Made by a program: the position numbers and the translations under genes
In this document: one piece after another, positions 1 to 64,000 of the stretch
Layout: each line of letters begins with the position of its first letter
Position numbering within the stretch: the stretch's first letter is position 1
Sequence record: MK327944.1
Length of the DNA: 64,000 nt
Source: Escherichia phage vB_EcoM_G2540-3
Direction: 5' to 3' (one strand)
Notes under the pieces: generated by a model
Told to the model about the DNA's origin: nothing
What the model saw: the letters and a program-made list of their open reading frames with translations, nothing else
Databases searched by the model: none

Positions 1-2178
1 TTAGGCCGCAAGGGCCTTCATAGTTTTAGCGATTTGGGAGACTTCATCATCACTTAAAGAGTTGCGATAACCGATGAAGTCGGAAACAATACGGAATTTC
101 TTGGTAAACTCAGCAACCATTTTATCACTGTTTTTTGAAGCATTATTTGATAATACATCAAAAAGATTAGTTACTGTCCAGATGTCATGACCGATGGTAT
201 CTTTTCCACCATTAAAATATACACCGCGCAATGAACTAACTATATTAGCGAGTCGTGTATATTCTTCAGAAACTTCATCTGTACTGAAGTACTTCATCAT
301 AAAATCTAGTTCAGGATACTTGATAATTTTATCAATATATCGTTGAGCTGAACTTGAATAACCTACGTACTTATCATAATCTACATCATCAAAAGCATCT
401 ACATATAAATCACGCAGAGTTTCAAAAATACATTGGCACTGACCGAGTTCTTTTACCTTTTTCTGCAAAAGCGGACGAATAACATAAAACTCATTAATGC
501 CAATAAGATTAGCCATACGAATCAAAATATTCATAGATGGATGACAAAGAGATGTAGTACCATCCATAGAGAAAATATCAGAACGATGCATATACGCTAC
601 ATACCCAGTAATTTCATCTGCTTCTGATGTGAGCGTAAATAATTCCTCTTTTTCCCAGCGCCCGTCTTTAATTTCAAACTTAAATGCTGTAGCAGCTTTA
701 GGACGAGGAGCTTTACTTTTAACTACCTTTGGAATATAGCTTTTAACTAAAGCTTCAATTTCTGACAAATAATGAATGTTAACTTCATCACTTTCAAACA
801 TCGCCATAATATCAGGAAGCAAATCAATCTGCGATTCTACTTCTGGATTAATAAACAGAAGGCGTTCGTTGTGATGAATATTCAAAGTGTTATTAAATTC
901 ACTATCATCTAACGCATGTGCTAATCCACGGACAATATTAACACGATTTTTAATATTATCAATAACGATATTAATTTTTGTTGCATTAATACCAAACAGA
1001 CGATAACTTGATGCAACGGCTGAAGTTTCATGACTTTGCTTAATGCGCTTCAGTCGAGGGTCAAGATTTACTTCATACACAACTCCTGCATTGCATAACT
1101 TACTGTCAGGTTCAAACATGCTCTGCATCTTTTTATATGACAGATTTTTAGTCGTAAATTTGACTGAATTACTAATCATATAATCTCGAGCAGAATACCC
1201 CATCTTCATCAATTCACGATATGTATGACGGGGAGATGTGGATTCTTTAAATCGTTTTACATCTTCATTAAATGCTTTCTCACTGAGTTCTTTAACTCGT
1301 TCAATAATATTTTTACGAGTACGATCATCCAGTGAAAGAGCCTCGCGAGATGGAGCAATATCAAGTGAACCCATTGGAAACTTAATGTAATTCACTTCAT
1401 TGCGAATGCTTAGCCAGTTACGGTCTCTAATAACACCATCGATAGGATAAACAATACCGCCATAGATAGCATATAATCCACCACGATCAGGCCAGTATCT
1501 TTCTGGATTTACACCGTAATAGTCATTAAAATCCGGAAAATAATCAATTTCGCGGTCAAGACCATTAATGATAGCCAAATCTTTGAATGGTCGCATGATA
1601 TAAGAAACTTCATAAGCAAAGTTTCTAAAGTCTTTTTCTTCAACTGGAACTACGATTTCAATACCAGTTTTATCATCTGGACCCATTTCTTTTACGAATG
1701 TAGGTTTAATCTGCGGACCGTCACCATCCATGTAAGCTACATAACCACGAATTTCGCCTTTATGATATGAAGTAATACTAAATGTATCAGTATAACTAAA
1801 CGGAGATTTAGAACCTAAACCAAATCCACCAATGAAATCGTTAGATTCAGCCTTAGATGAACTGAAGTATGAATTATACAACCCAGGAGAATTATCATCA
1901 CCCTGAATATCAAAATCGCTCATACCCGGACCAAAATCTCGACAAACAAATCGCGGATCTAATCGTCCTGGAACTTGTATGATAAATTTTTCAGGATTTC
2001 CATTAAGTGCATGGGCATCAATCATATTAGTAATTAATTCACGGACTACTGCACGAATCTTGTTTGTATACAAATCAGATGACAGAATTTTAAATACTTT
2101 AGGAGATGCTGTGATGCTAAATGCTTTTGATTTAGAACCATTGCCAAGAATTGTTTCTTTTTCAGTGGTGATAATCAT
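1..2178 (-). CDS. rIIA: rIIA protein, 725 aa (rapid-lysis / Rex-exclusion locus; N-terminal GHKL-type ATPase-like region)
   Basis: Complete 725-aa ORF with stop at 1-3; length and position beside rIIA.1 and gene 39 match T4 rIIA; N-box-like motif [11 protein letters not shown]. Confidence 0.85.
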
Positions 2179-2188
2179 AATTTCCTCA

Positions 2189-2392
2189 TTAATTCATATT
2201 ACGCTTAATAACTTCAGCAACTTCTAGTAATTCATCTTTAGTTGCAGTGTCGGATTGAATTTTATCTCTAATATCTTTAAAGCGGTTTTTAAATTCTTCG
2301 GCTTCTCCCATATCGAAAAAGCGTTGAATGATTCTATATTCTCGATGAACTGCTTTATCAAAAAGTTCTAAATTTACTTTATATGATTTCAT
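2189..2392 (-). CDS. rIIA.1-like small protein, 67 aa
   Basis: Small ORF immediately upstream of rIIA, in the position of T4 rIIA.1; early promoter directly upstream. Confidence 0.55.
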
Positions 2393-2417
2393 TTCAATAT
2401 CCTCATTTGCCCAATTA

Positions 2418-2447
2418 ATTATACCACATCCTTGTGGTAAAGTAAAC
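2418..2447 (-). promoter_or_regulatory. T4-type early promoter (before rIIA.1 and rIIA)
   Basis: Minus strand GTTTAC, 18-nt spacer, TGGTATAAT. Confidence 0.65.
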
Positions 2448-4267
2448 TACTGGCTCATCCATTCTTTACGAAGGTCAGCATTATCTCCCATGAGCATTTC
2501 AAAAAGCTCTTTCCAGTTCTCAGGAAGTTTAACAACATCATATACTGGATTTTGAATCATCTCACGATATTCAGATTTTTCCAAAGAGCCAAGTCCTTTA
2601 ATATAACGGATGCTATGTTTAGGTAGAGCATCTTTAGCACTCTCATATTCAGCGACTGTATAAAACCATTCTTGTTTTTTACCAATCTGTGCGATGATTA
2701 CAGGAGTTTTGACAAAGCGAATTCGTCCTTGCTCAAACAGTTCTGGCCAATTACTAAAAAATCCAAGCAGAGAAGGATAAATGCTTCCTAGACCATCATG
2801 GTCAGCATCAGTCATAATAGCAATATTATGATAATTCAAGTTTTCAGCTTTTTCACCGAGAACTAATCCAGTGATTGCGCAAATATCAAACAGTTCTTTG
2901 TTTTTAAGCATGTCAGCATATGACATACCCCAACTGTTGAGAACTTTACCACGTAATGGATAACCACCGTGAAGTTCTTTATCACGAACATCAATAAGAT
3001 ATCCGATAGCCGAATCACCCTCAGTCAAGAAAAGAGTAGTATCAGCATCTTTACCACAAAGATTCGCTTTAATATGTTTATGAACCTTAGCTTTAGAAGC
3101 CTTTTTAGCTGCTTTAGTTTCTGCTGCTTTTTCTGCCGCTAATTTACGAGCCAAAGCAGCTTCAATAATCGGCATTAGAATTGCTTCATTATTTAGAATA
3201 GCACGTGAAATCTTTTTAGCATCAAGTTGAATATGACTACGGATTTCACCAAATGGAGAAGTCAAACGCTCTTTAGTTTGAGAATCAAATCGCATGTTTT
3301 TCATATCACGGACAAACATAACGATAGTCAAACATTCTTTAACGCGTGCTTTAGTCACATCAATTTTGAACTTACGTTTGATTTGTGGAATAAGGTCTTC
3401 ACAAATATCATCCATAACACAGTCAATGTGATGGCCACCATTCTTAGTGTGAATGTTATTCACATAAGTTAATTGACGAAAACCATCCGGTGAACGACCA
3501 ACCGCAATAGAGCAATTTTCTTGTTCTTGAACGATAGCATGCTCATCATATTGGCGTGCATATTTCTTAAAATTGCCCTGAACCTTTTTACCATTAAAGG
3601 TAAATTGAATATCAGGATAAACTACTGCAAGTGTCTGGAGACGATCTAGTGTAATGTCAAGATAAACTTGGGACAGCTCATTAGTTTCAAATGACATAAA
3701 ATCAGGAATGAAAGTAACGCGAGTTCCTTTCCATTTTCCTGGAATAGTTTCCCATGATTTATTTTCCATGCCATTTGAACAACGAACTACAATATTATTT
3801 TGACCATCACCAGTTTCACCGACAAACATCACAGAAAAAATGTTTGTCAAACTAGAACCAACACCATTCATACCACCGGTGACGCGTTCTTTATCATCAC
3901 CGAAGTTACCACCTGCTTTTGGAATAGTCCAGGCAGCAACAGGACCAGGAATTTCTTCACCAGTAGGTGTTTTGACCATCGCTTGTGGAATACCGCGACC
4001 GTTATCTTCAACTGTTACTTGATTGTTTTTAATAGTAATATTAATTTTATTTGCGAATTTAAACTTAGTACGAATACCTTCATCTACTGAGTTATCGATA
4101 ATTTCATCAATAAGCTTAACAAGACCAGGTACATACTGAACACTTTCCCATTTACCAAACAGAAAGCGCTCATGCATTTCATTAGCAGAAGAGCCAATAT
4201 ACATGCCGCTACGCTTTTTGATATGTTCAATATCGCTCAGAATTTTAATTTCATTCTTAATCATCAC
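2447..4267 (-). CDS. 39: DNA topoisomerase II large subunit gp39 (GyrB-like ATPase) with gp60-equivalent region fused, 606 aa
   Basis: GHKL ATPase motifs (IIDNSVDEG, EDNGRGIP) and TOPRIM-like region; a single 606-aa ORF equals T4 gp39 plus gp60, as in T2/T6. Confidence 0.9.
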   Translation of the reverse strand: MMIKNEIKILSDIEHIKKRSGMYIGSSANEMHERFLFGKWESVQYVPGLVKLIDEIIDNSVDEGIRTKFKFANKINITIKNNQVTVEDNGRGIPQAMVKTPTGEEIPGPVAAWTIPKAGGNFGDDKERVTGGMNGVGSSLTNIFSVMFVGETGDGQNNIVVRCSNGMENKSWETIPGKWKGTRVTFIPDFMSFETNELSQVYLDITLDRLQTLAVVYPDIQFTFNGKKVQGNFKKYARQYDEHAIVQEQENCSIAVGRSPDGFRQLTYVNNIHTKNGGHHIDCVMDDICEDLIPQIKRKFKIDVTKARVKECLTIVMFVRDMKNMRFDSQTKERLTSPFGEIRSHIQLDAKKISRAILNNEAILMPIIEAALARKLAAEKAAETKAAKKASKAKVHKHIKANLCGKDADTTLFLTEGDSAIGYLIDVRDKELHGGYPLRGKVLNSWGMSYADMLKNKELFDICAITGLVLGEKAENLNYHNIAIMTDADHDGLGSIYPSLLGFFSNWPELFEQGRIRFVKTPVIIAQIGKKQEWFYTVAEYESAKDALPKHSIRYIKGLGSLEKSEYREMIQNPVYDVVKLPENWKELFEMLMGDNADLRKEWMSQ

Positions 4268-4316
4268 TTATCCTCGTTTGGTTTCGGGAATATTATACTC
4301 CGGTAATCATAAAGCT

Positions 4317-4334
4317 AAAGGCCCGAAGGCCTTT
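4317..4334 (-). other. intercistronic UUCG-tetraloop hairpin before gene 39
   Basis: Minus RNA AAAGGCC-UUCG-GGCCUUU overlapping the upstream stop codon. Confidence 0.55.
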
Positions 4335-4603
4335 TATTTAAAACGAATAGTCGAATCCTTGAAGAATAGTCCAGAACATACTGTTCCTTCTACTTTCTGC
4401 CCAGTAGGTCCAATAGCACGAAATCCAGTATGCTGGAAATCATTTTCAGAGCAACCGAACCAATTATATCCAGTGATTTCAATATTAGTAAAACCACTTG
4501 AAGACAAAACTTTGGTTGCATTATCAGCATCAGTACATCCTATTAAAGACACTGCTAATACTAATGCTGCGATAGAACGATTAATATATTTCATAATTTT
4601 CAC
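4334..4603 (-). CDS. putative lipoprotein, 89 aa
   Basis: Signal peptide followed by lipobox LIGC (MKIMKYINRSIAALVLAVSLIGC). Confidence 0.55.
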   Translation of the reverse strand: MKIMKYINRSIAALVLAVSLIGCTDADNATKVLSSSGFTNIEITGYNWFGCSENDFQHTGFRAIGPTGQKVEGTVCSGLFFKDSTIRFK

Positions 4604-4971
4604 TTAAATTTAATGGCTTGAAGAAGACTAATAATTCTCAAGCGACTTCCTTCATCTTTAACTGTAAAAGAAAGAGGGTCACCAGATTTCATAGTGATAG
4701 TGCATTCAAAAGCAAAACCTTCGGGAACTTCTTCGAAGAAGTCAAATTCTTCATCATAAATTAGAACATTACTCTGAAAACTGTGAAGAATTTTTCCGTC
4801 ATTTCCAGATGCTGTACTAATCATTGTAACATTATTACCTTTCATATCTTCAACGATAAATTCGCTTGTAGATATTACAGCATTAATAGAACCATTCCTA
4901 TAAATAGCAGAAAATAGATATTTCTTTTCTTCACCTTCGCGAATGCGATATTTCTTACCGATTTTAAACAT
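4600..4971 (-). CDS. hypothetical early protein, 123 aa
   Basis: ORF in the tightly packed minus-strand early array; start overlaps upstream stop. Confidence 0.5.
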   Translation of the reverse strand: MFKIGKKYRIREGEEKKYLFSAIYRNGSINAVISTSEFIVEDMKGNNVTMISTASGNDGKILHSFQSNVLIYDEEFDFFEEVPEGFAFECTITMKSGDPLSFTVKDEGSRLRIISLLQAIKFK

Positions 4972-4973
4972 AA

Positions 4974-5150
4974 TTACCCTTTAAGTAAGTCGTAAAATCC
5001 GCCATTCACATGCTTAGGGGCAGAGACTAACCGAATAGCAATCCGATGACAATCAGGACATACATCAGTATCTCTTTCAGAAATTTTCTTGATTTTTTCG
5101 TATTCTTTTGCGCAGTCTTTTGATTGACATTTATAATCATAAAGCGGCAT
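4974..5150 (-). CDS. FmdB-type zinc-ribbon small protein, 58 aa (below ORF-track cutoff)
   Basis: MPLYDYKCQSKDC...CPDCHR pattern; RBS AAGGAA 5 nt before ATG at 5150; fills the gap between flanking genes. Confidence 0.5.
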   Translation of the reverse strand: MPLYDYKCQSKDCAKEYEKIKKISERDTDVCPDCHRIAIRLVSAPKHVNGGFYDLLKG

Positions 5151-5152
5151 AA

Positions 5153-5566
5153 TTATTCCTTAAAGTGAGCTTTCAACATCTGATACAAGGACCATGCCTG
5201 TTCATCATTTTCAATAGTAACTTTCATTACAGGGAATTTAGATTGATCAGTTATCGGTGCAGATTCTTCCTGCTCTTCAGCTGCCTGGTATGGATTTTCA
5301 ACTTCATTAAAGAATTCAGCTTCATTCGATGAAAGCCAAATAAAATCTTCATCCAAAATATCTTTACCAGAAGATAGTACTAAATTTCCAGCAAATGACA
5401 TAATTTTAATAGGACGCCCAAGAGCATCCACATCTAAAATTTTAAAAGGATGCATACCTAAACGGCGTGCATAGATTCCGTTATCAGTATGGTCTTTAAT
5501 AAAATTTTCTTGAGCTTGTTTATTTTTAAACTGATACCATTTATTAACTTCAAATTTAATAGCCAT
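5153..5566 (-). CDS. hypothetical early protein, 137 aa (occupies the T4 goF position by synteny)
   Basis: ORF only; the synteny-based name is a guess. Confidence 0.5.
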
Positions 5567-5781
5567 TAATAAATTTCCTTCCAGTAAGTTGTACCATCTT
5601 CAGTGATTTCACGAAATACACCGTAAATTGGTTGTTTATCCCCAACCTTTTCATACACATAAACCGAAGTCAAGTGAGTAAACTTAGCAGTGTGTTCCTT
5701 TTGAACTACTACCAAATCTGGATCGAATAACACATCTTCAAATTCGTCATTAGTGCAGTTCTGAACAATTTTACGTTTCAT
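5566..5781 (-). CDS. hypothetical early protein, 71 aa (occupies the T4 cef position by synteny)
   Basis: ORF with RBS GAGGAAA; same size as T4 cef but not verified. Confidence 0.5.
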
Positions 5782-5953
5782 TACAATTTCCTCGTTAATT
5801 GAACATTGGAGCGATGCGTTTCAGAAGAGTAGCAGCACCTTTGGCAAATTTTCCATTTTATTCTCCAAATTATTTTCTATATCAGTAGTTGATATTGATA
5901 TAGTACCATAATCAACTACTGATGTATATAGTTTTATGAAAAAATTTTAAACT

Positions 5954-6445
5954 TTATGCATAGCGAGCTTTGCTGTAGTGTTTAATCCAACTTTCAGGAA
6001 TGACTTTGTATGTTCCTAAAAATACCGCGTTGTATAACTTAACGCCATCTTCTACCCATTGATCAGTAATGTATGCACACATAGCGCGAGTACGCTGAGG
6101 AAGTGGTTGTCCACCTTCGGTAAATTCAAACTCATAAGGAGCAATGAACTTGATAGCTTGACCAAGTTTCCACTTAAAGTCTACACCTACATGCGAAGTA
6201 TCAATCGTTTCAATTCCTTTAGCAGGAACAGCTTTCAAAAACGCAGGCTCAAGAAATTTCCATCGAACATAACCAAACTGGGGCTTAGACATTCCATCTT
6301 TAGCAATGATACGTACTTTTACTTCAGAATCTTCATCTTTAACACCATGTTTAAGCTGAATGCTTACAACTTCGACCAATTTTCCTGCTGCTTTAGAACG
6401 GGATTTATCAGATACACGAGCAATTTCACCGATATTAATATTCAT
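5954..6445 (-). CDS. hypothetical early protein, 163 aa; paralogue of the disrupted gene at 6518..7066
   Basis: C-terminal segment AYITDQWVEDGVKLYNAVFLGTYKVIP resembles the out-of-frame segment of the neighbouring gene; early promoter at 6490..6519. Confidence 0.6.
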   Translation of the reverse strand: MNINIGEIARVSDKSRSKAAGKLVEVVSIQLKHGVKDEDSEVKVRIIAKDGMSKPQFGYVRWKFLEPAFLKAVPAKGIETIDTSHVGVDFKWKLGQAIKFIAPYEFEFTEGGQPLPQRTRAMCAYITDQWVEDGVKLYNAVFLGTYKVIPESWIKHYSKARYA

Positions 6446-6489
6446 AATTATCTCTCACTTGTTAAAAAGATTTTATACTCCACAGGACC

Positions 6490-6519
6490 ATTATACTCTG
6501 GTCCCAAGAGTTTGTAAAC
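6490..6519 (-). promoter_or_regulatory. T4-type early promoter
   Basis: Minus strand GTTTAC, 18 nt, TATAAT; upstream of 5954..6445. Confidence 0.6.
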
Positions 6520-7066
6520 TAGCTTAAACGAACATTAATCACTGCGCTACGAGGAACTACAGAGTATTCTCCAGCATGAACTACGTTCAGAAGTTCAACG
6601 CCATCTTCAATCCACTGGTCTGTTACCCAACCACAGATAGGATTATCAAAAGGACGACGGATAGACACAGCAGCACACAACAGGTCTGTAGGGTCTTGTT
6701 CTTCAACTTCTTGGAACAGGATGAACTCATCTTCATAAACCAGGTTTTCTTTATTTTGTTATTATCTAACCGGCGACCGTGGATGACGTAAGATTTGTCA
6801 AACCACTCACTTTTGGCAAATTCTTCAACAATAAATTCGCCTTCGCCAAAAACATCAGTCAGAGTTTTATGACCAGAAATCAAGGCATTAGTTTTAATTT
6901 TAGGTTCAACCAGTTTGTAGGTTTTGCCGATTTCAATAGCGGTAGTCATAATAGGTTCCTTAATTTCCAGTGGTTTAACAGGGCATACATAAGTGCTTAC
7001 AACATCAAAATCAATCAGTTTAGCTACCGGATTTGGTATGTATTCAGGATTATAATTAAATTTCAT
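6518..7066 (-). pseudogene. frameshifted paralogue of 5954..6445 (N-terminal part 6623..7066, C-terminal part in the -1 frame ending about 6518)
   Basis: Translating the -1 frame downstream of the A-rich run near 6745-6765 gives ...PICGWVTDQWIEDGVELLNVVHAGEYSVVPRSAVINVRLS, homologous to the C-terminus of 5954..6445. Confidence 0.5.
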
Positions 7067-7068
7067 AA

Positions 7069-7569
7069 TTATCTCATTTCAATAAAATCTACGAGTTCAG
7101 CATGCGATTTGCGGAACATTACTTGGTGCCCACCAATGATAACTTCATCTTCAGGAACTTCGTATACAGCGAGATAAAATCCTTTAGAAGATAATTCTTC
7201 CCGCTCTTCTCGTGTGAACCATCTCATCATATCATATTCACTAGCGAAAGCAAAATGATAAAGACCTATAAACCATCCTGGAATATGATATTCTACTCCA
7301 ACATAATCTTTCTTGAACTTAGTATTAATTACTATATTAGCGTTTTTAACTAATAGTTTATCTTCGTGTGGTAAAGGAATTCTTTTATTATTATCGCTAT
7401 GATGCATAAAATTAGGTCTGTCATAACCTACGTGTAATAGCCACTCTTCGCTCCATGAATCTATTATACTCCTGTACGGCGTTATTTGAACACAAAGATT
7501 TCGACGTATTGTTATAGCATCTTCATAATCAAGAATACTAAACGATGATTCAACACGATAAATTTTCAT
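7069..7569 (-). CDS. hypothetical early protein, 166 aa (occupies the T4 motB position by synteny)
   Basis: Start moved to internal ATG at 7569 with RBS GAGGA, so that the early promoter at 7597..7626 lies upstream. Confidence 0.5.
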   Translation of the reverse strand: MKIYRVESSFSILDYEDAITIRRNLCVQITPYRSIIDSWSEEWLLHVGYDRPNFMHHSDNNKRIPLPHEDKLLVKNANIVINTKFKKDYVGVEYHIPGWFIGLYHFAFASEYDMMRWFTREEREELSSKGFYLAVYEVPEDEVIIGGHQVMFRKSHAELVDFIEMR

Positions 7570-7596
7570 TTTATTATCCTCAGTAGCTATGGTGTT

Positions 7597-7626
7597 ATAA
7601 TACCACAACTAACCGAGGAAGTAAAC
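7597..7626 (-). promoter_or_regulatory. T4-type early promoter
   Basis: Minus strand GTTTAC, 18 nt, TATTAT; upstream of 7069..7569. Confidence 0.6.
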
Positions 7627-7632
7627 AACTTT

Positions 7633-8316
7633 TTATCGTTTTGTTGTAAGAGATAGAGGATCGCAATCTTCCTCTGACGGAGCATCTTCAAGACCCATAG
7701 CATATCGCAAAGCATACTTCATCATCAGAATATCTTTCGCACAGTCATGAATAGAATCATGCGCAACGAATCCATCTAAAGTTCCTTTTGGAAGAGGACA
7801 CGTGGTCATATCACGAACAAGCAGAAGTGCTTCAATTCTGGTACGAATATCACGCTGATTCCAGAATTTACATGGTTCTAACTTAAATGTGTCAAGCTCA
7901 TTCTCAGAAACACCATTAAGACGTTGAATATCACGAATGAGATCGACTAAAATTGGAAAATCAAACGACATTCCACGGCACCAGCCTTGAGATTTCCAAG
8001 GATCGATATTATGTGCATTGATGTAATCATTAAATTTTGCAATACCATCGATGGTGCTTACATCTTCATCTGATGGTGCAATATTTTTTCGAGCTTCAGG
8101 AGACTGATTTTTCCACCATTCGATAGTGCTTTTAGTAAAAAGACGATGTCCTTTTTGGCTTTTTAAATCAAATTTGATTTTAATGCCGCGTGAAACTAAT
8201 TCATCAAATGTTTCAACTACTTCTGGGTTAGGGTCAAAAGCAATTACAGCTAAATCAATAACAGCTGCTTTTTCACCACTTCCCATTGTTTCAAAATCTA
8301 TAATAAAATCAAACAT
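7633..8316 (-). CDS. dexA: exonuclease A (DexA), DEDDh 3'-5' exonuclease, 227 aa
   Basis: 227 aa with N-terminal MFDFIIDFETMG (exonuclease motif I) and a later HDSIHD motif; position before dda. Confidence 0.8.
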   Translation of the reverse strand: MFDFIIDFETMGSGEKAAVIDLAVIAFDPNPEVVETFDELVSRGIKIKFDLKSQKGHRLFTKSTIEWWKNQSPEARKNIAPSDEDVSTIDGIAKFNDYINAHNIDPWKSQGWCRGMSFDFPILVDLIRDIQRLNGVSENELDTFKLEPCKFWNQRDIRTRIEALLLVRDMTTCPLPKGTLDGFVAHDSIHDCAKDILMMKYALRYAMGLEDAPSEEDCDPLSLTTKR

Positions 8317-8591
8317 TAAATTTTCCTTGCTAAATCGCGAATTTGACCTACAGTATAGTCTTGAATATAAACTTTATTAATAGGTTCATCAATAAATTTT
8401 GCCATAGATTCAATATCTTTTTGCATCTCTTCAAGACTGTATATTATCTTTAAAGCTTTTTCGCGAATAGTAATATTTTCAGGACCAGAATTTTTCTCAA
8501 TGACAGCTTTAACATTTGTCATAAGAGATTTAAACTGACACCAACTTAATTCAATCATTAATAACCGCCTTATAAAGATGGCTAATTTCAC
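8316..8591 (-). CDS. hypothetical small protein, 91 aa (dexA.1 position)
   Basis: ORF only; start uncertain and overlaps the upstream gene. Confidence 0.45.
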   Translation of the reverse strand: MKLAIFIRRLLMIELSWCQFKSLMTNVKAVIEKNSGPENITIREKALKIIYSLEEMQKDIESMAKFIDEPINKVYIQDYTVGQIRDLARKI

Positions 8592-8811
8592 CTAAAATGT
8601 AATCACTGATTGTAACAGTTTTTACTTCACCACAAAAGAATTCTAACGCAATCAAATCTCGTTCGATTTCTTCCAATTGAAGCATTAACTTGCCTGATTC
8701 AGTTTTCACATTTTTGCGATTTTTGCTATAAGCTATTTCATAAATTTCGCTTACTTTATCTTGAAGAAGATAAAACTGATCTTTAGTTATTTCCACGAAT
8801 AGCTTCCTCAA
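8551..8811 (-). CDS. hypothetical small protein, 86 aa (dexA.2 position)
   Basis: ORF only. Confidence 0.45.
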   Translation of the reverse strand: MRKLFVEITKDQFYLLQDKVSEIYEIAYSKNRKNVKTESGKLMLQLEEIERDLIALEFFCGEVKTVTISDYILGEISHLYKAVIND

Positions 8812-8817
8812 ATTTAA

Positions 8818-10137
8818 TCATACATAAAATACATCATAACGACCACGGGTAACACCAACATAAAGAAGTTGTTGAGCTAATTCAGCATCTGCATAATGAA
8901 TACAAGGCGTATAAATGAAAGCACGGTCTACAGACATACCCTGAGCTTTATGGAATGTTGATGCAGGAAGTGCTTTCACTTTACTGAACTGTGATTTAGC
9001 ATCCCAAAAATCACTCCACGGAGCTTTTCCGCCTTTGTTCCAATTTTTATAAGTTTCTGCCGTTTTACCTAAAAATAGGTTAAACTTATATAGCTCTTCA
9101 TCAGATGAAATTATTTTAATCTTTTCACGATAATATTCATCATCGCCATAAGTTTCTACTGTTAAATCCCAATGACGAATTAAGTATTCTCCAGGAACAC
9201 CACGAGCTTTAACAAACGTTGATGTATACTCTGCTTCTATAATACGAACTAATTGTCCGTTATTAAAAATAATTTCTGATACAGGCTTTCCATCAATTTT
9301 ATATGTTTTAATTAATGGTTCCTGCATTACAATAATTTCACCGACAATAAAATCTTTATCAGTTTCAAAAATCTTTTTACGAATAATGCTATTTAACTTA
9401 TCAACAGATTTATTCGTAAATGCCATTACGCGATTTTCAAACAAATCATCTAGTGATTTTACGATTGAAAAATAATTTACCATAAAATCGCGTAAAGCGG
9501 TATCACCAATAAATCCACGTACTCCATGCCCGTCAACAATTTTATCATAAATCCACTTACCGTTACGAACGTCAGTAGCTACATCAATAATAGGAGCATT
9601 ACTGCGTTTAACTTCAGTGAGTTCGCACTGATAAAAATCTTTATGCGTAAAGAATGGACTGATATAAGCAGTATTTTCTCCTGGGTCAACAGGTCTAATT
9701 TGCTTATTATCCCCTATTCCAATTATAGTACACCAAGGTGGAATAGTTGAAAGCAGAATTTTAAATAGCTTTCTATCATACATTGACACTTCATCGCAGA
9801 TTAATACTCTGCATTTAGCTAAATCTGGTACTTCCTTCTGTTCAAAAAGAACATTTTCTTCATATGTTACTGGGTTAATTTTAAGAATACTATGAATAGT
9901 ACTTGCTTCTTTCCCTGATAGTTTTGAAAGAATCTTTTTAGCTGCATGAGTAGGAGCTGCTAAAATAATACCAGTTTCACCCGTAGATATTAAAGCTTCA
10001 ATGATGAACTTGGTAAGAGTAGTCTTACCAGTACCAGCAGGTCCATTAATAGTTACATGATGTTTCTTTTCTTTAATAGCCTTCATAACAATGTTAAAGG
10101 CATTTTTCTGGCCTTCGGTCAAATCATCAAATGTCAT
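8818..10137 (-). CDS. dda: Dda SF1B DNA helicase, 439 aa
   Basis: Walker A GPAGTGKTT, Walker B LICDEVSM; 439 aa as in T4 Dda. Confidence 0.9.
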   Translation of the reverse strand: MTFDDLTEGQKNAFNIVMKAIKEKKHHVTINGPAGTGKTTLTKFIIEALISTGETGIILAAPTHAAKKILSKLSGKEASTIHSILKINPVTYEENVLFEQKEVPDLAKCRVLICDEVSMYDRKLFKILLSTIPPWCTIIGIGDNKQIRPVDPGENTAYISPFFTHKDFYQCELTEVKRSNAPIIDVATDVRNGKWIYDKIVDGHGVRGFIGDTALRDFMVNYFSIVKSLDDLFENRVMAFTNKSVDKLNSIIRKKIFETDKDFIVGEIIVMQEPLIKTYKIDGKPVSEIIFNNGQLVRIIEAEYTSTFVKARGVPGEYLIRHWDLTVETYGDDEYYREKIKIISSDEELYKFNLFLGKTAETYKNWNKGGKAPWSDFWDAKSQFSKVKALPASTFHKAQGMSVDRAFIYTPCIHYADAELAQQLLYVGVTRGRYDVFYV

Positions 10138-10445
10138 CGTAAATTCCCTGCAATTGGTATACTAACAATACGCCCAGTATCTAAAATTCGCTGATATAAT
10201 CTTTGTGTGTCTACGTCAGGCTTAACATGTTTAACTTCTATTTTATTAAACCAAAATTTACGTGGAGTCTCAACTAATCTTGGAATTCCCTTACCTAAAG
10301 CTAGTTGATACTGCTCTTTAAGAGTGGTAAATACTTTATCAGCAATCTCCCTTTCAAAAAATACAGCAGGACGATGTTCATCAAGAGGAACAGGAACCGC
10401 AAATCCATCTTTATCTCTATACACTATCGCATATACATAAAACAT
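10134..10445 (-). CDS. hypothetical protein, 103 aa (dda.1 position)
   Basis: ORF translationally coupled to dda. Confidence 0.5.
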   Translation of the reverse strand: MFYVYAIVYRDKDGFAVPVPLDEHRPAVFFEREIADKVFTTLKEQYQLALGKGIPRLVETPRKFWFNKIEVKHVKPDVDTQRLYQRILDTGRIVSIPIAGNLR

Positions 10446-10446
10446 A

Positions 10447-11193
10447 TTATCCTCGGATAAGTTTAAAAATTGAACAATTTAGCGGGTATCCTCTTTTCAG
10501 TTTAAGTTTATCAATAAAAGACAAGTTTTGATACCGCTCTACACCTTGAATAATTTTATCACACATATCATATTGCATTTCTGCTTCTGACAACTTTTTC
10601 ACAGTTTTCCAATCCGAGCCTTTAAGAAGAACGTTCAATTTAACAACTTCAGCGCCTTCTGCTATACGAGAACCATCAATACGAGCTTTGAGTGCTATAA
10701 TCGTTAGCTTAACGTCAGAAGTTTGTTTTGATTTAGAAAGCTGAGAAATGTGTTCAATTCGGTTTTCACGTTTTTTCTGTATAGCTTTAATTTGATTATA
10801 AGTCTTTTTGATTTTAGCCCATTTCTTTTCATCTAAATTTAGTTTATGAACTTTTTTCGCAGATGAACGACCAATTCGCAAAGCAAATAAATCACGCTTT
10901 TCAATCAACTCTTCTAAAGTATAATCAGAACGAAATGTATTATACTTTTTCTTTACTGCAATAACATTCCCTTTAATATATCCAACGTTATTATCAAAAC
11001 GTTCTAACGATAATTTCTCTCCTTCAATACGATTATCAAAAGGTTCTCCTGAGTAAGCGCAAACTTTCTGATCTAAAATGTTCTTAATGTAATTGAAGTC
11101 TAAGTTAAAATCTTTAGAACGTCTTTTAGCTGATGCCTGAGTGTGCTCTAAACGACGTGTAATTTTACGAATTTGATTTTTAGATAGTTTCAT
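10447..11193 (-). CDS. hypothetical early protein, 248 aa (T4 srd position; degenerate HNH-like segment)
   Basis: Size and position consistent with Srd; segment CAYSGEPF...ERFDNNVGYIKGN; early promoter at 11224..11253. Confidence 0.45.
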   Translation of the reverse strand: MKLSKNQIRKITRRLEHTQASAKRRSKDFNLDFNYIKNILDQKVCAYSGEPFDNRIEGEKLSLERFDNNVGYIKGNVIAVKKKYNTFRSDYTLEELIEKRDLFALRIGRSSAKKVHKLNLDEKKWAKIKKTYNQIKAIQKKRENRIEHISQLSKSKQTSDVKLTIIALKARIDGSRIAEGAEVVKLNVLLKGSDWKTVKKLSEAEMQYDMCDKIIQGVERYQNLSFIDKLKLKRGYPLNCSIFKLIRG

Positions 11194-11223
11194 ATTTTTC
11201 TCACGGACGGGTTAACTACTTAT

Positions 11224-11253
11224 ACTATAACATTTTTACTTCAGCTTGTAAAC
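11224..11253 (-). promoter_or_regulatory. T4-type early promoter
   Basis: Minus strand GTTTAC, 18 nt, TATAGT; upstream of 10447..11193. Confidence 0.6.
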
Positions 11254-11309
11254 AACTTTATGAAAAATGCTTTAAAACTTTCATGGTATAATGAATCTAA
11301 GTCCTTCCA

Positions 11310-11912
11310 TTATAGATTAAATCCTTCAAAATCAAGAGTATAGATAGTGTATGTTGAATACTTTTTATACTCATATCTATCCGCAATTCTAAATACACTT
11401 CCAGCTGGTATCATTACTTCTTGTTCATCTGAAACTAATTCCATATTACGATAGCGATGGCTATCCGGAAACTTAAAACTTGGACTATATTCTTTACAAC
11501 GTAGAGCTTTTATAGCATACTCCTGGAAATTAAATACCATAGGAGCTTTGAATTCAAAAATAACTTGCGTATTGTATTCTAATCCAGAAGCAAAATGTAG
11601 AGCTATATTTTTATCATATGAAGCTGATACTACTTTATCAAATGTAATAATATCAATTCCTTGATTTAACACTTGCTTAGTCTCAACTGGAACACCTCTC
11701 CAAAGAGGTTTATCGTTTGGTTCCAAACGAGATTTGATTATTTCATTTAACCAAGAATGATCGTCTGGCTTATTAGTAATACAATGAATTAAAAGTTCAA
11801 TTTCGGATAAATTAAATCCTTCAGAAAGTAATTCTTCACGAATAGAAGCACGCACCGATGCATCCATTGATTTGATTTTAAAATCTTTTAATTGCATTGC
11901 TGAATATTTCAT
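11310..11912 (-). CDS. modA: ADP-ribosyltransferase ModA, 200 aa
   Basis: R-S-E ART signature: LWRGV, SAS, EQEVMIP; 200 aa; tandem with its paralogue. Confidence 0.8.
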   Translation of the reverse strand: MKYSAMQLKDFKIKSMDASVRASIREELLSEGFNLSEIELLIHCITNKPDDHSWLNEIIKSRLEPNDKPLWRGVPVETKQVLNQGIDIITFDKVVSASYDKNIALHFASGLEYNTQVIFEFKAPMVFNFQEYAIKALRCKEYSPSFKFPDSHRYRNMELVSDEQEVMIPAGSVFRIADRYEYKKYSTYTIYTLDFEGFNL

Positions 11913-12544
11913 TCAACTACCTCAATATCATACACTTTAAATGTTCCAAATGAATCATGTAATTTTTCTTTTGAAATAGAAGTTATTTTATACTTTCCAA
12001 TTGGAATCATCCATTCTTGTTCACGCACAATCATCATTAAGTTATCAGTACGTTCTGAATCTAATCCATCAGTATCTTCATATGTATACTTAAACTCAGT
12101 ATTAGGAGAAGAAAGTATAATATCGCTGATATGGTCAGAATAATTAAAAGCTTTATCAGTTTTTAAGCGAAGTACTATTTCAGTGAAATATTCAGCATAA
12201 GAAAAAGAACACGCTGTATGCAAACTAGTAGTAAATGAATCTACTCTGTTCGTTGAAAACACTTCTCCAACTTGTAAATCTTTAATGAGTTCTTTTGTCG
12301 ATTTTGATATACCACGATATAGCTGATAAGGTGATTTAGTTAAATGCTTTTTAATGATTTTATTCAACTGCCGATGAAGAGCTTCATTCTTTTTGGCTTC
12401 CATACATTGCCAAAGAACTGACTGTTCAAAGTCAGTAAATTTTTCACAGACCTTTTTATACATATCATATTGAAAATCAACGCTTTCAGCTTTTATAGAT
12501 AACTGTTCAACATCTGCAAGATTAATAATCATGATAGCCTCCAT
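11909..12544 (-). CDS. modB: ADP-ribosyltransferase ModB, 211 aa
   Basis: R-S-E ART signature: LYRGI, STN, EQEWMIP; RBS GGAGG; early promoter at 12559..12588. Confidence 0.8.
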   Translation of the reverse strand: MEAIMIINLADVEQLSIKAESVDFQYDMYKKVCEKFTDFEQSVLWQCMEAKKNEALHRQLNKIIKKHLTKSPYQLYRGISKSTKELIKDLQVGEVFSTNRVDSFTTSLHTACSFSYAEYFTEIVLRLKTDKAFNYSDHISDIILSSPNTEFKYTYEDTDGLDSERTDNLMMIVREQEWMIPIGKYKITSISKEKLHDSFGTFKVYDIEVVE

Positions 12545-12558
12545 ATACTTCAGAAGCT

Positions 12559-12588
12559 ATCATATCATTGTTAGGAAGGAAAGTAAAC
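12559..12588 (-). promoter_or_regulatory. T4-type early promoter (modB-modA)
   Basis: Minus strand GTTTAC, 18 nt, TATGAT. Confidence 0.6.
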
Positions 12589-12599
12589 AACTTTTTGAA

Positions 12600-12782
12600 T
12601 TATTTTGCCCAGGGAGCCCAGGGCGGAGGGTCAAGATGGTATGAAGCTAGTTCTTCTAAAAGAGCATCTGGAGCTTCAATTCCATAATTCTGTAATACTA
12701 TACGGTACTCTTTCTTATAATCACTAGAATCATTCTGGATATTCATAGAATGATTATCTTCTAACATCTCAAATAAATCCAT
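12600..12782 (-). CDS. hypothetical small protein, 60 aa
   Basis: ORF only. Confidence 0.4.
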   Translation of the reverse strand: MDLFEMLEDNHSMNIQNDSSDYKKEYRIVLQNYGIEAPDALLEELASYHLDPPPWAPWAK

Positions 12783-12790
12783 ATTAATTC

Positions 12791-13273
12791 CTAGCGATAA
12801 AAACCAAAATAACGATTAGCTTCAATAATTTTTCTTTCTTCTTCGGACATTCTCCAGCGCAGTCCAACATCAAAATGAGCCCAGACCATCTTAACAAATG
12901 CATTTATATCTTTAATATCTTCAATAATGAATGTTTTACTTTTAGAAGGTTGACCTGCTAAATTAAGCGCTAATTTAACTTTATCGTCTTCAAACAGGTC
13001 AAAAAGACCATATTCATGGGCTCTTTTATAGCCTTTAATAGTTAAAGCTTCAGAAGAAGAAAAAGGTGAATCAGTATTCTGCAAAATATCTTCAGTATGC
13101 TTTATAATTAGAATAACATTTTCTGGATATTTTCTTTCTTTTATATCTTTAATTAAAATATCCGGATTTTCTGCTAAAGGAATAATTAATGAGCACTTTT
13201 TATCAAGTGTATTTACTGATTTACCTTCTTTAGACATAAATTCTATTGAATAATGTTTTGCTACTTCAATCAT
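12791..13273 (-). CDS. hypothetical protein, 160 aa
   Basis: ORF in the early array (T4 mrh region). Confidence 0.5.
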
Positions 13274-13430
13274 GTGATTTCCTCTTGCCTACTAATGGGC
13301 CGTCAGGAATTTTGTTTTCCTGGATATATTTCTCATTTTCTTCCATCATTTTACTGCCAATTTTAAGAAGCAAATCCAGTGCTTCATTTGCTTTAGCCTT
13401 GGCCTCTTCTAGCGTCATGTTCTTGTTCAT
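13266..13430 (-). CDS. hypothetical small protein, 54 aa (below ORF-track cutoff)
   Basis: [21 protein letters not shown]...; exactly fills the gap between neighbours, with ATGA overlap to the downstream start. Confidence 0.4.
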
Positions 13431-13630
13431 GATTTATCCCCATAGATATCTCTCATCAATTTAAGTGCTGAGCGTTCTAATTTCTTTTCTTTCTCAGCAC
13501 TAATCATTGATTTCATCCATTCTTCCGATTCATTCTGCATTTCTTTATTTGCTTGTTCAACCCAACCATCATCAATATACATTGAGTTTGGTCTACTGAA
13601 CCATTCAAGCATCTTCTTCAGAACTTTCAT
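13427..13630 (-). CDS. hypothetical small protein, 67 aa
   Basis: ORF only. Confidence 0.45.
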
Positions 13631-14090
13631 TTGTTTTACCTAAAACAATAGTAGGAGCATCGTCAAATTCATGAATTTTTAGCAATTTTGGATTTAAATT
13701 ATTCCATACATAATAAATAAAGTATGATAAAGCATCTTCACTCGCAATTATAAATTTATTTCCTTCATTTATTTTCCAGTCATATACTGAATCGTACGAA
13801 TAAAAAGATAAAGGATTACCATTATATTGTTCTGCGCTAACATTAATGTATTCGGATTTAGTAAATGCTTCAATTGCTCTAAACGGACTATTTGGCACAG
13901 TTTCAATAATTCCGATCTTTTTAAGTTTTATTTCAACATCTTCTGGAACTGGCATTGAAACGAAATTTTCTACGAGATACATAGGGTTACAATAACCCTT
14001 ATCAATCACTACGGCTACAGTAATTGGAACATCTTTAGCAAACAACATGCTATTACTGCTAATATACATTTCAAACAAAATCGCTTCCAT
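13605..14090 (-). CDS. hypothetical protein, about 161 aa
   Basis: Start set at ATG 14090 with RBS GAGGAAAATT. Confidence 0.5.
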
Positions 14091-14098
14091 AATTTTCC

Positions 14099-14593
14099 TC
14101 AATCGCAAGATGTAGATGAACAACCAGAATCACAAGAACTTCCACATGAATCACCAGTCCAAGAACTAACAGCCGTGACTGTTATAATAGGAGCGGTATC
14201 GATATAGCTTTCTGAACGTCTTGAATCTAAATGTTCTTTTAACTTTTTAGAATTCAATGGAAGCGCACCTGCACCAACATTACCAGCTTTTTCTGGTTGA
14301 CGAATAATTTCTTCCATCGTATCGTCGCTCGCATAAACATTAGTATCATATGAATCAGAACTAGACTGTGTATTAGATGATGTAGTAGGTGTTGACCAGC
14401 GCCAAGGATTTTTATAATATTCTTGGGCTTCTTCATAAGTCATAGTAACTGCTTCTACTGTTCCATCTCCCATATAAACATACTCAACTACAGTTAAAGG
14501 AAGGTAGTCATTTGAAATAGGAACTACACCTTCCCCAGGAGTCGTAGAGAAAAAATCCGTAAAGAAACTTTTAAACCAATTAAAGATAAACAT
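14099..14593 (-). CDS. hypothetical protein with hydrophobic N-terminus and Cys/Ser-rich C-terminal tail, 164 aa
   Basis: N-terminus [15 protein letters not shown]; C-terminus [21 protein letters not shown]. Confidence 0.5.
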
Positions 14594-14799
14594 TACAAAA
14601 AGCCTCTTTTGAATTCAACTTGCTTCTCACCATAATCATATCGAATCTCTGCATTAAATTCGACAGAGCCATCTGCGTACATCATAAATGAATGCACAAC
14701 AACTTCTGTAGACCATGGTTGTAGTTCATATTTCTTCATTACATGTCGTGAAATGATAATATCTAAATCTTCATTTGGTTTAATCCAGCGATTTAACAT
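14593..14799 (-). CDS. hypothetical small protein, 68 aa
   Basis: ORF with early promoter at 14826..14855. Confidence 0.5.
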   Translation of the reverse strand: MLNRWIKPNEDLDIIISRHVMKKYELQPWSTEVVVHSFMMYADGSVEFNAEIRYDYGEKQVEFKRGFL

Positions 14800-14825
14800 A
14801 GTGCTCTCCTCTATAAGATAATTCT

Positions 14826-14855
14826 ATTATACCATACTCATTTTGGAAAGTAAAC
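14826..14855 (-). promoter_or_regulatory. T4-type early promoter
   Basis: Minus strand GTTTAC, 18 nt, TGGTATAAT. Confidence 0.65.
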
Positions 14856-14860
14856 CGTTT

Positions 14861-14890
14861 AAATGAAAAAAGGACTCCCGAAGGAGTCCT
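14861..14890 (-). terminator. intrinsic terminator after soc
   Basis: Minus RNA GGACUCC-UUCG-GGAGUCC followed by UUUUUUCAUUU. Confidence 0.8.
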
Positions 14891-14897
14891 TGAATTA

Positions 14898-15134
14898 TTA
14901 ACCACCTATTGATGTAGGCGTAAACATTGCAGCATTCTTAGTTTTCCAAGTTGCTGCATCGGAAACTACATCAGAATATGCTGCCTTTTCAGAAGGAAAG
15001 GTCTGATAATGAGAATCTGCAATACGATGCTCGTTAGAATAGATTTCAAATGGAACAGAAACTTCCATACCTTTAACTTCTTTGCCTTCACCCGCTGGAT
15101 GAGTAAAGGTCTTGATGTTAACGAAACCACCCAT
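14898..15134 (-). CDS. soc: small outer capsid protein Soc, 78 aa
   Basis: VNIKTF...HYQTFPSEKAAYS matches the Soc signature; late promoter upstream and strong terminator downstream. Confidence 0.85.
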   Translation of the reverse strand: MGGFVNIKTFTHPAGEGKEVKGMEVSVPFEIYSNEHRIADSHYQTFPSEKAAYSDVVSDAATWKTKNAAMFTPTSIGG

Positions 15135-15165
15135 AATAAACTCCTTTATTGTTTAATTACAAGTG

Positions 15166-15173
15166 TATTTATA
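15166..15173 (-). promoter_or_regulatory. late promoter (soc)
   Basis: Minus strand TATAAATA about 30 nt before the soc ATG. Confidence 0.7.
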
Positions 15174-16020
15174 AACCATTTTCAAACCTCTTTATCATAT
15201 TTATATAGTTTTCATCGGGATAACCTAGACTAACTGCTAACTTTCTAAAATTGACATATTTAGGTTTGTTGTTATTAATCCATAATTCTCTAAGCTCTTT
15301 TTCATAATTCCATTTAAGTTGATTTCTGCGTGCAGTTTTGCTTAAAGTTTTTCCTTTAGCTTTTAAAGCCTTTTCGGATGACTGTTTTAATTTTTGAATA
15401 TTTAAAACTTCTTCTATAGATAAATTATTTTCCTTTGAATACCTTATGCAAAAATCTTTTACTACGGCTATTAGGCAATTTTTGTGAGTACCTAAAATTT
15501 CTGGATTATTTTCTTCAACTAAAATTCCCCAATATCTTCGGTAGCGAGGCATATCCCTTGAAATCCAGTCATTATACCAAAAATCAAAGTTGGAATACAT
15601 GAAAGATTTTCTTTTGCGAAGAGTATCTTGGTTTATCCATTGCTCACGTTTATCAGCCCATAACTTAATAGTAAAGTCTTTCTCTAAGTCAGAAAGCTTC
15701 TTAAATTGCGAGCTATTTACTGAGGTCATTCTCTGGAATGCATTCAGCAGTCCAAATCTTCCAGTTGAACATAAGAGATAGTGAACATATATGTGTTGAT
15801 ATATTGGGAGATATACTCTATTCCAAGGATATATTTTAAAATCACTATACTCAGGAAATGCGCATTTAGGAAGTATATGATGGGCTTCTGTTTTAGATTT
15901 AATGTTAGTGTTTAACTTATACTTATCTATAATTTTTAAGTACTCATCTAAAAGTTCCCATTGCGGGAACTTTTCTTTAAGAGCAGATTTGAAATTAATA
16001 TCCATTATCTTGACGTTCAA
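15169..16020 (-). CDS. HNH (Mob-type) homing endonuclease, 283 aa
   Basis: EAHHILPK...H motif; C-terminal LRELWINNNKPKYVNFRKLAVSLGYP module shared with four paralogues in the window. Confidence 0.75.
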   Translation of the reverse strand: MNVKIMDINFKSALKEKFPQWELLDEYLKIIDKYKLNTNIKSKTEAHHILPKCAFPEYSDFKIYPWNRVYLPIYQHIYVHYLLCSTGRFGLLNAFQRMTSVNSSQFKKLSDLEKDFTIKLWADKREQWINQDTLRKRKSFMYSNFDFWYNDWISRDMPRYRRYWGILVEENNPEILGTHKNCLIAVVKDFCIRYSKENNLSIEEVLNIQKLKQSSEKALKAKGKTLSKTARRNQLKWNYEKELRELWINNNKPKYVNFRKLAVSLGYPDENYINMIKRFENGL

Positions 16021-16513
16021 AATTATGTTTGTTCTTCAGATAATAAAGTTTAAAGATTTCTTCAGCAGTAAGACCAAGACCTTGGAACATATTCAGAACG
16101 AAATGGAGAATATCAATCATTTCAAATTTAATTTCCAACTGGTCTTGCGGAGACAAATCAGTAATCAGAGTTTCACGACGTTCACCATGCTGCGACTTCC
16201 AAGGTTTCCATACAGCAGATGCATCTTTTTCACCATTACTCATACCACCGAGAGAAGTCAGAAGTTCACGGAATTCATCGTCAATATAATCTTTCTGATT
16301 ACGCAACCAATCAACAACTTCACCGGCAGTAGCCAAGTCATCAGGATGACGATTATATTCAGGTTTATCTTTAGCTAAACGAATCTGCAGAGATTTCTGC
16401 ATGTCAAGCATAACCTGCAGCGGGTCTTTTTCATCACCGAGAATATCCCAATATTCATTTTGAGCTTTATCAGCGCCTTCGATCAGTTGACTACATTCGT
16501 TGAAATGTGGCAT
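15995..16513 (-). CDS. 56: dCTP pyrophosphatase gp56 (MazG-like), 172 aa
   Basis: Size and all-alpha MazG-like sequence; position between soc and gene 61. Confidence 0.8.
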   Translation of the reverse strand: MPHFNECSQLIEGADKAQNEYWDILGDEKDPLQVMLDMQKSLQIRLAKDKPEYNRHPDDLATAGEVVDWLRNQKDYIDDEFRELLTSLGGMSNGEKDASAVWKPWKSQHGERRETLITDLSPQDQLEIKFEMIDILHFVLNMFQGLGLTAEEIFKLYYLKNKHNFERQDNGY

Positions 16514-16514
16514 G

Positions 16515-17165
16515 TTATTTTTCCTTTCTTATGAAGTTTTCTATCATATGTCTATAGCAGATATTAGGATAACCTGCCTTGACAGCTATTTTATTAAATT
16601 TTGTGCGCTTAGGTCTATTATTATAAACCCATAATTCATAAAGCGCATCATAACTATTCCATATTTCTCCTCGCCTAGGATTTGGTAAACCATATCGAGG
16701 CGAATTTTTACCGCTAAATCTTCCTTTTCGGGCTTTACTCATATTAGCCTTGGCTTCATCGGATATAATTTTACCTTTATGAGCTAGACGCATTTTGGCT
16801 TTAGTTTCTTCTGGAGTCTTTTTACCTTTAATCCATGACGGCTTGCCATATCTAGGATTATTTTCACCCGAGAAAAGAACAGAGTTTTGGATTTTAAGGG
16901 TTTCTATTAATCTACTTGTTAATTTAACACCTTTATTATATCGCATTAAATTTACAGCATAATGCAATCCTCTCACATCTGGATATATTTTAGTTAATAA
17001 TCTATGAGCTATAAAATGCTCACGCGCAGTTAACTCAACAAGATTGTTTTTGCCATCTGCTCCTCCCATACATCTAGGAATTATATGATGGCGTTCTTTA
17101 TATCCGCCAAGATGCCGGCATTTAGCTTTTGTAATTAAAGCCGAGTAAATTTTTTGGTAATTCAC
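16515..17165 (-). CDS. HNH (Mob-type) homing endonuclease, 216 aa
   Basis: HHIIPRCMGG...NLVELTAREHFIAH motif; MotA-box middle promoter upstream. Confidence 0.8.
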   Translation of the reverse strand: MNYQKIYSALITKAKCRHLGGYKERHHIIPRCMGGADGKNNLVELTAREHFIAHRLLTKIYPDVRGLHYAVNLMRYNKGVKLTSRLIETLKIQNSVLFSGENNPRYGKPSWIKGKKTPEETKAKMRLAHKGKIISDEAKANMSKARKGRFSGKNSPRYGLPNPRRGEIWNSYDALYELWVYNNRPKRTKFNKIAVKAGYPNICYRHMIENFIRKEK

Positions 17166-17198
17166 ATATATCCTTTCAATTCATGGGTTAGTAGATTA

Positions 17199-17222
17199 AT
17201 TATACAATAAATATATAAAGCA
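17199..17222 (-). promoter_or_regulatory. MotA-box middle promoter (before HNH gene 16515..17165)
   Basis: Minus strand TATTGCTTTAT, 13 nt, TATAAT. Confidence 0.5.
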
Positions 17223-17235
17223 ATAAGGAGGACAT

Positions 17236-17436
17236 ATGGTACAAAAATTAATGGCACTTGTTAATGCCATAAAAGGTAATAAAAAACGTATAGCTTTTAC
17301 TATTTCTGCTATGATAGGAATTTTACTTTGGAATTTTGTTTTATCGCCAGTTGCTATTGCACATGGCGTTAGTATTCCAGTAATTACTCTTGATACATTC
17401 GTAGATTTAGCATTTGCTTTAGTTGGGTTAATTTAA
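17236..17436 (+). CDS. small hydrophobic protein with two predicted transmembrane helices, 66 aa, on the plus strand
   Basis: Perfect SD AAGGAGG 4 nt before ATG; two hydrophobic segments; convergent with gene 61. Confidence 0.5.
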   Translation: MVQKLMALVNAIKGNKKRIAFTISAMIGILLWNFVLSPVAIAHGVSIPVITLDTFVDLAFALVGLI

Positions 17437-18461
17437 ATCTTAGCATATTTAGATAACCGCATTTTAGCCATCAACCCCTGGGCGATATTATTTTTCATAT
17501 ATTCCATAATTTGTTCAGGGGTTGCACCTTCCTTTCTAATCATATCATTAACATCTTTTGATTTCCAGGGAGATTTATCCCAAAACATAACCCTTTCTCC
17601 TGCATCAACTAATTTAGTCATTCGTTTGATAGTGTCAGGATGACGAGGTTCATTATCTAAAACCCACACACGTCTATCTTTAAATGGAACAATTTCTAGG
17701 TCTAATTGACCGCCCGTAATAGCTATACCATTTTCAATAAAAAGTGAATCTATAGGTCCTTCTAGAACATATACATCGCCATCTTTAACTCGTTCAACAC
17801 CATAGATTTTTGTTGCCTCAGGATAAGCTTTGATGGTGATATATTTTTGAGGAGCATCTTTCTTTAATGCACGTCCTTGAAAAGACTCAGCTTTTCCATT
17901 AGCATTATAAATTGGAATAACAAGACGAGGCTCAGGTATTTCCTTTTTATATGTTCCTGGTGCTATACTATTAACTAATTTAGGCCATTCGGTTGTAAAC
18001 CAAAGATATTTCCATTTATCCTTTGGAATACAACGAGCTTTTACGTATTTTATAATTGGATGGTCTTCCGTCAGTTTATCTAATCTAATGCATGACGGAA
18101 GAGATTTAATTATTTTCTTCTCAGGTTGTTTAGGAAGTTCTTTAGGTTTTTCTACTGGACGACTTTTACCTTTTTCTTTTCTTATTTCAAAGATATACTC
18201 ACGATATAAATCAGGTTCAAACTCCTTTAAATATATTCCGATTGGTGCATGATAGTTACAGTTATAACAATGAATATTTCCTTCATTATTATCACCGTAA
18301 TACCATCCACGGGCTTTATTTTGGTCGGTTTTTGAATCTCCACAAACAGGGCATCTAAACCGTAATTTAAAAGTTGAACTATTATTTACTTGTGTGAATT
18401 TAGGTAAATGAGCTAGCGCACGATATGCAAACTCATTATCAATCCAAGGTATTGATGACAT
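17433..18461 (-). CDS. 61: DNA primase gp61, 342 aa
   Basis: Zinc ribbon CPVCGDS...CYNCNYH plus TOPRIM region; 342 aa as in T4. Confidence 0.9.
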   Translation of the reverse strand: MSSIPWIDNEFAYRALAHLPKFTQVNNSSTFKLRFRCPVCGDSKTDQNKARGWYYGDNNEGNIHCYNCNYHAPIGIYLKEFEPDLYREYIFEIRKEKGKSRPVEKPKELPKQPEKKIIKSLPSCIRLDKLTEDHPIIKYVKARCIPKDKWKYLWFTTEWPKLVNSIAPGTYKKEIPEPRLVIPIYNANGKAESFQGRALKKDAPQKYITIKAYPEATKIYGVERVKDGDVYVLEGPIDSLFIENGIAITGGQLDLEIVPFKDRRVWVLDNEPRHPDTIKRMTKLVDAGERVMFWDKSPWKSKDVNDMIRKEGATPEQIMEYMKNNIAQGLMAKMRLSKYAKI

Positions 18462-18627
18462 TTTTACTCTTCTTTTTCTTTAGATTCCTCTTTTTCTTTT
18501 TAGGAATCTGTTCAGGACCTTTATTTACTACAGCGCCTGACGTTGTTCCAGTAGAGATATTTTCAGGATTACCACCTGAATCTCCAGCTACCATATCTTC
18601 TTTGATAAATTCTTTATATGTTTTCAT
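18439..18627 (-). CDS. hypothetical basic small protein, 62 aa (61.1 position)
   Basis: ORF with RBS AGAGG; lysine-rich C-terminus. Confidence 0.45.
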   Translation of the reverse strand: MKTYKEFIKEDMVAGDSGGNPENISTGTTSGAVVNKGPEQIPKKKKRNLKKKKSKNVINTLD

Positions 18628-18650
18628 ATTAACCTCTATTCATAAAAGCA

Positions 18651-19256
18651 TTAAAAATTTGGGTCATCAATAGAAACTTTTACTTTAAACTGTTTTTCTG
18701 ATGGTAATTCATATCCGCATATTACAATTTTGTGATCAATATCAAAATACACAGAAGCAATATGATTAATGATGTTTTCAGTAAAGTCTAAATCAACCTC
18801 AATATCTTTTTGACCACAACCCAAAGGATAAATAATGCGAGTAATTCGATTATCTTTAACAAAGATTCCACCAATATACTCTGTGCTGCGTTTAAAGTCT
18901 ACGCGCCGCCGAAATGAAAAATATTCAGGCTCTTTATGAGCTCGGCTCATAGGACACAACGAATAACTAGAATAAGAGATGTCAAATCCTACACCTTCAA
19001 TATGAACTAAATTGTCATGATTAAACCAATTATAATCGTACGCCAAGTCCATTAGATTATAATATGTAAAAGGCACCGGATTAACATCACTAGTCACAAG
19101 CACGTAATTAGCAACTGCTATAATTTCGTTGTTTTTAACGAATACAAACCGCGATTGATGCGAATGACCTGGACCTGCGTTTTCACGATTAATGATATAA
19201 CACTGGGCACCTTTATATTTGTACGTGTCTTTGCACTTGTGCATTTGATAAAGCAT
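18651..19256 (-). CDS. hypothetical protein, 201 aa (61.2 position)
   Basis: ORF only; identity not verifiable from sequence. Confidence 0.5.
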   Translation of the reverse strand: MLYQMHKCKDTYKYKGAQCYIINRENAGPGHSHQSRFVFVKNNEIIAVANYVLVTSDVNPVPFTYYNLMDLAYDYNWFNHDNLVHIEGVGFDISYSSYSLCPMSRAHKEPEYFSFRRRVDFKRSTEYIGGIFVKDNRITRIIYPLGCGQKDIEVDLDFTENIINHIASVYFDIDHKIVICGYELPSEKQFKVKVSIDDPNF

Positions 19257-19549
19257 TATTCACCTACCACTTCAGCGATGATATTTTTATTATTGAAGTT
19301 TTTATCGCAATACAGAACGTAATTATACTGCATTACACCACCAGACTTAAGCTGTTTTTGCACTTCAGCTTTCATTTCAGGACGATCACGCTCAACGATA
19401 TTCATAATATCTGCTTCAATCTGAGTTTCAACCTCAGTCTGATCTGCAGTCATAGACCATTCGCACAAATCTTTATCATAACCTGCCATAGCAGGCTGAG
19501 CAGCGCAAGAAGCTAAAGCAAAAATTGCAGCAAAAACAAATTTTTTCAT
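19256..19549 (-). CDS. sp: periplasmic protein, 97 aa, likely Spackle (Sp)
   Basis: Signal peptide MKKFVFAAIFALASCAAQPAMA; 97 aa; position between 61 and 41; RBS GGAG; early promoter at 19578..19607. Confidence 0.55.
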   Translation of the reverse strand: MKKFVFAAIFALASCAAQPAMAGYDKDLCEWSMTADQTEVETQIEADIMNIVERDRPEMKAEVQKQLKSGGVMQYNYVLYCDKNFNNKNIIAEVVGE

Positions 19550-19577
19550 GATAATCTCCTCAGTAGTTTATGTTTAT

Positions 19578-19607
19578 ATAGTATCTCAATTTCTAACAAA
19601 AGTAAAC
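19578..19607 (-). promoter_or_regulatory. T4-type early promoter (before the sp-like gene)
   Basis: Minus strand GTTTAC, 18 nt, TACTAT. Confidence 0.6.
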
Positions 19608-19861
19608 TATTTTATTTCCTCAAGTTCGTTAATCAATAAAAGTTCTCTGACGCTAAAAACAAAGAAAAATGTGTTCCCATCAACCAGAGCATGACCGCTA
19701 ATAGAACACCCTCTGCGGAATTTAGAAACTTCACAATCTAGAACTGTAAAGGGTTTTAATCCTATGACTTTAGCTGTGCGTCTATTCAGTTCACAACCAC
19801 TTGCGAATTTTTCCAAATCTTCTTCTGATTTAAACTGATATTCTCTATTAACTAGCATCAT
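19607..19861 (-). CDS. hypothetical protein, 84 aa
   Basis: ORF with RBS GGAG and early promoter at 19893..19922. Confidence 0.5.
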   Translation of the reverse strand: MMLVNREYQFKSEEDLEKFASGCELNRRTAKVIGLKPFTVLDCEVSKFRRGCSISGHALVDGNTFFFVFSVRELLLINELEEIK

Positions 19862-19892
19862 TTTCTTTTCTCCGCGATTAGCTGATAGAATT

Positions 19893-19922
19893 ACTATAAC
19901 ACAACTCTATCAGCTTGTAAAC
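19893..19922 (-). promoter_or_regulatory. T4-type early promoter with -10 inside a 9-bp inverted repeat
   Basis: Minus strand GTTTAC, 18 nt, TATAGT; arms GCTGATAGA and TCTATCAGC. Confidence 0.6.
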
Positions 19923-19924
19923 TA

Positions 19925-20167
19925 CTATTTTACTAGCATCAATAACTGTTTCTCTAACTTGACGATTTTACGAAAGTATCTTTTGCATTGGCGAATCTGT
20001 CGCTTCGTAGGGCGCACAGCAAACTTAATAAATTCCACTCGACCAAATGGAGGACTTTCTTCTGCTGGAATATCTAACACCAATTCCCACGTATCCGCAA
20101 TAAGTGCCTTGAATTGAGTATTTTTCCTGACATTATACGGAGTAGGTTTAAATAAAACAATATGCAT
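19925..20167 (-). CDS. hypothetical protein, about 80 aa
   Basis: Start set at ATG 20167 just after the upstream stop. Confidence 0.45.
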   Translation of the reverse strand: MHIVLFKPTPYNVRKNTQFKALIADTWELVLDIPAEESPPFGRVEFIKFAVRPTKRQIRQCKRYFRKIVKLEKQLLMLVK

Positions 20168-20168
20168 A

Positions 20169-20351
20169 TTATCCTCGGCAATCCACTTCACATACTTTCT
20201 TGTCATCAATGAAAGCTTTAACTAGCGCTTTATTAACTTCAGCATATTGAGTAGTAGCCCATTGAACGTCATCTTTCATCATTGTGATTTCTTTAGTAAA
20301 CATGCTTTCATTCTTAAACCACCCCATAAAAACTACCTTTACCAATTCCAT
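20169..20351 (-). CDS. dmd: Dmd-like antitoxin (discriminator of mRNA degradation), 60 aa
   Basis: 60-aa ORF in the 61.5 position with RBS GAGGAG and its own early promoter. Confidence 0.55.
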   Translation of the reverse strand: MELVKVVFMGWFKNESMFTKEITMMKDDVQWATTQYAEVNKALVKAFIDDKKVCEVDCRG

Positions 20352-20380
20352 AAAAATCTCCTCATTTAACCAACAAGACT

Positions 20381-20410
20381 ACTATACCATAGTCTTGTCA
20401 GCTTGTAAAC
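20381..20410 (-). promoter_or_regulatory. T4-type early promoter (dmd) with -10 inside an 8-bp inverted repeat
   Basis: Minus strand GTTTAC, 18 nt, TATAGT; arms CAAGACTA and TAGTCTTG. Confidence 0.6.
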
Positions 20411-21837
20411 TAAAATTTTAATTCATTCGCCAAAGCATCTAACTGGGCTCGAGTAGATTCATTTCTTTGATAGCGATTCTGCTCAGCTTGTATCTGTTGT
20501 GAACCTGCTACTTCGTTCACTTCAGTTGGAGTAGAATCTTGCTCAATTTCTACCCATTTCTGATTTCCTTTTTGAACACCCATCAAAAACTTATTCCATT
20601 TATTCTTATCACCATATCGTGATTTGATTTGCTTAATTAGTTGTTGTTCAGCAGCTGCTAACTCCTCGGTTTCAATGACCGCAAGCATAAAATCGGCTGT
20701 TGCTGGAAGACCGGCAGATTCTGCAATATCGCTCATGTTAACATCAGAAGAATCCCAAGCTTGTTTACCAACCTGTGCTGCGGTCCAAAGAACAGTTTCG
20801 GTTTCAACAGCCAGAGCACGTAATTCTTCTGCGATAGCTTTAACAGTTGTGTAACTATTTTCTGAATAAACTCTGATGCGGCAAGATTTACAAATACCCA
20901 GATAGTCAACAATAATGATTGTTGGAACAAAATTCTTCTTGAGCTTTAATTCATTTAAAAGCGACCGAAATGTATTAGCGTCTGCTCCACCAGTAGGATA
21001 CTGTTTAACGATTAAACGGCCGAGAGTAGATTTCTCACGCCATTTTTCCATTTTTCCTTTATATTCAGCGTAAGAAATATGCCCATCATCAATGTCATCA
21101 AGAGAAACATCGAGCATATTAGCGTCAATACGTTTAGCACAGACTTCTTCTGCCATTTCCATGGAAATGTAAAGAACATTATGTCCGAGCTGCAAATAAT
21201 CTGCTGCCAATGAACACAGACCTAATGACTTACCAACGTTAACACCAGCCATTAAAACGTTCAGTGTTCCAGTTTCAGCTCCGCCTTTAGTAATTTTATT
21301 TAGAATTTTGAGTCTAAATGGAACCTTACGAGCTTTATTCATATAAGATAGCCAACGTGCTTCATAGTCATCCATCCAATCATGACCAACGTAACTATCA
21401 AATGAAATTGATAATGCTTGACGCATGATGTCAGGAATAGCACCTACATCTGGCATTTTCTTATTTCGTTTTTCCGGAGGAAGCTCAGCATTAGTTTGGA
21501 TTTCAATTATTTTAGACGTAGCATTAAACATCGCCCTTTGCTGAACATATTTTTCTGTTTCTTTTACTAACCAGCTGTGGTCTTCTGGAGAATCGGTTAG
21601 TTTCGAAATAAGTGTTTTTACGCCAGAATATTCCGTTTCAGTAAATGAACTATTTTCTAATGCAACATTTAACGCATTAATAGATGGAACGCTATGATAC
21701 TCATTAACATGAGATTTAATTAATTTGAATGTATTTTTAGCTGGACCACTTTCAAAATATTCTGAATCCATATATGGCCAAACTTTTGAAAAATAAGCTT
21801 GATCAAATATGAGATGAGAAAGAATAATTTCTACCAC
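20410..21837 (-). CDS. 41: replicative DnaB-like helicase gp41, 475 aa
   Basis: Walker A GVNVGKS, 475 aa, position between 61 and uvsX. Confidence 0.9.
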   Translation of the reverse strand: MVEIILSHLIFDQAYFSKVWPYMDSEYFESGPAKNTFKLIKSHVNEYHSVPSINALNVALENSSFTETEYSGVKTLISKLTDSPEDHSWLVKETEKYVQQRAMFNATSKIIEIQTNAELPPEKRNKKMPDVGAIPDIMRQALSISFDSYVGHDWMDDYEARWLSYMNKARKVPFRLKILNKITKGGAETGTLNVLMAGVNVGKSLGLCSLAADYLQLGHNVLYISMEMAEEVCAKRIDANMLDVSLDDIDDGHISYAEYKGKMEKWREKSTLGRLIVKQYPTGGADANTFRSLLNELKLKKNFVPTIIIVDYLGICKSCRIRVYSENSYTTVKAIAEELRALAVETETVLWTAAQVGKQAWDSSDVNMSDIAESAGLPATADFMLAVIETEELAAAEQQLIKQIKSRYGDKNKWNKFLMGVQKGNQKWVEIEQDSTPTEVNEVAGSQQIQAEQNRYQRNESTRAQLDALANELKF

Positions 21838-21846
21838 ACTTACTCC

Positions 21847-22203
21847 TTAAAAGAATTTAAATTTTTTCTTTGACCTTTTATTAAATGCATCTTGTAGTTG
21901 CATTGTAATACATTTTTCTACATGAGGAGCTAACTCAGCTTTTCTTTCTTGGTCAAGAACAGCAAAGTCCATTACGACTTTTCCATCAACCCAATCTAAT
22001 TTTGTCACATACACAATGTGTGTAGAACCATCTTCTAGTTTAATGACAATCTCCTGGATAACATTTTCCATGGCAGATTTAATTATCTTAAGAGATTCAT
22101 TAAAAAGACGTTCTTTTCTTTCTTCTTCCCCCTCCGAAGAGGGGGATTCGTCGATAATTTCTAGATCTAAATCATCTTTATTCATTAAATTCTTCCATAT
22201 CAC
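21847..22203 (-). CDS. gp40-like protein, 118 aa
   Basis: Position between 41 and uvsX; acidic N-terminal region. Confidence 0.45.
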   Translation of the reverse strand: MIWKNLMNKDDLDLEIIDESPSSEGEEERKERLFNESLKIIKSAMENVIQEIVIKLEDGSTHIVYVTKLDWVDGKVVMDFAVLDQERKAELAPHVEKCITMQLQDAFNKRSKKKFKFF

Positions 22204-23359
22204 TTAACTGATCTAGGTCAGTTTCTAAATCAGCTGCTGATTTACTTTTACTTTCTGGAGATTTAAATTTTTCAACCTTTGAGTTAATCAATTCATCAAC
22301 TTCAGCTTCAACAATTTTATTACTATCAATAGCACCTAATTGATAAGCACGTTTAATAGCATCTCGGAATGGTTGATGCTTAAATAAAGGACCCCAGAAT
22401 GTAGTGCAATTGGTATCTTTTGCGCGCCAAGATTTTTCTTCGCGAATCATCTCGCCGGTTTCTTCATCAAGAAATTCACGAGCATACCAGCCATTTTTAG
22501 GTTTTACTACAAATCCTAATTCAAGAGCCATATCTAACAACCCAGAATAAGGATCGATACCACCGTCAAATTTAACATCAATAAAGAATTTACTTTTTTC
22601 TTTGACGGTACGAGATTTTTCTACATTTAGAACAAATTGATACCCCTGAAGATCAGAACCATCTTTAATCTGACGCTTACCGATAATGAATACAGTATCA
22701 GCCGAATACATCACGCCTGTACCACCTGTCATCACGGTTTTACTAAACATTTCAATTGTTTCAATTGTATGGTTAACCGCAACGCATGGAATGTTTTTAA
22801 TACTAAAATAAGGAGTAACGATACGGAATAATGACTTCAGTGATTTAGCACGAGTCATATCTGCCACAGATTTTTCATTCAAGGCATCTTCCGTTTCTTT
22901 CTTAGAAGCCATATTACCGATTGAGTCGATGAATACAATAACTTTTTCACCACGCTCGATAGCTTCAAGCTGATTCACCATATCAATTTTCAGTTGTTCA
23001 ACTGACTGAATTGGTGTATGAATTACTCGTTCCGGGTCAACTCCCATGGATCGCAAATAAGCTGGAGTGATACCAAATTCGCTATCATAAAATAGACAAA
23101 CTGCATCAGGATATTTGTTCAAATACGCCGCAACCATAGTCAAAGACATATTTGATTTAAAGTGTTTAGAAGGACCTGCAAAAATGGTTAAACCAGACTG
23201 CATACCACCATCAATCGCACCGGAAATAGCAATATTAAGCATTGGGATTTTTGTACGGATTACATCCTTTTCATTAAAGAATTTAGATGTAGTCAGTTCA
23301 GCAGTCATTTTAGAAGTGGAAGCTTTAATCAAACGGGATTTTAAATCTGCAATAGACAT
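22178..23359 (-). CDS. uvsX: UvsX RecA-like recombinase, 393 aa
   Basis: RecA fold with Walker A GPSKHFKS; size close to the 391 aa of T4 UvsX. Confidence 0.9.
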   Translation of the reverse strand: MSIADLKSRLIKASTSKMTAELTTSKFFNEKDVIRTKIPMLNIAISGAIDGGMQSGLTIFAGPSKHFKSNMSLTMVAAYLNKYPDAVCLFYDSEFGITPAYLRSMGVDPERVIHTPIQSVEQLKIDMVNQLEAIERGEKVIVFIDSIGNMASKKETEDALNEKSVADMTRAKSLKSLFRIVTPYFSIKNIPCVAVNHTIETIEMFSKTVMTGGTGVMYSADTVFIIGKRQIKDGSDLQGYQFVLNVEKSRTVKEKSKFFIDVKFDGGIDPYSGLLDMALELGFVVKPKNGWYAREFLDEETGEMIREEKSWRAKDTNCTTFWGPLFKHQPFRDAIKRAYQLGAIDSNKIVEAEVDELINSKVEKFKSPESKSKSAADLETDLDQLSDMEEFNE

Positions 23360-23412
23360 TCATTTTTTCCATAGGCATCATTATATTTTCCTCACTGGTT
23401 AAAGATAGGGTA

Positions 23413-23436
23413 ATTATAACACAATAAATTTAGGCA
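23413..23436 (-). promoter_or_regulatory. MotA-box-like middle promoter (uvsX)
   Basis: Minus strand TAATGCCTAAA (one mismatch to TGCTT), 13 nt, TGTTATAAT. Confidence 0.45.
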
Positions 23437-24279
23437 TTAATCAACTGCTATTGGATGAATAGCATTAAACTTATGAAACGCTTCTGATTTTTCTTTGCGC
23501 GAAACACACATGCGAAGAACCTTTAATGGCTCATCTTCTTCACCCAACGATTTTCTCTTTTCAATATTCGATGTTTTCCAACGAGCTTGCTCTGGAAATT
23601 CTCTATTGATTTGCTCAAGCGCTCTATTATGTTTAGAATTACTACGAATTGAGCTGCATCCGCCAGGAGCTTGTGCTTTTCCGGATACAACCAGATATTT
23701 GAACAAGGCCAAATGTGGATAACCTTGATTAATTAAATTGAGAAATGCATACATATCTTCGCATAAATCAATTTTTCCATACCCAATTTGTTCTGTTGTA
23801 AGTTTTCCAAGGTCATACCATGTATTCGTGAATCCATATGAATTTTCACGATAATTACCCCAAGATGAAGTAATTTTAAAAATAGGTAGACGAGCATGGC
23901 CATGATAATACCCGCAATCCATGGCATCTTCAACGTATTGAATTAATTCATAGAACTGTTCACGGGTTAATTGATTAATTTTATCTACGCAGCGACGATC
24001 ATCTTTCTTTCGCATTGAACTCATACGAATAGTAGTATCATCATCGATCATCCAAATTCGCTGACCTGCATACATATCAGTAATTGCTTTACGAGTTCCA
24101 GCAATTCCATTAACATCATCAGGAATAGTTATAATTTTAGCTCTAGACCCATAAGCGTCATAATAAGCTTTTTCTTCGTGTTTACGTACTACAATATGAG
24201 GTTCATAATCAGATGGAAACATATCAAGGGCAGAAACTGCCCCTACGCGTTGATAGCTCGGAATTACGAATTGAATCAT
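23437..24279 (-). CDS. GT-A-type glycosyltransferase (DxD), 280 aa; candidate beta-glucosyl-HMC-alpha-glucosyltransferase of T2/T6 type
   Basis: IWMIDDDTT DxD motif; sits where T4 carries beta-gt (between uvsX and gene 42) but is not T4 beta-gt-like. Confidence 0.5.
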   Translation of the reverse strand: MIQFVIPSYQRVGAVSALDMFPSDYEPHIVVRKHEEKAYYDAYGSRAKIITIPDDVNGIAGTRKAITDMYAGQRIWMIDDDTTIRMSSMRKKDDRRCVDKINQLTREQFYELIQYVEDAMDCGYYHGHARLPIFKITSSWGNYRENSYGFTNTWYDLGKLTTEQIGYGKIDLCEDMYAFLNLINQGYPHLALFKYLVVSGKAQAPGGCSSIRSNSKHNRALEQINREFPEQARWKTSNIEKRKSLGEEDEPLKVLRMCVSRKEKSEAFHKFNAIHPIAVD

Positions 24280-24917
24280 TTAAGTGCCTTGCATTTGTCA
24301 AAATGGTATCTTGTCATATTTGGCCCACGTCCTTTTAGTCCGCAATGCGGACATATTTTTTCTATCAAATTATGAGGTTTTCCTTTACGATTTTTAGACA
24401 TCGTTTCTTTAATTATTTTAGCTTTTTCTGCGCCAAAAATTTCTTCATAAGTTTTACCAGAATTTTCCTTTGCTCGATTTATAATTCCATATGCCTGCTC
24501 ATTTTTACCATACATTGGATTACCTTCGCCTTTCATTCTTTTAGAATGATCAGGACGCTTGATTCCACGAAAGGCATTTCCGCACTTATATCTTTCTTCT
24601 GGAGATAGTTTTTTACCGTACATTCCATTTAATTTGCCTGGAAAACTTCCTCCCCATGCTTCATTCTTTAAATTATATGAATCCGGACAATTAGCAGCAT
24701 CTAAACAAGTTAAAATAATTTCTTCAACCTGTCTAAACATTGGTCCTTCATATAATATTTCTTTATTAAAGGATTTTATTCCATATTTCTTTTTAGCATG
24801 TTGCCAAACTACACCCGAACCATCATAATTCGGGTTGTGACCATCATGACTTCCTATATACCACTTTTTAGTTTTAGGATGTTTATACTTATAAACATGT
24901 GGCACATTTACTTCCAT
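24276..24917 (-). CDS. GIY-YIG homing endonuclease (Seg-like), 213 aa
   Basis: N-terminal VYKYKHPKTKKWYIGS GIY-YIG motif; C-terminal zinc-finger-like CPHCG. Confidence 0.75.
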   Translation of the reverse strand: MEVNVPHVYKYKHPKTKKWYIGSHDGHNPNYDGSGVVWQHAKKKYGIKSFNKEILYEGPMFRQVEEIILTCLDAANCPDSYNLKNEAWGGSFPGKLNGMYGKKLSPEERYKCGNAFRGIKRPDHSKRMKGEGNPMYGKNEQAYGIINRAKENSGKTYEEIFGAEKAKIIKETMSKNRKGKPHNLIEKICPHCGLKGRGPNMTRYHFDKCKALK

Positions 24918-25648
24918 TTTCCAGTATAATCCTTTTTAGCAATATGAGTTTCACCAGTGTTCCACCAATGGTCAACTAAATAAAACTGATTTTCGTACAC
25001 ATGAAGACTTCCAACGTTCCATATAATAGAACCTGCTTTATATTGCCGCGATGGGTCGCCTGCATTCAAATCAGATACTAATTTATCTAATACGTATTTT
25101 TGCCATGCATAGTCATTACGATAGCCTGCCCAGCAATCATTGCTTCTCATGTTAACTACTGCATTGACTTTCTTATCACGAATCAGATACTGTACTGTAT
25201 TCGTACACATGAAATCTGACATACCATCTTTATTGTAGTCAAACTGCATGGATGGACGAGTATAAATCATGATACCACGTCGAGAATCAGGATTTTGACC
25301 AAGTTCAGCTAAACACATATCATACTGGGCATAGTTATCTTCTGACCAGATAGCCCAACCATAATTCGAGTTAATTTCACCTTTAGAAGATGCTACCTGT
25401 TGCCAAATCTTTGGCGTTTCGCCTGGAATATCTTTAACAAACAGACTTTGAGACTTATACCATTCAAGTTCACGTTGAATGTATTCATCATTAAGAGCAC
25501 CAAAAATAAAAGGTTCATCTGCTACAAATGATGCGCCAATAATTTCAATAGTTTTAACACCAGTTTTATCAACTACGAAATCTTTTTCCTTTAATGCAAT
25601 TCCCAAATGAAGACGGGTTTCTTCAACTGTCATAGAGTCATTAATCAT
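24908..25648 (-). CDS. 42: dCMP hydroxymethylase gp42, 246 aa
   Basis: Thymidylate-synthase-like fold, 246 aa as in T4 gp42. Confidence 0.85.
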   Translation of the reverse strand: MINDSMTVEETRLHLGIALKEKDFVVDKTGVKTIEIIGASFVADEPFIFGALNDEYIQRELEWYKSQSLFVKDIPGETPKIWQQVASSKGEINSNYGWAIWSEDNYAQYDMCLAELGQNPDSRRGIMIYTRPSMQFDYNKDGMSDFMCTNTVQYLIRDKKVNAVVNMRSNDCWAGYRNDYAWQKYVLDKLVSDLNAGDPSRQYKAGSIIWNVGSLHVYENQFYLVDHWWNTGETHIAKKDYTGKWK

Positions 25649-25655
25649 TTAAACC

Positions 25656-25805
25656 TCAATTGATACATTCATATTTAACTTGTAACAGTAATAAGCTCCA
25701 GCCTAAAATAATAGTTGGAATCATACAAGGAACTGCTACGCTATAGTATATACTTATTATAATCATCAAGATTAAAAGCAACACTGCTAAAATTTTGCTT
25801 TTCAT
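25656..25805 (-). CDS. small membrane protein, 49 aa (below ORF-track cutoff; imm.1 position)
   Basis: MKSKILAVLLLILMIIISIYYSV...; ATGA overlap with the imm stop. Confidence 0.4.
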   Translation of the reverse strand: MKSKILAVLLLILMIIISIYYSVAVPCMIPTIILGWSLLLLQVKYECIN

Positions 25806-26053
25806 TCCTTCTCTCTGATGATAATTACTTGATTTTGCTGTACAGATTTTTTAGTTTCACCCGCAATTGACCAAATAAATGTAATAAACCAACCAATGAT
25901 TGACCAGTTAAACAGTAAAGATGTGAAAAAGATTCCTACTGTCGATTTTGACCCACGCATCAAGGCGATGAACCACGGAAGCATGTATATAATAATAGCC
26001 AACACACCTGAAACTAAAACCATAAAAATTGAACCTGCTACTAAAGTTTCCAT
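25802..26053 (-). CDS. imm: superinfection immunity protein Imm-like membrane protein, 83 aa
   Basis: 83 aa with two hydrophobic helices; position between 42 and 43. Confidence 0.6.
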   Translation of the reverse strand: METLVAGSIFMVLVSGVLAIIIYMLPWFIALMRGSKSTVGIFFTSLLFNWSIIGWFITFIWSIAGETKKSVQQNQVIIIREKE

Positions 26054-26060
26054 GTTTTCC

Positions 26061-26441
26061 TCACTTAGTCAAATTTTTTACACATGAATTATAAGAATTT
26101 ACTACATACTCCATCGGAGCATTTTTACCAGTACGCCATTGATAATTATTAGCCCAATTTGCCCAAAGCACGGCGCAGTAATTTTCAATTTTTTCTTCGC
26201 GTGTAATTACATCTGAATTACGATATGCTTGTGCAGATTCATCTGGACGAATAGCTTCGTCAAAATTCGCCTGCATTTGTTCTACTGTCTGTTTTGGAGC
26301 TTCTTTATAACACTTAACATTAGGATTATAAAATTTGCTTGAACAGTTTACAATTTTTCCTACATCAGATTGATTTACTACCGGTCCTTGAGCTACACAA
26401 CCAGTAAGACCCAATGCAATAACCAAAATAGCGATTTTCAT
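26061..26441 (-). CDS. lipoprotein, 126 aa
   Basis: MKIAILVIALGLTGC lipobox; start trimmed to ATG 26441, since the ORF-track N-terminal extension is translated promoter/leader DNA. Confidence 0.55.
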   Translation of the reverse strand: MKIAILVIALGLTGCVAQGPVVNQSDVGKIVNCSSKFYNPNVKCYKEAPKQTVEQMQANFDEAIRPDESAQAYRNSDVITREEKIENYCAVLWANWANNYQWRTGKNAPMEYVVNSYNSCVKNLTK

Positions 26442-26475
26442 TTCATTCTCCAAATCCGCATCAGTTGATAGTTGT

Positions 26476-26505
26476 ATAGTACCATGGAAGAACAAGGATG
26501 TAAAC
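26476..26505 (-). promoter_or_regulatory. T4-type early promoter with conserved leader module
   Basis: Minus strand GTTTAC, 18 nt, TACTAT, followed by ACAACTATCAACTGATGCGGATTTGGAGAATGAA-ATG. Confidence 0.6.
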
Positions 26506-26585
26506 AGTTTTGTGAAAAAATTTTTAATGAATTCAAAGGATCCAGAATCATCTGTTTTTCATAAGTATAGATTTATATTACTTGT

Positions 26586-26610
26586 ATGAAAAAGGGACCC
26601 GGAGGTCCCT
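26586..26610 (-). terminator. intrinsic terminator after gene 43
   Basis: Minus RNA AGGGACC-UCCG-GGUCCCU followed by UUUUUCA. Confidence 0.7.
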
Positions 26611-26622
26611 AGATTTATTCTA

Positions 26623-29319
26623 TCAGCCAAACAGGAAGTCTAACGAAGCTTTTTCTTCATAGTCCATACCAGCCGATTCACACATACCTGCAAGCGGTTT
26701 AACAAACGATTTTTGGAACAAAGTTGAGTAGTCAATCCAAGACAGTACATCAGAACGAATTTCTTTTGGAAGTTCTGTACCCGACGGCCAAGCAATGCAC
26801 TTATCACCAAATGGATTTCCTTCACGTAATGGAAGAACCATTACCTTATTTCCATCCAAAATTGGAGCTACACCCAGACCACTAACAGCTCGACGATAAG
26901 TTAGCACACCACGAATATGGAACGGACATTTAAATCCTGGCCAACCTTTATCATCATATTTCGCTATATCGTTCGCAGTTTTTACTTCAGCAATAACTTT
27001 ATAGTCAAGTTGACGATATTCTTTCTCGAAGTTCTTGTAATATTCTTGGACAGACTCTTCACCTTCCTGAAGAATACGACGAATACTTTCTTCGAGAGCT
27101 TCTTGCACTGCCTTTGGTGTTGAACTCTGCTGAGTTTCCATACCCATGATTTTTAGATGCGGTTCAGCAAATCGTTTATCTTCCATATCATAAACGTTCA
27201 GAGCATAACGCTTTTTCGCTTTCCAAAATCCGCCGACGCCCTTTGAACCAAGTGGAGGGCAAGAAATAGCTTCACGGTCCATATGCATCAGATGCTCGCG
27301 GTTATTCATATAATCACATAACTCACGATATGCAACATCAATCATAGGTTCCATCTTTTTCTTACCGAACTGATTCATGAATTCAACTAAATCGTTCTGC
27401 TCTTTGAATCGGTCAAGACCAACTTTTTCAATAACTTTATCTACGCAAACATATACCGAATCAGTATCACCTGCTGCAATGAAATCTTCATCATTAGTTC
27501 CGCATACTTTATTCAGATATTCATTAATTTTACGAGCAATCCACTGAATACCGACTTGGCCAAAAATTGTGATAGCAGTAGCATTTCGCAAATCATAGTA
27601 ACGGAAATGAATATTACCAAGAGCACCATAAAGACTGTTAATAAGAATTTTACGGTTCAGCTGATTTGTATTAGCAAGTGTAGCCGCTTTTTCACATTCT
27701 TCAATCAGACTATTAAGAACAGATTCAGTATAATTCGATAGCTCATTTAAGAAATCATCACTGAACTTAACATATCGTTCAACTTCTGGTTTAGTTGAAC
27801 AAGACCCTGCGCCTTTCATAATAATCTTTTTAATAGCTTCGGCATTCATTTCTTCAGCGAACATTTTCTTTTTCCAGTCTTTACGCTGGAAAAATACTTT
27901 AGCGATTTCCTTTGGAATGATACCTTCTTGATGCTTATCATACATCCATCCATTCGGAGAACAAGAATATTCATCACTTGGTTTAGGAGCTGTTCCTGCG
28001 ATATATTCATGAATTGGATGAACTTTGAACTGACCACGAATAGTTTCAGGACTAATGTTAACCTGACGAATAATGCTAGGATACAGAGACGTCAAGTCAA
28101 AACTCATAATATATCGACGAGCAATCGGTTTAGGTTCAAACACAAATGCACCCGGAAAACTCTGTTTAACGTGCGAACCTTGTTGAGGAATAACCTTGTG
28201 TTCACCTTTCAACGAGTTAAAAATAATAGCATCCCAAGTTTTAATAGGACTCATTACACCAGAAAAAGGCATTTTAGCGTAATAAGACATACTTAAAACT
28301 AGATCGATAAACCCGCGAATTTTATCGATTGCTTGAACTGATTCTACGTCAATGATGTTATAACTAATGTATCGTTGATGATTAGTCTCACGAAGTTTAT
28401 TAATAGGACCGTCGTATGGTAATTTACCTTTTTTGGTTTCATGTTGAGCAACTGATTCCAAAGAGAATGACGGCAAATTAGTAAATGCGAACTTCTTGTA
28501 CAAATCTAAATAATCAAGAATAGATACGCCATCAATAGAATAAATTTCTTTGCTACCGTACATATTTTGAATTAGTTTAGATTTTACCCGACCGATTGGA
28601 GAGAAACGTTTCATACTACGTTCGCCCAGAATCATTTTAACGCGATTCATAATATATGGAACGTCAAATCCCTCAATATTCCAACCAGTAAAAATAGCAG
28701 GTCGTTTCTGTTCCCAAAGATTGATATATTCCATGAGCATATCGCGCTCATTATCGAATGGCATATAAATTACTCGGTCAAGAATTTCTTGAGGAACTTC
28801 ATCACCACCTTCACAGTCAAGCTTAGCAGCTAACTTTGCATCCCATTTTGATACTGAACCGTACATTGAATTCAAAAGGTCGAAAACATAAAAACGGTCG
28901 TCAATTGAATCATAATGAGTGATAGCATCAATTTCATATTCTGCTTTCATTGGGTCAGGAAATTTATCACCAGTAACCTCAATGTCGCAGTTAGCTACAC
29001 GAACAAATTTTCGGTCATAAACAATTTCTGAACCATACGTATCACTGATATAAGCGAGTTTAAAATCGTTCATACCGAGAGCTTCGAGACCGATGTCTTC
29101 CATTCGCTTCATCCAATCTCGAGCATCTTTCATTGATGGAAATTTTTGAGGAGCGCAATTTTTACCATAAATGTCTTTGTATTTTGACTCTTCCTTACAA
29201 TGCCTAAACATAGTTGGAAGATATTCTACTTCACGAGTACGTTCCTTTCCGTTTTCATCAATATAACGTTCAACAATGTTATTTCCGACTGTTTCAATAG
29301 AGATATAAAATTCTTTCAT
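26623..29319 (-). CDS. 43: DNA polymerase gp43 (family B), 898 aa
   Basis: 898 aa, exonuclease and polymerase motifs (for example YGDTDS at IAAGDTDSVY). Confidence 0.95.
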   Translation of the reverse strand: MKEFYISIETVGNNIVERYIDENGKERTREVEYLPTMFRHCKEESKYKDIYGKNCAPQKFPSMKDARDWMKRMEDIGLEALGMNDFKLAYISDTYGSEIVYDRKFVRVANCDIEVTGDKFPDPMKAEYEIDAITHYDSIDDRFYVFDLLNSMYGSVSKWDAKLAAKLDCEGGDEVPQEILDRVIYMPFDNERDMLMEYINLWEQKRPAIFTGWNIEGFDVPYIMNRVKMILGERSMKRFSPIGRVKSKLIQNMYGSKEIYSIDGVSILDYLDLYKKFAFTNLPSFSLESVAQHETKKGKLPYDGPINKLRETNHQRYISYNIIDVESVQAIDKIRGFIDLVLSMSYYAKMPFSGVMSPIKTWDAIIFNSLKGEHKVIPQQGSHVKQSFPGAFVFEPKPIARRYIMSFDLTSLYPSIIRQVNISPETIRGQFKVHPIHEYIAGTAPKPSDEYSCSPNGWMYDKHQEGIIPKEIAKVFFQRKDWKKKMFAEEMNAEAIKKIIMKGAGSCSTKPEVERYVKFSDDFLNELSNYTESVLNSLIEECEKAATLANTNQLNRKILINSLYGALGNIHFRYYDLRNATAITIFGQVGIQWIARKINEYLNKVCGTNDEDFIAAGDTDSVYVCVDKVIEKVGLDRFKEQNDLVEFMNQFGKKKMEPMIDVAYRELCDYMNNREHLMHMDREAISCPPLGSKGVGGFWKAKKRYALNVYDMEDKRFAEPHLKIMGMETQQSSTPKAVQEALEESIRRILQEGEESVQEYYKNFEKEYRQLDYKVIAEVKTANDIAKYDDKGWPGFKCPFHIRGVLTYRRAVSGLGVAPILDGNKVMVLPLREGNPFGDKCIAWPSGTELPKEIRSDVLSWIDYSTLFQKSFVKPLAGMCESAGMDYEEKASLDFLFG

Positions 29320-29321
29320 AG

Positions 29322-29357
29322 ATATTCCTTAGTTTATAGCCCGAGTTATTAGGCTCT
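29322..29357 (-). promoter_or_regulatory. gene 43 translational operator (hairpin plus RBS)
   Basis: Minus strand RNA GAGCCUAAUAACUCGGGCUAUAAACUAAGGAAUAUCU-AUG: short hairpin immediately 5' of the gene 43 SD. Confidence 0.55.
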
Positions 29358-29378
29358 TGATATATTATACTCCAAATA

Positions 29379-29394
29379 AGGGGCCGAAGCCCCT
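29379..29394 (-). other. intercistronic UUCG hairpin (regA to 43)
   Basis: Minus RNA GGGGC-UUCG-GCCCC at the regA stop. Confidence 0.55.
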
Positions 29395-29397
29395 TGC

Positions 29398-29766
29398 TTA
29401 ATTACCAATCGTATATTTAGGAACGAGTTTCCATTCATGTTTTTGTTTAAAAGAAATAACTCGGAAGTTATTAGTTAAATCTTTCATAAAAGTTCTTTGA
29501 CCAGGAACGATTTCAATCAGTCCCCAATCTTCTAATAGCCATGCAATCGAATCACGACGAACTTCATCTTCTTCTGTCATTTCAACTTGGCGACCATCCA
29601 TACGAAGCATTTCTTTAAAATGAACGATATAGTATAGTCCTTTTTTCTGAAGAATATGACAGGACTGATACAGAACTTTATCTTTATTATTAGCAATTCC
29701 CATACGAGTCAAAGTTTCTTTTACTTTCAGAAAATCTTCAGGTTTTTTAAGAGTAATTTCAATCAT
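29398..29766 (-). CDS. regA: translational repressor RegA, 122 aa
   Basis: 122 aa, position between 62 and 43. Confidence 0.85.
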   Translation of the reverse strand: MIEITLKKPEDFLKVKETLTRMGIANNKDKVLYQSCHILQKKGLYYIVHFKEMLRMDGRQVEMTEEDEVRRDSIAWLLEDWGLIEIVPGQRTFMKDLTNNFRVISFKQKHEWKLVPKYTIGN

Positions 29767-29767
29767 T

Positions 29768-30331
29768 TTACCATTCCAATGCTAGTTTTTTGAGTTGTTT
29801 CTGTTCTTTTACGTTCTTAGTCACTTCTTTCAAAAAATCATCCGTGACTAAACCTTTTAGTTCTTTTAATACTAAAGGAAGTTTTCCATTTTTAGTAAGA
29901 ATTGATTTATAGTTAATTGCATCATTTGTATTAACTTGATACCGCTTAGCAAGTAACTTAATAACCAATACTTCGGTGGAATCTTCAACCAGTTTTGCCC
30001 ATTTACCATATCTTTTACCACGAGGAACTGCAGCCATTAGATAATTAAAATGAGCTTCATCACTTAATCCAGAACCGATTAAATTCATAGCATATACGGC
30101 TGGCATGCACTCTGGAAATTGTGATAATGCATTTTCAACCATGAATTTTGAATAATCTTTTTGAGCAATAGAGCATTTAGTTTTATTATTGATAGCTCCA
30201 ATTATTTCAAAAAATTCATTTTCAGCTTTTTCTTTAAAAGAATCAGCAGCGGATTGGACAGCTGTCCAATCTTTTGAATACCAAGCAACTTGATGCTCGT
30301 TTAATTGAATATCATCTTCAAATAAGCTCAT
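29768..30331 (-). CDS. 62: clamp loader small subunit gp62, 187 aa
   Basis: 187 aa, coupled downstream of gene 44. Confidence 0.85.
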
Positions 30332-30332
30332 A

Positions 30333-31307
30333 TCACTTCCACTGCATTTCGCATGCTAATTGAATGAAAAGATATGCTAAATGTAATTCCGTATTAGCCG
30401 CAATTCCGTGATACTGGTTATTTTCACCAACAATTTCATACATACGAATAATACTTTGCGGAGTTACGCGTGTATAGATTTCTTCGGCAAGTTTACCTAC
30501 GAACCACGAATAATCAGCTGCATATTTTGGTGCTAAAGCTCTGAGCTGTTTAACATCTTTATTTTTGAGAGACTCAAGAACATCATCAATAGCACCACGA
30601 TCGTTAGTAACCAGTGATAAAATACCAGCATCCAAAACACCTTTAGATGAATAACTATCGAGCTCGCCAATAGTTTTACGAAAATCAGGAAAATTCTTTT
30701 TAACCAAAGCTGCTACAACTTTCATATCAGCTATAGCAATTCCTTCATGCTTACAGATTTCAGTCAATCGACGAATCATCTGCTTCATCATTTCAATTTT
30801 ATCTTCATCGGTCGGTTGACCGAATGTAATAACTCGACAGCGTGACTGAAGTGGTTTAATAATACCATCAATATTGTTAGCAGTAATAATAATACTACAG
30901 TTTGAACTATAAGCTTCCATAAAGGAACGAAGATGTCGCTGAGACTCTGCTAATCCTGAACGGTCAAATTCATCAATGACGATTACTTTTTGACGACCAT
31001 CAAATGAAGCTGCACTAGCAAAATTAGTCAAAGGACCACGAACGAAATCAATTTTACAATCTGACCCATTCACAAACATCATATCAGCATTTACGTCATG
31101 ACACAATGCTTTTGCTACGGTTGTTTTACCTGTTCCTGGAGAAGGAGAATGAAGAATAATATGTGGAATCTTACCTTTACTTGTAATAGATTTAAAGGTT
31201 TCTTTATCAAAGGCGGGAAGAATACATTCATCGATAGTAGATGGACGATATTTCTGTTCAAGAATGTGTTCTTTTTCATTTACAGTAATCATAATTTCCT
31301 CATTCAA
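30333..31307 (-). CDS. 44: clamp loader ATPase gp44 (AAA+), 324 aa
   Basis: Walker [11 protein letters not shown], Walker B VIVIDEFD. Confidence 0.9.
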
Positions 31308-31322
31308 GTTTTAATGTAAATT

Positions 31323-31345
31323 ATAGAGGGCCGAAGCCCTCTATT
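31323..31345 (-). other. intercistronic UUCG hairpin (45 to 44)
   Basis: Minus RNA AUAGAGGGC-UUCG-GCCCUCUAU between the gene 45 stop and the gene 44 start. Confidence 0.55.
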
Positions 31346-32030
31346 AAAAGTCGTGGGTAGAATCAGCTTCAAGAGCTACTACATAATTCGCGTGTTCACC
31401 TTCAAATTTAGCAGCACCTTGTTTACCTTTTGCCCAGAGCAGAAGTTTATAATTTCCTGGTTGCATTTTCATATTTGCCATATTGATAATGAAATTAAAT
31501 GTATTTTCACCATCATAATCACCAAGAGTCAAAGAATATTTAACACGGGTCAAAGCAGAATCTTCTACTTTATTAAAACCGTTAATTACGATTTTACCTT
31601 CTTTTACTGTGATAGCGATTGTATCAATCTGCAGACCACGAGATACACGCAATAGTTGTTGAAGGTCTTCAGCTTTAATTTCAGTAACAACAGATGCTAC
31701 CGGGAATGGAATTGGTTTATTAGGAGCAACTACTGTACTCGGATCGGCTGCTGGCCAAAAAATTGTTGAACGGGCATCAGCAATTTTAATATTACCATCT
31801 TCTGACTGGGAAATTTCTGCATCGTCATTAACTAGAGACAGAATACCGAGAAAACCGTTCAAATCGTAAATTGCTACATCAAAATCAATAGTGTCAGAAA
31901 TATTTGCTTCCGCATAAGTGGTACCATTAACCGCGCGAGTCATAATAAATTGACCGGATTTAAGCATAATACCGGAGTTAATAGTAGCGAAATTTTTAAG
32001 CAGAGCAGTAGTATCTTTAGACAGTTTCAT
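31344..32030 (-). CDS. 45: sliding clamp gp45, 228 aa
   Basis: 228 aa, position 45-44-62-regA-43. Confidence 0.9.
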   Translation of the reverse strand: MKLSKDTTALLKNFATINSGIMLKSGQFIMTRAVNGTTYAEANISDTIDFDVAIYDLNGFLGILSLVNDDAEISQSEDGNIKIADARSTIFWPAADPSTVVAPNKPIPFPVASVVTEIKAEDLQQLLRVSRGLQIDTIAITVKEGKIVINGFNKVEDSALTRVKYSLTLGDYDGENTFNFIINMANMKMQPGNYKLLLWAKGKQGAAKFEGEHANYVVALEADSTHDF

Positions 32031-32061
32031 GTAATTTCCTTCAATTCAAATGAGATTTAAT

Positions 32062-32084
32062 TTTATAACTAATTTAATAAAGCA
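32062..32084 (-). promoter_or_regulatory. MotA-box middle promoter (gene 45)
   Basis: Minus strand AATTGCTTTAT, 12 nt, TATAAA. Confidence 0.5.
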
Positions 32085-32085
32085 A

Positions 32086-32475
32086 TTAACGATTAAAATC
32101 AGCAGCAATTGTTTCCGCAACAATTTGAGCAGCAACAATTAGACGTTCATCTGCATTACCACAATAATCATCTTCAAGGCGTTCACCACATGAAGTCATA
32201 ATAAATTTGGCGCCAGCGTTTAGAGATTCTGCCGTATGTTTGCGCATCAGTTCAATCCATTTATCACTCACTTCACGATCGATAGCTTCATAATACGCAT
32301 GACGAGCAGGTGCAGATTTAATTTTGTTCTGAATAACTTCCATTGCGTTATCAGAAAGAGACAAAACCCATGCTCGACGAATTTTATTTTGGTTTTGCGG
32401 ATTTGATTCAGAACGCACGTGTTTTGGCTGAATATCTTTTACATCAACAGTATAATTCACAGTAATTTTAGTCAT
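32086..32475 (-). CDS. rpbA: RNA polymerase binding protein RpbA-like, 129 aa
   Basis: 129 aa, position upstream of gene 45. Confidence 0.6.
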
Positions 32476-32484
32476 AATACACCT

Positions 32485-32673
32485 TTAGTCATAATAATCA
32501 GTAACAGTCCAAGCTTCATTTCTATTGGACATTATTTTCGTATATTCTGCTTTAAATGCATTTTTGAGCATAGATTCAGTAACTATATGCTCTTCATTAG
32601 AAAAATTATTTCTCAGAATATATCGTTTTATTTCAGGAATAGTTAATAGATGCTGTCCAGTTGAATATTCCAT
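32485..32673 (-). CDS. hypothetical protein, 62 aa (45.2 position)
   Basis: ORF only. Confidence 0.45.
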   Translation of the reverse strand: MEYSTGQHLLTIPEIKRYILRNNFSNEEHIVTESMLKNAFKAEYTKIMSNRNEAWTVTDYYD

Positions 32674-32728
32674 GTTTTTCCTCCATAGAGATTATACTCT
32701 AATAAATTAAAGCATAATCTCTTATAAA

Positions 32729-34411
32729 TTAAACCATTACAGTAAATCGACCAACTTTCTTCATTTGAAGATGCTGACCATATTCTTGTGGGTCATGGTC
32801 TTTATGCGAAATTATAAAAACATTAGTGTTTTTCATTGAATTTATAATATTAGCTACACCTTTAATACCTTCGGCATCAAATGACCCATCAAACACTTCA
32901 TCAAGAATTAATGTACTAATACTAACACCAGATACAATAGAAGCAATATCACGCCAAGTAAATAAAAGAGCAATATCGATTCGTGCCTTTTCGCCTTCAC
33001 TAAATGAAGCATAACTAAAATCTTCACGACCACGGGATTTAATTGTCTCATTAAATTCTTCATCTAATGTAAACACATAATCCGCTTCCATTATTTTAAG
33101 ATAATGGTTAATCTGCTTATTAAATAATGGAATGTACTTTTTAATAATAGCACCTTTAATACCAGAATCTTTGAGCATATCAGTCAAAATTCCTCTGTGG
33201 TATTTTTCCATTACTAAATTAGTTTTTGTCTTAACAATTTTATCAAGTTCTTCTTGAAGCAGTGCTATTTCATCAGCATGGTCAATAAACTCAGATGATG
33301 CTTTTTCTATAGCCGCTTTAACTTTTTTAGCTTTATCTACCGTCGTGATTAAGGATTGCTTTTTATTGCGAATATCATTTGCCAGCGTCTGCTGGGTTTT
33401 AATATTATCTCGGTATTCATCAACAAGAACTTTTAAATTATCACGATGTGTTGAAAGCTGTTCAAAAGAATGCGTGCATTCAGAAATTTTATCTTTAATT
33501 TTAGAAACAACTTTATCACCGGAACTTAATTGTGACAAACAGGTTGGACATAATCCACCTTCGTGATACATATTAATGACTTTATTATACGAGTCAATTT
33601 TTGATTTAATTAAAACTGCTTCTTGACCGATTTTATTAAATGCATCAGTTGGGTCTTCATCCAAAACAATATTAACTAATCTTTCGTTAGCTTCTTCTAT
33701 TTCCGATTTTAGCGTTCTAGCTTCTTTTGCCAAATCATCATACATATTTTGCAGACGAGTAAGGTTGTCACCCGTTAATTTTTTCTGGCGTTCAACGTTA
33801 TCATTATATATTTTAATTTGTTGGATAATACTATCTTTTTTAACATCAAGCACTTGGTTCTGCGAATTTAATTCGCGTATTAGTGCTTTATTAAGCTTAT
33901 CCATTTCAGCTAATGTTCCTACCTCAAGCAGGTCTTCCACAAGTTTTCTTCTTGCAGGAGTGGATAGGCCCATAAAAGGGGTATATCCAGCCGTGCCGAG
34001 TACGACGATCTGTTTGAAACTGGTGTATGACATTCCGATAAGCTGTTCAAATTCTGCTTGGAAATCTTTACTGCTGGCAGATTCATTAAGACGTGTACCG
34101 TTAACGGTGATTTCGAAAACATTTGGTTTTTGTCCTCTTTTGATATAGTACTTTTTCTCATCATATTCCATCCACAGTTCAACTAAAAGCTCTTTCTTAT
34201 TTGTGCTGTTTATTAATTGACCTTTCTTTACATCACGAAATGGCTTGCCAAAAAGCCCAAATGTGATGGCTTCTAACATAGTAGACTTACCACCGCCATT
34301 TCGTCCAGTAATAAGAGTTTTTTGAGCCTTATCTAGTTGAATGTCAACTCCATTTTGACCAACTGACATTATATTTTTATATTTTACTCTATTAAGTTTA
34401 AATGATTTCAT
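32729..34411 (-). CDS. 46: recombination endonuclease subunit gp46 (Rad50/SbcC-like ATPase), 560 aa
   Basis: Walker A GRNGGGKST, coiled-coil middle region with CPTC zinc hook, C-terminal Walker B ILDEVFD. Confidence 0.9.
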   Translation of the reverse strand: MKSFKLNRVKYKNIMSVGQNGVDIQLDKAQKTLITGRNGGGKSTMLEAITFGLFGKPFRDVKKGQLINSTNKKELLVELWMEYDEKKYYIKRGQKPNVFEITVNGTRLNESASSKDFQAEFEQLIGMSYTSFKQIVVLGTAGYTPFMGLSTPARRKLVEDLLEVGTLAEMDKLNKALIRELNSQNQVLDVKKDSIIQQIKIYNDNVERQKKLTGDNLTRLQNMYDDLAKEARTLKSEIEEANERLVNIVLDEDPTDAFNKIGQEAVLIKSKIDSYNKVINMYHEGGLCPTCLSQLSSGDKVVSKIKDKISECTHSFEQLSTHRDNLKVLVDEYRDNIKTQQTLANDIRNKKQSLITTVDKAKKVKAAIEKASSEFIDHADEIALLQEELDKIVKTKTNLVMEKYHRGILTDMLKDSGIKGAIIKKYIPLFNKQINHYLKIMEADYVFTLDEEFNETIKSRGREDFSYASFSEGEKARIDIALLFTWRDIASIVSGVSISTLILDEVFDGSFDAEGIKGVANIINSMKNTNVFIISHKDHDPQEYGQHLQMKKVGRFTVMV

Positions 34412-34426
34412 TTTGTATCCAATTGT

Positions 34427-35281
34427 TCACAATGAAGAAAATTCTTTAACTAAAGCCTGTAATGAAGCCTCTATTGGATATCCATTCTTAACTAACATTT
34501 TCCTAAACATTACATGTTTAGGACGATTATATGATATCCACAATTCATACAATTTATCTTTATTATCCCAATGATAGCCTTTTCGTCGAGATGCTATATG
34601 AGCTTTTCTAATCTCCGGATTTTTCCAACTAGCAGCTACTGAATTTGATATAGCTATTTTATATTCAGGTTTTGATAAAGCAGCACGAACAGCCTTTTGG
34701 TGTTTAATTTTATTTTCTTCGTTATTAAACCATTCCCTTGAAGCAATTGAAATTTTTTGTTTTGTTTTAAAATTATTTAATCTTTCTTTGTTATCTTTCC
34801 TATTTTTTGCTACTGAAAAATATTTTAATGCCCTTTCTCTAGCAGCATTTCTATTTTGCGGATTTGAATAATACTGTTGAAGCCTTTTTGATATTGTGTC
34901 ACTTACATCTTGTTTTATAAAACTATATTCAGCAGCTATTAAATCAACTTCGGCTAAAGATAAATTTTTATATGTTTTTCCTGACATCATTCTATTTAAA
35001 GCATTTAGCATTTTTCCATTTTTACCTTTTGCTAATAAGAAATGTGCTTTAAAATGATTAAAATGACTTAAATTAACTAAATTCCATGTAGATTTTAAAT
35101 ATTCAGGAAATATTGATTTAGGAAGCACGTGGTGTGCTTCCGTTTTACCTGGAGTTTTAACAGTTGAATTCATAGAAATAAAATTAATGTAAGACTTGGC
35201 GTCTTCTTCACTCAACGCTAATTTTTCAACTAATTCCTTTATTAAAAATTCATCATTAATGTCAAGTTTAAAATTCTTCAC
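34427..35281 (-). CDS. HNH (Mob-type) homing endonuclease, 284 aa, GTG start
   Basis: EAHHVLPKS...H motif; C-terminal LYELWISYNRPKHVMFRKMLVKNGYP module. Confidence 0.75.
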   Translation of the reverse strand: MKNFKLDINDEFLIKELVEKLALSEEDAKSYINFISMNSTVKTPGKTEAHHVLPKSIFPEYLKSTWNLVNLSHFNHFKAHFLLAKGKNGKMLNALNRMMSGKTYKNLSLAEVDLIAAEYSFIKQDVSDTISKRLQQYYSNPQNRNAARERALKYFSVAKNRKDNKERLNNFKTKQKISIASREWFNNEENKIKHQKAVRAALSKPEYKIAISNSVAASWKNPEIRKAHIASRRKGYHWDNKDKLYELWISYNRPKHVMFRKMLVKNGYPIEASLQALVKEFSSL

Positions 35282-35493
35282 AAAAGATTCCTTTTAATGT
35301 ATCTTTTAGACCATTCTATCATATCATCATAATCTAAAAAGTATTCGTCAAATTCAGCCATGCAAACAACGCCTTGTGCTGTTTTTGATGTAATGTAAAT
35401 TATTCCAACATATCTAGAATCTTCTTCGATATAATCAATATTTGCTATGAATTCATCATTAATGTCAAATGTCGAAAACTTCACAGTATGCAT
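35278..35493 (-). CDS. hypothetical small protein (46.1/46.2 position)
   Basis: ORF; an alternative GTG-AAG start at 35484 mirrors the start of the adjacent HNH gene. Confidence 0.45.
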   Translation of the reverse strand: MHTVKFSTFDINDEFIANIDYIEEDSRYVGIIYITSKTAQGVVCMAEFDEYFLDYDDMIEWSKRYIKRNLL

Positions 35494-35728
35494 CCTTAAT
35501 ACAAGATACAGCCATATCTCGTAATGATTTAGGTGTGTCATTATCTAAAATGTTGAAGTTAAAAGATACAGCCCAGTCAGTGCAGACTGTAACCTTTTTA
35601 ATACAATTATCTTCAACCTCTAACGGTTCAAACCAATATTCAATAATTTCTTTATGCCCAATATCATCTTTTACTTCGCATTCAAAATGCTGACTCATCA
35701 TAACATTTTTAAATTCATCAAAAGTCAT
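35465..35728 (-). CDS. hypothetical small protein, 87 aa
   Basis: ORF coupled to gene 47. Confidence 0.45.
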   Translation of the reverse strand: MTFDEFKNVMMSQHFECEVKDDIGHKEIIEYWFEPLEVEDNCIKKVTVCTDWAVSFNFNILDNDTPKSLRDMAVSCIKDAYCEVFDI

Positions 35729-36744
35729 TGTGTTGCCTCTACATATAACTGATTTGCATATTGAATAAGTGCTTCACGGTCAGAATCAGTGATGTCTGGA
35801 ATTGCATTAATGTATTCTTCCATCAACGTCTGAAGAGATTGAACTTCAACTTCTTCACTGTCATCTGACTCGACAGAGTTATCAATCTTTGACACAACTC
35901 GTAATGAATGCACAACTTTTTCTAGTTCAGATTCGAACTTCGTCAGATTTTTGTCTACTTCAGTTACTATAACACGTACTGATAGATTTGTAAAATCTTT
36001 ATAGTCAATTTTTCCTTTAAACGGATAATGAATTCTACGATGCCAGGTAGTATTGTTTGGAATAAATTCCATTCGTTCTGTTTCTGTATCAAACATCCAG
36101 AACCCGCGAGGGTCATTCTCGTCACCTGCAGTTAGTGTCCATGGTGTCCCAATATATCTGACGTTAGCAGCCTCAGAGATAGTATGGAAGTGACCAGACC
36201 ACACTTCTTTATAAGTCTTAAGGAAATCAGGTTCAAGACCGTGAGATTTCATTCCTTTATAAAAATAAAATCCATTCAGTTCCCAGTGACCAACACAAAA
36301 AGAAGCAGAAGAAGTTTTTATGTGCTCGAGAATTTCACCAGTATTTTCTTCACACATCCAAGGAATTAAATCAATTAAACATCCGTCAAAATCTACTGTA
36401 GTAGGCTTATCATACACTTTAACATTAGGATATTTAGCCAAAAGCTCAGTAGAAGCATTTGGATGCATTACATTTTTGTAGTGGAGATCGTGATTTCCTA
36501 CAATAGTATGTAATGTGATTCCAGCGTCATCAAGCATTTGAACTATTTCACGGGCAAACTCCATAGTTTTATGTGTAATTGCTTTTCGCACATCAAAAAT
36601 ATCACCATATTGAATCCATACAGTAATTCCATTTTTCTTAGAATATTCTATCGCTTGCTTAATTCCATCAATTTGAATACCGCGAATCCACTCATCATCA
36701 GCTTTAACGCCTAAATGCCAATCACCCAAGTTTAGTATTTTCAT
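35725..36744 (-). CDS. 47: recombination nuclease gp47 (Mre11/SbcD-like), 339 aa
   Basis: Phosphoesterase motifs MKILNLGDWHLG, GDIFD, GNHD; 339 aa. Confidence 0.9.
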   Translation of the reverse strand: MKILNLGDWHLGVKADDEWIRGIQIDGIKQAIEYSKKNGITVWIQYGDIFDVRKAITHKTMEFAREIVQMLDDAGITLHTIVGNHDLHYKNVMHPNASTELLAKYPNVKVYDKPTTVDFDGCLIDLIPWMCEENTGEILEHIKTSSASFCVGHWELNGFYFYKGMKSHGLEPDFLKTYKEVWSGHFHTISEAANVRYIGTPWTLTAGDENDPRGFWMFDTETERMEFIPNNTTWHRRIHYPFKGKIDYKDFTNLSVRVIVTEVDKNLTKFESELEKVVHSLRVVSKIDNSVESDDSEEVEVQSLQTLMEEYINAIPDITDSDREALIQYANQLYVEATQ

Positions 36745-37345
36745 GGTGTCTTTTCCATCCTAATTTAGCTGCTTTTGAAACCAGTTCTTTAATTTTTCCT
36801 TTTGTCCATTCAGGACCAGGAGGTTCATGACATAACATTTGCTTAACTCCGTTATTATACCATTTTTTACCTTTATTATGTGATGAAGCTTTAAATTTAT
36901 TTGACCTTCCTTTTACATAACCTTCTGGAATATAAGGCAAAAAGGCAGATTTTCCTGTTAATGGATCATGTGAATGTATATTTCCTTTACAATTATGAGA
37001 ACCATATAATGGATGATTTTGTCCTTTATTATCTCTTCCAAATGAACCTTTTGGAGCAGCATATGACATATTAAAGAATAATGGATTTTTAACTGCATCA
37101 TGCAATCGTTGATAATATAACTCGCATTTAATAGCTTCTTCACGCGTATCAAATTCAGCTAAAATGCATGAATCAAATAAGTGAGGATTATCTGAAAGCT
37201 CTTTATTATAAATTTTCTTATACTTTTTAGATAAAACTGAACCATGATATCCAGCTAAATGCCTATCTAAAGACGTAGATCCAATATAAAAAGGAGGAAG
37301 TTTATCTCCGCTATATATTGTTAAATAAGTTATATATTTTTTCAT
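36722..37345 (-). CDS. GIY-YIG homing endonuclease (Seg-like), 207 aa
   Basis: N-terminal YITYLTIYSGDKLPPFYIGST... GIY-YIG-like motif. Confidence 0.65.
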   Translation of the reverse strand: MKKYITYLTIYSGDKLPPFYIGSTSLDRHLAGYHGSVLSKKYKKIYNKELSDNPHLFDSCILAEFDTREEAIKCELYYQRLHDAVKNPLFFNMSYAAPKGSFGRDNKGQNHPLYGSHNCKGNIHSHDPLTGKSAFLPYIPEGYVKGRSNKFKASSHNKGKKWYNNGVKQMLCHEPPGPEWTKGKIKELVSKAAKLGWKRHHENTKLG

Positions 37346-37482
37346 ATATCAAGAACCGTCATTGAAATGCAAAATAAAATTATTGAAATAAACCCATCTG
37401 GTGTGCTAAAGAACCCAATCCAACATGCTCTAGTGAATAGATAAAATGCAAGAAAAAGTATCACATATCCAAGAAATATCAT
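37342..37482 (-). CDS. small hydrophobic peptide, 46 aa (below ORF-track cutoff)
   Basis: MIFLGYVILFLAFYLF...; RBS GGAG; stop overlaps the start of the GIY-YIG gene. Confidence 0.35.
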   Translation of the reverse strand: MIFLGYVILFLAFYLFTRACWIGFFSTPDGFISIILFCISMTVLDI

Positions 37483-37505
37483 TATATCAAACTCCGTATA
37501 AAGCT

Positions 37506-37523
37506 AAAGGGCCGAAGCCCTTT
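37506..37523 (-). other. UUCG hairpin after alpha-gt
   Basis: Minus RNA AAAGGGC-UUCG-GCCCUUU overlapping the alpha-gt stop. Confidence 0.55.
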
Positions 37524-38724
37524 ATTTTGTAATAATGTCAAACTGTTCTTTAAAGCAGAAGCTTGAATCTTGATGCTGATACAAAAATTCATAAGCTTTT
37601 TCGCGTTCGCGGTCATAAAGAGTTCGGTCAGATGACAGTTCTTTAATACGTTCAAATGTTGATTCCATGTCATTTTCATCAAACCAAATGATACCGCTAT
37701 CATGCGAGGTCAAAGGAGTATTATCAACACGGAATTTTAAATTTTCGCCAGTAGATTTCCAAAATACCGGAATTGTTCCACATGCACCAAGCTCGAGATG
37801 AGTATATTCTAAAGAGCGCTGTAGATATTTTTTATCCAACTTACTCAACTGATAACCAAAACCGGATTTACTCATACGTTCAAGCATTTCGCTATTTACA
37901 TAACGGTCAAGAATTTGCGTTGGCAAATTAGGAGCAATTTTAATTTGGTCTACTTGATGAAGACGATAATACTCGTATGGAATTCCTTTTTCTTTAATAG
38001 GAATGAACGCTGGAGAACGTTCCAGACCTTCCATAATAGTACTTAGTCCTGCAGGTTTAAGATGTTTTTCATGAAAATCAAACATCTGATAAAAACCTTT
38101 CCATGTAGTCGTACGACCAATCCAACGGTTGATATTCATGTTAATTTCAGAAACATCTTTCCAGTAGGTTGATCGAACCTTCGCAATATCCATAGGAGGC
38201 TGAAAGTTATATACTGTCGGCGCTTCTTCAATATCATCAAACAGAGAAACTGTTTCCGGATACCATTCTTTCATCAGAACTTTATTAAAATCGCCATTAT
38301 CAGAATGGCTAAAAATAACATCAGCTCGACGAACAGTTTCTTCTAATCCCAAATTTCGACGCAAAGAAAGAGAAGAATGGTCATGCTGATAAACTACAAC
38401 ACGAACAGAAGGTTTAATGTTATCAATAATTTTTTTATAGTTATTAATAGTGTCTTCTTCAACCCAAGTAGCAGGAACTGAATTGATAATTAGAATATCA
38501 CAATCATTTACCAGCTTAAGTGTTTTATCGTATTCTTTTGCCAATAAAACCGGAATTGAAAATGATTTATAATCATGCGCGCAATTACGAGTAAATGATT
38601 TATCTTTAGCATAAACCAAAGTCACTTCATGACCATTTTTAATAAACCAATCACGTTGCTCGAGTGAGAATTTAGTTACACCACAACCTTCAAGACCTCG
38701 AGCCATAAAAATACATACTTTCAT
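37522..38724 (-). CDS. a-gt: DNA alpha-glucosyltransferase, 400 aa
   Basis: 400 aa; N-terminus MKVCIFMARGLEGCGVTKFSLEQRDWFIKNGHEV is alpha-gt-like. Confidence 0.85.
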   Translation of the reverse strand: MKVCIFMARGLEGCGVTKFSLEQRDWFIKNGHEVTLVYAKDKSFTRNCAHDYKSFSIPVLLAKEYDKTLKLVNDCDILIINSVPATWVEEDTINNYKKIIDNIKPSVRVVVYQHDHSSLSLRRNLGLEETVRRADVIFSHSDNGDFNKVLMKEWYPETVSLFDDIEEAPTVYNFQPPMDIAKVRSTYWKDVSEINMNINRWIGRTTTWKGFYQMFDFHEKHLKPAGLSTIMEGLERSPAFIPIKEKGIPYEYYRLHQVDQIKIAPNLPTQILDRYVNSEMLERMSKSGFGYQLSKLDKKYLQRSLEYTHLELGACGTIPVFWKSTGENLKFRVDNTPLTSHDSGIIWFDENDMESTFERIKELSSDRTLYDREREKAYEFLYQHQDSSFCFKEQFDIITK

Positions 38725-38748
38725 TTAATATCCTCTTTGTTTTGGTTT

Positions 38749-38772
38749 ATTTTACCAAAAATTTATAAAGCA
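38749..38772 (-). promoter_or_regulatory. MotA-box middle promoter (alpha-gt)
   Basis: Minus strand ATTGCTTTA, 13 nt, TGGTAAAAT. Confidence 0.5.
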
Positions 38773-38774
38773 AT

Positions 38775-38794
38775 ATAGGAGCCGAAGCTCCTAT
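38775..38794 (-). other. UUCG hairpin before the alpha-gt middle promoter
   Basis: Minus RNA AUAGGAGC-UUCG-GCUCCUAU. Confidence 0.5.
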
Positions 38795-38964
38795 CCACAT
38801 AATACGCCATACAGAGGCTCGTTAGAACTTTTAAATTTTATGCGCTTATATTTTATAGTTCCTTCTGCTTTAGCTTTATCATGAGACTCTTTAAAGCGTC
38901 TCATCATTTCCTCTTTAGAGGAACGAATTTTATTATAATCTATTTCAGAAGTCTGGGTGTTCAT
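38791..38964 (-). CDS. hypothetical small protein, 57 aa (below ORF-track cutoff)
   Basis: MNTQTSEIDYNKIRSSKEEMMRRFK...; stop abuts a UUCG hairpin. Confidence 0.4.
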   Translation of the reverse strand: MNTQTSEIDYNKIRSSKEEMMRRFKESHDKAKAEGTIKYKRIKFKSSNEPLYGVLCG

Positions 38965-38967
38965 CTT

Positions 38968-39174
38968 TCATAACTGCCACCATTTTTTGACTTGATAAGA
39001 ATCAACCCACACTTTCATATTAGGGTCTGCTCTTACAATAGGAGAATTAACTTCTTTAATTGAACTATCATGGTATTCTTTTTCAGAAATTTTCACACAA
39101 AGATGACCATTCAAAGATTCAGTAAATCCTGCATTAATTTTAAGACGCTTGAATTTTACGTGTGTAAGCATCAA
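38968..39174 (-). CDS. hypothetical protein, 68 aa
   Basis: ORF only. Confidence 0.45.
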   Translation of the reverse strand: MMLTHVKFKRLKINAGFTESLNGHLCVKISEKEYHDSSIKEVNSPIVRADPNMKVWVDSYQVKKWWQL

Positions 39175-39457
39175 TCATATCCTCAATCTGCGATCTAGTA
39201 GTCTTCCAAAGAATACTGATGAGTTCATCGTTATATGGCTGTTTTAGAATATCCCGACTTTTCTTGATAGCATATTCGTATTGAGCAAAATTATTATTTT
39301 CAGCTGCAATCTGAGCGTGCTTATAAAGACGATTCAGTTCGCGTTTGTTTTTAGACAATAACTTATTTGCTTTTCTTTCTGCTTCAAGACGGTTCTTTTC
39401 TTCAATAGAAGAAATAAGCTTTTCCACTTCATCATTAATTTCGGGTTTATCAGTCAT
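39140..39457 (-). CDS. hypothetical helical protein, 105 aa
   Basis: ORF only. Confidence 0.45.
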   Translation of the reverse strand: MTDKPEINDEVEKLISSIEEKNRLEAERKANKLLSKNKRELNRLYKHAQIAAENNNFAQYEYAIKKSRDILKQPYNDELISILWKTTRSQIEDMIDAYTRKIQAS

Positions 39458-39458
39458 A

Positions 39459-39677
39459 TTATTTCTCTAATATAAAATAAAAATCATCATCTGTTAAATG
39501 ATACCGATAATTTAATTCTACACCATTAGATTTAAAAGCGGTATCATACGGATTTTCTGGATCAATATCAATGTCAAGAGCTAAAACTTCCCTGAGATAC
39601 ATTTTAAGTAAATAGGGAATAGCTTCAACTTCAGGTATTTCTTCCAAGAATCCGGAGAGGTTAATCGTTAGCCTCAT
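39459..39677 (-). CDS. hypothetical protein, 72 aa
   Basis: ORF coupled to gene 55. Confidence 0.45.
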
Positions 39678-40224
39678 ATAAAAAATCCAAACTAGGAGAA
39701 TCGTCTACAACACTTTTCTTTTCAGCCCCCGGTGTTCTATAGGTTGATTCTTCGTAATGCGTCATTTTATCGTAGATGTCTTGAATAAAAGTTTCATCTA
39801 CTAACGCAACCATATCGTCGTCACGGCTGTCATAGACATTGTGAACGAAGTAACTATATTTCTTTGCAACTTCCTTACGTTCTTTTTTAATACGTTGGAC
39901 GAATGCATTAAAACAAGCTTGAGTTATATACGCATGTGGGTTTTTATATTTCGTTTCATCAAAATTATGAAGCCCCTTAATAGAAGCTTCTATACCATCT
40001 GCAATCATTTCTTGTTTCCAAGACTGGGTGTATCCTGAAAAGTTGAAACGTTTAGATAAGCCTTCTGCAATAAGCATAATGGCTAATCCGATAGTATCAT
40101 TTTGACGAACTACTTTATTTGGGTCTTTATTATTTGCTAATTCTGTTTTCCAATCAATAATAGCTTGTAAAAGCTCTTTATTGTTTACGTAATTATATTT
40201 AGGCTTAGTTTCTGACATTTTCAC
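39661..40224 (-). CDS. 55: late-transcription sigma factor gp55, 187 aa
   Basis: Size and position after alpha-gt; region-2-like sigma segment. Confidence 0.85.
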
Positions 40225-40296
40225 CTCTTAGCTCAATTCATAGATCTATTATATCATAATATTTGAAGATCTATCTTAAAGCACAGAGGATATCAG

Positions 40297-40566
40297 TTAT
40301 CTAAGTAAACAGTATGCTTGGAACACTTTCTCCATCATCTTTTTAAATTCATGAATATCTATATAATGACTAGTTAAATCAGCATGATATAAAAAGTCTA
40401 AAAACTTTTCATGTGTGCTAACATATTCACTTTCATTTAATTCAGAAACATGACTTTCCCAATATCCAACACCAGTCTTATTTGGGAAAAATGAAATTTT
40501 CATGTATTGGTCAACATAGAAAATGCCATAATTTTCAATAGTAATAGAAATATTAATAAATTTCAT
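40297..40566 (-). CDS. hypothetical protein, 89 aa
   Basis: ORF only (55.x region). Confidence 0.45.
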   Translation of the reverse strand: MKFINISITIENYGIFYVDQYMKISFFPNKTGVGYWESHVSELNESEYVSTHEKFLDFLYHADLTSHYIDIHEFKKMMEKVFQAYCLLR

Positions 40567-40778
40567 ACATTCATCAACTTAGCCGCTTCAAGAGCTGCAT
40601 CTAGTGAATCAAATTGGTCAACATATTCAATCAATTCGCCATAATTGGCATATAACCACCATTGGCTAAATTCATACTCAAGGATGAATCCGTTTCCTTC
40701 AATTTGAGTTAAACCAATGCCATTTGTATTTACTTCATATCCAGCAAGACGCAAATCGTTAATAAGAGCTTCGTTCAT
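40563..40778 (-). CDS. hypothetical protein, 71 aa
   Basis: ORF only. Confidence 0.45.
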   Translation of the reverse strand: MNEALINDLRLAGYEVNTNGIGLTQIEGNGFILEYEFSQWWLYANYGELIEYVDQFDSLDAALEAAKLMNV

Positions 40779-40780
40779 AA

Positions 40781-41107
40781 TTATACCTTAGTAATTTTCA
40801 GGTCTGCAAATTTTTTCTTGCGTTGATTTTTCATACGACGAATAGTTTTATCGGAAATTTCATGCTTTTGATAAGCTTTAGATTCTACACCAAAAGCTTT
40901 AACATCAAATTCTGACAAGATATATTGAACCAACAATTCACGGACAGTATTGCGTCCAATCTTCTGATCATTCTGTTTCATCGTCTGATGAAGCTCTTTT
41001 TCCCATTTATCCAAAATTTGAGGAGTTACAATATCGCCTTTTTCTAGCAAAGAAACTACTTTATCATATGCGTAAGAATTAATGACGTTTTTAATTTGAA
41101 TAGTCAT
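40781..41107 (-). CDS. hypothetical protein, 108 aa
   Basis: ORF with RBS GAGGA. Confidence 0.5.
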   Translation of the reverse strand: MTIQIKNVINSYAYDKVVSLLEKGDIVTPQILDKWEKELHQTMKQNDQKIGRNTVRELLVQYILSEFDVKAFGVESKAYQKHEISDKTIRRMKNQRKKKFADLKITKV

Positions 41108-41142
41108 ACATTATCCTCAATTACGTTAAAATTTTATTATCC

Positions 41143-41161
41143 AAAAAGGGCCGAAGCCCTT
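41143..41161 (-). terminator. UUCG hairpin, possible terminator or attenuator
   Basis: Minus RNA AAGGGC-UUCG-GCCCUU followed by UUUGG; overlaps the stop of 41160..41360. Confidence 0.5.
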
Positions 41162-41360
41162 AGCTAAACTTTTTGGCACCCTTCCAGCCTTCATACATCA
41201 TTGCGGCTGATATTAATATTGCTCCTGAGCAACTTGAATATTTGTGATTCCAAAACCAGTTCAGAAAAACTTCATCATCAATACCTTGGGCTATCATATT
41301 TTCAAAGAACTGACGACGAGATTCGGCAATTCGTTGCGATAATTTAGATTCAGGATTCAT
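41160..41360 (-). CDS. hypothetical protein, 66 aa
   Basis: ORF only. Confidence 0.45.
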   Translation of the reverse strand: MNPESKLSQRIAESRRQFFENMIAQGIDDEVFLNWFWNHKYSSCSGAILISAAMMYEGWKGAKKFS

Positions 41361-41492
41361 TTAAATTTTCCAGTTACCATTTTCATCAATAAATTTAATC
41401 CAGTCATTTACTGACCACTTAGTTGTATCACCTTTTGGAGTAACATTTAAAGTATATAGCCCTTGCTTAAAAAGCATTCGTTTGATATTCAT
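41361..41492 (-). CDS. hypothetical small protein, about 43 aa
   Basis: Internal ATG 41492 with RBS GAGGAAAAT, immediately after the upstream stop. Confidence 0.35.
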   Translation of the reverse strand: MNIKRMLFKQGLYTLNVTPKGDTTKWSVNDWIKFIDENGNWKI

Positions 41493-41499
41493 ATTTTCC

Positions 41500-41793
41500 T
41501 CAGCTGTAACGATAACACTCGTTTGATTTGCGTTTAGCAACTCGTTGAGAAGTATTATAATCAAAATCATCGTCAATGTAAACTGATTTTTTCAACTTTC
41601 TTACTTCACCGCGTAATTGACGATTTAACTCATCTTTAACTTCTGAATCAATGCCTTTCATTCTACGCCATTTATCTGAGCGAAAAATGTTTTCAACCAT
41701 ATCTTTATGACTTACACCGTCTGGAGCTTTACGCTTTCCAAAATAGTCATAATCACGAACTTTCAAGTCTTTACGACGATACGTTTTACCCAT
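41500..41793 (-). CDS. hypothetical basic protein, about 97 aa
   Basis: Start set at ATG 41793 with RBS AAGGAA. Confidence 0.45.
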   Translation of the reverse strand: MGKTYRRKDLKVRDYDYFGKRKAPDGVSHKDMVENIFRSDKWRRMKGIDSEVKDELNRQLRGEVRKLKKSVYIDDDFDYNTSQRVAKRKSNECYRYS

Positions 41794-41962
41794 GGAGTTT
41801 AATTTCCTTAGCAACTGAACTAAATACAGCACGATCACAAATCATACGTTTGTTCCATTTAATCACAGTATAATGAACATCTAGATCATCGACTGCTGTA
41901 ACAATAACGATATGTCCGTTAACGCGATAATACTGGTCAATTTTAATCTCTTTATCAACCAT
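41786..41962 (-). CDS. hypothetical small protein, 58 aa (below ORF-track cutoff)
   Basis: MVDKEIKIDQYYRVNGHIVIVTAVDD...; RBS GAGGAA; early promoter at 41993..42022. Confidence 0.4.
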   Translation of the reverse strand: MVDKEIKIDQYYRVNGHIVIVTAVDDLDVHYTVIKWNKRMICDRAVFSSVAKEIKLHG

Positions 41963-41992
41963 ATCAATTCCTCAAAGGCAATTCATATGTTA

Positions 41993-42022
41993 ATAATACC
42001 ACAGTTTGAACTTGTTGTAAAC
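41993..42022 (-). promoter_or_regulatory. T4-type early promoter
   Basis: Minus strand GTTTAC, 18 nt, TGGTATTAT. Confidence 0.6.
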
Positions 42023-42103
42023 AACTTTGTGAAAAATATTTTAGGGAATGATAAGAAAGGAACGATAGCTTAGAATGGTAATATACAGAATGTTAGAAAG
42101 AAA

Positions 42104-42117
42104 GGCCCAGAGGGCCC
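42104..42117 (-). terminator. GC hairpin after nrdH
   Basis: GGCCC-AGAG-GGCCC stem-loop just after the nrdH stop. Confidence 0.45.
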
Positions 42118-42120
42118 GTC

Positions 42121-42444
42121 TTAATCTTCTATGATATCTCTATCATATCCAAGTGAAATGAGAGTTTCTTTGAAGTGTTTAATGTTCTTTTGTCTAGAAT
42201 CATTAATGAAAATGACTGGATAACGAATGTTAAGAGATGTGAATCCAGCGCGTTTAGCAAGAGATACAATCAGTGGACGATCATACTCAATCTTACCGTT
42301 ATTTGTAAGAACTTTATAGAAAGTAAAAGGAGCATTGAGCTCCTTTAGAAGTTTTGTAACTGATTGACATCCAGGACAACGACCTACTTCATCTGGAATT
42401 CCATAGACTTCAATCTTATTCTTTAAGTTCGAGTTTTGTTCCAC
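42121..42444 (-). CDS. nrdH: NrdH-like glutaredoxin/thioredoxin-fold redoxin
   Basis: CPGC redox motif; the start is uncertain (a GTG at 42444 is proposed; the ORF-track start overlaps the upstream gene). Confidence 0.55.
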   Translation of the reverse strand: MEQNSNLKNKIEVYGIPDEVGRCPGCQSVTKLLKELNAPFTFYKVLTNNGKIEYDRPLIVSLAKRAGFTSLNIRYPVIFINDSRQKNIKHFKETLISLGYDRDIIED

Positions 42445-42727
42445 GAGAAATAATTCCTTGGTAAGCCCAATAAGGAGGATTAACAGAATCATCACCAGAA
42501 TTTTCTTCAGGGAAATAAACCTGGATAACGAAGCCGGATTCATCAAAGGTAAAATAAACCGTAGGCAGTTCACCTAACAAATCGGCACGAGCATTAATTT
42601 CTTCGAGATCTCGTTCACGTCCAGCCCAAAAACTAGGATTTAGACTACATTCGTAAAAATAATAGTCATTACCGAACATATCAAACCCCTTCCAACTCTC
42701 TACCACATACTGCTCAAAACTAATCAT
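42416..42727 (-). CDS. hypothetical protein, 103 aa
   Basis: ORF only. Confidence 0.45.
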   Translation of the reverse strand: MISFEQYVVESWKGFDMFGNDYYFYECSLNPSFWAGRERDLEEINARADLLGELPTVYFTFDESGFVIQVYFPEENSGDDSVNPPYWAYQGIISRGTKLELKE

Positions 42728-42729
42728 AA

Positions 42730-42969
42730 TTAAGCCTTTTTATCAAGAACAGCATTCAGCTTGTTAGTAATTTTATCCAGACGCTCATTGAATTCGCTAG
42801 AAGATAAGCCTTTTTCTGGAGAAATCAAACTAATCACGAAAAATATAGCAATAAAAGGAATAAGGAAAATAGCTCCAACTGCCATAAACAAAAAGAACGT
42901 TACGGTTGTAAGAAAATCAGCTAAACCTTTACGAAATTTATACATATTTACCCTTAATTGATTAACCAA
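42730..42969 (-). CDS. small membrane protein, 79 aa
   Basis: Central hydrophobic stretch FLTTVTFFLFMAVGAIFLIPFIAIFFVISL. Confidence 0.5.
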   Translation of the reverse strand: MVNQLRVNMYKFRKGLADFLTTVTFFLFMAVGAIFLIPFIAIFFVISLISPEKGLSSSEFNERLDKITNKLNAVLDKKA

Positions 42970-43059
42970 GCATTGATAAGCACTAAACTGTATTGCGAAT
43001 AAAATTCTGGACCAAAATGAAAAATCATATCATTTATAGTGTCCATAATATAATTCAAT

Positions 43060-43530
43060 TTAATCATGTTTCCACACCCCATCGGTATTTGACCAAAGTC
43101 GCTGATTATCTGATCCTCGCCACAGCTTTTTAGTCGGAAGATTTTTCTCATACTTCCCATCAATAATAACATCAACATATTTAAGCATTTCTAGTTGTTT
43201 AATATCTTCAAACTTATATCCTGTCCACAACCAGATATCTTTCTCCGGAAATCTTGCTTTAACCCAAGAAACTAAATTTGAAATCTCTTCTCGGTTCTGT
43301 GGATAAAGTGGGTCACCACCGGTTAAGGTAAGGCCTTGGATATACGATTTGCTTAAATGGGACGCAAGTTCTTTAACGGTATTCATAGTGAATAACTGTC
43401 CGTTACGAGCATTCCAAGTACTACGATTATAACAACCTTCGCATTTATGCAAACATCCAGTGACGAAGAGAACGACCCTACATCCAGGGCCGTTAACGAA
43501 ATCGCATGGATAAATTCTATCATAATTCAT
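43060..43530 (-). CDS. nrdG: anaerobic ribonucleotide reductase activase NrdG (radical SAM), 156 aa
   Basis: CxxxCxxC cluster CLHKCEGC after MNYDRIYPCDFVNGPG; start trimmed to ATG 43530. Confidence 0.85.
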   Translation of the reverse strand: MNYDRIYPCDFVNGPGCRVVLFVTGCLHKCEGCYNRSTWNARNGQLFTMNTVKELASHLSKSYIQGLTLTGGDPLYPQNREEISNLVSWVKARFPEKDIWLWTGYKFEDIKQLEMLKYVDVIIDGKYEKNLPTKKLWRGSDNQRLWSNTDGVWKHD

Positions 43531-44152
43531 CTTTATATTTCCAAGTATATCCCTTATGAATAGATTGAATTCCTTTGCAACATTTATAAACAGCAGAATG
43601 AAAAAATCCTGCATTTCTTATTTCAGTTGCTCCAGTTAGTTCTATTGTATTTCCGTCTGGTGAATAGCCAATAACCGTTTTGGTGTTAAAGCGATTTCTA
43701 GAACTATTTTTGATATGCTCTTTATGATTAGTAGACAAAGTTCTTCCTGTTAGCCCATCAGATATCCTTTTTCCAAAATCATCAGGAAGAGTTACTTTAG
43801 ACCTAGCTATGCTCATTAGCTTCTTAGTTTTATCGCTTCTTTTTGCGCCACGCTGATTTTCAAATTTCTTAGCTTTTGCATACGCGTATTGTGAAGAAGT
43901 AACTTTTCTATGCTTACTATTACTCATTATCCAATATGCATCATACATCTTTCCACCATATATTTTAGCCAATAAATGGTGAGCAGTATAGTGGGCCTTA
44001 TAAGTTAAAAATACTAAGTTGTCTAAATCATCTGAACCACCCATACTTCTTGGAATTATATGATGAAGTTCATACCCGGCTTTAGTTTGACGGGGCTTAG
44101 ATGGGTGTTCAGCAGAATTAACTAGATTTGAATAGATTCTGTCATAATTCAT
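43520..44152 (-). CDS. HNH (Mob-type) homing endonuclease, 210 aa
   Basis: HHIIPRSMGGSDDLDNLVFLTYKAHYTAH motif; inserted between nrdD and nrdG. Confidence 0.8.
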   Translation of the reverse strand: MNYDRIYSNLVNSAEHPSKPRQTKAGYELHHIIPRSMGGSDDLDNLVFLTYKAHYTAHHLLAKIYGGKMYDAYWIMSNSKHRKVTSSQYAYAKAKKFENQRGAKRSDKTKKLMSIARSKVTLPDDFGKRISDGLTGRTLSTNHKEHIKNSSRNRFNTKTVIGYSPDGNTIELTGATEIRNAGFFHSAVYKCCKGIQSIHKGYTWKYKDEL

Positions 44153-45966
44153 TGGTGTTTAACCCTATGCATGATTTCTTTGTTTTTACCGAGATTAAAT
44201 CCGCGTTCGTTCGGATTTCCCAAATAACCACATGTTCTTCTTATTGTGTTCATCTTTTTAGGATCAGTTTCTCCACAAATAGAACAAACAAATCCGTTTT
44301 CAGTAGGAGTCATTTCATGGGTACTTCCACATGTAAAACATTTATCTACTGGCATATTAACACCAAAATAATCTAAATGTTGTGCAGCATAATCCCATAC
44401 AGCCTCAAGACCCTTTAAGTTATTTTTCATATCAGGAAGTTCAACATAAGAAATGTGACCACCTGTCGCAATGAAATGATATGGCGCTTCACGAGAAATC
44501 TTTTCAAACGGAGTAATATTTTCTTCTACTGAAACATGGAAACTATTAGTGTACCAGCCTTTATCGGTAACATCTTTTACACTTCCATATTTTTCTGTAT
44601 CAAGTTTACAGAAGCGATAACAAAGGTTTTCAGCAGGAGTCGAATATAAACTAAAAGCAAATCCGGTTCTTTCAGTCCACTGTTTAAGATGAGCATTCAT
44701 TTTAGTTAAAATTTCTTGTCCAATATCACGACCGACAAGAATATTCAATTCGTGAATACCAATGTATCCTAAAGACACTGAACTTCTACCGTTTTTAAAT
44801 AACTCAATTATGTCGTCATCAGGTTTAAGACGAACCCCGAATGCACCTTCTTGGTAAAGAATAGGAGCAACAGTCGCTTTAACTCCTTTTAAGGAACTAA
44901 TTCTACACATCAAAGCTTCAAAACATAAATCCATTCGTTCATTAAATAGCTCAACAAATTTCTGTTCATTGAATTGTGTTCCAATATAAGAATCTAACGC
45001 GATGCGAGGAAGATTCAGTGTTACAACACCAAGATTATTACGTCCATCAAGAATTTCATTACCAGTCGAATCTTTCCATACGCTCAAGAAACTACGGCAA
45101 CCCATCGGAGAAACAGGAACTGAAGAACCGGTAATAGCTTTATTGTTCTTAGCTGAAATAATGTCAGGATACATTCTTTTGCTTGCGCACTCTAGAGCAA
45201 GCTGTTTAATATCATAGTTCGGATCGTCTTTATAAAGATTAACACCTTCTTCAACGAACATAACAAGCTTAGGGAAAATAGGAGTTATCCCGTCACGACC
45301 AAGACCTTTAATACGATTTTTCAGAATTGCTTTCTGAATCATTCGTTCAGTCCAGTCAGTTCCCGTACCAAATGTAATTGTTACAAAAGGCGTTTGTCCG
45401 TTTGAACTAAAGAGAGTATTTACTTCATATTCATAAGCTTGGAATGCATCGTATACGTCTTTTTCTGTTTTAGACTGGGCGTAATTCAACGCATCAGCGA
45501 TTTGCCATTTTTCTGCATCTTCAATATGTTTTGCATAGGTGCGTTTAACATAAGGAGAAAGTACTTTGTCTACATTCGCAAAAGTCGTTCCACCATATTG
45601 ATGGGAAGCAACCTGTGCAGTAATTTGTGCCATAATTGCAGTAGCAACACCGATTGATTTAGGAGTTTCAATCTGTGCATTACCAAGCTTAAATCCGTTC
45701 TCAAGCATTCCTTTTAAATCTACTAAACAGCAATTAGTAAATGGAAGAGCAGGGGAATAATCAATATCATGGAAATGGATAATTCCGCTTTCATGCGCTT
45801 TCATAATAAAAGACGGGACCATATTTTTGGCAATGTGTTTAGACACAATACCAGCCATAAGGTCCCGTTGAGTTGGAAAAACACGAGAATCTTTATTAGC
45901 ATTCTCGTTCAAAAGGTCTTTATTAGTTTTATGAATCAATCCTTCAATTTCTTTTTCAATTGTCAT
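44149..45966 (-). CDS. nrdD: anaerobic ribonucleoside-triphosphate reductase NrdD, 605 aa, uninterrupted
   Basis: 605-aa continuous ORF; C-terminal zinc ribbon CFTCGS...CSICG and glycyl-radical region. Confidence 0.9.
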   Translation of the reverse strand: MTIEKEIEGLIHKTNKDLLNENANKDSRVFPTQRDLMAGIVSKHIAKNMVPSFIMKAHESGIIHFHDIDYSPALPFTNCCLVDLKGMLENGFKLGNAQIETPKSIGVATAIMAQITAQVASHQYGGTTFANVDKVLSPYVKRTYAKHIEDAEKWQIADALNYAQSKTEKDVYDAFQAYEYEVNTLFSSNGQTPFVTITFGTGTDWTERMIQKAILKNRIKGLGRDGITPIFPKLVMFVEEGVNLYKDDPNYDIKQLALECASKRMYPDIISAKNNKAITGSSVPVSPMGCRSFLSVWKDSTGNEILDGRNNLGVVTLNLPRIALDSYIGTQFNEQKFVELFNERMDLCFEALMCRISSLKGVKATVAPILYQEGAFGVRLKPDDDIIELFKNGRSSVSLGYIGIHELNILVGRDIGQEILTKMNAHLKQWTERTGFAFSLYSTPAENLCYRFCKLDTEKYGSVKDVTDKGWYTNSFHVSVEENITPFEKISREAPYHFIATGGHISYVELPDMKNNLKGLEAVWDYAAQHLDYFGVNMPVDKCFTCGSTHEMTPTENGFVCSICGETDPKKMNTIRRTCGYLGNPNERGFNLGKNKEIMHRVKHQ

Positions 45967-46436
45967 TTTAAACTCTTTCTAAGCTGCTTCTTAAATGAAG
46001 CTATTAACTGTGTTTTGGTGTCAGATTCATTATATTCAAATCCTCTTTGAAGCATCTCGGCCATCATTTCCTCTTTTCCTAAACGAGAAAATTCCTTTGA
46101 TTTATCTCCAACAAAGTTAGGGTGAATATTATTTTGGGTGTAATCGGATTTTAAATAAGTAAGTAAATTTTCTAACCATTCAAGATAATCAACCCCTTGT
46201 CCCTTTAAGCCAGAACGATTAAATTTGTGCTTCATTTGACCTTCTGCGGCATTGCAGAGATTACAAAGCAATCCACGCACCTTTCCTGCTTTTGGTCCAT
46301 TTAATTCATGGTCATGGTCGAGGTGATTAGCTTGAACATCAGGATTTAGTTCTCGTTGGCAAATTAAGCATTTACCGTTTTGTGCATCATAAAATTTCTG
46401 TTTTTCTTCTTTATATAATTTGCCAGTCAATAACAT
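45963..46436 (-). CDS. 49: endonuclease VII (gp49) Holliday-junction resolvase, 157 aa
   Basis: 157 aa; CLICQ...HLDHDHE...CNLCN zinc and His motifs. Confidence 0.85.
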   Translation of the reverse strand: MLLTGKLYKEEKQKFYDAQNGKCLICQRELNPDVQANHLDHDHELNGPKAGKVRGLLCNLCNAAEGQMKHKFNRSGLKGQGVDYLEWLENLLTYLKSDYTQNNIHPNFVGDKSKEFSRLGKEEMMAEMLQRGFEYNESDTKTQLIASFKKQLRKSLK

Positions 46437-46477
46437 AATAAACCCTTACCTTAAATAGATAAGGGTATTTATTATTT

Positions 46478-46981
46478 TCAAGTATTGTAAAACATTTGAT
46501 TCAATCGCTTATATTGCCGAATCTTTTGGTCAGAAAAAGAAATTTGGGTTTCAAGCCATTCAATGTACTCTGCGGCAGCTTGCATTAAATTTCCTTCATA
46601 ACCATCGTTATTTTCTTGTGCAGCTAATTTAGCTAATGCGTATGAAATACGTTCACCTTGAAAATCAGCTTTAGGCTTCTGAACAACTTGATTAGTTCTC
46701 TCTACAACTTCTTCAATTTCGCCATTTTCTACTGATTCAGTATTCCACAAGCACCAATACGTAATTGGCTTATCGTAGATGTTAATAATCTTTCCATCAG
46801 AAAGTTCAATTTCAATAATTCCAGTATCAGGCTCTATATCATCTTCACATTCTTTTGCAAGTTCACGAACTTTAAAGACAGTACCTGCACTAAGTTCCGG
46901 CCAGTAATTACACAGCCCTGTATCAGCACGATTAATTCTAAACCACTTATCTACTGTAATCATGTCCCATCTCCATATCAA
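46478..46981 (-). CDS. hypothetical protein, 167 aa (T4 pin position)
   Basis: ORF only; the synteny assignment is tentative. Confidence 0.45.
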   Translation of the reverse strand: MIWRWDMITVDKWFRINRADTGLCNYWPELSAGTVFKVRELAKECEDDIEPDTGIIEIELSDGKIINIYDKPITYWCLWNTESVENGEIEEVVERTNQVVQKPKADFQGERISYALAKLAAQENNDGYEGNLMQAAAEYIEWLETQISFSDQKIRQYKRLNQMFYNT

Positions 46982-47086
46982 TTAAGTCATTTATCGTTGG
47001 TTCATTATATATTGTTTCTTCATCAGTGTAAACCGGTTCTTCCGGCTCTGGCTCTACAGTTTCCCATCTAGCCGCCCACCAAGGTT

Positions 47087-47407
47087 TTATAGCGTAATCC
47101 ATTCTCGTACTGTCTGAGTTACTACACGTTCATGGGGCTCGACTAGTTCAACAGTCGGAACTGCATAATACCAGTCAGAATGATAAGAACCTGACCGAGA
47201 TTCATTTACAGCCACATGTACATTATGTTTTGGACTAAAGTAAACACACTGACGATATTGACATTTACCATCTTGCACCCAGTCTTCTATTTCGACAGGT
47301 TTAAGATAATCGGAAAAATCGAAATCATAGTTTTCCGAAAATGCATCATGGTCTTCAATGATTTCGCTCAGAACTGCATCAACATCTAATTTATTTTCAA
47401 TAGTCAT
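47087..47407 (-). CDS. hypothetical protein, 106 aa
   Basis: ORF only. Confidence 0.45.
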   Translation of the reverse strand: MTIENKLDVDAVLSEIIEDHDAFSENYDFDFSDYLKPVEIEDWVQDGKCQYRQCVYFSPKHNVHVAVNESRSGSYHSDWYYAVPTVELVEPHERVVTQTVREWITL

Positions 47408-47417
47408 TTTTCACCAA

Positions 47418-47627
47418 TTAATTTCGCAATTTATTAAGTTCTTCATCATCAATCCAGGATTCTAGTCCTGATGGCAGGTCACATTCAATTTCCCAAAGAA
47501 GTTCTTCAATTTTCTGAAGACGATCTAGTTCTTCGGCTGGAATAGTAACCATTGACGGAGCTCGTGATACATTAATATCGTAAATCATATTTACCCCAGT
47601 TTGACCATGCAATCGCCGTATTTCCAC
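47418..47627 (-). CDS. hypothetical protein, 69 aa
   Basis: ORF only. Confidence 0.45.
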   Translation of the reverse strand: MEIRRLHGQTGVNMIYDINVSRAPSMVTIPAEELDRLQKIEELLWEIECDLPSGLESWIDDEELNKLRN

Positions 47628-47806
47628 TTAGAAATAGACTTTTCGCCATTAGAATAATAAACTTCGAGTTTAGCACGATTATTTTTAATTTGAATAACCT
47701 TGGCTGTCATCAAAGTTCCATACCCATAATAAACTGCAACTTCATCACCTACATATACCGCGCTTCCGCGGTAATCATGAATATAGTCAGTTCCTTCGAG
47801 CATCAT
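47591..47806 (-). CDS. hypothetical protein, 71 aa
   Basis: ORF coupled to nrdC. Confidence 0.45.
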   Translation of the reverse strand: MMLEGTDYIHDYRGSAVYVGDEVAVYYGYGTLMTAKVIQIKNNRAKLEVYYSNGEKSISKWKYGDCMVKLG

Positions 47807-48066
47807 TTAAAATATTCTCGCAGTTGGTCAAATCCACCAATATGACTTCCATTAGGAGCAAATACCTGAGGCATTGTCAAGCCGATTTGAGTATCACGAC
47901 CTAGTTTAGTCAGAAGCTCAGCGATTTTCTCATCATCAAAAACACCTTTTTCCGGCATAATGTTGATAAATTCAAACGGCTGTTTCTTCACAGTCAAAAG
48001 ACGTTTTGCATTATCGCAATACACGCATTTATGAATGTTGCTATCATAACCATATACTTTAAACAT
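47803..48066 (-). CDS. nrdC: thioredoxin NrdC, 87 aa
   Basis: MFKVYGYDSNIHKCVYCDNAKRLL with CVYC redox motif; 87 aa. Confidence 0.85.
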   Translation of the reverse strand: MFKVYGYDSNIHKCVYCDNAKRLLTVKKQPFEFINIMPEKGVFDDEKIAELLTKLGRDTQIGLTMPQVFAPNGSHIGGFDQLREYFK

Positions 48067-48067
48067 A

Positions 48068-48310
48068 TTATTCCTTAATTCCTAGTACTTGTTTAAAAGT
48101 CTCGTCGTAATCAAGACTTTGGCCCGTTTGTTCTTTATGTTTGTATATAATATCACTTACTTCTGATAGCATATTTTTATATGAACGAGTTAAAGCTGAT
48201 TTAAGCACGCTGTATCTATCAGGAAATTTACCATGTTCATTATAATAAGCTATTGCTAATTCACGGACTGCCTTTTCAGCAGTCTCCATATATTCTTTAC
48301 GCTTTGTCAT
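48068..48310 (-). CDS. hypothetical protein, about 80 aa
   Basis: Start set to internal ATG 48310 to limit overlap with the upstream gene. Confidence 0.4.
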
Positions 48311-48611
48311 TTTCTTCTCGGTCAAATCGGTGTTTACAATGGCGACATTTATAACGAAGATTACTAGTCTGCCAATGGACCAATTGCACCTGTTCAGTTC
48401 CACATTCAGGGCAATTAGGAACGTTTTTAGAAGCACGTTCGCGGCGTTCAACCATGACCATTACAGAATCCCAATTAATAGGGCTGCTATAATCATCACA
48501 ACCATGAATCTTTCCACGCATTTCCAAATCGTCTTCTTCACCGGCCATAATAATTTTAATTAAACTGGAATTACTTGAAGCTGCAATGTCTTCTAATAGA
48601 CGCTTTTTCAT
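48297..48611 (-). CDS. zinc-ribbon protein, 104 aa
   Basis: CPECG...CRHCKH four-Cys ribbon near the C-terminus. Confidence 0.5.
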
Positions 48612-49540
48612 TTCAATATCTCAATAGCATTACGTAAACCATTTGCTTTTGCATTAAGAGCTTTTAACAATTTGGTGTGTTCTGCAATTTGGGCTTCAAC
48701 TTCAATCAAACGAGCATTGAGATATTCGCGTTCTTCACTCAGATTATCAACCTTTTCTACTTTAGGCTCTTTTACAACTGTCTTATATGTATTAGGGTTC
48801 TTCAGTTTAATTAGAATGCGTGAACTGTATAACATTGAACCATTATCTTCGGTTTCGTCATACATTTCCACTACGTCCATAATTTTTAACATCATGCGGA
48901 GTTTATAAGACAACGAACGAATAGTTTTGTTGTGCTTATTAATTTCTTTAGCTGTCATGGTGCCAAGATTACGTGAGTAATAATAAGGAACCTGGATATT
49001 AATTAATACTGATGAACCACCTGGCTTGTGTGTTACTTCATCAGCAATAACCCAGTCCTTAACATGAACTGTATTTGTACGGTCATCGCCCGCGGTAAAT
49101 AGTTTGCGAGCATGCTTAAAAAGCATATTCACTTGGTCATTGAATTGACAAGCAAATTTATCAGCAAATTTAGTTTCAGGAATGGTAGAAAACCAATCAG
49201 CCAAATGAGTCTTTTTAACATCATTAACAATAGTAAATTCAACCAAATCGGTTATAGATGTCTCAGATTTAATGAAGCTCGGCTTCATAAAGTTTTTAAT
49301 GTTCTCATGAGCTACAGTAGAAGATAACATACGAGAACGTTTAAACCATTCAAGCAAATTGCCTAACGAATGAGAATAAGCGTTTTGAGTATCTTTACAG
49401 ATATGATTTTCCTGACCAACATATTGAAGGAAATCACGAAGAATATTATTATTGATTACTGCCCTGTGTCCTATCTGATAATTACGATGTTTAGTAATAA
49501 GACTGTCAAAATAATCAATATAATGTTTACGAGTTTTCAT
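48608..49540 (-). CDS. hypothetical protein with C-terminal coiled coil, 310 aa
   Basis: Long ORF; C-terminal heptad-like region EEREYLNARLIEVEAQIAEHTKLLKAL. Confidence 0.55.
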   Translation of the reverse strand: MKTRKHYIDYFDSLITKHRNYQIGHRAVINNNILRDFLQYVGQENHICKDTQNAYSHSLGNLLEWFKRSRMLSSTVAHENIKNFMKPSFIKSETSITDLVEFTIVNDVKKTHLADWFSTIPETKFADKFACQFNDQVNMLFKHARKLFTAGDDRTNTVHVKDWVIADEVTHKPGGSSVLINIQVPYYYSRNLGTMTAKEINKHNKTIRSLSYKLRMMLKIMDVVEMYDETEDNGSMLYSSRILIKLKNPNTYKTVVKEPKVEKVDNLSEEREYLNARLIEVEAQIAEHTKLLKALNAKANGLRNAIEILK

Positions 49541-49548
49541 GGTGTTCC

Positions 49549-50460
49549 TTAAGATTTAAGTAAATCAACAATTTTAATTAACTTTTCACGCTCAGATTTA
49601 GCTTTACTACTCAGTCCAGATAGTCTGAAAATTTCATCATCATATTGTTGAATAGAAATATTCAGCTCTTCAATCTGTTTATTAAAATAATCAATTTGTT
49701 CAGAATGTTTTTCGTTACTACGAACTGATACAGGTTTTGTAGGCAATTTAGTTGAACTAGATTCATCCGGGCGATAAATTAAAATACAACTTGAACCAAT
49801 TGGACATTTTGCACCAGATGAATATTCTAATGTTCCGGCTTCTTTTAAAACTTCAAAAGCTAAACAGAGATGATGCCCCATATTAACATAATCAGTAGAG
49901 CGAGCTCTGATGTAATAATCATCTCCGCGAATACTAAATTTAAAGCATTTAAGGTCTTCTGTATTATTGGTCTTAAAAATCATTTGTTTATTTAGACCTT
50001 TAGCTAATCGAGCGCCTAATGCTAATAATCGTCGTTGATTTTCCCACAAATCTGCGATCATTTGGTCAAATGATAATTTCGGCATTAGTCGACCATAAAG
50101 GTCATATCCTTTATTATAATTACGAAGGATTTCACTCGCATTAATACGAGACAATGCTCCAATTTTATTAAGGGCTTTCATAATGCGATTAGATAAACTC
50201 ATTCCAGATCCGTTTGTTCGCTGCAAATGTTTTTCTAATCCAAATCCAATATCAACTTTAAACTTATCTAAAATTTCTGCATGAACATCTCTGTCAATAA
50301 CATTCAAATCCAAAGTTGAGTTAAATCTATGAAAAAATTTATCTGGCTCTGCACTGCGAAATACAGTCCATTCATTCATCATTTTTTTATTAACTAAAGA
50401 TTTAATTACTGCATTGACATTATTAATTACTACTGACATATTTTCCTCACTCAATTTCAA
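49549..50460 (-). CDS. hypothetical protein with C-terminal coiled coil, 303 aa
   Basis: Long ORF; C-terminal coiled-coil-like region. Confidence 0.55.
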   Translation of the reverse strand: MKLSEENMSVVINNVNAVIKSLVNKKMMNEWTVFRSAEPDKFFHRFNSTLDLNVIDRDVHAEILDKFKVDIGFGLEKHLQRTNGSGMSLSNRIMKALNKIGALSRINASEILRNYNKGYDLYGRLMPKLSFDQMIADLWENQRRLLALGARLAKGLNKQMIFKTNNTEDLKCFKFSIRGDDYYIRARSTDYVNMGHHLCLAFEVLKEAGTLEYSSGAKCPIGSSCILIYRPDESSSTKLPTKPVSVRSNEKHSEQIDYFNKQIEELNISIQQYDDEIFRLSGLSSKAKSEREKLIKIVDLLKS

Positions 50461-50854
50461 TTTTACTAAATATACAGAATAAGATGGAACAGACTATATA
50501 AGCACCACACACAGATTGAACTAATACCATTCCAAAGAACCAAATAATATTATCAAACAGTGTCTGTTTTACGTCGAAAGGACGTAAACTTACAGTAATA
50601 TTATCACCTTTTTCTATTGAAGAATACATCTCTGGGGAAATATATTCACTAAATCTATAACCGTCTTTGAGTTCATATACGGCAATAAACGATAAACTAG
50701 ACCCCTTTCCTTGAGTTCCTGCAAGGGTATTAACTACAGTAACATCATAATCTTTATAATGCATATAATCATTAATAGCATAATAACCATATGCAATTAC
50801 TATACATAAACAACATATCAATAAATTCAATCTTTTAATTATCAACTGTTTCAT
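50447..50854 (-). CDS. membrane protein, 135 aa
   Basis: N-terminal and C-terminal hydrophobic helices. Confidence 0.5.
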   Translation of the reverse strand: MKQLIIKRLNLLICCLCIVIAYGYYAINDYMHYKDYDVTVVNTLAGTQGKGSSLSFIAVYELKDGYRFSEYISPEMYSSIEKGDNITVSLRPFDVKQTLFDNIIWFFGMVLVQSVCGAYIVCSILFCIFSKIEIE

Positions 50855-50909
50855 AATAATCTCAATTAAAAGGGCTTAGAACCATTATACCATCCTTGGT
50901 ATAAAGCAG

Positions 50910-51437
50910 TTATGCGAGTACCGTCTTTAACCGTTCTTCAAACTTCCGAAGAGTATTCTGGCGTTCAGCTCTTTGCTTTTTGTAAGTTTCAATACGTTCT
51001 GAAATGAGAGTGTATCGTTCATTTACTGATTCTTTCATAAAATCAGGAATTTCACGAGAAGCTTTAATCTCGTCAAATTTATCAATAACAGCTTGCTCTT
51101 CAGCAATTAAGTTATCATACATCAAAATATCTTTCTTGATGAACTCAATATCTTCTTGAGTTACACGAGATAATTTAGATGCTTTATCCTTTTTGTACTG
51201 TTCGTTAGTATCACGAGACCAGTGTAATGTACGATTTTTATTCGTATTCTTGTAAATTTCTACAATACCAATCTCATCAATAATAACGATCCAATTCCAA
51301 CGAGATTTGTAAATTTGCCCTCCGTCAACCGTGATTTCACCTCCGATTGAGATGTCATTAAAGAACTTGCTTTGTGCTTCAGATTTAAATTTACCATCGT
51401 TGTAATTTACCGGGTTGAAAATATCTTTAGCGTTCAT
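50910..51437 (-). CDS. hypothetical protein, 175 aa
   Basis: RBS GGAGG; early promoter at 51465..51494. Confidence 0.55.
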   Translation of the reverse strand: MNAKDIFNPVNYNDGKFKSEAQSKFFNDISIGGEITVDGGQIYKSRWNWIVIIDEIGIVEIYKNTNKNRTLHWSRDTNEQYKKDKASKLSRVTQEDIEFIKKDILMYDNLIAEEQAVIDKFDEIKASREIPDFMKESVNERYTLISERIETYKKQRAERQNTLRKFEERLKTVLA

Positions 51438-51464
51438 TTGTGTTCCTCCGTAGTTGATAGTTGT

Positions 51465-51494
51465 ATAGTACCACAGAGGAACAGTCTTGTAAAC
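51465..51494 (-). promoter_or_regulatory. T4-type early promoter
   Basis: Minus strand GTTTAC, 18 nt, TACTAT, followed by ACAACTATCAACT. Confidence 0.6.
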
Positions 51495-51496
51495 AA

Positions 51497-51811
51497 CTAA
51501 AAGAAACTTCTTTCACAATTTTTTCCACTGAACCAAGCGCTCACTGCTTTCTTAGTCTCAGGAGCAGTGTTATCCATAAACCATTCAAAGGCAGCCTTTT
51601 TATGATTCTGGAGGGCTTCTCGGGCTTTAATCTGCTCACGGTCTATTAACACTAACATATGAGCCTTTCTTGTCACCAAGGGCTTCTTATGATTCTTGGA
51701 GTATTCCCAGTCATTTGTCCAACGCATTGTCGTTGCGAACTGATGAATCGCGTCTTTAATTTTAGTTTCATAAATTTCACGAGCCTTTGAGTATAACATC
51801 ACTACCTCCAT
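51497..51811 (-). CDS. hypothetical protein, 104 aa
   Basis: ORF only. Confidence 0.45.
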   Translation of the reverse strand: MEVVMLYSKAREIYETKIKDAIHQFATTMRWTNDWEYSKNHKKPLVTRKAHMLVLIDREQIKAREALQNHKKAAFEWFMDNTAPETKKAVSAWFSGKNCERSFF

Positions 51812-51900
51812 TTACCAGTTTAATTCTAATCATCTTTTTGATGGCAGTCCATATAATCTATTTCTGAACTGCCTTTTTGTCATAGAAGTCCTCTTATGAA

Positions 51901-52869
51901 TTATTTCAGAAGAGTAACCTCAGCAATTTCTTCCCAACCGTTTTTGTCGGTCATAATAAAGTCAGCAAGATAAAGAGCAGTACGCAGTGAAACATTGCGT
52001 AAACGATTAACATTAACTTTCATCCATGATAATGCTTTATAAGTTTCTTCATCAGAAAGACCGCGCTTTTGCATCATGTCAGTTGAAAGAATAACATCTT
52101 CAACCCTGACCATAATTTCTTCATTAGTGTGAACACCCAAATCCAAATAAACCGAGCGGGACACTAATGCTTGTAAATGTGGAGCAAGTTTAGTACCACG
52201 GTCTAATTCGCGGTCAATGTCAACGTTTGTGATAAAAACAATCGTTCCTTTAAATTCAAACTCACGCTCAATGCCTTTTTCTTCTAAGTAAGAAGACGCA
52301 GTGCTCCAGCAGACTTTACGGGTCTCTCCGGTGTCCAGAGCAGCTTTCAGAAGATTAAGAATGTCCATATCAGAGAAAACATCCACATCATCAATCAAAA
52401 GGACAGAATTCTCTTCACGATTATTCCAAAGCTGTTCATAAAGACCAATACCAGAGATTTTACCATTAATGCTTTTATATTCAATGTATCCAATATCATT
52501 TGCTTTATTTAAAGCTTTATCTAAAGAATACGTTTTACCAATGCCTGCCGCACCAGAGATAATTAATGAACGAATGTTTCCGTTAATAATACCATTCGTC
52601 ATCATTCCCATAACATTAAATCTTTTATTAATGCGGGTTTTCATATCTTCATACGATTCTTTAACTTCTTCAACTTTTACACCATCATATGAAATGTCTG
52701 ATTTGTAAACCCAAACACCGCGACGTTTACCGTCAATTTCAACAAAAACTTTACCATCTCCTTGTGCATCTACTGGAGCATTATCTGGGAACCATTCGCC
52801 TAAGAGCTCAAAAGTTCCAGAGATTTCTTTACCGAAGTAGATACCCTTATTGATAGTTACAGTTTTCAT
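51901..52869 (-). CDS. P-loop (AAA-like) ATPase, 322 aa
   Basis: Walker A GAAGIGKT and Walker B LLIDDVD; start trimmed to ATG 52869 after RBS GGAG. Confidence 0.6.
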   Translation of the reverse strand: MKTVTINKGIYFGKEISGTFELLGEWFPDNAPVDAQGDGKVFVEIDGKRRGVWVYKSDISYDGVKVEEVKESYEDMKTRINKRFNVMGMMTNGIINGNIRSLIISGAAGIGKTYSLDKALNKANDIGYIEYKSINGKISGIGLYEQLWNNREENSVLLIDDVDVFSDMDILNLLKAALDTGETRKVCWSTASSYLEEKGIEREFEFKGTIVFITNVDIDRELDRGTKLAPHLQALVSRSVYLDLGVHTNEEIMVRVEDVILSTDMMQKRGLSDEETYKALSWMKVNVNRLRNVSLRTALYLADFIMTDKNGWEEIAEVTLLK

Positions 52870-52903
52870 TTTATTCTCCAAATCCGTATCAGTTGATAGT
52901 TGT

Positions 52904-52933
52904 ATAGTACCATAAAGCTTTATGCTTGTAAAC
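52904..52933 (-). promoter_or_regulatory. T4-type early promoter with conserved leader module
   Basis: Minus strand GTTTAC, 18 nt, TACTAT, followed by ACAACTATCAACTGATACGGATTTGGAGAATAAA-ATG. Confidence 0.6.
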
Positions 52934-52956
52934 AATTTTGTGAAAAAATTTTTGAA

Positions 52957-52984
52957 ATAAAAAAAAGGGAGCCCGAAGGCTCCC
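52957..52984 (-). terminator. intrinsic terminator after 52987..53997
   Basis: Minus RNA GGGAGCC-UUCG-GGCUCCC followed by UUUUUUUUAUUU. Confidence 0.8.
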
Positions 52985-52986
52985 TA

Positions 52987-53997
52987 TCATTTATAATAAC
53001 TTCGGTGGTTTTCAAGATAAACCTGTTCGAGGAAATTATTCCAAAAGCTCATATCTACTGTTTTAGGCATACCATTCTTAGAAGCTTCAGTAGATGCTGC
53101 TTCTACTTGATCGACCACATCTTCCAAAAACTCTTGAACTGTTTTAAATGGATGTTTACCCAACTTCACGTCGAGAATAAATGGAGCATCTTGGAGTGGA
53201 TAAACCAAGTCACCAGTTTTGTAAATTTCCAATAGTTGAAGTCCACCACGACAAGCATGACTCAGAGCTTTCCAGTCAATACCTTCATTGGCTTCGGCCT
53301 TACGAGCACGTTCACCATATTCAGCATCTAATTTGTTCAGTGACTGCTTAAGCTCAATAAGAGAAAGAGTTGTCTGATATTTACGACCCAACACTGTGTA
53401 AAACGTTTGTGGGCCTGTTTTCTCATGATTATGGAACACCCATTCACAGAATTCGTTTTCTGGAAGACGATGCTTAATATCTTCAACTTTAGTACGACGC
53501 TGCTTAATGGAACCGTCTTCTTGGTAATCAACCCATTGCTCAGGGATTTGATTAACTACTTTCAATACATCGCGTAATGCAGCCAAACGAGAACCCTTGA
53601 CACCATATTTAGAAGCTTGCTTGCGGACATATCCTAAATAGGATTTCATGTTAGTCGTATAAAAACGAGAACGGTTGTCTTGAATAAACTTCCACACATC
53701 AGGCAAATCAGATTTAACCACTAGTTCAGGTGGAGTGTGAAGCATATCCAATGCTACAGTTTCACCATCTACTGCTAATTTAAAGAAATATTTAAGACTG
53801 TATAGTTCATGGTCAATATCATCTTTAGTGTTTTTAGATGATGTGTTGTTGGTATTTTTACTCATATGCTCTTTAACATTTCCGATAAGAATATCACGAG
53901 CAGGAGGAACAAAGATTTCTTTAAAATCTACATCAGATTCTGGGGTAGAAGTTCCATAAAGATGACTACCAAAATAAGACTTAACTACAGTTTTCAT
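52987..53997 (-). CDS. Pol-beta-superfamily nucleotidyltransferase-fold protein, about 336 aa
   Basis: GS...DVD motif (SYFGSHLYGTSTPESDVDF) typical of minimal nucleotidyltransferases; start set at ATG 53997. Confidence 0.55.
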   Translation of the reverse strand: MKTVVKSYFGSHLYGTSTPESDVDFKEIFVPPARDILIGNVKEHMSKNTNNTSSKNTKDDIDHELYSLKYFFKLAVDGETVALDMLHTPPELVVKSDLPDVWKFIQDNRSRFYTTNMKSYLGYVRKQASKYGVKGSRLAALRDVLKVVNQIPEQWVDYQEDGSIKQRRTKVEDIKHRLPENEFCEWVFHNHEKTGPQTFYTVLGRKYQTTLSLIELKQSLNKLDAEYGERARKAEANEGIDWKALSHACRGGLQLLEIYKTGDLVYPLQDAPFILDVKLGKHPFKTVQEFLEDVVDQVEAASTEASKNGMPKTVDMSFWNNFLEQVYLENHRSYYK

Positions 53998-54760
53998 TAT
54001 TAGACCTTTCATAATCTTCATTAAATTGTACAATCAATCGATGATAATTAGATTTTGGATATCCTAATTTACTTATATAAGTTCCGAATGACCCACGTTT
54101 AGGTCTATTTAATTTAATCCATAACTTATAAAGTAAGTCATAGTCTTGCCAATGTTTACCAGTTCTTTGTCTAATTTTAGATGAATTTGATTGTTTCTTT
54201 TTAGTTTCAAAATTATTCAAAGATTTTTTGACTGCAGCAGAGTGTTTTTCTTTAACTCCCGGTCGTTTAAAAGCAGCTTTCACCCCTTTAGATATTTTTT
54301 CTTTAACTTCCGGTTTGTTTTGTGCTTCTAACTGGGATTCTGAAATTTTAGCCCTTATTTCAGGAAGACTTAATGTTATCGAACGTTTTTCTCTGTATTC
54401 ATTAGACTTCCACATTTCTTTCATTGTATTAGAATGTATTTTTGAAAATTTTTCTCTAACTAACTGATATCCTCTTGAAGTTAATTTGAGATTTCTTCCT
54501 AAAGAATCTTCTCCAAAATTATAAAATGACCACCATGCATAAATTAATCCAGGCGAATTATAATGAATTTTAGCTAAAAGCCAATGGGCTATAAAATGCT
54601 CTCTAGCTGTTAATAAAACTAGATTATCAGAATCATCATTACCACCAATACAAGATGGAATAATATGATGCTTTTCCGTATAAAAATTTAATTTAGATTT
54701 ATCTAATTTTCTGAGTTTTCCTTTCTTAATTAAATTATTATATACTTTAGTATAATTCAT
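53981..54760 (-). CDS. HNH (Mob-type) homing endonuclease, 259 aa
   Basis: HHIIPSCIGGNDDSDNLVLLTAREHFIAH motif; C-terminal LLYKLWIKLNRPKRGSFGTYISKLGYP module. Confidence 0.8.
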   Translation of the reverse strand: MNYTKVYNNLIKKGKLRKLDKSKLNFYTEKHHIIPSCIGGNDDSDNLVLLTAREHFIAHWLLAKIHYNSPGLIYAWWSFYNFGEDSLGRNLKLTSRGYQLVREKFSKIHSNTMKEMWKSNEYREKRSITLSLPEIRAKISESQLEAQNKPEVKEKISKGVKAAFKRPGVKEKHSAAVKKSLNNFETKKKQSNSSKIRQRTGKHWQDYDLLYKLWIKLNRPKRGSFGTYISKLGYPKSNYHRLIVQFNEDYERSNNENCS

Positions 54761-54834
54761 TGGTTCTTCGTCTCATTTAATTTTGCTTTGCATTTATAAC
54801 ACATGTCTGTTCCACTTGAAATAAACATATTTCC

Positions 54835-55401
54835 TCACTTTGAAATCATAGTTGGAATGACAGAATCAAGATAAGTCTTTAGCGCAATAGCTTCGTCTTT
54901 TGTAAATGTAACAATATGTGCTCGAAAATCGTCAATTTGGCGAATAGTTAAGACATCTCCTTCTTCATAACATTTTGATACATTTAAAACAGTTTCATCA
55001 TTCTGATCGCACTGATCGCAAGCGTTAGTAATAATAGCATTGCAATTTTTGAGCCATTTTAAACTATGTTTTCTTTCATTAGAATAATAAAAATATTTAA
55101 TCTTAGCTATAAAACTATCCCAATGGATAACTGATAAACACATTGACTCACTTTTAATATTAAATCCTGGGCATGAAGAATAAAAATGAATTTTGTGCTC
55201 ATCATTGATGCTTACTATTTTATCAGTATAAGGATATTCAATTTGGATTAAATGAACGATTTCACTAGGCGTAAAATATAGCATATCGTCTTCTTGCGTC
55301 AAACGATACATGTTATTTACTTTTTCTATAGCCAATTCACCAAAAAGCGGACTAACTTCTAATACTAATCGTTTCATATTGATTCTCTTCGACTCACTCA
55401 C
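54835..55401 (-). CDS. hypothetical protein, 188 aa, GTG start
   Basis: RBS AAGGAG 10 nt upstream of GTG; Cys-containing C-terminal half. Confidence 0.5.
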   Translation of the reverse strand: MSESKRINMKRLVLEVSPLFGELAIEKVNNMYRLTQEDDMLYFTPSEIVHLIQIEYPYTDKIVSINDEHKIHFYSSCPGFNIKSESMCLSVIHWDSFIAKIKYFYYSNERKHSLKWLKNCNAIITNACDQCDQNDETVLNVSKCYEEGDVLTIRQIDDFRAHIVTFTKDEAIALKTYLDSVIPTMISK

Positions 55402-55536
55402 AATTACATACTCCTTTGAATAATATCAATAATGTTGTTCACCAGATTATAAGTAAACATTGGGTAATTATATTGAATCATCACATACACAACAAACAAA
55501 ACTTTCATTCTCTTCTCCTTGACCGTTGACAAGATT

Positions 55537-55566
55537 ACTATACCATAACCTTGTCAACTTGTAAAC
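55537..55566 (-). promoter_or_regulatory. T4-type early promoter with -10 inside a 9-bp inverted repeat
   Basis: Minus strand GTTTAC, 18 nt, TATAGT; arms GTTGACAAG and CTTGTCAAC. Confidence 0.6.
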
Positions 55567-55568
55567 CA

Positions 55569-55742
55569 TTAAATGACGTTTTCAATAAAATTCTGAAGCT
55601 TTGTGTGAGCATCAACCATAATTTTCATTTCTTCCTTTGCGAAAGCTGTACCTCTTTCCCGAGCAGAATACTCATAGTCAGAAACTGCATTAGCATATTC
55701 TTCAATTAGCTTCATTAAAAACATTTGCTTTTCAGTTTTCAT
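55569..55742 (-). CDS. hypothetical small helical protein, 57 aa (below ORF-track cutoff)
   Basis: RBS AGGTGG 5 nt before ATG; first member of an array of four small genes. Confidence 0.45.
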   Translation of the reverse strand: MKTEKQMFLMKLIEEYANAVSDYEYSARERGTAFAKEEMKIMVDAHTKLQNFIENVI

Positions 55743-55926
55743 TATTCCACCTAATCATTTCAAGATATTGAACTAACTTAGCTTTGGATTTATCCAAATC
55801 CTTTTTAGCTGCTTCTATACCGTCGTATGAATATCCTTCACAGTGCTCAACTGCCAATTGATATGAATCTATTTCAATATCACGTGCTAATTTAATGATT
55901 TTTTCAAACTGTTCACGTGTTAGCAT
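55732..55926 (-). CDS. hypothetical small helical protein, about 64 aa
   Basis: Start trimmed to MLTREQFEKIIKLARDIE; resembles the next gene upstream. Confidence 0.45.
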   Translation of the reverse strand: MLTREQFEKIIKLARDIEIDSYQLAVEHCEGYSYDGIEAAKKDLDKSKAKLVQYLEMIRWNNEN

Positions 55927-55927
55927 A

Positions 55928-56131
55928 CTAAACTCTCGTATTATGATCAATAATTTCATCAAGAAACATATCTAACGCTTCTAAAGCATTATCAACTTTA
56001 GCTTCAAATTTTTCAATACCTTTATTTGCAATGCCTGCCGAAAACCAAGCAAAGTCACTAAGTTCCTCATCTGCTTTGCGAATTAAAGCTACCAATTCTT
56101 TAATTTTATCTGCTTGTTCAATTCTAGTCAT
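55928..56131 (-). CDS. hypothetical small helical protein, about 67 aa
   Basis: Start trimmed to [19 protein letters not shown] with RBS GGTGG; resembles its neighbour. Confidence 0.45.
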   Translation of the reverse strand: MTRIEQADKIKELVALIRKADEELSDFAWFSAGIANKGIEKFEAKVDNALEALDMFLDEIIDHNTRV

Positions 56132-56319
56132 TATTCCACCACATATGAAAGAGAGAATATTGCACACGCCATATGAGTTGCAGCTTCATCACACATATCA
56201 TAACGTTTCTTAAGAAGTTCTACAAGTTCTTCACTAGTAACTTCATCCATGTCGACGAAAAAATCACCATTAATGATGACGTAGATATTTCCTTCTTGAT
56301 TGAGTGCTTCAATTTTCAT
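56131..56319 (-). CDS. hypothetical small acidic protein, about 62 aa
   Basis: Start trimmed to [10 protein letters not shown] with RBS GAGGAG; early promoter at 56348..56377. Confidence 0.45.
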
Positions 56320-56347
56320 GATGTTCTCCTCTTTATCCGATAGTTGT

Positions 56348-56377
56348 ATAGTACCACAGCTCAAACGGAAAGTAAAC
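56348..56377 (-). promoter_or_regulatory. T4-type early promoter
   Basis: Minus strand GTTTAC, 18 nt, TACTAT, followed by ACAACTATC. Confidence 0.6.
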
Positions 56378-56381
56378 CGGC

Positions 56382-56410
56382 AAAATGAAAAAAGTCTCCC
56401 GAAGGAGACT
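56382..56410 (-). terminator. intrinsic terminator after 56415..56801
   Basis: Minus RNA AGUCUCC-UUCG-GGAGACU followed by UUUUUUCAUUUU. Confidence 0.8.
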
Positions 56411-56414
56411 AATG

Positions 56415-56801
56415 TTATTCGAGGGAAAGAAGATACTTACTCTGGTAAAACATTCCAGTAATATCATCTATCGTGCTTTGAATGGCTGGAGGCATTTCTT
56501 TATAAATGCTGTTAGATTGATCTAGTATGCGATCAATCATTTTAATTGTGTCGGTAGGAAGTTTACTGGCATCTGGAATTGAAGGCGTGTATTTTCTACC
56601 AGAATACCCCAAATATTGCTCACCAAATTTATCAATCAAATCTGGCAACTCGGAGAAAATAAAATCGTATGCTTTGTGTCTAGCATAACTTTTAGTTTCA
56701 AAATGTGCAGAATGAAAATAAGCTTGTGCAGCCATTAATAAACCTAAGTATTCATCTGCCTTTGAAGGTTTTCCACTTTGTGAAAAGTCGCTGAATTTCA
56801 T
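56415..56801 (-). CDS. hypothetical protein, 128 aa
   Basis: ORF followed by a strong terminator. Confidence 0.5.
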
Positions 56802-57091
56802 TCAGTCTCCAATTTAATGTTCATAATTCTAGCGTATGATTGTGCCATCTCCGCGCCTCGCTCTATACATTCAAAATCGGAAGAGCACGGGTCATTTTTA
56901 TAAGTCGTTCGCATAAAACTATAGAACTGTTCAGATGATTCTACGCTTTTGTTTTCAAAAAGCATATAAACGTGTCTAATACCAGATTCCATAAATTTAT
57001 CAAAATGAGAATCGACATTCGCTTCAATTGGTGGAGATAAAGCAAATGCTAATCCTAGCATGGCAAATAGTGCCGTTGCTTTTAAGGCCAT
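56798..57091 (-). CDS. rI: lysis-inhibition regulator rI, 97 aa
   Basis: 97 aa with N-terminal signal-anchor MALKATALFAMLGLAFALSPPIEA; position before tk. Confidence 0.75.
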   Translation of the reverse strand: MALKATALFAMLGLAFALSPPIEANVDSHFDKFMESGIRHVYMLFENKSVESSEQFYSFMRTTYKNDPCSSDFECIERGAEMAQSYARIMNIKLETE

Positions 57092-57103
57092 AAAGGCCTC
57101 CTA

Positions 57104-57316
57104 TCATTTTTGTCCTGTATTTACTTTATGCCGATGCACGGCCTTAACTTTATCAAGGTATTTTTCAAAATTTCGCAATCTAGTATAGTCTGCCGGAGAT
57201 TGGTTGAGTGATACTTCTCGACGCAAAGCTGAAATGATATTTCCAACTTCCCTACGAATTTCATCTAATTGAAGAACAGTAAGATTGCGAAGTTGCTTTT
57301 CAGTTAATTGTAGCAT
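57104..57316 (-). CDS. hypothetical protein, 70 aa (rI.1 position)
   Basis: Late promoter TATAAATA at 57342..57349 upstream. Confidence 0.5.
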
Positions 57317-57341
57317 ATATACCCCTTTAGTTAGATAAACC

Positions 57342-57349
57342 TATTTATA
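57342..57349 (-). promoter_or_regulatory. late promoter (before 57104..57316 and rI)
   Basis: Minus strand TATAAATA. Confidence 0.55.
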
Positions 57350-57358
57350 ACTTTTGCA

Positions 57359-57940
57359 CTAACCGAGCTTTTTAGTTAATTCATTCCAATGTTTTCTACA
57401 CAAAGAAACATAAATTTCATCACCAATACAGATTTGATTACCTTCTTTAACTGGTGTTCCATCTTCCATTAATCGAGCTGTTATAATAGCTTTTTTACCA
57501 CAATGACAAACTGCCTTTAGTTCAATAAGTTTATCTGCAATCGCCAAAAGTTCTTTAGAACCTTCAAATAATTTTCCAGCGAAATCAGTCCTTAGCCCAT
57601 AAGCCATAACAGGAACATTATATGTATCAACAATTCGACTTAATTGATGCACCTGTTCAGTTTTTAAAAACTGAGCTTCATCTACAAATACACAATGAAT
57701 ATCTTTTTGTGCTTCAGCCCATTTATAGAACTCAAAAATATCCATATCATCCGTAATAATATTCGCTTCCTGCTTAATTCCAATGCGAGAAACGACTTCA
57801 CAGACAGAATCGCGAGTATCAATAGCAGGCTTAAGAACTAATACACCCATTCCGCGTTCTTTATAATTATGTGCAGCAGTCAAAAGAGAAGCAGATTTTC
57901 CAGCATTCATTGCTGCGTAAGTAAAAATTAAACTCGCCAT
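57359..57940 (-). CDS. tk: thymidine kinase, 193 aa
   Basis: P-loop AAMNAGKS; 193 aa; zinc-ribbon-like CHCGK...C near the C-terminus. Confidence 0.9.
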   Translation of the reverse strand: MASLIFTYAAMNAGKSASLLTAAHNYKERGMGVLVLKPAIDTRDSVCEVVSRIGIKQEANIITDDMDIFEFYKWAEAQKDIHCVFVDEAQFLKTEQVHQLSRIVDTYNVPVMAYGLRTDFAGKLFEGSKELLAIADKLIELKAVCHCGKKAIITARLMEDGTPVKEGNQICIGDEIYVSLCRKHWNELTKKLG

Positions 57941-57949
57941 ATCACCTTC

Positions 57950-58135
57950 TTAAAGCATATTCACATAAGCTATTAATTCGTTTTCTTTCTTATCAAACCG
58001 ATCAGCAAATTCTTCTTGCTGTTCGGGAGATAGCGGGCCGTATTCATCATAAAAGGTGTTTGCTTCTGTATGCTCATCTAGAAGTTCATGGATAAGCTCA
58101 AACAATTTATCTTTTTGTTCTTTACTCAGACTCAT
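57950..58135 (-). CDS. hypothetical acidic protein, 61 aa
   Basis: ORF only. Confidence 0.45.
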   Translation of the reverse strand: MSLSKEQKDKLFELIHELLDEHTEANTFYDEYGPLSPEQQEEFADRFDKKENELIAYVNML

Positions 58136-58305
58136 ATATTAATTTCCAGGAGTTTTAAAATAATTCGCTTTTGCTTAAATATTTCCATAGTTAAATGACC
58201 AGTATCTTTTTGACCGATTCCAATGGCAAAACCTTTATTGACAGCGAGTTCAATTAAATTATCAAGCTCACGTAACACTTCATACTGTAACTCAAAACTA
58301 TTCAT
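58132..58305 (-). CDS. hypothetical small protein, 57 aa (below ORF-track cutoff)
   Basis: MNSFELQYEVLRELDNLIELAVNKG...; ATGA-coupled at both ends. Confidence 0.4.
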   Translation of the reverse strand: MNSFELQYEVLRELDNLIELAVNKGFAIGIGQKDTGHLTMEIFKQKRIILKLLEINI

Positions 58306-58514
58306 TTCGGTTTACCTTCTTTAACGAAATCTGGATAAGGATAAAATCCCGAATAAAATCCTTCACCTTTATGATTGATGCATCCTTTATTAGAACAATA
58401 GCACCAATAATCGAAATCACAAGCCATTTCATCGTTGCATAAAGCAAAAACAACTGGCCATTTACACTTTTCACAATGGGCATTTTTAAGAATACTAGTT
58501 TGGCTCATAACCAT
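58302..58514 (-). CDS. Cys-rich small protein, 70 aa
   Basis: CEKCKW...C..D...YWCYCSNKGCINH pattern suggests metal binding. Confidence 0.5.
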   Translation of the reverse strand: MVMSQTSILKNAHCEKCKWPVVFALCNDEMACDFDYWCYCSNKGCINHKGEGFYSGFYPYPDFVKEGKPK

Positions 58515-58732
58515 GTAACCTTTAAGCAGTATTCTTCTACATGCTGTTTACGACCTTTCTTATCAATAAAGGTATATTCAACGAATGTTCCAATGTAGTC
58601 TTTATCTACATCATGCGGACTATTAATTGGACATTTAGTACGGCAAATGCGTTCCCATTGACGAATAATTACTGCCTTATTCTTTGGGTCATATGGATGT
58701 GGATAATGTATATTCATAATAACGGTTCCCAA
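58505..58732 (-). CDS. hypothetical protein, 75 aa
   Basis: ORF only. Confidence 0.45.
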   Translation of the reverse strand: MGTVIMNIHYPHPYDPKNKAVIIRQWERICRTKCPINSPHDVDKDYIGTFVEYTFIDKKGRKQHVEEYCLKVTWL

Positions 58733-59181
58733 TCAACAATCACAATTTCTAATTTAGAGGAATATGTATCTAAAATCCCCTCAATAATATCCCAGTTCCC
58801 TTTACCTATGCCTGCACCAATCCTAGGCATATAGATTGTAGGTTTAATCAGTTTATTTTCACCAAACTCATTTAATTCTAACATACAATTCATTAAAGCG
58901 GAATACTCAAAATTTGGCCCTGGTTGAAATTGAGTATAAAGGTTGAAGCAATACGCTTTATGAGTCCTAAAATATTTTTCATAGACTGAGTAAGAACCGA
59001 GTTTAGTTACATCACCCCATTCAGTCTGTAATTTATCAGCTTCCAAAATTTTAGGGAAAGCTTTGGTTAATTGACCCGCTACGCCTGAACCCATAGTATG
59101 AAAACAATTGCATCCATGCGCAATATTTTTACCTTCAGCGAAAAGGGCGACAATATCGCCCTTGATATATTTTACAATCAT
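58714..59181 (-). CDS. macro-domain protein (putative ADP-ribose binding or hydrolase), 155 aa
   Basis: KGDIVALFAEGKNIAHGCNCFHTMGSGVAGQL and IYMPRIGAGIGKGNWDII match macro-domain core motifs. Confidence 0.6.
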   Translation of the reverse strand: MIVKYIKGDIVALFAEGKNIAHGCNCFHTMGSGVAGQLTKAFPKILEADKLQTEWGDVTKLGSYSVYEKYFRTHKAYCFNLYTQFQPGPNFEYSALMNCMLELNEFGENKLIKPTIYMPRIGAGIGKGNWDIIEGILDTYSSKLEIVIVDWEPLL

Positions 59182-59519
59182 CTAGTACTCAATCCTCGAT
59201 TATAAGAATCTACCAAACGGTCAACCATTGAATGACAAGCGGCTTTATCTTTCTCCTCCGCAACTGAACATTCTAAGGTATTCCACTTTTTAGCATATCG
59301 TTTTAATAATGTATCGTTTTTGTATCTGCTTGATTTATCTCTTTCTCCGTCTTTATATGCATATATTAATTTCTGCGCAAATTCAGCTTGGCATGCTTTA
59401 TTTTTCCCACAATAATCTGCCGCAGTGCGATTTACATATTCTCTAATTTCAGTATATGATGTATCTGCTAACGCAGAAAATGAAATTAATCCTATACATA
59501 AAACCAAAATTTTAGTCAT
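59178..59519 (-). CDS. secreted or periplasmic protein, 113 aa
   Basis: Signal peptide MTKILVLCIGLISFSALA; paired cysteines. Confidence 0.5.
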   Translation of the reverse strand: MTKILVLCIGLISFSALADTSYTEIREYVNRTAADYCGKNKACQAEFAQKLIYAYKDGERDKSSRYKNDTLLKRYAKKWNTLECSVAEEKDKAACHSMVDRLVDSYNRGLSTR

Positions 59520-60057
59520 TTACTATTTCCAAAAGTTTATTATTTTTAAGGTAATTAGCCTTTTCTAGGACTTCAGAAGCATATTTAGAACCTGCTTTAA
59601 CATTCCATCCCGAATTATAAGATGATATTGCTTTTCTTATATCGCCCTTATGTATATTTAACCAATAAGAAAGTTCAATGTACGCCCAGGAAGCTGAATT
59701 GGATCGTTTATTCAACATTCTTTTTATTTCAGCATCGGTCATATTATAACCAAGTTCCTTAACTCTTGCTCGCATAGTAGGCAAATAATTTTGGAACATT
59801 CCATAAGCGTGATGCTTTGGTTTAGATTTTAAATTAACTCCGCCAGAGCTTTCTTGCCATAAAATAGCAGCCATTATATGACCTAATCCGCTCTTGTGGA
59901 TATTTTTGTGTGTTTTATATTTTCCATCCTTAGAAAATTGTTCCCCGAATTGATACGCGTAACGCATGTTATCGAGTTGGACATTACTGAAAGTATGCTC
60001 GGAGCTATGTGCCATCATTGAAATGGCCAATAGACCAGCGAGTAGTGCTTTTCTCAT
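59512..60057 (-). CDS. lytic-transglycosylase-like (SLT domain) exported protein, 181 aa
   Basis: Signal peptide plus an ILWQESSG segment resembling the SLT catalytic E-S motif. Confidence 0.5.
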   Translation of the reverse strand: MRKALLAGLLAISMMAHSSEHTFSNVQLDNMRYAYQFGEQFSKDGKYKTHKNIHKSGLGHIMAAILWQESSGGVNLKSKPKHHAYGMFQNYLPTMRARVKELGYNMTDAEIKRMLNKRSNSASWAYIELSYWLNIHKGDIRKAISSYNSGWNVKAGSKYASEVLEKANYLKNNKLLEIVND

Positions 60058-60064
60058 GCTTACC

Positions 60065-60526
60065 TCATTGAGTTTTAATTACTGCTTTAGAAGCCTTTCC
60101 TGGTAAACGACGACTGTTGATAATTGCCATCCTGCATTGAAGTGACGGGTTTTTGAACTTCTCGTTAGGTTTACAAACTGTAAATCCAAGCCAAAGATTT
60201 CCATCTGTGATTTCTAAACGTCCAGGACGATATTCAACCCCATCAATAAAATCCTCGTCAATGTCAGGACGCGGAGGCATACTCAGGAATTCATTAACTT
60301 CTAAAACATGGTCTTTTATTTTATGGAATAATTCAAAAACATATGTCTCATCAATCTCCCGTTGAATTGCACGATCAAGAAGATGTTGAGAATATTTTAG
60401 ATGAAACGATGAGACTCCTGCTGCTTTTGATGCCTCACGAATCTCATTGTTAATTTGACGAAACTCCGACTCAAAATGACGACGAAGCTTATTTCTACGG
60501 ATAAAAACTTCTGTATTGATAGTCAT
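60065..60526 (-). CDS. regB: RegB site-specific endoribonuclease, 153 aa
   Basis: 153 aa; position between the tk/vs genes and denV; RBS GAGGAG; early promoter upstream. Confidence 0.65.
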   Translation of the reverse strand: MTINTEVFIRRNKLRRHFESEFRQINNEIREASKAAGVSSFHLKYSQHLLDRAIQREIDETYVFELFHKIKDHVLEVNEFLSMPPRPDIDEDFIDGVEYRPGRLEITDGNLWLGFTVCKPNEKFKNPSLQCRMAIINSRRLPGKASKAVIKTQ

Positions 60527-60553
60527 GTTATTCTCCTCTTAACTGATAGAAAA

Positions 60554-60583
60554 ATTATACCACAGTCAAGAGGAAAAGTAAAC
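60554..60583 (-). promoter_or_regulatory. T4-type early promoter (regB)
   Basis: Minus strand GTTTAC, 18 nt, TGGTATAAT. Confidence 0.65.
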
Positions 60584-60585
60584 AG

Positions 60586-60906
60586 TTATTCTTTAAATCT
60601 AATCAATTTATTCATAGACTTTGTAACTTCTGCACGAACCTCATGTAAGTTTTTAAGCTGTTCAAGACTTTGCTCATAGTAAGCAATTTCATCTTCTTCG
60701 AGGCAGTCCTGTGAATCTTCTTTAAGATAACGTGCATAGTCCTGGAAAGCTTTACGGACTACTTCCTGGAAGTCATCAAGACTTTGAATTTTCTTAGGAG
60801 CAACAGATACACGACGAGGGGCAGTATAATACTCATAACCAAACCCTGCGCTTAATTGAGCCATTAGTATTTTTCCTCTGGTTGGAACACTGCGCGACAA
60901 GCCCAC
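60586..60906 (-). CDS. hypothetical protein, 106 aa
   Basis: ORF only. Confidence 0.45.
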
Positions 60907-61130
60907 ATACTGGCTTCTTTGAGTTTCGTTTTAGCAATAGTTAACTGATCGAGGCTTTCGGCGTAATTCTTCGCGAGTTCATCATCTTCACAGCTATCAA
61001 ATGCTTCCCAGAATTCATCATATAAAGCATCAAAGATAAGCCCTAAACGAACTTCAGCATCTTTGATAGCATTCACTTTACTGATTTTATCGTCAGTATG
61101 TGGTTTATAACCTTTAATGTCTTCAATCAT
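60864..61130 (-). CDS. hypothetical acidic helical protein, 88 aa
   Basis: ORF only. Confidence 0.45.
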
Positions 61131-61344
61131 ATTTTACTTCCTCACCTGTTCCCAAATCATATTCAACTAAACGAATAGGTTCATGAATGCCATATCCTTG
61201 AACAGAAATTTCTGTCGTAGGATAAATTCCATTAATATCACCCATGTTCCATGCTTCGTTAAATTGCTGTTCGCCTGAATTACTAAACCACTCGGCGAAA
61301 GCATTTAGCACATCTTCAGAACCTTCAATAATTATCTTTGCCAT
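61123..61344 (-). CDS. hypothetical protein, 73 aa
   Basis: ORF only. Confidence 0.45.
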   Translation of the reverse strand: MAKIIIEGSEDVLNAFAEWFSNSGEQQFNEAWNMGDINGIYPTTEISVQGYGIHEPIRLVEYDLGTGEEVKYD

Positions 61345-61706
61345 TACAAACTCTCGGTGAAGGTACGAGCGATAACGTCGCGCTGCTGTTCCGGAGTCAG
61401 AGAGTTAAAGCGAACTGCATAACCGGATACACGGATGGTCAGCTGCGGATATTTTTCCGGATGCTTAACTGCATCTTCCAGAGTTTCACGACGCAGAACG
61501 TTAACGTTCAGGTGTTGACCACCTTCAATTTTAACTGTAGGCTGTTGCTCAATTTCAATTTCACGGGCATGCAAACCATAGAAAATTTCTGGGTCTACAA
61601 AAGAGTCCTCTTTAAAGGTTTTAGAGACAATAATTCGTGCTTGAATACCATCTTCAAAATAAATAGTACCTTTATGTGTGCCTTCAAGAATTTGATATGC
61701 TTTCAT
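61344..61706 (-). CDS. autonomous glycyl-radical cofactor (GrcA/YfiD-like), 120 aa
   Basis: C-terminal [27 protein letters not shown] carries the glycyl-radical RVSGY fingerprint. Confidence 0.75.
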
Positions 61707-61712
61707 ATAACC

Positions 61713-62042
61713 TCAATTAGAAAATAAATTTATCCAAGATTGTTCTTTAATTAAAAATGGCTCAGAATCATATGCCATTAAACTCTGTGTGATTAGTCCT
61801 TTAAAAGGCCCATCAATAAATTCCATGGTAAAATATGGAATTTTATTCATTAGCCGTGCATTAGGAGCCGTGCACAAAACTCTGCATCCTTTGAATACGC
61901 CTTTTTGTAATTTGTATTGCTTGGGATAAAATTCGCTCAAAATGTTATTTTTTGCCAAAATTTCAAAATGATTCACCAATTTATTTTTAATAGTTTTTGG
62001 CGAAAAATAAAGATATTCGAAAAGCTGAGTGTCTGTCATCAT
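61713..62042 (-). CDS. hypothetical protein, about 110 aa
   Basis: Start trimmed to ATG 62042, ATGA-coupled to the upstream gene. Confidence 0.45.
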   Translation of the reverse strand: MMTDTQLFEYLYFSPKTIKNKLVNHFEILAKNNILSEFYPKQYKLQKGVFKGCRVLCTAPNARLMNKIPYFTMEFIDGPFKGLITQSLMAYDSEPFLIKEQSWINLFSN

Positions 62043-62578
62043 TGCATTCCGATTACGAAAAACTGTGGACGAGTAATACCACCAATGCAACATTTAATAT
62101 TACAGCAGCAGTGTACAGTGTCAATATGGACACTATAAATCTTATCCATATCAGGAGATTTGACAGGCTCATCAATTATATACAAAATTCGCGAAAGCGA
62201 TAAACCTCTGAACTTGCTTCCTTTATTACCAATAAAACTGCGCACAGAATCAGTAAATAAACGAAAACGTATATCATCATTAGAATAACGCGAAAATTCC
62301 TTTTTAATATTATCTGCGGAAATTTTAGCGTAAGCTGAAGTATTAGAAAGAACAATAACTGTTCCACCGTCATACAACCAATTAGCGGCAAAATTAGTTA
62401 CTGCAGTTGATTTACCAGATTGACGCCCACCATCTAGTCGAAGTGTACAATACTGTTTAAGTAAGTCTTCAAATGGCGGGATATATTCGTTTTTACAAAT
62501 TTCTTCTACTCTAGCATCAGAATGGTGTGTAAAAGCATTCATCAGGGATAGATAAGGACCAGTTAAAAATGTTCTCAT
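62039..62578 (-). CDS. small P-loop NTPase, about 180 aa
   Basis: Walker A GGRQSGKST and Walker B ILYIIDEP; start trimmed to ATG 62578. Confidence 0.5.
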   Translation of the reverse strand: MRTFLTGPYLSLMNAFTHHSDARVEEICKNEYIPPFEDLLKQYCTLRLDGGRQSGKSTAVTNFAANWLYDGGTVIVLSNTSAYAKISADNIKKEFSRYSNDDIRFRLFTDSVRSFIGNKGSKFRGLSLSRILYIIDEPVKSPDMDKIYSVHIDTVHCCCNIKCCIGGITRPQFFVIGMQ

Positions 62579-62723
62579 TTTGTTCTCTCTAGGTTTGGGC
62601 CATTCCATGGCGCATGAATTGTCCATTTCTGTATTTACCCATTACCGCACTTGGGCTCGACCTTATTACAGGTTGGCGGGAATCCCTCACAGAATCATGA
62701 GGTCCAGGTTATTCCCATGTTAT

Positions 62724-63140
62724 TTAAATGTAAATATTTTTGCCGTAATACTTATACCAGTGTGGCTTCATTAAAATTTTTTCATCGAGTCGTTGTTGAC
62801 TCAACTTAATAGCTGATTTGCATGGATTATAATCATTTTTCCATTCTACTGGAATATCGCTGATGTCAGGAACTTCAGTATCTTTTATACTGAACCCGCG
62901 TTTTAAGCATTCCGTTATAATGTCCGATTGACGCTTTCGCAAAAATTCTAACTTATCGTAAAAGAAAGTAACATGACCAGAACCTAAAATAAATTTAGAA
63001 GATATTTTAAAATCTTTAACGCGCTTACCGTTTGCCACATGCTTACGAACTATACCAAAAACACGCGGCAATTCACGGTATTCTGCGATTAAATGTTGAT
63101 CAGCAAGTTCAGATACTAAAGTCAAATTAATACGAGTCAT
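62724..63140 (-). CDS. denV: endonuclease V (DenV) pyrimidine-dimer DNA glycosylase, 138 aa
   Basis: 138 aa; N-terminal [27 protein letters not shown] matches the DenV family. Confidence 0.9.
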
Positions 63141-63165
63141 TTTATCCCTCCAAGTAACTGTGAAT

Positions 63166-63195
63166 ATACTATCACAATTCTAGGAGAAAGTAAAC
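63166..63195 (-). promoter_or_regulatory. T4-type early promoter (denV)
   Basis: Minus strand GTTTAC, 18 nt, TAGTAT. Confidence 0.55.
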
Positions 63196-63199
63196 AACT

Positions 63200-63730
<531 letters not shown>

Positions 63731-63731
63731 T

Positions 63732-64000
63732 TAAAAGAGGCTGTTCATTATTCGGTAAAGTGAAGGACCCATCACATATTGCCACTGAGTACGAGGAATA
63801 AGAGCAAAAGCATCCATCTCTGGAATCATAACGCCATCTTTATTTTCAAAATAAGACTCGCAATGGCAATTTCTAAACATCTCATGCTCTACTGGAATCG
63901 TATAATAAAATAACTGTAAGTCTTTATTACTAGAATATTTAAATACACCTAAGTCTTCTAGAAGGTCTGGATTATAATCGATAAAACCAGTCTCTTCTGA
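63732..64000 (-). CDS. hypothetical protein, C-terminal part only (gene continues beyond the window end)
   Basis: Open frame ending ...ALIPRTQWQYVMGPSLYRIMNSLF with stop at 63732; N-terminus outside the window. Confidence 0.5.

Follow-up and report, generated by a model that had tools for sequence, protein, structure and literature searches.

The element between motB (5954-6445, minus strand) and cef (5566-5781, minus strand), genes that lie 172 nt apart, is an early-promoter cassette of the T4 family whose -10 hexamer lies in the loop of a conserved hairpin, and the 11-codon open reading frame (ORF) that follows it can be traced to a deletion in a gene that is intact in many relatives. The element belongs to a kind already described and is not a novel control device, namely that the odd arrangement of promoter, hairpin and mini-ORF is made of ordinary parts, a known cassette type and a deletion scar. 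The window, which here means the whole 64-kb stretch of DNA that was analysed, is throughout a Tequatrovirus (T4-like) genome beginning at rIIA, and its minus strand is the early-gene strand. Over the segment 5400-6600, the window matches Escherichia phage vB_EcoM_G2540 at 100% identity and about 560 T4-like phages at 90-99%. The ribosome-binding site (RBS) of cef, GAGG, lies at 5793-5790 and its start codon at 5781-5779 (minus strand), while the next promoter upstream of the motB-cef element is that of motB, with its -35 starting at 6519 (minus strand); a terminator scan of this strand found no terminator-like site between the two. Elsewhere in the window, 2447-4267 (minus strand) is a single 606-aa ORF for the topoisomerase II large subunit, which T4 encodes in two pieces, genes 39 and 60, separated by mobA and 60.1.

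The promoter half was identified through its likeness to the early promoters of the same genome. The pattern GTTTAC-N18-TAnnnT has 19 matches on the minus strand of the window, and 21 GTTTAC/TAnnnT matches were counted over both strands with spacers of 16-19 nt, against 3.4 expected; judged from the sequence, these sites are the early promoters of the phage. With a weight matrix trained on the 19 canonical sites, each taken with 25 nt of upstream and 12 nt of downstream sequence, the motB-cef element scored 26.2 bits and ranked 18 of 127,866 positions, the best other non-training site in the window reached 6.9 bits, and in leave-one-out scoring the element exceeded several canonical family members. 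Its A/T-rich upstream block TTTAAAATTTTTTCATAAAACT (5930..5951, minus strand) stands where T4 early promoters have their UP-element-like block, is near-identical to its counterpart AAAAATTTTTTCACAAAA in the canonical paralogues at 52933 and 26505, and contributed +10.8 bits (family mean, +7.8). Within the hairpin loop, TGGTACTATA (5908-5899, minus strand) holds a TGn motif (5908-5906) and the -10 hexamer TACTAT (5905-5900), the same hexamer that the annotation of the T4 motA early promoter gives as its -10 signal; it scored 6.9 bits (family mean, 7.0), and the bases downstream added +6.3 bits. The deficit of the element is therefore restricted to the -35, the UP block, -10 and downstream parts being about at or above the family mean: in place of the family consensus GTTTAC(A) stands ATATAC (5929-5924, minus strand), with -3.3 bits versus a family mean of +11.3, lying 18 nt upstream of the -10, the spacing found in the canonical promoters. 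Read alternatively as TATACA (5928-5923), the -35 has a 17-nt spacer and agrees with TTGACA at 4 of 6 positions. TGgTACTAT, the 18-nt spacing and the A/T-rich block are features of the Pe class, and both the T4 motA early promoter and the 26505 and 52933 paralogues can be aligned with the element. The original prediction had described 13-bp arms, a -10 between them, an off-consensus -35 and a possible copy of a conserved leader module, and all of these were recovered, the last through this alignment and the matrix rank. By sequence, membership in the early-promoter family is established. From the usual sigma-70 spacing, a transcription start at about A5893, 7 nt past the -10, is a reasonable prediction; the accessible literature yielded no mapped start and no named early promoter between motB and cef.

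Downstream of the -10, the element continues into the leader of the family. The sequence of the 3′ arm of its hairpin is the same as the leader after the T4 motA promoter, and the paralogues at 52933 and 26505 carry a near-identical leader that lacks 'ACT' only; none of these three promoters has a spacer complementary to its leader. The leader ends in the Shine-Dalgarno GGAG followed by AATAAAA (5856..5866, minus strand), and GGAGAATAAAA at 5866-5856 is an exact match to GG*AGRAYARAA, the strong consensus for sites of the RegB endoribonuclease in T4 early mRNAs (PMC3014915). This stretch is unpaired in the centroid fold, and the GGAG of the leader is a putative RegB cleavage site. In phage EC.W2-9 (PP445230; L055, 81-175), a canonical GTTTAC promoter at another locus carries the leader ATCAACTACTGATACAGAAAACAACTTGGAGAAT, which is identical to the T4 and T2 motB-cef leaders, while the leader of the window differs from it at three positions; this is consistent with a swapping of promoter/leader cassettes between loci.

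The element has been kept in the relatives that have the same flanking genes. Its 74-nt core shows at least 95% identity in 493 of 521 relatives' records, versus mostly 90-95% identity for the flanking 1.2 kb, and the sole -10 variant seen, TATTAT in JE01, still reads TAnnnT. Among the members of other genera that were examined, Moon-, Jiaoda- and Gelderlandvirus and most unassigned contigs retain GTTTAC upstream of cef, and off-consensus hexamers stand there in Dhakavirus (GTATAC), Mosigvirus (ATGTAC) and Yersinia phage MHG19 (TTGTAC), namely that a deviation of the TATACA/TGTACA type recurs in these three; the -10 and TGn are retained in most. Deletion of host dksA increases early-promoter output, and in the corresponding T4 RNA-seq cef and goF were raised 1.33-fold and 1.34-fold, with motB at 0.96-fold (PMC6024815 and its Table S1). 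As cef and goF respond to the loss of dksA and motB does not, a functional promoter in the gap is favoured, although the indication is an indirect one. The T4 RNA density across the motB/cef boundary is flat (32.6 vs 32.8 reads per nt; PMC6024815 Table S1), which speaks against strong termination at the boundary and equally against a strong added promoter. Therefore the suggestion that the copy might be decayed is at odds with its near-invariance in about 490 relatives, the recurrence of the same -35 deviation in other genera, and the dksA response of cef and goF.

The hairpin is formed by a 5′ arm ATCAGTAGTTGAT (5923-5911, minus strand), which fills the promoter spacer, and a 3′ arm ATCAACTACTGAT (5893-5881, minus strand), with which the conserved leader begins; the arms are perfect 13-bp complements separated by a 17-nt loop, where an inner 5-bp helix is predicted between UGGUA (5908-5904) and UAUCA (5900-5896). 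The RNA fold has -20.2 kcal/mol with z = -6.1, the antisense fold has -20.9 kcal/mol with all pairs of the Watson-Crick type, and the DNA hairpin is predicted at -11.5 kcal/mol. The repeat is the longest of its type (perfect, 3-40 nt loop) in the window, but 20 of 200 dinucleotide-shuffled versions of the 64-kb sequence also contained a perfect 13-bp inverted repeat with such a loop, so that length by itself is not significant and was dropped as stand-alone evidence. Since repeat length proves nothing, the case for the hairpin rests on its position and on comparison with relatives. At random real positions, the probability that the best repeat between a 24-nt and a 30-nt block reaches at least 11 nt was 0.0005, and it is very unlikely that the repeat was placed over the promoter -10 by chance. 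Little sequence information resides in the promoter spacer or in the first transcribed bases, the two parts in which the arms lie. With its 5′ arm in the spacer, the hairpin cannot be complete in RNA initiated at the motB-cef promoter: given a start near 5893, the promoter's own RNA would have the 3′ arm only, and the full hairpin would form only in read-through RNA from the motB promoter (6519). The hairpin ends 14 nt upstream of the GGAG and covers no RBS. Its stem is A/T-rich, with 4 G:C among the 13 pairs, and is followed by AUAGAAAAUAA without a U-run, so that the G+C-rich stem and U-run of an intrinsic terminator are both missing, and the terminator scan of this strand found none here. 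An Rfam scan of 5500-6300 stayed far below threshold: its best hits scored 21.2 bits against a threshold of 65 and 11.2 bits against one of 40 (E-values, 0.3-0.9).

A hairpin spanning the -10 occurs in the promoter upstream of cef in at least eight Tevenvirinae genera, with differing arm sequences; the carriers are the Mosig-, Dhaka-, Moon- and Gelderlandvirus phages examined, MHG19, and several Tevenvirinae contigs of unassigned genus. The orthologue set was assembled from a profile-based scan of viral contigs, which added 5 loci, and from GenBank phages picked individually. Of the 20 orthologous cef promoters (the window counted), 17 have their -10 enclosed or overlapped by a perfect 6-13 bp stem, the arms of which are unrelated in sequence, as in AGGGCTAT/ATAGCCCT, GGTGTAGGAG/CTCCTACACC, GGTAGGAGC/GCTCCTACC, TTGATGAGACCAT/ATGGTCTCATCAA and others. 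The three exceptions are Mosigvirus ATK47, with a stem mismatch, Jiaodavirus GF, with a weak stem, and locus L021, where the stem is replaced by a different, terminator-like hairpin over the -35. In a gapless alignment anchored on the promoter hexamers only, 8 of the 13 stem pairs had changed on both sides, compensatory cells numbered 25 versus 10.2±2.6 in shuffles (0/500), and the covariation score was 0.300 versus at most 0.161 when the partners were slid. Raw counts of G·U versus A·C over all cells of this alignment carry no information, as many sequences are unpaired in the outer columns, and sense and antisense fold energies were used instead. The register of the stem differs among the Tequatrovirus sequences examined, MHG19 and Dhakavirus; what persists is therefore a hairpin at this place, not given columns. 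Across 12 Tequatrovirus sequences, not one of the 26 arm positions is substituted, whereas variation is seen in the loop, in the leader and at the end of motB. Additionally, Gaprivervirus EAWsc9 has lost both the -35 and the -10 and has kept a stem, TGATAGGG-TTTTTG-CCCTATCA, between motB and cef, which indicates a role of the stem separate from the promoter. An A-run precedes this promoter-less hairpin (838-868 of the EAWsc9 locus, L049), so that the opposite strand reads as a textbook intrinsic terminator, a stem and then TTTTTATAAT. Conservation and covariation of the hairpin are thus established at the level of the alignments, and the comparative data, in the form of compensatory changes, register shifts, survival without a promoter and the sense bias of the sister elements described below, provide unusually clean evidence for selection on the pairing of the stem-loop itself.

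The 11-codon ORF has a different history. As originally described, GGAGAATAAAATG opens the frame MENLPKVLLLF (5856-5821 including the stop codon, minus strand); the distance from its stop codon to the cef ATG at 5781, given there as 60 nt, is 39 nt (5820-5782). In T2 and 261 related records, an intact 270-nt gene for an 89-aa protein (phrog_3720) lies between the promoter and cef, and it is present in about half of the Tequatrovirus relatives and absent from the rest; in L004 the gene lies at 696-965, and a Pfam search with the 89-aa product gave no match. At the position of the ORF, T2 reads ATGGAAAAC...(208 bp)...GTAAAATTCGC, and a 208-bp internal deletion is common to T4, the window and the other relatives of the deleted type, with its junction, ATGGAAAA|TT, in the AAAA run at 5852-5849. 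The 3′ remnant of the gene (5795..5851, minus strand) can no longer be translated; its old frame, KFAKGAATLLKRIAPMFN and a stop, agrees with the end of the T2 protein, ...VKFAKGAATLLKRIAPLFN and a stop, at 17 of 18 residues. The deletion shifts the frame, so that the ATG now yields 11 unrelated codons. Among the relatives the stub reads MENLPKVLLLF, MENSLKVLILF or MENLLKVLLLF, and in two genomes, where a one-base difference at the junction shortens it, MEIR*; in other genera the promoter stands directly in front of cef and the stub is absent. No conserved alternative terminator/antiterminator structure was found over the stub (weak folds lie downstream, in sequence not kept in T4), and the scan gave no terminator-like site there. 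From the comparison of the records, the deletion origin of the ORF is established, and because of this origin, the variable peptide, the absence in other genera and the lack of a conserved structure, the stub is a scar and not a leader peptide. The proposal of leader-peptide control is accordingly unsupported, and recognition of the scar spares hundreds of T4-like genomes a mistaken annotation of a leader peptide.

The motB-cef hairpin has sister elements at other early promoters of the window. Among 20 early promoters, the 60 nt that begin at the -35 fold at -17 kcal/mol or lower in 9, as against 1.8% of random windows (P = 2e-11). The eight others, all on the minus strand with -35 starts at 63195, 60583, 55566, 51494, 20410, 19922, 7626 and 6519, have hairpins that span the -10, with -17 to -24 kcal/mol over 60 nt and far weaker antisense folds. 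For the ten promoters at -15 kcal/mol or lower, the sense strand averaged -19.3 kcal/mol versus -13.1 kcal/mol for the antisense strand (p = 0.004), and G·U pairs are used; the greater stability of the sense strand points to an RNA structure, not a DNA palindrome, in this hairpin class. As the motB-cef hairpin is symmetric, with Watson-Crick pairs throughout, this argument rests on the sister elements. At 63195, 60583, 51494 and 7626, the 3′ arm pairs with the Shine-Dalgarno of the next gene, so that read-through RNA would be translationally masked there. The hairpin of the motB promoter (6490-6519, minus strand; CTCTTGGGACC...GGTCCTGTGGAG) buries a GGAG other than the motB RBS, which may be a structure-protected RegB motif. 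A terminator-then-promoter layout, with a GC-rich CUUCGG-loop hairpin and a T-run just upstream, is seen at the promoters 56377, 52933 and 14855 (minus strand), which lack a strong hairpin over the -10; -10 hairpins were thus found at 0 of 3 promoters with an upstream terminator versus 9 of 17 others, numbers too few for significance. Weak matrix hits at about 14018 and 23442 (minus strand) read AGGGTTA...TAACCCTAT and TTACCCTATC, resembling the arms of the cef hairpins of other genera, and may be middle promoters or additional hairpins. It is possible, and we propose it tentatively, that hairpins spanning the -10 are a systematic, selected feature of about half of the T4-type early promoters, which would exist in read-through RNA only, so that each transcript would be marked by the promoter it came from: read-through copies would carry a barrier and, at some genes, a sequestered RBS, while the promoter-proximal copies stay open. 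The motB-cef hairpin, maintained through covariation across the subfamily and surviving in one genus without a promoter, would be the clearest example. If so, they would constitute a genome-wide layer of early post-transcriptional control.

Based on these findings, we propose that the motB-cef element is a composite 'promoter-early stem-loop' (PeSL) cassette of a T4-like phage, an explanation that we consider probable. The host sigma-70 RNA polymerase would start early transcripts at about 5893, using the A/T-rich upstream region, the extended -10 TGgTACTAT and the weakened -35 TATACA, and the transcript would carry the conserved leader of the family, ending in the RegB-cleavable GGAG RBS. This RBS formerly served the 89-aa gene, and with most of that gene taken by the 208-bp deletion, the promoter would now serve cef (and goF). 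Read-through RNA from the motB promoter would form a stable intercistronic stem-loop, which could shield the 3′ end of the motB message once the A/U-rich leader or the RegB site has been cut, and could dampen read-through, perhaps through mild attenuation. On the read-through RNA, the hairpin is thus most likely a barrier or attenuator at the motB/cef boundary, and strong termination is unlikely given the A/T-rich stem without a U-run and the flat T4 RNA density. An RNase III site was also considered as the role of the stem and set aside, since the orthologous stems, at 6-10 bp, are too short for this enzyme.

Several other explanations have to be weighed against the PeSL reading. The promoter half might be a non-functional relic, with the RNA hairpin alone under selection and cef transcribed solely by read-through from motB; the degenerate -35, the flat T4 RNA density from motB to cef and the loss of the promoter but not the hairpin in the Gaprivervirus examined would all fit such a history, which we nevertheless regard as unlikely, because about 490 genomes retain the UP-like block, TGn and -10 (with the JE01 variant still TAnnnT) and most other genera the -10 and TGn, deletion of dksA affects cef and goF and not motB, and poor -35 elements are tolerated by extended -10 promoters (PMC2988021). 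Alternatively, the inverted repeat might act as double-stranded DNA, either as an operator for a dimeric phage or host protein or as a supercoil-driven cruciform hiding the -10. The perfect symmetry of the stem about the -10, its equal folding on both strands and the predicted stability of the DNA hairpin could be taken in this sense. However, the arms differ completely between genera and among the nine hairpin promoters of one genome, which leaves no common recognition sequence for an operator protein, G·U pairs occur in the sister elements, whose antisense folds are much weaker, the extrusion of a cruciform is disfavoured by loops of 6-17 nt, and the Gaprivervirus stem persists with no promoter to regulate; a function at the DNA level is accordingly quite improbable.

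That the repeat is a chance match, or a neutral and functionless product of template switching at a quasi-palindrome, is a further reading: 10% of the shuffled windows hold a perfect 13-bp repeat, T4 is a classic system for palindrome-templated mutation, and the 5′ arm looks like a spacer rewritten to match a pre-existing conserved leader. Yet such an origin is hard to reconcile with orthologous, covarying hairpins in many genera, with 26 arm positions free of substitution in 12 Tequatrovirus sequences whose neighbouring leader and motB 3′ end vary, and with the enrichment of hairpins at early promoters, and we consider it very improbable. Finally, the 11-codon ORF could regulate cef as a leader peptide or upstream ORF, through attenuation or translational coupling. 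Its translation is very probable from the strong RBS and ATG, and it lies 39 nt upstream of cef in the same frame; but it arose by deletion in a gene that is intact in 261 related records, its peptide is unconserved down to the MEIR* of two genomes, other genera, with the promoter immediately before cef, lack it, no conserved alternative structure lies over it, and cef has a GAGG RBS of its own. A regulatory role of this ORF is therefore improbable in the extreme, and the PeSL cassette with a deletion scar remains the preferred reading.

Compared with known systems, the motB-cef element most resembles the PeSL cassettes, in which an A/T-rich block, a sigma-70-type early promoter, a stem-loop, and a Shine-Dalgarno with ATG are combined as they are here, where the hairpin of -20.2 kcal/mol over the -10 is followed by GGAG and ATG. 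Both also recur through the genome with about 60-100 bp of similarity and lie in variable regions adjoining insertion/deletion polymorphisms: the motB-cef element has paralogues at 26505 and 52933 and another copy in EC.W2-9, and the presence/absence polymorphism of 208 bp is directly downstream. In RB49/phi1, the stem-loops lie mostly between -35 and -10 or overlap the -10 (Arbiol et al. 2010, PMC2839356), which is the placement found here, and one of them reduced the expression of a downstream reporter to the degree seen with a known terminator (PMC2839356). The PST/T4 consensus TTTACW-N17-TAYWAT is matched at the -10 and at 5 of 6 positions of the -35. The differences are that the T4/PST stem-loops were drawn just upstream of the promoter (Comeau et al. 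2014, PMC4122927), whereas that of motB-cef spans the -10; that PeSL stems are of the G-run/C-run type, whereas this one is A/T-rich and without a U-tract; that PeSL deletions run between two cassettes, whereas the junction here is inside a gene with AAAA microhomology; and that T4 RNA-seq shows no drop in density across the motB-cef hairpin. The T4 motA promoter (GenBank Z48569) shares with the element the -10 TGGTACTAT, the first transcribed bases ATCAACTACTGATACAG, the A/T block AAAAATTTTTTCACAAAAC and a leader with a GGAG RBS, but it has the consensus GTTTACA, a spacer that is not complementary to the leader, and a separate GC-rich terminator hairpin upstream.

The GGAGAATAAAA stretch, a candidate site, resembles the RegB sites of T4 early mRNAs in sequence and in its position at an early translation-initiation region. 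In T4 e, soc, 49 and I-TevI, the RBS is sequestered in read-through RNA and free in transcripts from a promoter inside the hairpin, these promoters being late or middle ones. The motB-cef element is likewise a promoter inside hairpin-encoding DNA whose own transcripts would lack the 5′ arm, but the hairpins of those four genes cover the RBS, whereas that of motB-cef does not. The promoter spacer offers a concrete and easily mutated site at which intercistronic hairpins on early T4 mRNAs can be probed. The comparison adds to the described cassettes that in T4 proper such hairpins often span the -10 rather than sit upstream of the promoter.

Follow-up and report, generated by a model that had tools for sequence, protein, structure and literature searches.

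The DNA analyzed here (the window) is a stretch of 64,000 nucleotides from Escherichia phage vB_EcoM_G2540-3 (MK327944.1), and positions refer to this stretch unless another record is named. The 64-kb window is the left end of a Tequatrovirus (T4-like coliphage) genome and carries rIIA, gene 39, goF, cef, motB, dexA, and dda. Its gene order dexA - motB.2 - motB.1 - motB - cef - goF is identical to that of T4. The dexA exonuclease gene (7633..8316, minus strand) served as the synteny anchor. Next to it, a gene of 166 amino acids (7069..7569, minus strand) sits in the motB.2 slot of the dexA-to-cef early cluster, and its product is 90% identical to T4 MotB.2 and matches Pfam family PF26820. On the far side of the locus lies motB (5954..6445, minus strand), the downstream gene, encoding a protein of 163 amino acids that matches PF17613 over its full length (E = 5e-94) and whose orthologues in related phages carry the annotation MotB. 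Between these two genes is a minus-strand open reading frame (ORF) at 6623..7066, made up of 147 codons plus TAA, in which 107 native residues are followed by a 40-residue out-of-frame tail. A promoter-like site of the sigma-70/T4-early type, TTTACA-17-TATAAT (6490..6518, minus strand), with 11 of 12 consensus matches, lies directly downstream of the motB.1 stop codon, between motB.1 and motB, in a block that is conserved in T4. From its sequence, this near-consensus early-type promoter, reading from 6518 to 6490, would drive motB independently of motB.1.

The ORF at 6623..7066 is a homologue of phage T4 motB.1. As in T4, it belongs to a minus-strand early-gene cluster and occupies the slot between motB.2 and motB that marks the T4 MotB.1 family. 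The intact orthologue in phage ACG-C40 is annotated as "similar to T4 MotB.1," and T4 MotB.1 is 60% identical to the intact orthologue over 52 residues by BLASTP, in the C-terminal part only. The common C-terminal core reads DPTDLL...PF...GWVTDQWIEDGVELLNVVHAG, and the laboratory dispensability of T4 MotB.1 can be listed as a further likeness. There are also differences from the T4 protein. The N-terminal stretch of about 100 residues here has no detectable likeness to T4 MotB.1, the BLASTP match covering T4 residues 64 to 115 only, in line with the "distinct NTD" category described by Son et al. 2021 (PMC7827196). An N-terminal LSm-like fold has been predicted for T4 MotB.1 (Kim et al. 2025, PMC12152347), and BLASTP found no similarity between the N terminus here and that LSm-like/SH3-like beta-barrel, residues 1 to 82. 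Finally, the gene here, unlike that of T4, is broken by a 1-nt deletion, and the annotated product lacks the core.

A single missing A splits motB.1

Alignment with near-identical relatives located the break. The window reads AAAGAAAACC, with a run of four A's (A4) at 6745-6748 (minus strand AAAG-AAAACC), where the relatives read AAAGAAAAACC, with five (A5). The missing A is a 1-nt deletion between codons 107 and 108, and it is the only DNA difference that accounts for the split. At the same place, phages Paracelsus, PYps35T, Ptacy1496, and ACG-C40 carry an intact single coding sequence (CDS) of 549 nt and 182 amino acids, and these relatives are 99.7 to 99.8% identical to the window; A5 was also found in two metagenome contigs. 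Members of the family typically have one continuous ORF of about 176 to 183 amino acids (143 in T4), nearly all of the 120 homologue clusters listed falling in the range of 176 to 183; here the deletion divides that frame in two. The last native residue of the truncated product is K107, and codons 108 to 147 are read out of frame (TWFMKMSSSCSKK...SVVG). The remainder of the gene persists in the -1 frame at 6522..6746 (minus strand) as MotB.1 residues 108 to 182 (NLVYEDEF...GWVTDQWIEDGVELLNVVHAGEYSVVPRSAVINVRLS), and the stretch that runs up to the TAG stop codon at 6519-6521 encodes ...NLVYEDEFILFQEVEEQDPTDLLCAAVSIRRPFDNPICGWVTDQWIEDGVELLNVVHAGEYSVVPRSAVINVRLS. This remnant has not decayed, with 0 substitutions in 226 nt relative to Paracelsus. 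The lesion must therefore be recent, since the out-of-frame sequence is still identical to that of intact orthologues. The annotations of G2540 and G2540-3 both list an identical 147-residue product (protein G25403_00010 in the latter).

The sequence-only reading of this locus had proposed a tandem homologous pair in which a frameshift within an A-rich run breaks up the upstream copy, and the single A missing relative to the relatives bears this out. It had placed the frame change in a minus-strand stretch around 6745-6765, which contains the A4 run, and the conserved C terminus in the -1 frame with an end near 6518, in agreement with the TAG at 6519-6521. Its recommended alignment with orthologues gave A5 and a continuous gene of 182 amino acids in the relatives and A4 in the window. 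Its count of 148 N-terminal codons in 6623..7066 needs correction to 147 plus TAA; the description of that frame as running into junk sequence was accurate.

Homology between MotB and MotB.1

The same reading took the genes at 5954..6445 and 7066 to be paralogues, with similar C-terminal segments, and this stands for the C-terminal module and not for the N-terminal halves, which have no detectable sequence similarity. BLASTP aligned 33 residues of MotB and intact MotB.1 at 52% identity (E = 2e-11), and profile comparison with hhalign matched MotB.1 residues 105 to 176 to MotB residues 98 to 154 with a probability of 96.9%. Pfam family PF17613 (motB) matches residues 140 to 176 of the intact (restored) MotB.1 with 36.7 bits, against a cutoff of 25. 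The C-terminal core that is common with MotB (PF17613 positions about 117 to 153) is thus present at the locus, but encoded in the -1 frame, and the 147-residue product as translated has no Pfam match. Judged from these sequence comparisons, the paralogy of MotB and MotB.1 is real but limited to a C-terminal module. A third paralogue was considered in motB.2 and rejected, as its product showed no similarity to MotB or MotB.1.

This relationship was already known, having been published for T4, where a shared C-terminal domain, differing N-terminal domains, and several N-terminal "categories" were described for MotB/MotB.1 (Son et al. 2021, PMC7827196). T4 MotB (PF17613) is a DNA-binding protein that copurifies with H-NS. 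It shares with MotB.1 a module of about 57 to 70 residues, the two genes being adjacent and on the same strand, whereas the N-terminal halves are unrelated at the sequence level.

Predicted consequences for the MotB.1 protein

The C-terminal module is largely invariant. Among 23 homologues, 36 of the approximately 58 residues from D125 onward do not vary, and the invariant stretches include D125-L130, C145-W152, and V157-G166. In an AlphaFold2 (AF2) model of intact MotB.1, only residues 42 to 122 are predicted with confidence (pLDDT of 71 to 81). This part comprises four longer strands (49-52, 77-85, 92-99, and 104-111), a helix between the first two of them (60-73), and one short strand near its end (118-120); pLDDT falls below 50 for residues 124 to 182, so the C-terminal module has no usable model. 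The frameshift point falls inside the predicted strand 104-111. Because of the out-of-frame stop codon at 6623, the truncated product loses the entire MotB-like module (residues 105 to 176 of 182) and, on the predicted model, probably also lacks the edge of the folded core. The last 20 residues of the out-of-frame tail are strongly hydrophobic (TCCVLLCLSVVLLIILSVVG, mean Kyte-Doolittle value of 2.9; window positions 6623-6685) and, if the protein is made, might lead it to aggregate or to insert into a membrane.

Judged from sequence, A4 most likely acts as a null or strongly hypomorphic allele of motB.1. A null allele is somewhat unexpected, given that the largely invariant C-terminal module is normally under strong selection. 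Deletion of motB.1 from T4 leaves burst size and latent period normal (Kim et al. 2025, PMC12152347), and the A4 allele would be tolerated because the gene is dispensable in the laboratory. No polar effect on motB is expected, because motB would keep its own early promoter.

Distribution of the A4 allele and the question of sequencing error

The window was compared with the genome of phage G2540 (MK327936.1), which was isolated from the same pig manure sample and on the same host as G2540-3 (Korf et al. 2019, PMC6563267). The two are 100% identical over 5900-7650, a region in which about 25 other phages are 99.3 to 99.8% identical to the window. Over positions 1-8818 they differ by 23 single-nucleotide polymorphisms (SNPs) and no gap, with 100% identity over 1919-8664. 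At 8818 the window lacks 232 bp that are present in MK327936.1, an ORF of 86 amino acids between dexA.2 and dda, and beyond that point identity is only about 95%; the published genome size of G2540-3 (MK327944), 168,654 bp, is likewise 232 bp smaller than that of G2540. The A4 run thus occurs in two clearly different genomes, inside an identical block of 6.7 kb.

The same deletion was found outside that study. Logan contig SRR28402351_152, whose phage shares 97.8% identity with the window, has it in a motB.1 gene that differs from that of the window by three SNPs; one neighboring gene is absent from this contig and motB.2 has a 3-nt indel, but all other genes are intact. The same frameshifted tail on a third amino acid background occurs in an 18-kb Logan contig (cluster member P0003). 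In a 28-kb Logan contig (P0004) the -1 frameshift is another one, a change from GG to G located four bases further downstream that gives KKNL/FMKM. Our literature search found no mention of the two SRA run numbers, and an exact-pattern scan of IMG/VR with 41/42-nt A4 and A5 contexts returned no match for either. A4 is found with at least three different sets of surrounding SNPs, so that the deletion must either be recurrent or have been moved by recombination within approximately 200 nt on each side.

These observations bear on whether the phage truly carries A5 and an intact motB.1 of 182 amino acids, the deposited sequence having dropped one A. The change is a 1-nt difference in homopolymer length with zero decay of the remnant, just as such an error would leave it. 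PacBio RSII was among the two platforms used in the study of G2540 and G2540-3 (PacBio RSII or Illumina; the paper and its supplements do not state the platform for each phage). The DNA of T4-type phages carries heavy modification. In the 212 phage records that share the 60-nt context, A4 occurs only in G2540, which comes from the same laboratory, and another odd 1-nt homopolymer allele of the window, GGG at 18661, is common only to G28, again from that laboratory. The legacy T4 reference, moreover, shows that 1-nt errors can persist in databases in motB.1 itself. A systematic error shared by the G2540 and G2540-3 assemblies may be possible, as the two phages share their laboratory, manure sample, and host, and a recurrent technical homopolymer error would give the same pattern of A4 on multiple backgrounds. 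Against this, the two genomes are different and were assembled separately at 410 to 537x coverage, A4 appears in independent public runs on contigs in which every other gene is intact, and four other phages of the same study with an identical 60-nt context read A5. Positions 1-8818 of the window contain 52 homopolymers of at least 5 nt, and the only gap relative to Ptacy1496 in these 8.8 kb is the one in the motB.1 A-run; every other run of 5 nt or more there has the same length as in the closest relative with an intact gene. With these points taken together, we consider a sequencing or consensus error possible but unlikely.

Translation of the split gene

The sequence-only reading had also raised ribosomal frameshifting, by which programmed or leaky -1 slippage would produce a full-length protein from the split gene alongside the truncated form. 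The shift that would be needed is indeed -1, and the site ...ATA AAG AAA ACC... contains A_AAG, a tetramer that is known to be shift prone in Escherichia coli. Just upstream, TAATAA marks the point after which the -1 frame is open, and a slip by tRNA-Lys on A_AAG would give I-K-E-N-L-V-Y, an almost wild-type protein, one residue off. The surroundings offer little else, however. The sequence ...AAC AAA ATA AAG AAA ACC... holds only this tetramer and no X XXY YYZ heptamer, no Shine-Dalgarno (SD)-like element is found upstream of the site, and the downstream 126 nt fold no better than shuffled sequences (minimum free energy of -19.9 kcal/mol, shuffle mean of -20.8, z = +0.28). Programmed -1 frameshifting of the dnaX and IS element type in E. 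coli has the same direction and the same A_AAG lysine codon context, but the present locus lacks the heptamer, the SD stimulator, and the downstream hairpin of such sites, and it is not conserved, its orthologues being in frame. In relatives of 99.8% identity the whole protein is read from one frame, and the same holds for essentially every one of the 120 homologue clusters listed, so the two-frame arrangement is not conserved. Decisively, because relatives differing by one base use a single frame, programmed frameshifting is effectively excluded, and we rate frameshifting of either kind as extremely unlikely to account for the locus. At most, unprogrammed leakiness could occur at the split site.

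The two halves might alternatively act as separate polypeptides, the N-terminal domain from the upstream ORF and the C-terminal module from an ORF at 6519..6680. The latter has 53 codons with a TTG start and spans the C-terminal core, and a stand-alone peptide of 29 amino acids resembling the core is annotated in phage RB69 (PMC7827196). The C-terminal frame, however, has no ATG, no SD-like sequence precedes its TTG or GTG candidates, and the layout is one base away from intact genes. Translational coupling could not yield the complete module, because translation of the upstream ORF stops at 6623, which is already within the sequence coding for the C-terminal part. A functional split gene is thus hardly credible.

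Other motB.1 variants and the T4 reference

The T4 reference sequence (NC_000866.4/AF158101.6) carries its own anomaly in motB.1. It reads GGATTGGAAGATGG where all G2540-type genes compared read GGATTGAAGATGG, and the extra G (GGATTGGAAG) truncates MotB.1 to 119 amino acids (...DQWIGRWR*). The site lies at 2078-2139 of the NC_000866.4-derived sequence, about 7277-7338 in T4, to be compared with window positions 6590-6650. Thirteen other records (11 T4/T4T records, RB55, and RB59) lack the extra G but match the 62-nt query at every other position, MotB.1 is annotated with 143 amino acids in T4T and MT984581, and removal of the G from the reference restores ...DQWIEDGVELLNVVHAGEYSVVPRSAVVAILN. 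Judged from these comparisons, the extra G probably reflects either an error in the legacy sequence or strain variation. It bears on motB.1 constructs based on NC_000866.4 (119 amino acids, 13.8 kDa); constructs designed from that record have been used, and a 13.8-kDa monomer was reported (Kim et al. 2025, PMC12152347).

Further interruptions were seen in single sequences. A Logan contig from SRR29999948 (5001-5540) has a different 1-nt frameshift upstream that leaves 99 amino acids, and the protein of phage FL12 (P0137) has 167 amino acids with an out-of-frame end, ...NVVHARRF. Broken copies of the gene thus turn up sporadically in databases; some reflect real variation, and others probably legacy error. 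Three homologue clusters (P0099, P0100, and P0131) contain proteins of 248 to 249 amino acids in which an N-terminal extension of about 70 residues is fused to the MotB.1 body.

Further differences were recorded elsewhere in the window. At 18651-18670 (site 18661) the window has GGG where almost all relatives have GG, which shifts the last 9 or so codons of a gene 61.2 homologue and gives a protein of 201 instead of 208 amino acids; the exact 60-mer around this site is common only to phage G28, from the same laboratory. At 18491-18494 the window differs by 1 nt from Ptacy1496 and G4498, and ACG-C40 matches the window; this difference is near the 3' end of a small 61.1-like ORF (18439..18627) and alters its C terminus. 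An isolated indel at 42947 is a common polymorphism, present in 74 records.

Discussion

We favor, with a probability of roughly 80%, a genuine replication-slippage null allele of the nonessential motB.1 gene over a sequencing artifact. The locus shows a 1-nt homopolymer length change that disrupts a domain conserved in intact orthologues. One A would have been lost from the A5 run of motB.1 by Streisinger-type replication slippage, a mechanism that we infer. Translation from the normal start at 7066 would then give 107 native and 40 junk residues up to the stop at 6623, and the MotB-like module would be lost, leaving a null or strongly hypomorphic allele that is presumably tolerated, with motB unaffected by virtue of its own promoter. 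Of the three options that the sequence-only reading had left side by side, a genuine pseudogene is therefore the best supported, because G2540 and independent assemblies also carry the A4 allele; a homopolymer sequencing error is less likely than a genuine allele, and ribosomal frameshifting lacks support, with relatives of 99.8% identity in frame and no stimulatory signals at the site.

Close parallels are the Streisinger-type mutations at T4 A-runs, with their classical hot spots in rII and lysozyme, which are likewise 1-nt changes in a short A-run; as in that class, the genome here is of the T4 type and the gene nonessential. In contrast to the classical cases, which come from laboratory selection, the present ones are natural isolates and assemblies, and the mechanism is one that would be read back from the alleles.

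A further reading is that loss of the MotB-like module is recurrent and selected, whether as a slippage on/off switch or as an escape from a host factor or defense, with leaky frameshifting on A_AAG possibly keeping a trace of full-length protein. On this reading, independent -1 frameshifts, A5 to A4 on at least three backgrounds and GG to G four bases downstream, all cut MotB.1 exactly where the homology to MotB begins. This apparent clustering at the boundary is, however, largely a matter of ascertainment, because a cluster built at 90% identity around the truncated protein was the source of these alleles, and we consider selected loss very unlikely.

We conclude that the allele favored above represents a commonplace slippage event in a known gene and is not a recoding signal. 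The 147-residue "hypothetical protein" of G2540 and G2540-3 in GenBank should be read as a frameshifted motB.1. As a low-frequency, probably null allele of a dispensable T4-type early gene, A4 carries little weight for biology at large, and natural isolates lacking the MotB-like module may offer ready-made mutants for studies of MotB.1.

Follow-up and report, generated by a model that had tools for sequence, protein, structure and literature searches.

The Mrh.1 accessory proteins of T4-like enterobacterial phages share a Cys-Asp C-terminal tail under strong purifying selection

Phage T4 is the best-studied lytic phage, and roughly half of its early genes have no known function. Several described proteins resemble parts of the product considered here. 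The C-terminal SEC-C motif of SecA and the tails of SlyD and HypB are short, flexible and terminal, and they place metal-binding Cys residues on proteins that are otherwise unrelated; all three tails are basic or His-rich. MinD and FtsA carry amphipathic helices that target the membrane, and the lambda CIII protein is an amphipathic-helix inhibitor of FtsH. FxLD lanthipeptide precursors (TIGR04363) have a Ser/Thr/Cys-rich extreme C-terminus that follows a conserved N-terminal part, a layout also found in Mrh.1. The closest described relative is T4 Mrh.1 itself (NP_049642; DUF7206, PHROG 2031), which is the same gene at the same position between mrh.2 and mrh.

We analyzed a 64,000-nucleotide stretch of DNA from Escherichia phage vB_EcoM_G2540-3 (sequence record MK327944.1), hereafter referred to as the window. 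This stretch is a Tequatrovirus segment with 94-97% identity to many Escherichia, Shigella and Yersinia phages. The mrh.1 reading frame lies on the minus strand, which the initial annotation did not state, and both terminal protein strings quoted in that annotation match the translation exactly. Compared with the window protein, T4 Mrh.1 is identical over the N-terminal 86 residues apart from an NTQ repeat, and its 20-residue tail is the same except at positions 146 (T/A) and 157 (G/S), but it lacks the 54-codon segment that encodes residues 87-140 of the window copy. Mrh.1 proteins of the Dhakavirus type, such as those of phages Bp7 (AEN93830) and IME08, share the N-terminal helix, the PGEG motif, the YVYxGDG hairpin and the terminal S-C-D. 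Their module B is 75% identical in amino acids to that of the window protein. In contrast, they are without module A, which is found in Tequatrovirus-type Mrh.1, and they end in a two-Cys tail with a conserved Tyr, WTGDSSYS(SY)DSGSCDSSSSSCD, where the window protein has four Cys residues. The features of the locus are collected in Table 1.

Table 1. Positions of mrh.1, its encoded elements and neighboring signals in the window
Feature	Position	Strand	Basis or remark
mrh.1 CDS, long form, 164 aa + TGA	14099..14593	minus	ORF list and translation; 495 nt
N-terminal amphipathic helix, residues 1-15 (predicted)	14549..14593	minus	AlphaFold helix 3-15
PGEG motif, residues 18-27	14513..14542	minus	P19 and P25 invariant; E21 and G22 nearly so
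E-Y-V-Y-M-G-D-G-(T/M)-x-E-x-V core, residues 37-49, predicted beta-hairpin	14447..14485	minus	Most conserved part of the family
Module A: helix and Ser/Thr-rich linker, residues 50-86	14336..14446	minus	Alignments
54-codon segment, residues 87-140	14174..14335	minus	Missing in T4, T2 and ~500 other Tequatrovirus records
C-terminal tail, residues 145-164	14102..14161	minus	Conserved across family; dN/dS; disordered in both AlphaFold models
Family-conserved S-C-D-S, residues 153-156	14126-14137	minus	
Family-conserved terminal S-C-D, residues 162-164	14102-14110	minus	
mrh.2, 68 aa, PHROG 1873	14593..14799	minus	Stop overlaps mrh.1 start (TAATG)
Early-type promoter-like site ahead of mrh.2, GTTTAC-17-TGGTATAAT	~14855-14826	minus	Sequence
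Terminator-like hairpin 3' of soc	14891-14870	minus	Terminators in phage Kha5h have been annotated at this spot

It is near certain that the product is an orthologue of T4 Mrh.1 and a member of DUF7206. The window protein matches the Pfam model at 118.2 bits (cut-off 25.6, E = 3e-34), its N-terminal 67 residues alone score 50 bits, and the match to PHROG 2031 has E = 2e-37. The DUF7206 motif residues W6, K8, P19, P25, Y38, Y40, G42, D43, G44, C163 and D164 are all in place, and phage KRT47 has a protein of the same sequence as the window copy (100% identity), labeled "similar to phage T4 Mrh.1". A word-indexed search of 5.8 billion proteins returned 28 relatives, and a full profile search with HMMER, run on 1.84 billion cluster representatives, returned 32 clusters. 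Every relative with a named source comes from a T4-like phage, with hosts in Escherichia, Shigella, Salmonella, Citrobacter, Klebsiella, Enterobacter, Serratia and Yersinia. Mrh.1 is an accessory protein restricted to T4-like phages of enterobacteria.

The PADLOC models of defense and anti-defense systems gave zero matches to Mrh.1 at E ≤ 10, and a search of PDB sequences found no solved relative (top hit E = 0.033). The record of Escherichia phage BW-1 (P0078) calls its mrh.1 orthologue a "prohead assembly scaffold protein", a name that finds no support here. No mention of mrh.1 or DUF7206 was found in the text of the searchable literature, and Mrh is treated in a T4 structural genomics study from which Mrh.1 is absent (PMC8076793). 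Mrh.1/DUF7206 is thus a family that is already catalogued and uncharacterized, of which the window carries the rarer long allele. Within the searchable literature, the terminal S-C-D...C-D signature seems not to have been reported before, and it corresponds to none of the functional classes that we could compare it with.

On the minus strand, the genes follow in the order 56 (dCTPase), a homing-endonuclease-like ORF, soc, mrh.2, mrh.1, mrh, srh, modA.4/3/2 and modB. The soc-mrh.2-mrh.1-mrh-srh arrangement is common to the window, T4, T2, Kha5h and KRT47; at two divergent loci (L021 and L022), the mrh.1 homologue stands directly after soc and mrh.2 is absent. An AAGAGG Shine-Dalgarno sequence lies upstream of the mrh.1 start, and the mrh.1 stop codon falls within the Shine-Dalgarno sequence of mrh (TGAGGAAAATTATG). 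Mrh.1 had been called an early protein in the initial annotation, and the promoter-like site and the terminator-like hairpin of soc ahead of mrh.2-mrh.1 are consistent with that description.

Two apparent overlaps touch the end of the gene. The ORF list starts mrh at an upstream TTG (14123), which would make it overlap the mrh.1 tail (14091-14123, minus strand). Relatives have mrh annotated from the ATG at 14090, which follows a GAGGAAA sequence, and therefore mrh does not truly overlap the coding sequence of the tail. At L021 (3248-3496) and L022 (3311-3538), a modA.4-like ORF, if read from its first ATG, would run over ~55 nt of the mrh.1 tail in a different frame; this ORF probably begins further downstream.

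Other features of the neighborhood were recorded along the way. A 283-aa ORF (15169-16020, minus strand) separates soc from 56, at a place that in T4 is taken by the GIY-YIG gene segF; the window ORF is annotated as an HNH or homing endonuclease in relatives and has no Pfam hit. A 216-aa endonuclease-like ORF (16515-17165, minus strand) carries a NUMOD3 motif and an HNH-like "HHIIPRCMGG" sequence. These two ORFs flank gene 56, and the mobile-element content of this region is unlike that of T4. In several GenBank records, orthologues of ModA.2/3/4 (12600-13430, minus strand, in the window; also L001, H3-H6 and H10) are labeled as the periplasmic molybdenum-binding protein of a molybdenum ABC transporter, which looks like a confusion with the E. 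coli gene name modA. ModA.3 (12791-13273) is a paralogue of Mrh (Pfam T4_MRH, 129 bits). A PADLOC match between mrh.2 and BrxC (E = 0.0066, 12 bits) was taken as noise.

All four Cys residues of the window protein (C150, C154, C158 and C163) are found within its last 15 residues, with the spacing C-x3-C-x3-C-x4-C. At the Cys frequency of the window (1.4%), the probability of at least four Cys in 15 residues is ~4e-5, and no comparable Cys tail was found among the window's credible ORFs besides mrh.1. Loss of the tail in orthologues and its origin by frameshifted read-through had been set beforehand as refuting outcomes, and neither is observed: about 50 members from enterobacterial phages end in ...S-C-D-S-x(4-10)-C-D, and the tail is not a frameshift product. 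A fuller family consensus reads ...S-Y-D-S-G-x-S-C-D-S-x(4-8)-C-D, with the shorter spacer range. Among 52 full-length members, 51 end in Cys-Asp and one ends in Cys-Asn. Outside Tequatrovirus, the tails of these full-length members have exactly two Cys residues; across the set, 4-10 residues separate the last two Cys, with a single case of 18. The first tail Cys shifts by a residue or two in some members (D-C, C-S-D), and the Cys/Asp chemistry is maintained. The last 30 residues of the 52 proteins contain 3-5 acidic residues and ~27-53% Ser/Thr, and the only basic residue among them is one Arg in one sequence. The tail itself is free of His and Lys.

C154 and C163 of the window protein are the family-conserved Cys residues, and C150 and C158 are Tequatrovirus-specific additions. 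The latter positions are Tyr or Ser in other lineages, one nucleotide away from Cys (TAT or TCT to TGT). All four Cys are invariant in 31 distinct Tequatrovirus protein variants, which were drawn from cluster members; an IMG/VR harvest by way of the mrh start yielded mostly chance matches. The initial annotation had taken a repeated C-x-(S/G)-x-C spacing as the defining feature of the tail, and this does not carry over to the rest of the family, where there are two Cys and a variable spacer. Judged from the alignments, the conserved units of the tail are S-C-D-S and a strictly terminal C-D, rather than a repeated Cys spacing.

Pooled Nei-Gojobori estimates of dN/dS are 0.13 in the N-terminal core and 0.08 in module B, compared with 0.04-0.08 in the tail. 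Within the tail, Ser is encoded by TCA, TCG, TCT, TCC, AGC and AGT, so that even the codon class (TCN or AGY) changes, and both the Cys codons (TGT/TGC) and the Asp codons (GAT/GAC) vary. Together, these results show that the Mrh.1 tail is under strong purifying selection at the protein level.

The middle modules of the protein are gained and lost between lineages. The 164-aa long form is present in only 8 of 563 phage records; the short form is the one seen in T4 (113 aa), in T2 (110 aa) and in some 500 further records. When the window gene is aligned at the DNA level with those of T4 and T2, the two forms are found to differ by a clean in-frame indel of 162 nt, which corresponds to the 54-codon segment. 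Most of module B, which is common to the Dhakavirus-type proteins, sits in this segment. Module B is 78% identical in nucleotides to that of phage Bp7, and this value lies inside the 66-84% range of the flanking genes. Therefore, the long form looks ancestral and the T4 form appears to be a 54-codon in-frame deletion; recent import of module B from a Dhakavirus is not supported by the same comparison. The Ser/Thr-rich middle described in the initial annotation is indeed present, at residues 67-86. All of the architectures (short, long and Dhakavirus-type) keep the N-terminal elements and the tail, and therefore the middle of Mrh.1 is dispensable.

Smaller polymorphisms were also seen in the gene. 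A 9-nt tandem repeat that encodes NTQ (~14350-14368, minus strand; residues 75-80) occurs as AACACACAG or AATACACAG, with two copies in T4 and Kha5h and one copy in the window and T2. Frameshifted or truncated alleles are rare: the one in Escherichia phage ERS-1 (P0007) encodes 141 aa with an unrelated C-terminus, and the one at L011 (2095-2181) encodes 28 aa. Such alleles are expected because the gene is non-essential, and they are consistent with either a dispensable gene or sequencing errors in homopolymer runs.

We used AlphaFold2 to model the window protein (24 sequences) and a two-Cys family member (50 sequences). Mean pLDDT values were 52 and 59, respectively, and Mrh.1 is predicted to be mostly disordered. 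Both models contain a short N-terminal helix, a beta-hairpin and one or two further short helices, and in both the Ser-rich linker and the tail are disordered. In the window protein, pLDDT falls below 50 from residue 67 onward and remains below 50 in the tail; the tail of the two-Cys member has values of about 45-53. The hairpin is the best-predicted part (pLDDT ~70, strands 34-40 and 46-52), and it recurs in the two-Cys member. Its residues Y40, G42, D43 and G44 do not vary across 33 diverse sequences, and the preceding consensus PGEGxVPIS holds in 50 sequences. Only the N-terminal amphipathic helix, PGEGxVPIS, the hairpin and the acidic, Ser-rich, strictly C-terminal tail are universally conserved.

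The N-terminus follows the family consensus M-I-x-W-L-K-x-L-F-K, with W6, K8 and F15 invariant in one family alignment. The initial annotation had called this region strongly hydrophobic. A short helix with a hydrophobic face is indeed predicted there, but it is amphipathic and is neither a membrane-spanning segment nor a signal: the first 15 residues are broken by K8 and D13, and Lys occupies positions 6 and 10 of the consensus MIxWLKNLFK. We rejected a signal peptide or transmembrane anchor, since there is no uninterrupted hydrophobic core of at least 10-18 residues. The hydrophobic moment is 0.41 for the window protein, 0.63 for the consensus and 0.80 for the Dhakavirus type, and only 2-6% of shuffled sequences reach the observed value. 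The membrane-targeting sequences of MinD and FtsA give 0.45-0.57. The Mrh.1 N-terminus thus has the combination that marks helices of the MinD/FtsA type, namely a short helix, a high moment and flanking basic residues. In this predicted helix, W/L/F line one side and Lys the opposite one, and we infer that it binds a membrane or a partner. The lambda CIII protein offers another possible parallel, as mrh.1 shares its operon with the sigma-32-related genes mrh and srh. Mrh.1 has no homology to MinD, FtsA or CIII, and its helix is N-terminal.

Two genome-wide screens of T4 include mrh.1. In the supplement to the CRISPRi-ART study, knock-down of mrh.1 has a fitness value of 0.79 with P = 0.069 and is scored as "Semi-fit", a class that lies above the fold-change threshold of 0.7 and is not statistically significant (PMC11879866). 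According to the same supplement, mrh.1 is one of five "Semi-fit" genes of purely unknown function, which are thereby marked as possible contributors to fitness, and mrh.2, mrh, srh and soc are "Not fit" (PMC11879866). In the HIDEN-SEQ transposon sequencing data, insertions are tolerated at 31 of 31 TA sites of mrh.1, and the gene is therefore classed as "Non-essential" (bioRxiv 10.1101/2025.11.20.689424). The single conditional comparison row for mrh.1 in the part of that data set considered here shows no effect (log2FC -0.16, p 0.69), and mrh.1 is not among the conditionally essential genes given there for RexAB, RnlAB, CBASS, DarTG1/2 and minimal medium (bioRxiv 10.1101/2025.11.20.689424). 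T4 mrh.1 is thus non-essential and, at most, marginally relevant to fitness.

We considered what function could keep this tail intact. Of the roles suggested in the initial annotation, metal binding or redox activity is a reasonable conjecture; a modification site has in its favor just the sub-threshold match to a lanthipeptide precursor model described below. Our leading proposal, which we hold tentatively and regard as somewhat doubtful, is that Mrh.1 is a host-directed effector whose flexible tail chelates metal through thiolates and carboxylates. Under this proposal, a largely disordered Mrh.1 would be synthesized within minutes of the onset of infection, its N-terminal helix would bring it to the inner membrane or to a partner, and specific binding would come from the beta-hairpin. 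The flexible tail could then clamp a metal ion through its two Cys-Asp units and the free terminal carboxylate. The clamped ion might be Mrh.1's own (Zn, Fe or Cu) or one that resides in a host metalloprotein. Tequatroviruses would have strengthened the site by acquiring a further pair of thiolates where other lineages have Tyr or Ser.

A chelating loop is favored over a rigid motif because the length and composition of the spacer vary and the first Cys wobbles, because Cys is consistently paired with Asp, and because the additional Tequatrovirus Cys residues replace Tyr or Ser, which are potential O-ligands. The density of Cys is four in 15 residues in Tequatrovirus and two in ~20 elsewhere. 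By analogy with the tails of SecA, SlyD and HypB, the Mrh.1 tail is likewise short, terminal, flexible and Cys-containing, and its metal binding is hypothetical. Unlike those tails, it is acidic and Ser-rich, has no His or Lys and ends in Cys-Asp.

Several observations argue against metal chelation. Most members have two Cys and no His, and therefore the site would be weak in a metal-buffered cytoplasm. Neither AlphaFold model builds an ordered metal site (tail pLDDT <55), and AlphaFold is usually confident on canonical zinc sites. Pfam scans of Mrh.1 contain neither SEC-C (PF02810) nor any other metal-binding family, and searches of Pfam, NCBIfam and PDB sequences gave no match above threshold to a metal-binding family. 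Because insertions are tolerated and the knock-down effect is borderline, no phenotype points to metal biology. A canonical zinc finger or ribbon was rejected in any case: the family conserves just two Cys residues and has neither a CxxC nor a His, the spacing varies and the tail is disordered.

Docking through a motif that requires an unblocked C-terminus would account just as well for the strict terminal position, and such a function is possible and almost as likely as metal chelation. Here, x-C-D-COOH together with S-C-D-S would form a short linear motif that enters a host-protein pocket that reads the free C-terminus. The Cys residues would serve as determinants of shape or hydrogen bonding, or would form a covalent or disulfide link to the target, and no metal would be involved. 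The motif is strictly terminal in 52 of 52 members and is never extended, and a disordered tail on a largely disordered protein is typical of linear motifs. Very strong purifying selection on a short stretch, and middle modules that are freely lost or gained, are also in keeping with docking. However, variable spacing and a wobbling first Cys would be unusual if a single rigid pocket read the motif, the protein has no known partner, and the doubling of the Cys residues in Tequatrovirus is not obviously explained.

We regard it as unlikely that the tail acts through thiol chemistry, either by forming a reversible disulfide or by offering its thiols as a sacrificial decoy, for example to host oxidoreductases or to a reactive product of defense. 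Exactly two conserved Cys residues with a flexible spacer of 4-10 residues would suit an intramolecular disulfide loop, and Cys residues are the most conserved in the tail. Yet Mrh.1 has no signal peptide and therefore stays in the reducing cytoplasm, and its Cys residues are in neither a CxxC nor a thioredoxin-like context. A redox function also leaves unexplained the equally conserved Asp after each Cys, the acidic, Ser-rich composition and the presence of four Cys in Tequatrovirus.

It is very improbable that Mrh.1 is a RiPP-like precursor, in which an N-terminal leader would direct enzymatic modification (thioether, azoline or similar) of a Ser/Cys-rich core. The layout of the protein does resemble a leader followed by a C-terminal Ser/Thr/Cys-rich core, and the T4-type tail weakly matches the core of NCBIfam TIGR04363 (E = 0.0024, 17.9 bits). 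No RiPP family is matched above threshold, however: the scores for this model are only 15.3-17.9 bits against a cut-off of 30, and the two-Cys tail gives no match; the resemblance is therefore probably compositional. Unlike the FxLD precursors, Mrh.1 has no maturase-like gene among its neighbors (soc, mrh.2, mrh (T4_MRH), srh, modA.2-4 and modB), and at 100-164 aa it is much longer and is long for a precursor. To our knowledge, T4 is without a YcaO, LanB/C/M or RiPP radical-SAM maturase. Finally, the chance that the tail is meaningless low complexity, that it arose as an artefact of read-through or a frameshift, or that it is conserved only through a DNA or RNA signal that overlaps it (such as the Shine-Dalgarno sequence or promoter of mrh) is negligible: the position of the mrh.1 stop, the simple composition and the rare frameshifted alleles (P0007 and L011) could suggest it, but the amino acids are kept as codons change across lineages, with Ser codon class switches and a dN/dS of 0.04-0.08, the tail is present where the downstream gene differs, and it is in frame with the conserved N-terminus in about 50 divergent proteins, which together refute this reading.

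Returning to metal chelation, a more specific version of the proposal can be drawn, although we consider it a long shot. Mrh.1 would represent a new class of small disordered effectors whose strictly C-terminal S-C-D...S-C-D-COOH tail serves as a thiolate/carboxylate clamp on the metal center of an inner-membrane host enzyme. A candidate target would be a zinc protease such as FtsH, which controls sigma-32, and on which Mrh.1 might act in the manner of a cysteine-switch inhibitor. Such a target would link mrh.1 in function to mrh and srh, with which it shares an operon.

The comparison of family members defines a minimal conserved architecture, consisting of the N-terminal helix, the hairpin and the terminal S-C-D...C-D, which gives a precise handle for cheap experiments. 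The natural variants already amount to deletion experiments on the middle modules of Mrh.1. The protein is therefore best seen as a well-defined target for simple experiments rather than as a surprise. If the tail binds neither metal nor a host protein, then mrh.1 would be an ordinary dispensable accessory gene. If it does bind metal or a host protein, then the tail would be a new small motif among the tools that phages use for host takeover.

Follow-up and report, generated by a model that had tools for sequence, protein, structure and literature searches.

To understand how a T-even phage comes to carry seven homing endonuclease genes (HEGs) among the conserved genes of its early region, and how far their number and positions depart from those of T4, we analysed a 64-kb window, the whole stretch of DNA under study. 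It has been textbook knowledge since the 2000s that related T-even phages carry different, patchy sets of Seg and Mob endonucleases, which drive local marker exclusion. The window comes from a Tequatrovirus and covers its early region, from rIIA to e, with the genes on the minus strand, and all seven HEG ORFs were confirmed there on that strand, each between conserved early genes, which the preliminary description had named correctly, and in the same orientation as its neighbours. Judged by their sequences, they represent two classes known from T-even phages, five encoding Mob-type HNH proteins and two encoding Seg-type GIY-YIG proteins. All are full length, and alignment indicates that the catalytic His/Asn or Tyr/Glu/Asn positions are kept. 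No further HEG-like ORFs were found in the 64-kb window. Since no Rfam family, group I introns included, scores at or above its gathering threshold in the window and nrdD is a single uninterrupted 605-aa ORF without the T4 I-TevII intron, all seven are free-standing HEGs, lying between conserved genes, outside introns and inteins, and polymorphic in their presence at a fixed site. None is of the intron-encoded type (I-TevI/II/III), whose ORFs lie within self-splicing group I introns of host genes.

Table. Homing endonuclease genes and associated features, in window coordinates
Feature	Position	Strand	Context	Basis or remark
HNH1, Mob-type HNH HEG	15169..16020	-	between soc and gene 56	ORF, phrog_655, BLASTP
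HNH2, Mob-type HNH HEG	16515..17165	-	between gene 56 and gene 61	GTG start
Candidate T4 middle (MotA-dependent) promoter	17199..17223	-	upstream of HNH2	read from sequence
GIY1, Seg-type GIY-YIG HEG	24276..24917	-	between beta-glucosyl-HMC-alpha-glucosyltransferase gene and gene 42	
Gene 42 (dCMP hydroxymethylase) 3' end, GIY1-linked allele	24918..25145	-		fixed differences, identity
HNH3, Mob-type HNH HEG	34427..35281	-	between gene 46 and 46.1	GTG start
GIY2, divergent GIY-YIG HEG	36722..37345	-	between gene 47 and 47.1/a-gt	
nrdG part nearest mobC, mobC-linked allele	43195..43530	-		block identities, fixed differences
mobC, T4 HNH HEG	43520..44152	-	between nrdD and nrdG, same site as T4	
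mobD, T4 HNH HEG	53981..54760	-	upstream of nrdC.11 (nucleotidyltransferase), same site as T4	

Two of the seven genes, mobC and mobD, are T4 genes at T4 sites, within nucleotide blocks 98% and 95.6% identical to T4. Their products are 100% (BLASTP) and 99.6% identical to T4 MobC and MobD, respectively, and both loci are colinear with T4, with the same flanks (nrdG/nrdD and nrdC.11/mobD.1), the same orientation and no difference of substance. Both T4 genes are listed as 'activity not determined, target unknown' (PMC2988022). The proposal that the HEG positions differ from those of T4 thus stands for five of the seven genes and fails for these two. The window is without the mobA/gene-60 split, segF, segA, mobB and the I-TevII intron of T4, and has five other HEGs instead. 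A high density of HEGs, as had been suggested, is not borne out by comparison, since seven likewise lie in the homologous 64 kb of T4 (mobA, segF, segA, mobB, mobC, I-TevII and mobD) and in that of fPS-2.

The five HNH ORFs align with an invariant E..HH..P..N.V.L..H...H, and the HH..N..H (beta-beta-alpha-Me) motif is present in all of them (E, HH, P, N, H and H columns invariant). All five proteins match phrog_655 'homing endonuclease' (E = 1e-33 to 1e-59), and BLASTP matches to each other and to T4 MobB/C/D/E (E = 1e-8 to 1e-33) place their paralogy, already recognised in the preliminary description, well beyond chance. With the Pfam HNH model, MobC alone passes the cut-off (27.6 bits) and MobD falls short of it at 18.2 bits; HNH1, HNH2 and HNH3 have no Pfam HNH match at E <= 0.01, and the alignment shows the GG.D stretch seen in other Mob proteins to be missing from HNH1 and HNH3, so some of these three could be inactive. 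HNH1 and HNH3 also differ by an N-terminal extension of roughly 25 aa, and HNH1, HNH2 and HNH3 are genes of their own, at sites other than those of their T4 relatives, whose products are 25-34% identical to MobD along their full length. The C-terminal LYELW..NRPK..GYP module, previously ascribed to all five, is found in four (HNH1, HNH2, HNH3 and MobD), MobC having a different ending. The C-termini of T4 SegA and SegF align with the module of these four proteins as W..LYELW..NRPK..F.K...GYP..Y..LI..F. No Pfam model covers the module, which AlphaFold, from a shallow MSA, predicts as three helices (residues 172-215, pLDDT about 75-83); a fold search with this model was uninformative.

Both GIY-YIG proteins, correctly assigned at the outset, have N-terminal GIY/YIG motifs and the conserved Glu and Asn of the Seg type, reading VYKY..YIGS..E..YN in GIY1 and YITY..YIGS..E..FN in GIY2 when aligned with SegA-G and I-TevI/II. 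GIY1 matches T4 SegA-E in BLASTP with E-values of the order of 1e-6 to 1e-12 (SegC/B/A/D/E, 6e-12 to 3e-6) and phrog_314 at 2e-31, with only a weak NUMOD3 match in Pfam. GIY2 is borderline against the Pfam GIY-YIG model, scoring 21.4 bits, just under the 22.6 cut-off, and matches SegG (BLASTP, 8e-5), phrog_10820 (1e-94) and phrog_314 (5e-18); RefSeq annotations and phrog_10820 frequently give it the wrong label 'HNH endonuclease'. The N-terminal GIY-YIG domains are 31-44% (GIY1 to T4 SegA-E) and 27% (GIY2 to T4 SegG) identical. GIY1 and GIY2 share with these T4 proteins a NUMOD3-like linker and an intergenic location, but differ from them in their insertion sites (ba-gt/42 and 47/47.1) and their DNA-binding halves.

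The preliminary description had proposed aligning the flanks with T4, T2 and T6; comparison with empty-site alleles of relatives, T4 and T2 among them, gave insertion boundaries and showed each of the seven HEGs to be cleanly inserted or substituted. HNH1, which probably starts at the ATG at 16005 (278 aa; so annotated in fPS-2 and PhiZZ23) and not at the TTG at 16020, occupies about 15175-15993, where the empty-site allele of HEMP5 has 140 bp. It matches phrog_655 at 4e-33, HNH3 at 2e-22 and MobD at 2e-8 (BLASTP for the proteins). The same soc/56 slot holds segF in T4, whose product is described as a 'hybrid' endonuclease in a 2010 review (PMC2988022). HNH2 occupies about 16529-17170, in a slot that holds dam in T4, T2 and G28; the preliminary description gave the T4 content of both slots correctly. 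The HNH2 N-terminus matches T4 MobE at 63% identity over 81 aa and MobB at 46% (BLASTP 8e-32 against MobE and 9e-33 against MobD), and the protein combines NUMOD3 repeats (Pfam, 29.4 bits) with the C-terminal module, matching phrog_655 at 4e-59. Upstream, the candidate promoter reads TTGCTTTA, an 11-nt spacer and TATAAT; next comes AAAGGA, 7 nt ahead of the GTG start codon, and HNH2 seems equipped with a middle promoter of its own. In fPS-2, the homologous position is annotated as a 'predicted middle promoter'. The HNH2 region at 16501-17000 is 100% identical to fPS-2, and the entire soc-HNH-56-HNH-61 block is 97.9% identical in the Yersinia phages PYPS2T, PYps10T, PYps11T and fPS-2.

Farther along, comparison with T4 and fPS-2 shows HNH3 as a pure insertion (about 34403-35263, with a junction overlap of 9 nt); it matches phrog_655 at 5e-45 and MobD at 5e-17 (BLASTP) and has 99.8% nucleotide identity to G28, while the T2 copy is frameshifted (T2_55/T2_56). 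GIY2 is likewise a pure insertion, relative to T4, fPS-2 and T2 (about 36745-37338), whose start overlaps the gene 47 3' end by 23 nt and which is 100% identical to G28. GIY1, with boundaries defined against PhiZZ23, occupies about 24282-24911.

The presence of each HEG at its single fixed site is polymorphic, carriers being the minority at 4-15% of about 500-840 matching records per site, counts that include redundancy from RefSeq/GenBank duplicates and laboratory T4 variants. Of 837 records, 31 have mobC in this context, and 46 of 535 have mobD in its own. For the five non-T4 HEGs, which are clean presence/absence insertions and share their exact site with 27 to 77 phage records, the same context recurs in 27/723 (HNH1, soc/56), 29/671 (HNH2, 56/61), 77/506 (GIY1, ba-gt/42), 71/559 (HNH3, 46/46.1) and 68/523 (GIY2, 47/47.1). 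Identical insertions in relatives, which had been named as the sign of merely lineage-typical content, are therefore largely what we observed, and the suggested reshuffling is real with respect to T4 but is not peculiar to this phage. The copies in fPS-2 (g028c/g030c/g042c), PYPS2T, G28 (gp044/gp057/gp061), PhiZZ23 (gp030/gp057/gp061) and T2 (T2_55/56) have 98.6-100% protein identity to those of the window and identical insertion sites; no experimental characterisation of them was found in the literature searched, and none of these phages has all seven. Among six genomes, the complements are 7 in the window, 6 in T4, 7 in fPS-2, 5 in G28, 3 in PhiZZ23 and one pseudogene in T2. The five non-T4 HEGs circulate in the Tequatrovirus gene pool, occupying other intergenic slots than those of T4. 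Because two of the genes are T4's mobC and mobD and the other five lie at the same sites in many relatives, the observation of seven selfish nuclease genes between essential genes is, on good support, genuine but ordinary. No database record carries all seven (best coverage 92%), so the set is a recombinational mosaic and only the combination is specific to the window. The nearest relatives change by block, from fPS-2/PYPS2T (soc to 61) to G28/PhiZZ23 (46 to a-gt) and T4 (nrdG/mobC/nrdD).

The best explanation, to which we assign a probability of roughly 0.85, is that the window carries seven intact free-standing HEGs that spread by intronless homing and form a recombinational mosaic. Intronless homing is the mechanism to be expected by analogy with the HEG families: during mixed infection, the endonuclease would cut (GIY-YIG) or nick (HNH) the HEG-less allele of a related phage, inside a neighbouring conserved gene, at a distance of tens to hundreds of bp from where the HEG is inserted. 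Repair by recombination with the HEG-bearing genome would copy the HEG together with the DNA up to the cut, giving co-conversion and marker exclusion, and sequence differences at the target would protect the carrier. In T4, homing and marker exclusion of this kind are driven by Seg and Mob enzymes, which cleave at sites lying hundreds of bp from their own genes (PMC2988022, PMC2330249). HEG interiors are 99.6-100% identical between carriers, against 95-98% for the surrounding backbone, which is as expected for recent lateral spread and appears consistent with super-Mendelian inheritance with flank co-conversion. The distribution also fits that of free-standing HEGs in T-even phages, which is patchy and recombination-driven (PMC2988022, PMC10448857), with HEGs placed at boundaries of genetic exchange between phages (PMC10448857). 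That the window follows the known pattern of intronless homing, with low novelty, is well supported.

The shared sites in close relatives, the decayed copy in T2 and the many T4 HEGs never shown to be active (PMC2988022) would also suit vertical, lineage-typical content without recent mobility, the differences from T4 then reflecting old divergence and occasional deletion. We consider this improbable, since the HEGs are distributed patchily and combinatorially among genomes with 95-98% identical backbones, their interiors are 99.6-100% identical to different donors according to block (fPS-2, G28 and T4) while adjacent genes are less similar, and the full set occurs in no record. Less probable again is that some of the ORFs are domesticated or decaying and no longer home, being kept for non-selfish reasons as DNA-binding regulators, promoter carriers or nucleases directed against competitors or defences. 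T4 HEGs have embedded promoters that serve essential genes downstream and favour HEG retention (PMC2988022), SegB helps T6 to escape bacterial defence (PMC13096335), the atypical cores of HNH1 and HNH3 are missed by Pfam, and HNH2 has its candidate promoter; the seven ORFs are nonetheless full length with catalytic positions kept and near-identical across carriers, and such roles are compatible with homing rather than exclusive of it. That the sequence is a chimera assembled from at least two co-occurring Tequatroviruses, which could account for blocks nearest to different phages and a full set absent from the databases, is very hard to credit, as mosaicism is the norm in T-even phages, reference genomes included, and the genes are colinear throughout, none being duplicated or truncated where blocks meet.

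Returning to intronless homing, indirect evidence for site-specific cleavage or nicking of HEG-less alleles may lie in divergent alleles flanking one side of GIY1 and mobC. At the gene 42 3' end, our six-genome comparison places 41 fixed differences between HEG-bearing and HEG-less genomes within 24916-25165, with one beyond; the GIY1-linked allele shares 83-85% of its nucleotides with HEG-less genomes and 97.6-100% with carriers. Across 543 records the two forms are discrete: 86 records have at least 95% identity, 420 have 80-90% and one lies in between. The linked allele changes VVFGF to CWAGY, ST to PS and SRH to ENQ, the first of these at residues 172-176, adjoining Asp179, which we take to be the catalytic residue. 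This segment is the predicted co-conversion tract, and cleavage in HEG-less phages is predicted at or just past its distal edge, at about 25120-25160. The nrdG part nearest mobC has 99% identity to T4 and about 81% to the four genomes without mobC, and the 95 fixed differences between genomes with and without mobC are concentrated there. We tentatively read the two cases together, as a possibility somewhat short of even odds: GIY1 would cleave HEG-less gene 42 about 220-250 bp from its insertion site, its carriers probably holding a discrete resistant allele, and mobC would target nrdG. Against target immunity, the divergent flanks could reflect import of a larger foreign cassette. Since flank differences linked to HNH1, HNH3 and GIY2 are few or none among the six genomes, their targets are not indicated.

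All seven HEGs were already present in public genomes at the same sites, and the inventory matters little past cataloguing. T4 was viewed in 2010 as an outlier in HEG load (PMC2988022); contrary to that view, this phage and fPS-2 show that other phages, too, can reach the HEG load of T4 in the early region. The flank alleles provide concrete target predictions for two endonucleases, GIY1 in gene 42 and MobC in nrdG. If both were true, HEGs would force protein change beside the active site of an essential DNA-modification enzyme, and T4 would no longer stand out in HEG load among the T-even phages.

The seven open reading frames that the preliminary description assigned to homing endonuclease genes (HEGs) were all found at the positions claimed, on the minus strand. 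All five HNH genes (here HNH1, HNH2, HNH3, mobC and mobD) matched phrog_655, 'homing endonuclease' (1e-33 to 1e-59), their products matched one another and T4 MobB-E in BLASTP searches (1e-8 to 1e-33), and the HNH core said to be shared by them is evident as invariant E..HH..P..N.V.L..H...H columns in 5/5. The two genes described as GIY-YIG endonucleases were also borne out, with GIY1 matching T4 SegA-E (6e-12 to 3e-6) and GIY2 matching SegG (8e-5); alignment showed that the GIY, YIG, Glu and Asn positions are kept in both, and by Pfam alone both are borderline. GIY2 is often mislabelled as HNH in public genomes. Six-frame BLASTP analysis of stop-to-stop ORFs of at least 40 aa, using a library of 15 T4 HEGs and the seven window HEGs, detected no further HEG-like ORFs or remnants in the window. 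Since no group I intron and no other Rfam family is present within the window, all seven genes are free-standing; an intron-encoded origin was ruled out by the zero Rfam matches.

The observation of multiple HEGs is therefore real and its interpretation partly right, subject to three corrections, which concern the T4 genes mobC and mobD, a C-terminal module and HEG density. Positions differing from those in T4 had been reported, which holds for five of the genes and not for mobC and mobD: their products are 100% and 99.6% identical to T4 MobC and MobD, respectively, and each lies in a block colinear with T4, and hence is a T4 gene at a T4 site. The LYELW..NRPK..GYP module attributed to all five HNH proteins is present in four, MobC being without it. 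SegA and SegF, which are GIY-YIG enzymes of T4, have this module at their C-termini as well, and it is therefore a shuffled module of putative DNA-binding type, not a Mob signature. SegF was already termed a 'hybrid' endonuclease in a 2010 review (PMC2988022). Searches for a named domain returned only noise from Pfam at E <= 10, with no model covering the module, and nothing useful from NCBIfam. The AlphaFold2 model of HNH2 (mean pLDDT 62.7, from a shallow MSA of 5 sequences) predicts three short helices in the module (pLDDT 75-83) following a disordered NUMOD3 linker. Foldseek comparison of this model with the PDB gave weak HNH-domain matches only (best E = 0.36) and left the C-terminal helices unmatched, so the predicted fold supports no assignment beyond 'HNH plus a small helical domain'.

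Megablast analysis of window positions 15000-39000 retrieved >500 genomes of Tequatrovirus (T4-like) with identities of 95-99%; Escherichia phage G28 was the top match, and query coverage was no more than 92% in every record. By blastn, the window is colinear with T4 (NC_000866) from 12 to ~67,300 (rIIA to e); its genes lie on the minus strand with ~92-98% identity to T4, and a few indels or replacements break the colinearity. The topoisomerase II large-subunit gene (2447-4267, minus strand) is a single unbroken 606-aa ORF; T4 2793-3911, the insertion that divides this gene into 60 and 39 and contains the 50-nt translational bypass ('hop'), 60.1 and a defective mobA, is missing. The nrdD gene lacks the I-TevII group I intron (window 45428-45431), nrdC.4 and nrdC.5 are deleted relative to T4 49866-51984 (window 49529-49547), and the internal protein genes ipII and ipIII (T4 65359-66454) are missing at 63144-63151. 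Small non-HEG insertions or replacements at 19614-19944, 40291-40552, 42420-42745, 47414-47802 and 57940-58504 contain ORFs of 60-105 aa common to G28, fPS-2 and PhiZZ23, for example the 'goF-like' ORF gp037 of G28 and RB14ORF65. Intergenic repeats of ~50-105 bp (5847-5951, 14802-14886, 26435-26527, 51447-51495 and 52863-52957) also match several unrelated T4 intergenic places at 76-100% identity (e.g. T4 70614-70720, 27007-27100, 55314-55406 and 58725-58811); these repeats may correspond to the promoter/stem-loop cassettes known from T4-type phages.

Each of the five non-T4 HEGs was compared with alleles lacking the HEG (empty sites), and all seven were surveyed using site queries comprising the HEG and ~430 bp of each flank, for which coverage of at least 80% is attained only by records that have the HEG in that setting.

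Homing endonuclease genes of the window, their insertion anatomy and their occurrence in the same context among records with any match
Gene	Type	Coordinates	Strand	Site	Insertion	Same context/any match
HNH1	HNH	15169..16020	(-)	soc/56	~15175-15993, in place of 140 bp present in phage HEMP5	27/723
HNH2	HNH	16515..17165	(-)	56/61	~642-bp insertion	29/671
GIY1	GIY-YIG	24276..24917	(-)	T2-type beta-glucosyl-HMC-alpha-glucosyltransferase gene/gene 42	630-bp insertion	77/506
HNH3	HNH	34427..35281	(-)	46/46.1	pure insertion of ~861 bp, boundaries ~34403-35263, 9-nt junction overlap	71/559
GIY2	GIY-YIG	36722..37345	(-)	47/47.1	pure insertion of ~594 bp	68/523
mobC	HNH	43520..44152	(-)	nrdD/nrdG		31/837
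mobD	HNH	53981..54760	(-)	upstream of nrdC.11		46/535

HEMP5 has the same soc allele as the window, without the HEG. This allele (14898-15134) is distinct, with 43% aa identity to T4 Soc and zero nucleotide match to T4, and gene 56 (15995-16513) is unusually polymorphic, showing 73-94% nt identity to five relatives (flanks ~96%) and 76% aa identity to T4. The 56/61 slot (16529-17225) has at least three states in relatives, being empty in PhiZZ23, occupied by dam and a 560-bp ORF in T4, T2 and G28, and occupied by HNH2 in the window and fPS-2; dam (DNA adenine methyltransferase) is not present between 56 and 61 in the window. Upstream of HNH2, the sequence TTGCTTTA-N11-TATAAT matches a T4 middle promoter well and is accompanied by an SD sequence; a middle promoter is annotated at the corresponding place in fPS-2. 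The glucosyltransferase adjoining uvsX (23437-24279, 280 aa) is the T2/T6-type beta-glucosyl-HMC-alpha-glucosyltransferase, not T4 beta-gt, and therefore implies T2/T6-like gentiobiosyl DNA modification; segA of T4 is missing from the window.

In most remaining records of the survey both flanks matched but the HEG was absent. Seven records, from the Yersinia phages PYPS2T, PYps10T, PYps11T and fPS-2, contain the whole soc-HNH1-56-HNH2-61 block at 97.9% identity. Scanning the homologous mrh-to-tk interval of five relatives with the HEG library identified six HEGs in T4 (segF, segA, mobB, mobC, I-TevII and mobD), seven in fPS-2 (HNH1, HNH2, GIY1, mobB, a seg gene at nrdG/nrdD, I-TevII and a seg gene at nrdD/49), five in G28 (GIY1, a plus-strand HNH gene before gene 46, HNH3, GIY2 and mobD), three in PhiZZ23 (HNH1, HNH3 and GIY2) and one, a frameshifted HNH3, in T2, compared with seven in the window. 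The T2 copy at 46/46.1 (MH751506, compared sequence 20102-20954) is split into T2_55 and T2_56. The seg-like genes of fPS-2 (compared sequence 28856-29590 and 32520-33341) and the HNH gene of G28 between 45.2 and 46 (compared sequence 19285-20001) occupy slots that are empty in the window. Taken together, the same-context records and the mrh-to-tk complements reveal that every element occurs at the same site in relatives, the outcome for which the preliminary description itself would class the insertions as lineage-typical content; only the combination of seven is unique to the window. HEG density is no higher than in T4, which has seven in the homologous 64 kb (mobA, segF, segA, mobB, mobC, I-TevII and mobD).

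In a comparison by 500-bp blocks, each HEG interior showed 99.6-100% identity to the genomes sharing that HEG (fPS-2 for HNH2; G28 for GIY1, HNH3 and GIY2; T4 for mobC; T4 and G28 for mobD); identity in the backbone around them was typically 95-98%, with a nearest relative that shifts from block to block. Among six genomes, fixed differences that separate carriers from non-carriers are concentrated on a single flank of two HEGs. The 335 bp of nrdG nearest to mobC contain 95 such differences for that gene, and window identity here is 99% to T4 and ~81% to the four genomes without mobC. For GIY1, 41 fall in the last ~230 bp of gene 42 (24916-25165), with one beyond. The GIY1-linked gene 42 allele has 83-85% nt identity to HEG-less alleles and changes residues 172-176 from VVFGF to CWAGY, ST to PS and SRH to ENQ. 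Asp179, which is catalytic in T4 gp42, is conserved and lies three residues past the first of these altered stretches. Database records fall into two sharply separated classes for this 228-bp segment (86 records at >=95% identity, 1 at 90-95% and 420 at 80-90%), the high-identity class being near in size to that of the GIY1 carriers (77). Around HNH1, HNH3 and GIY2, the six genomes revealed no or very few linked differences and hence we assign these genes no target; gene 56 alleles (73-94% identity) do not track HNH1 in this sample.

Family membership, site polymorphism, excess identity and linked flanking alleles are thus all seen in the window HEGs, and the best-supported mechanism is intronless homing, as established, with marker exclusion, for T-even Seg and Mob genes (PMC2988022; PMC2330249). 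The HEG-encoded enzyme would cut or nick a HEG-less allele within a conserved gene nearby, in many cases hundreds of bp from the insertion site, and recombinational repair would then co-convert the interval and install the HEG, leading to local marker exclusion. For the window HEGs we infer cleavage, target sites and super-Mendelian inheritance. Since homing co-converts the neighbouring interval, HEGs delimit the modules that are exchanged (PMC10448857).

HNH1, HNH2, HNH3, GIY1 and GIY2 are unnamed and no characterisation was found in the literature searched, although dozens of public genomes already contain them, in most cases under a homing or HNH endonuclease annotation. Differing HEG sets at differing slots among T-even relatives have been described since 2002-2010. 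T4 was regarded in 2010 as an outlier for its number of HEGs (PMC2988022), a view that the window phage and fPS-2 mildly contradict, at least for the early region.
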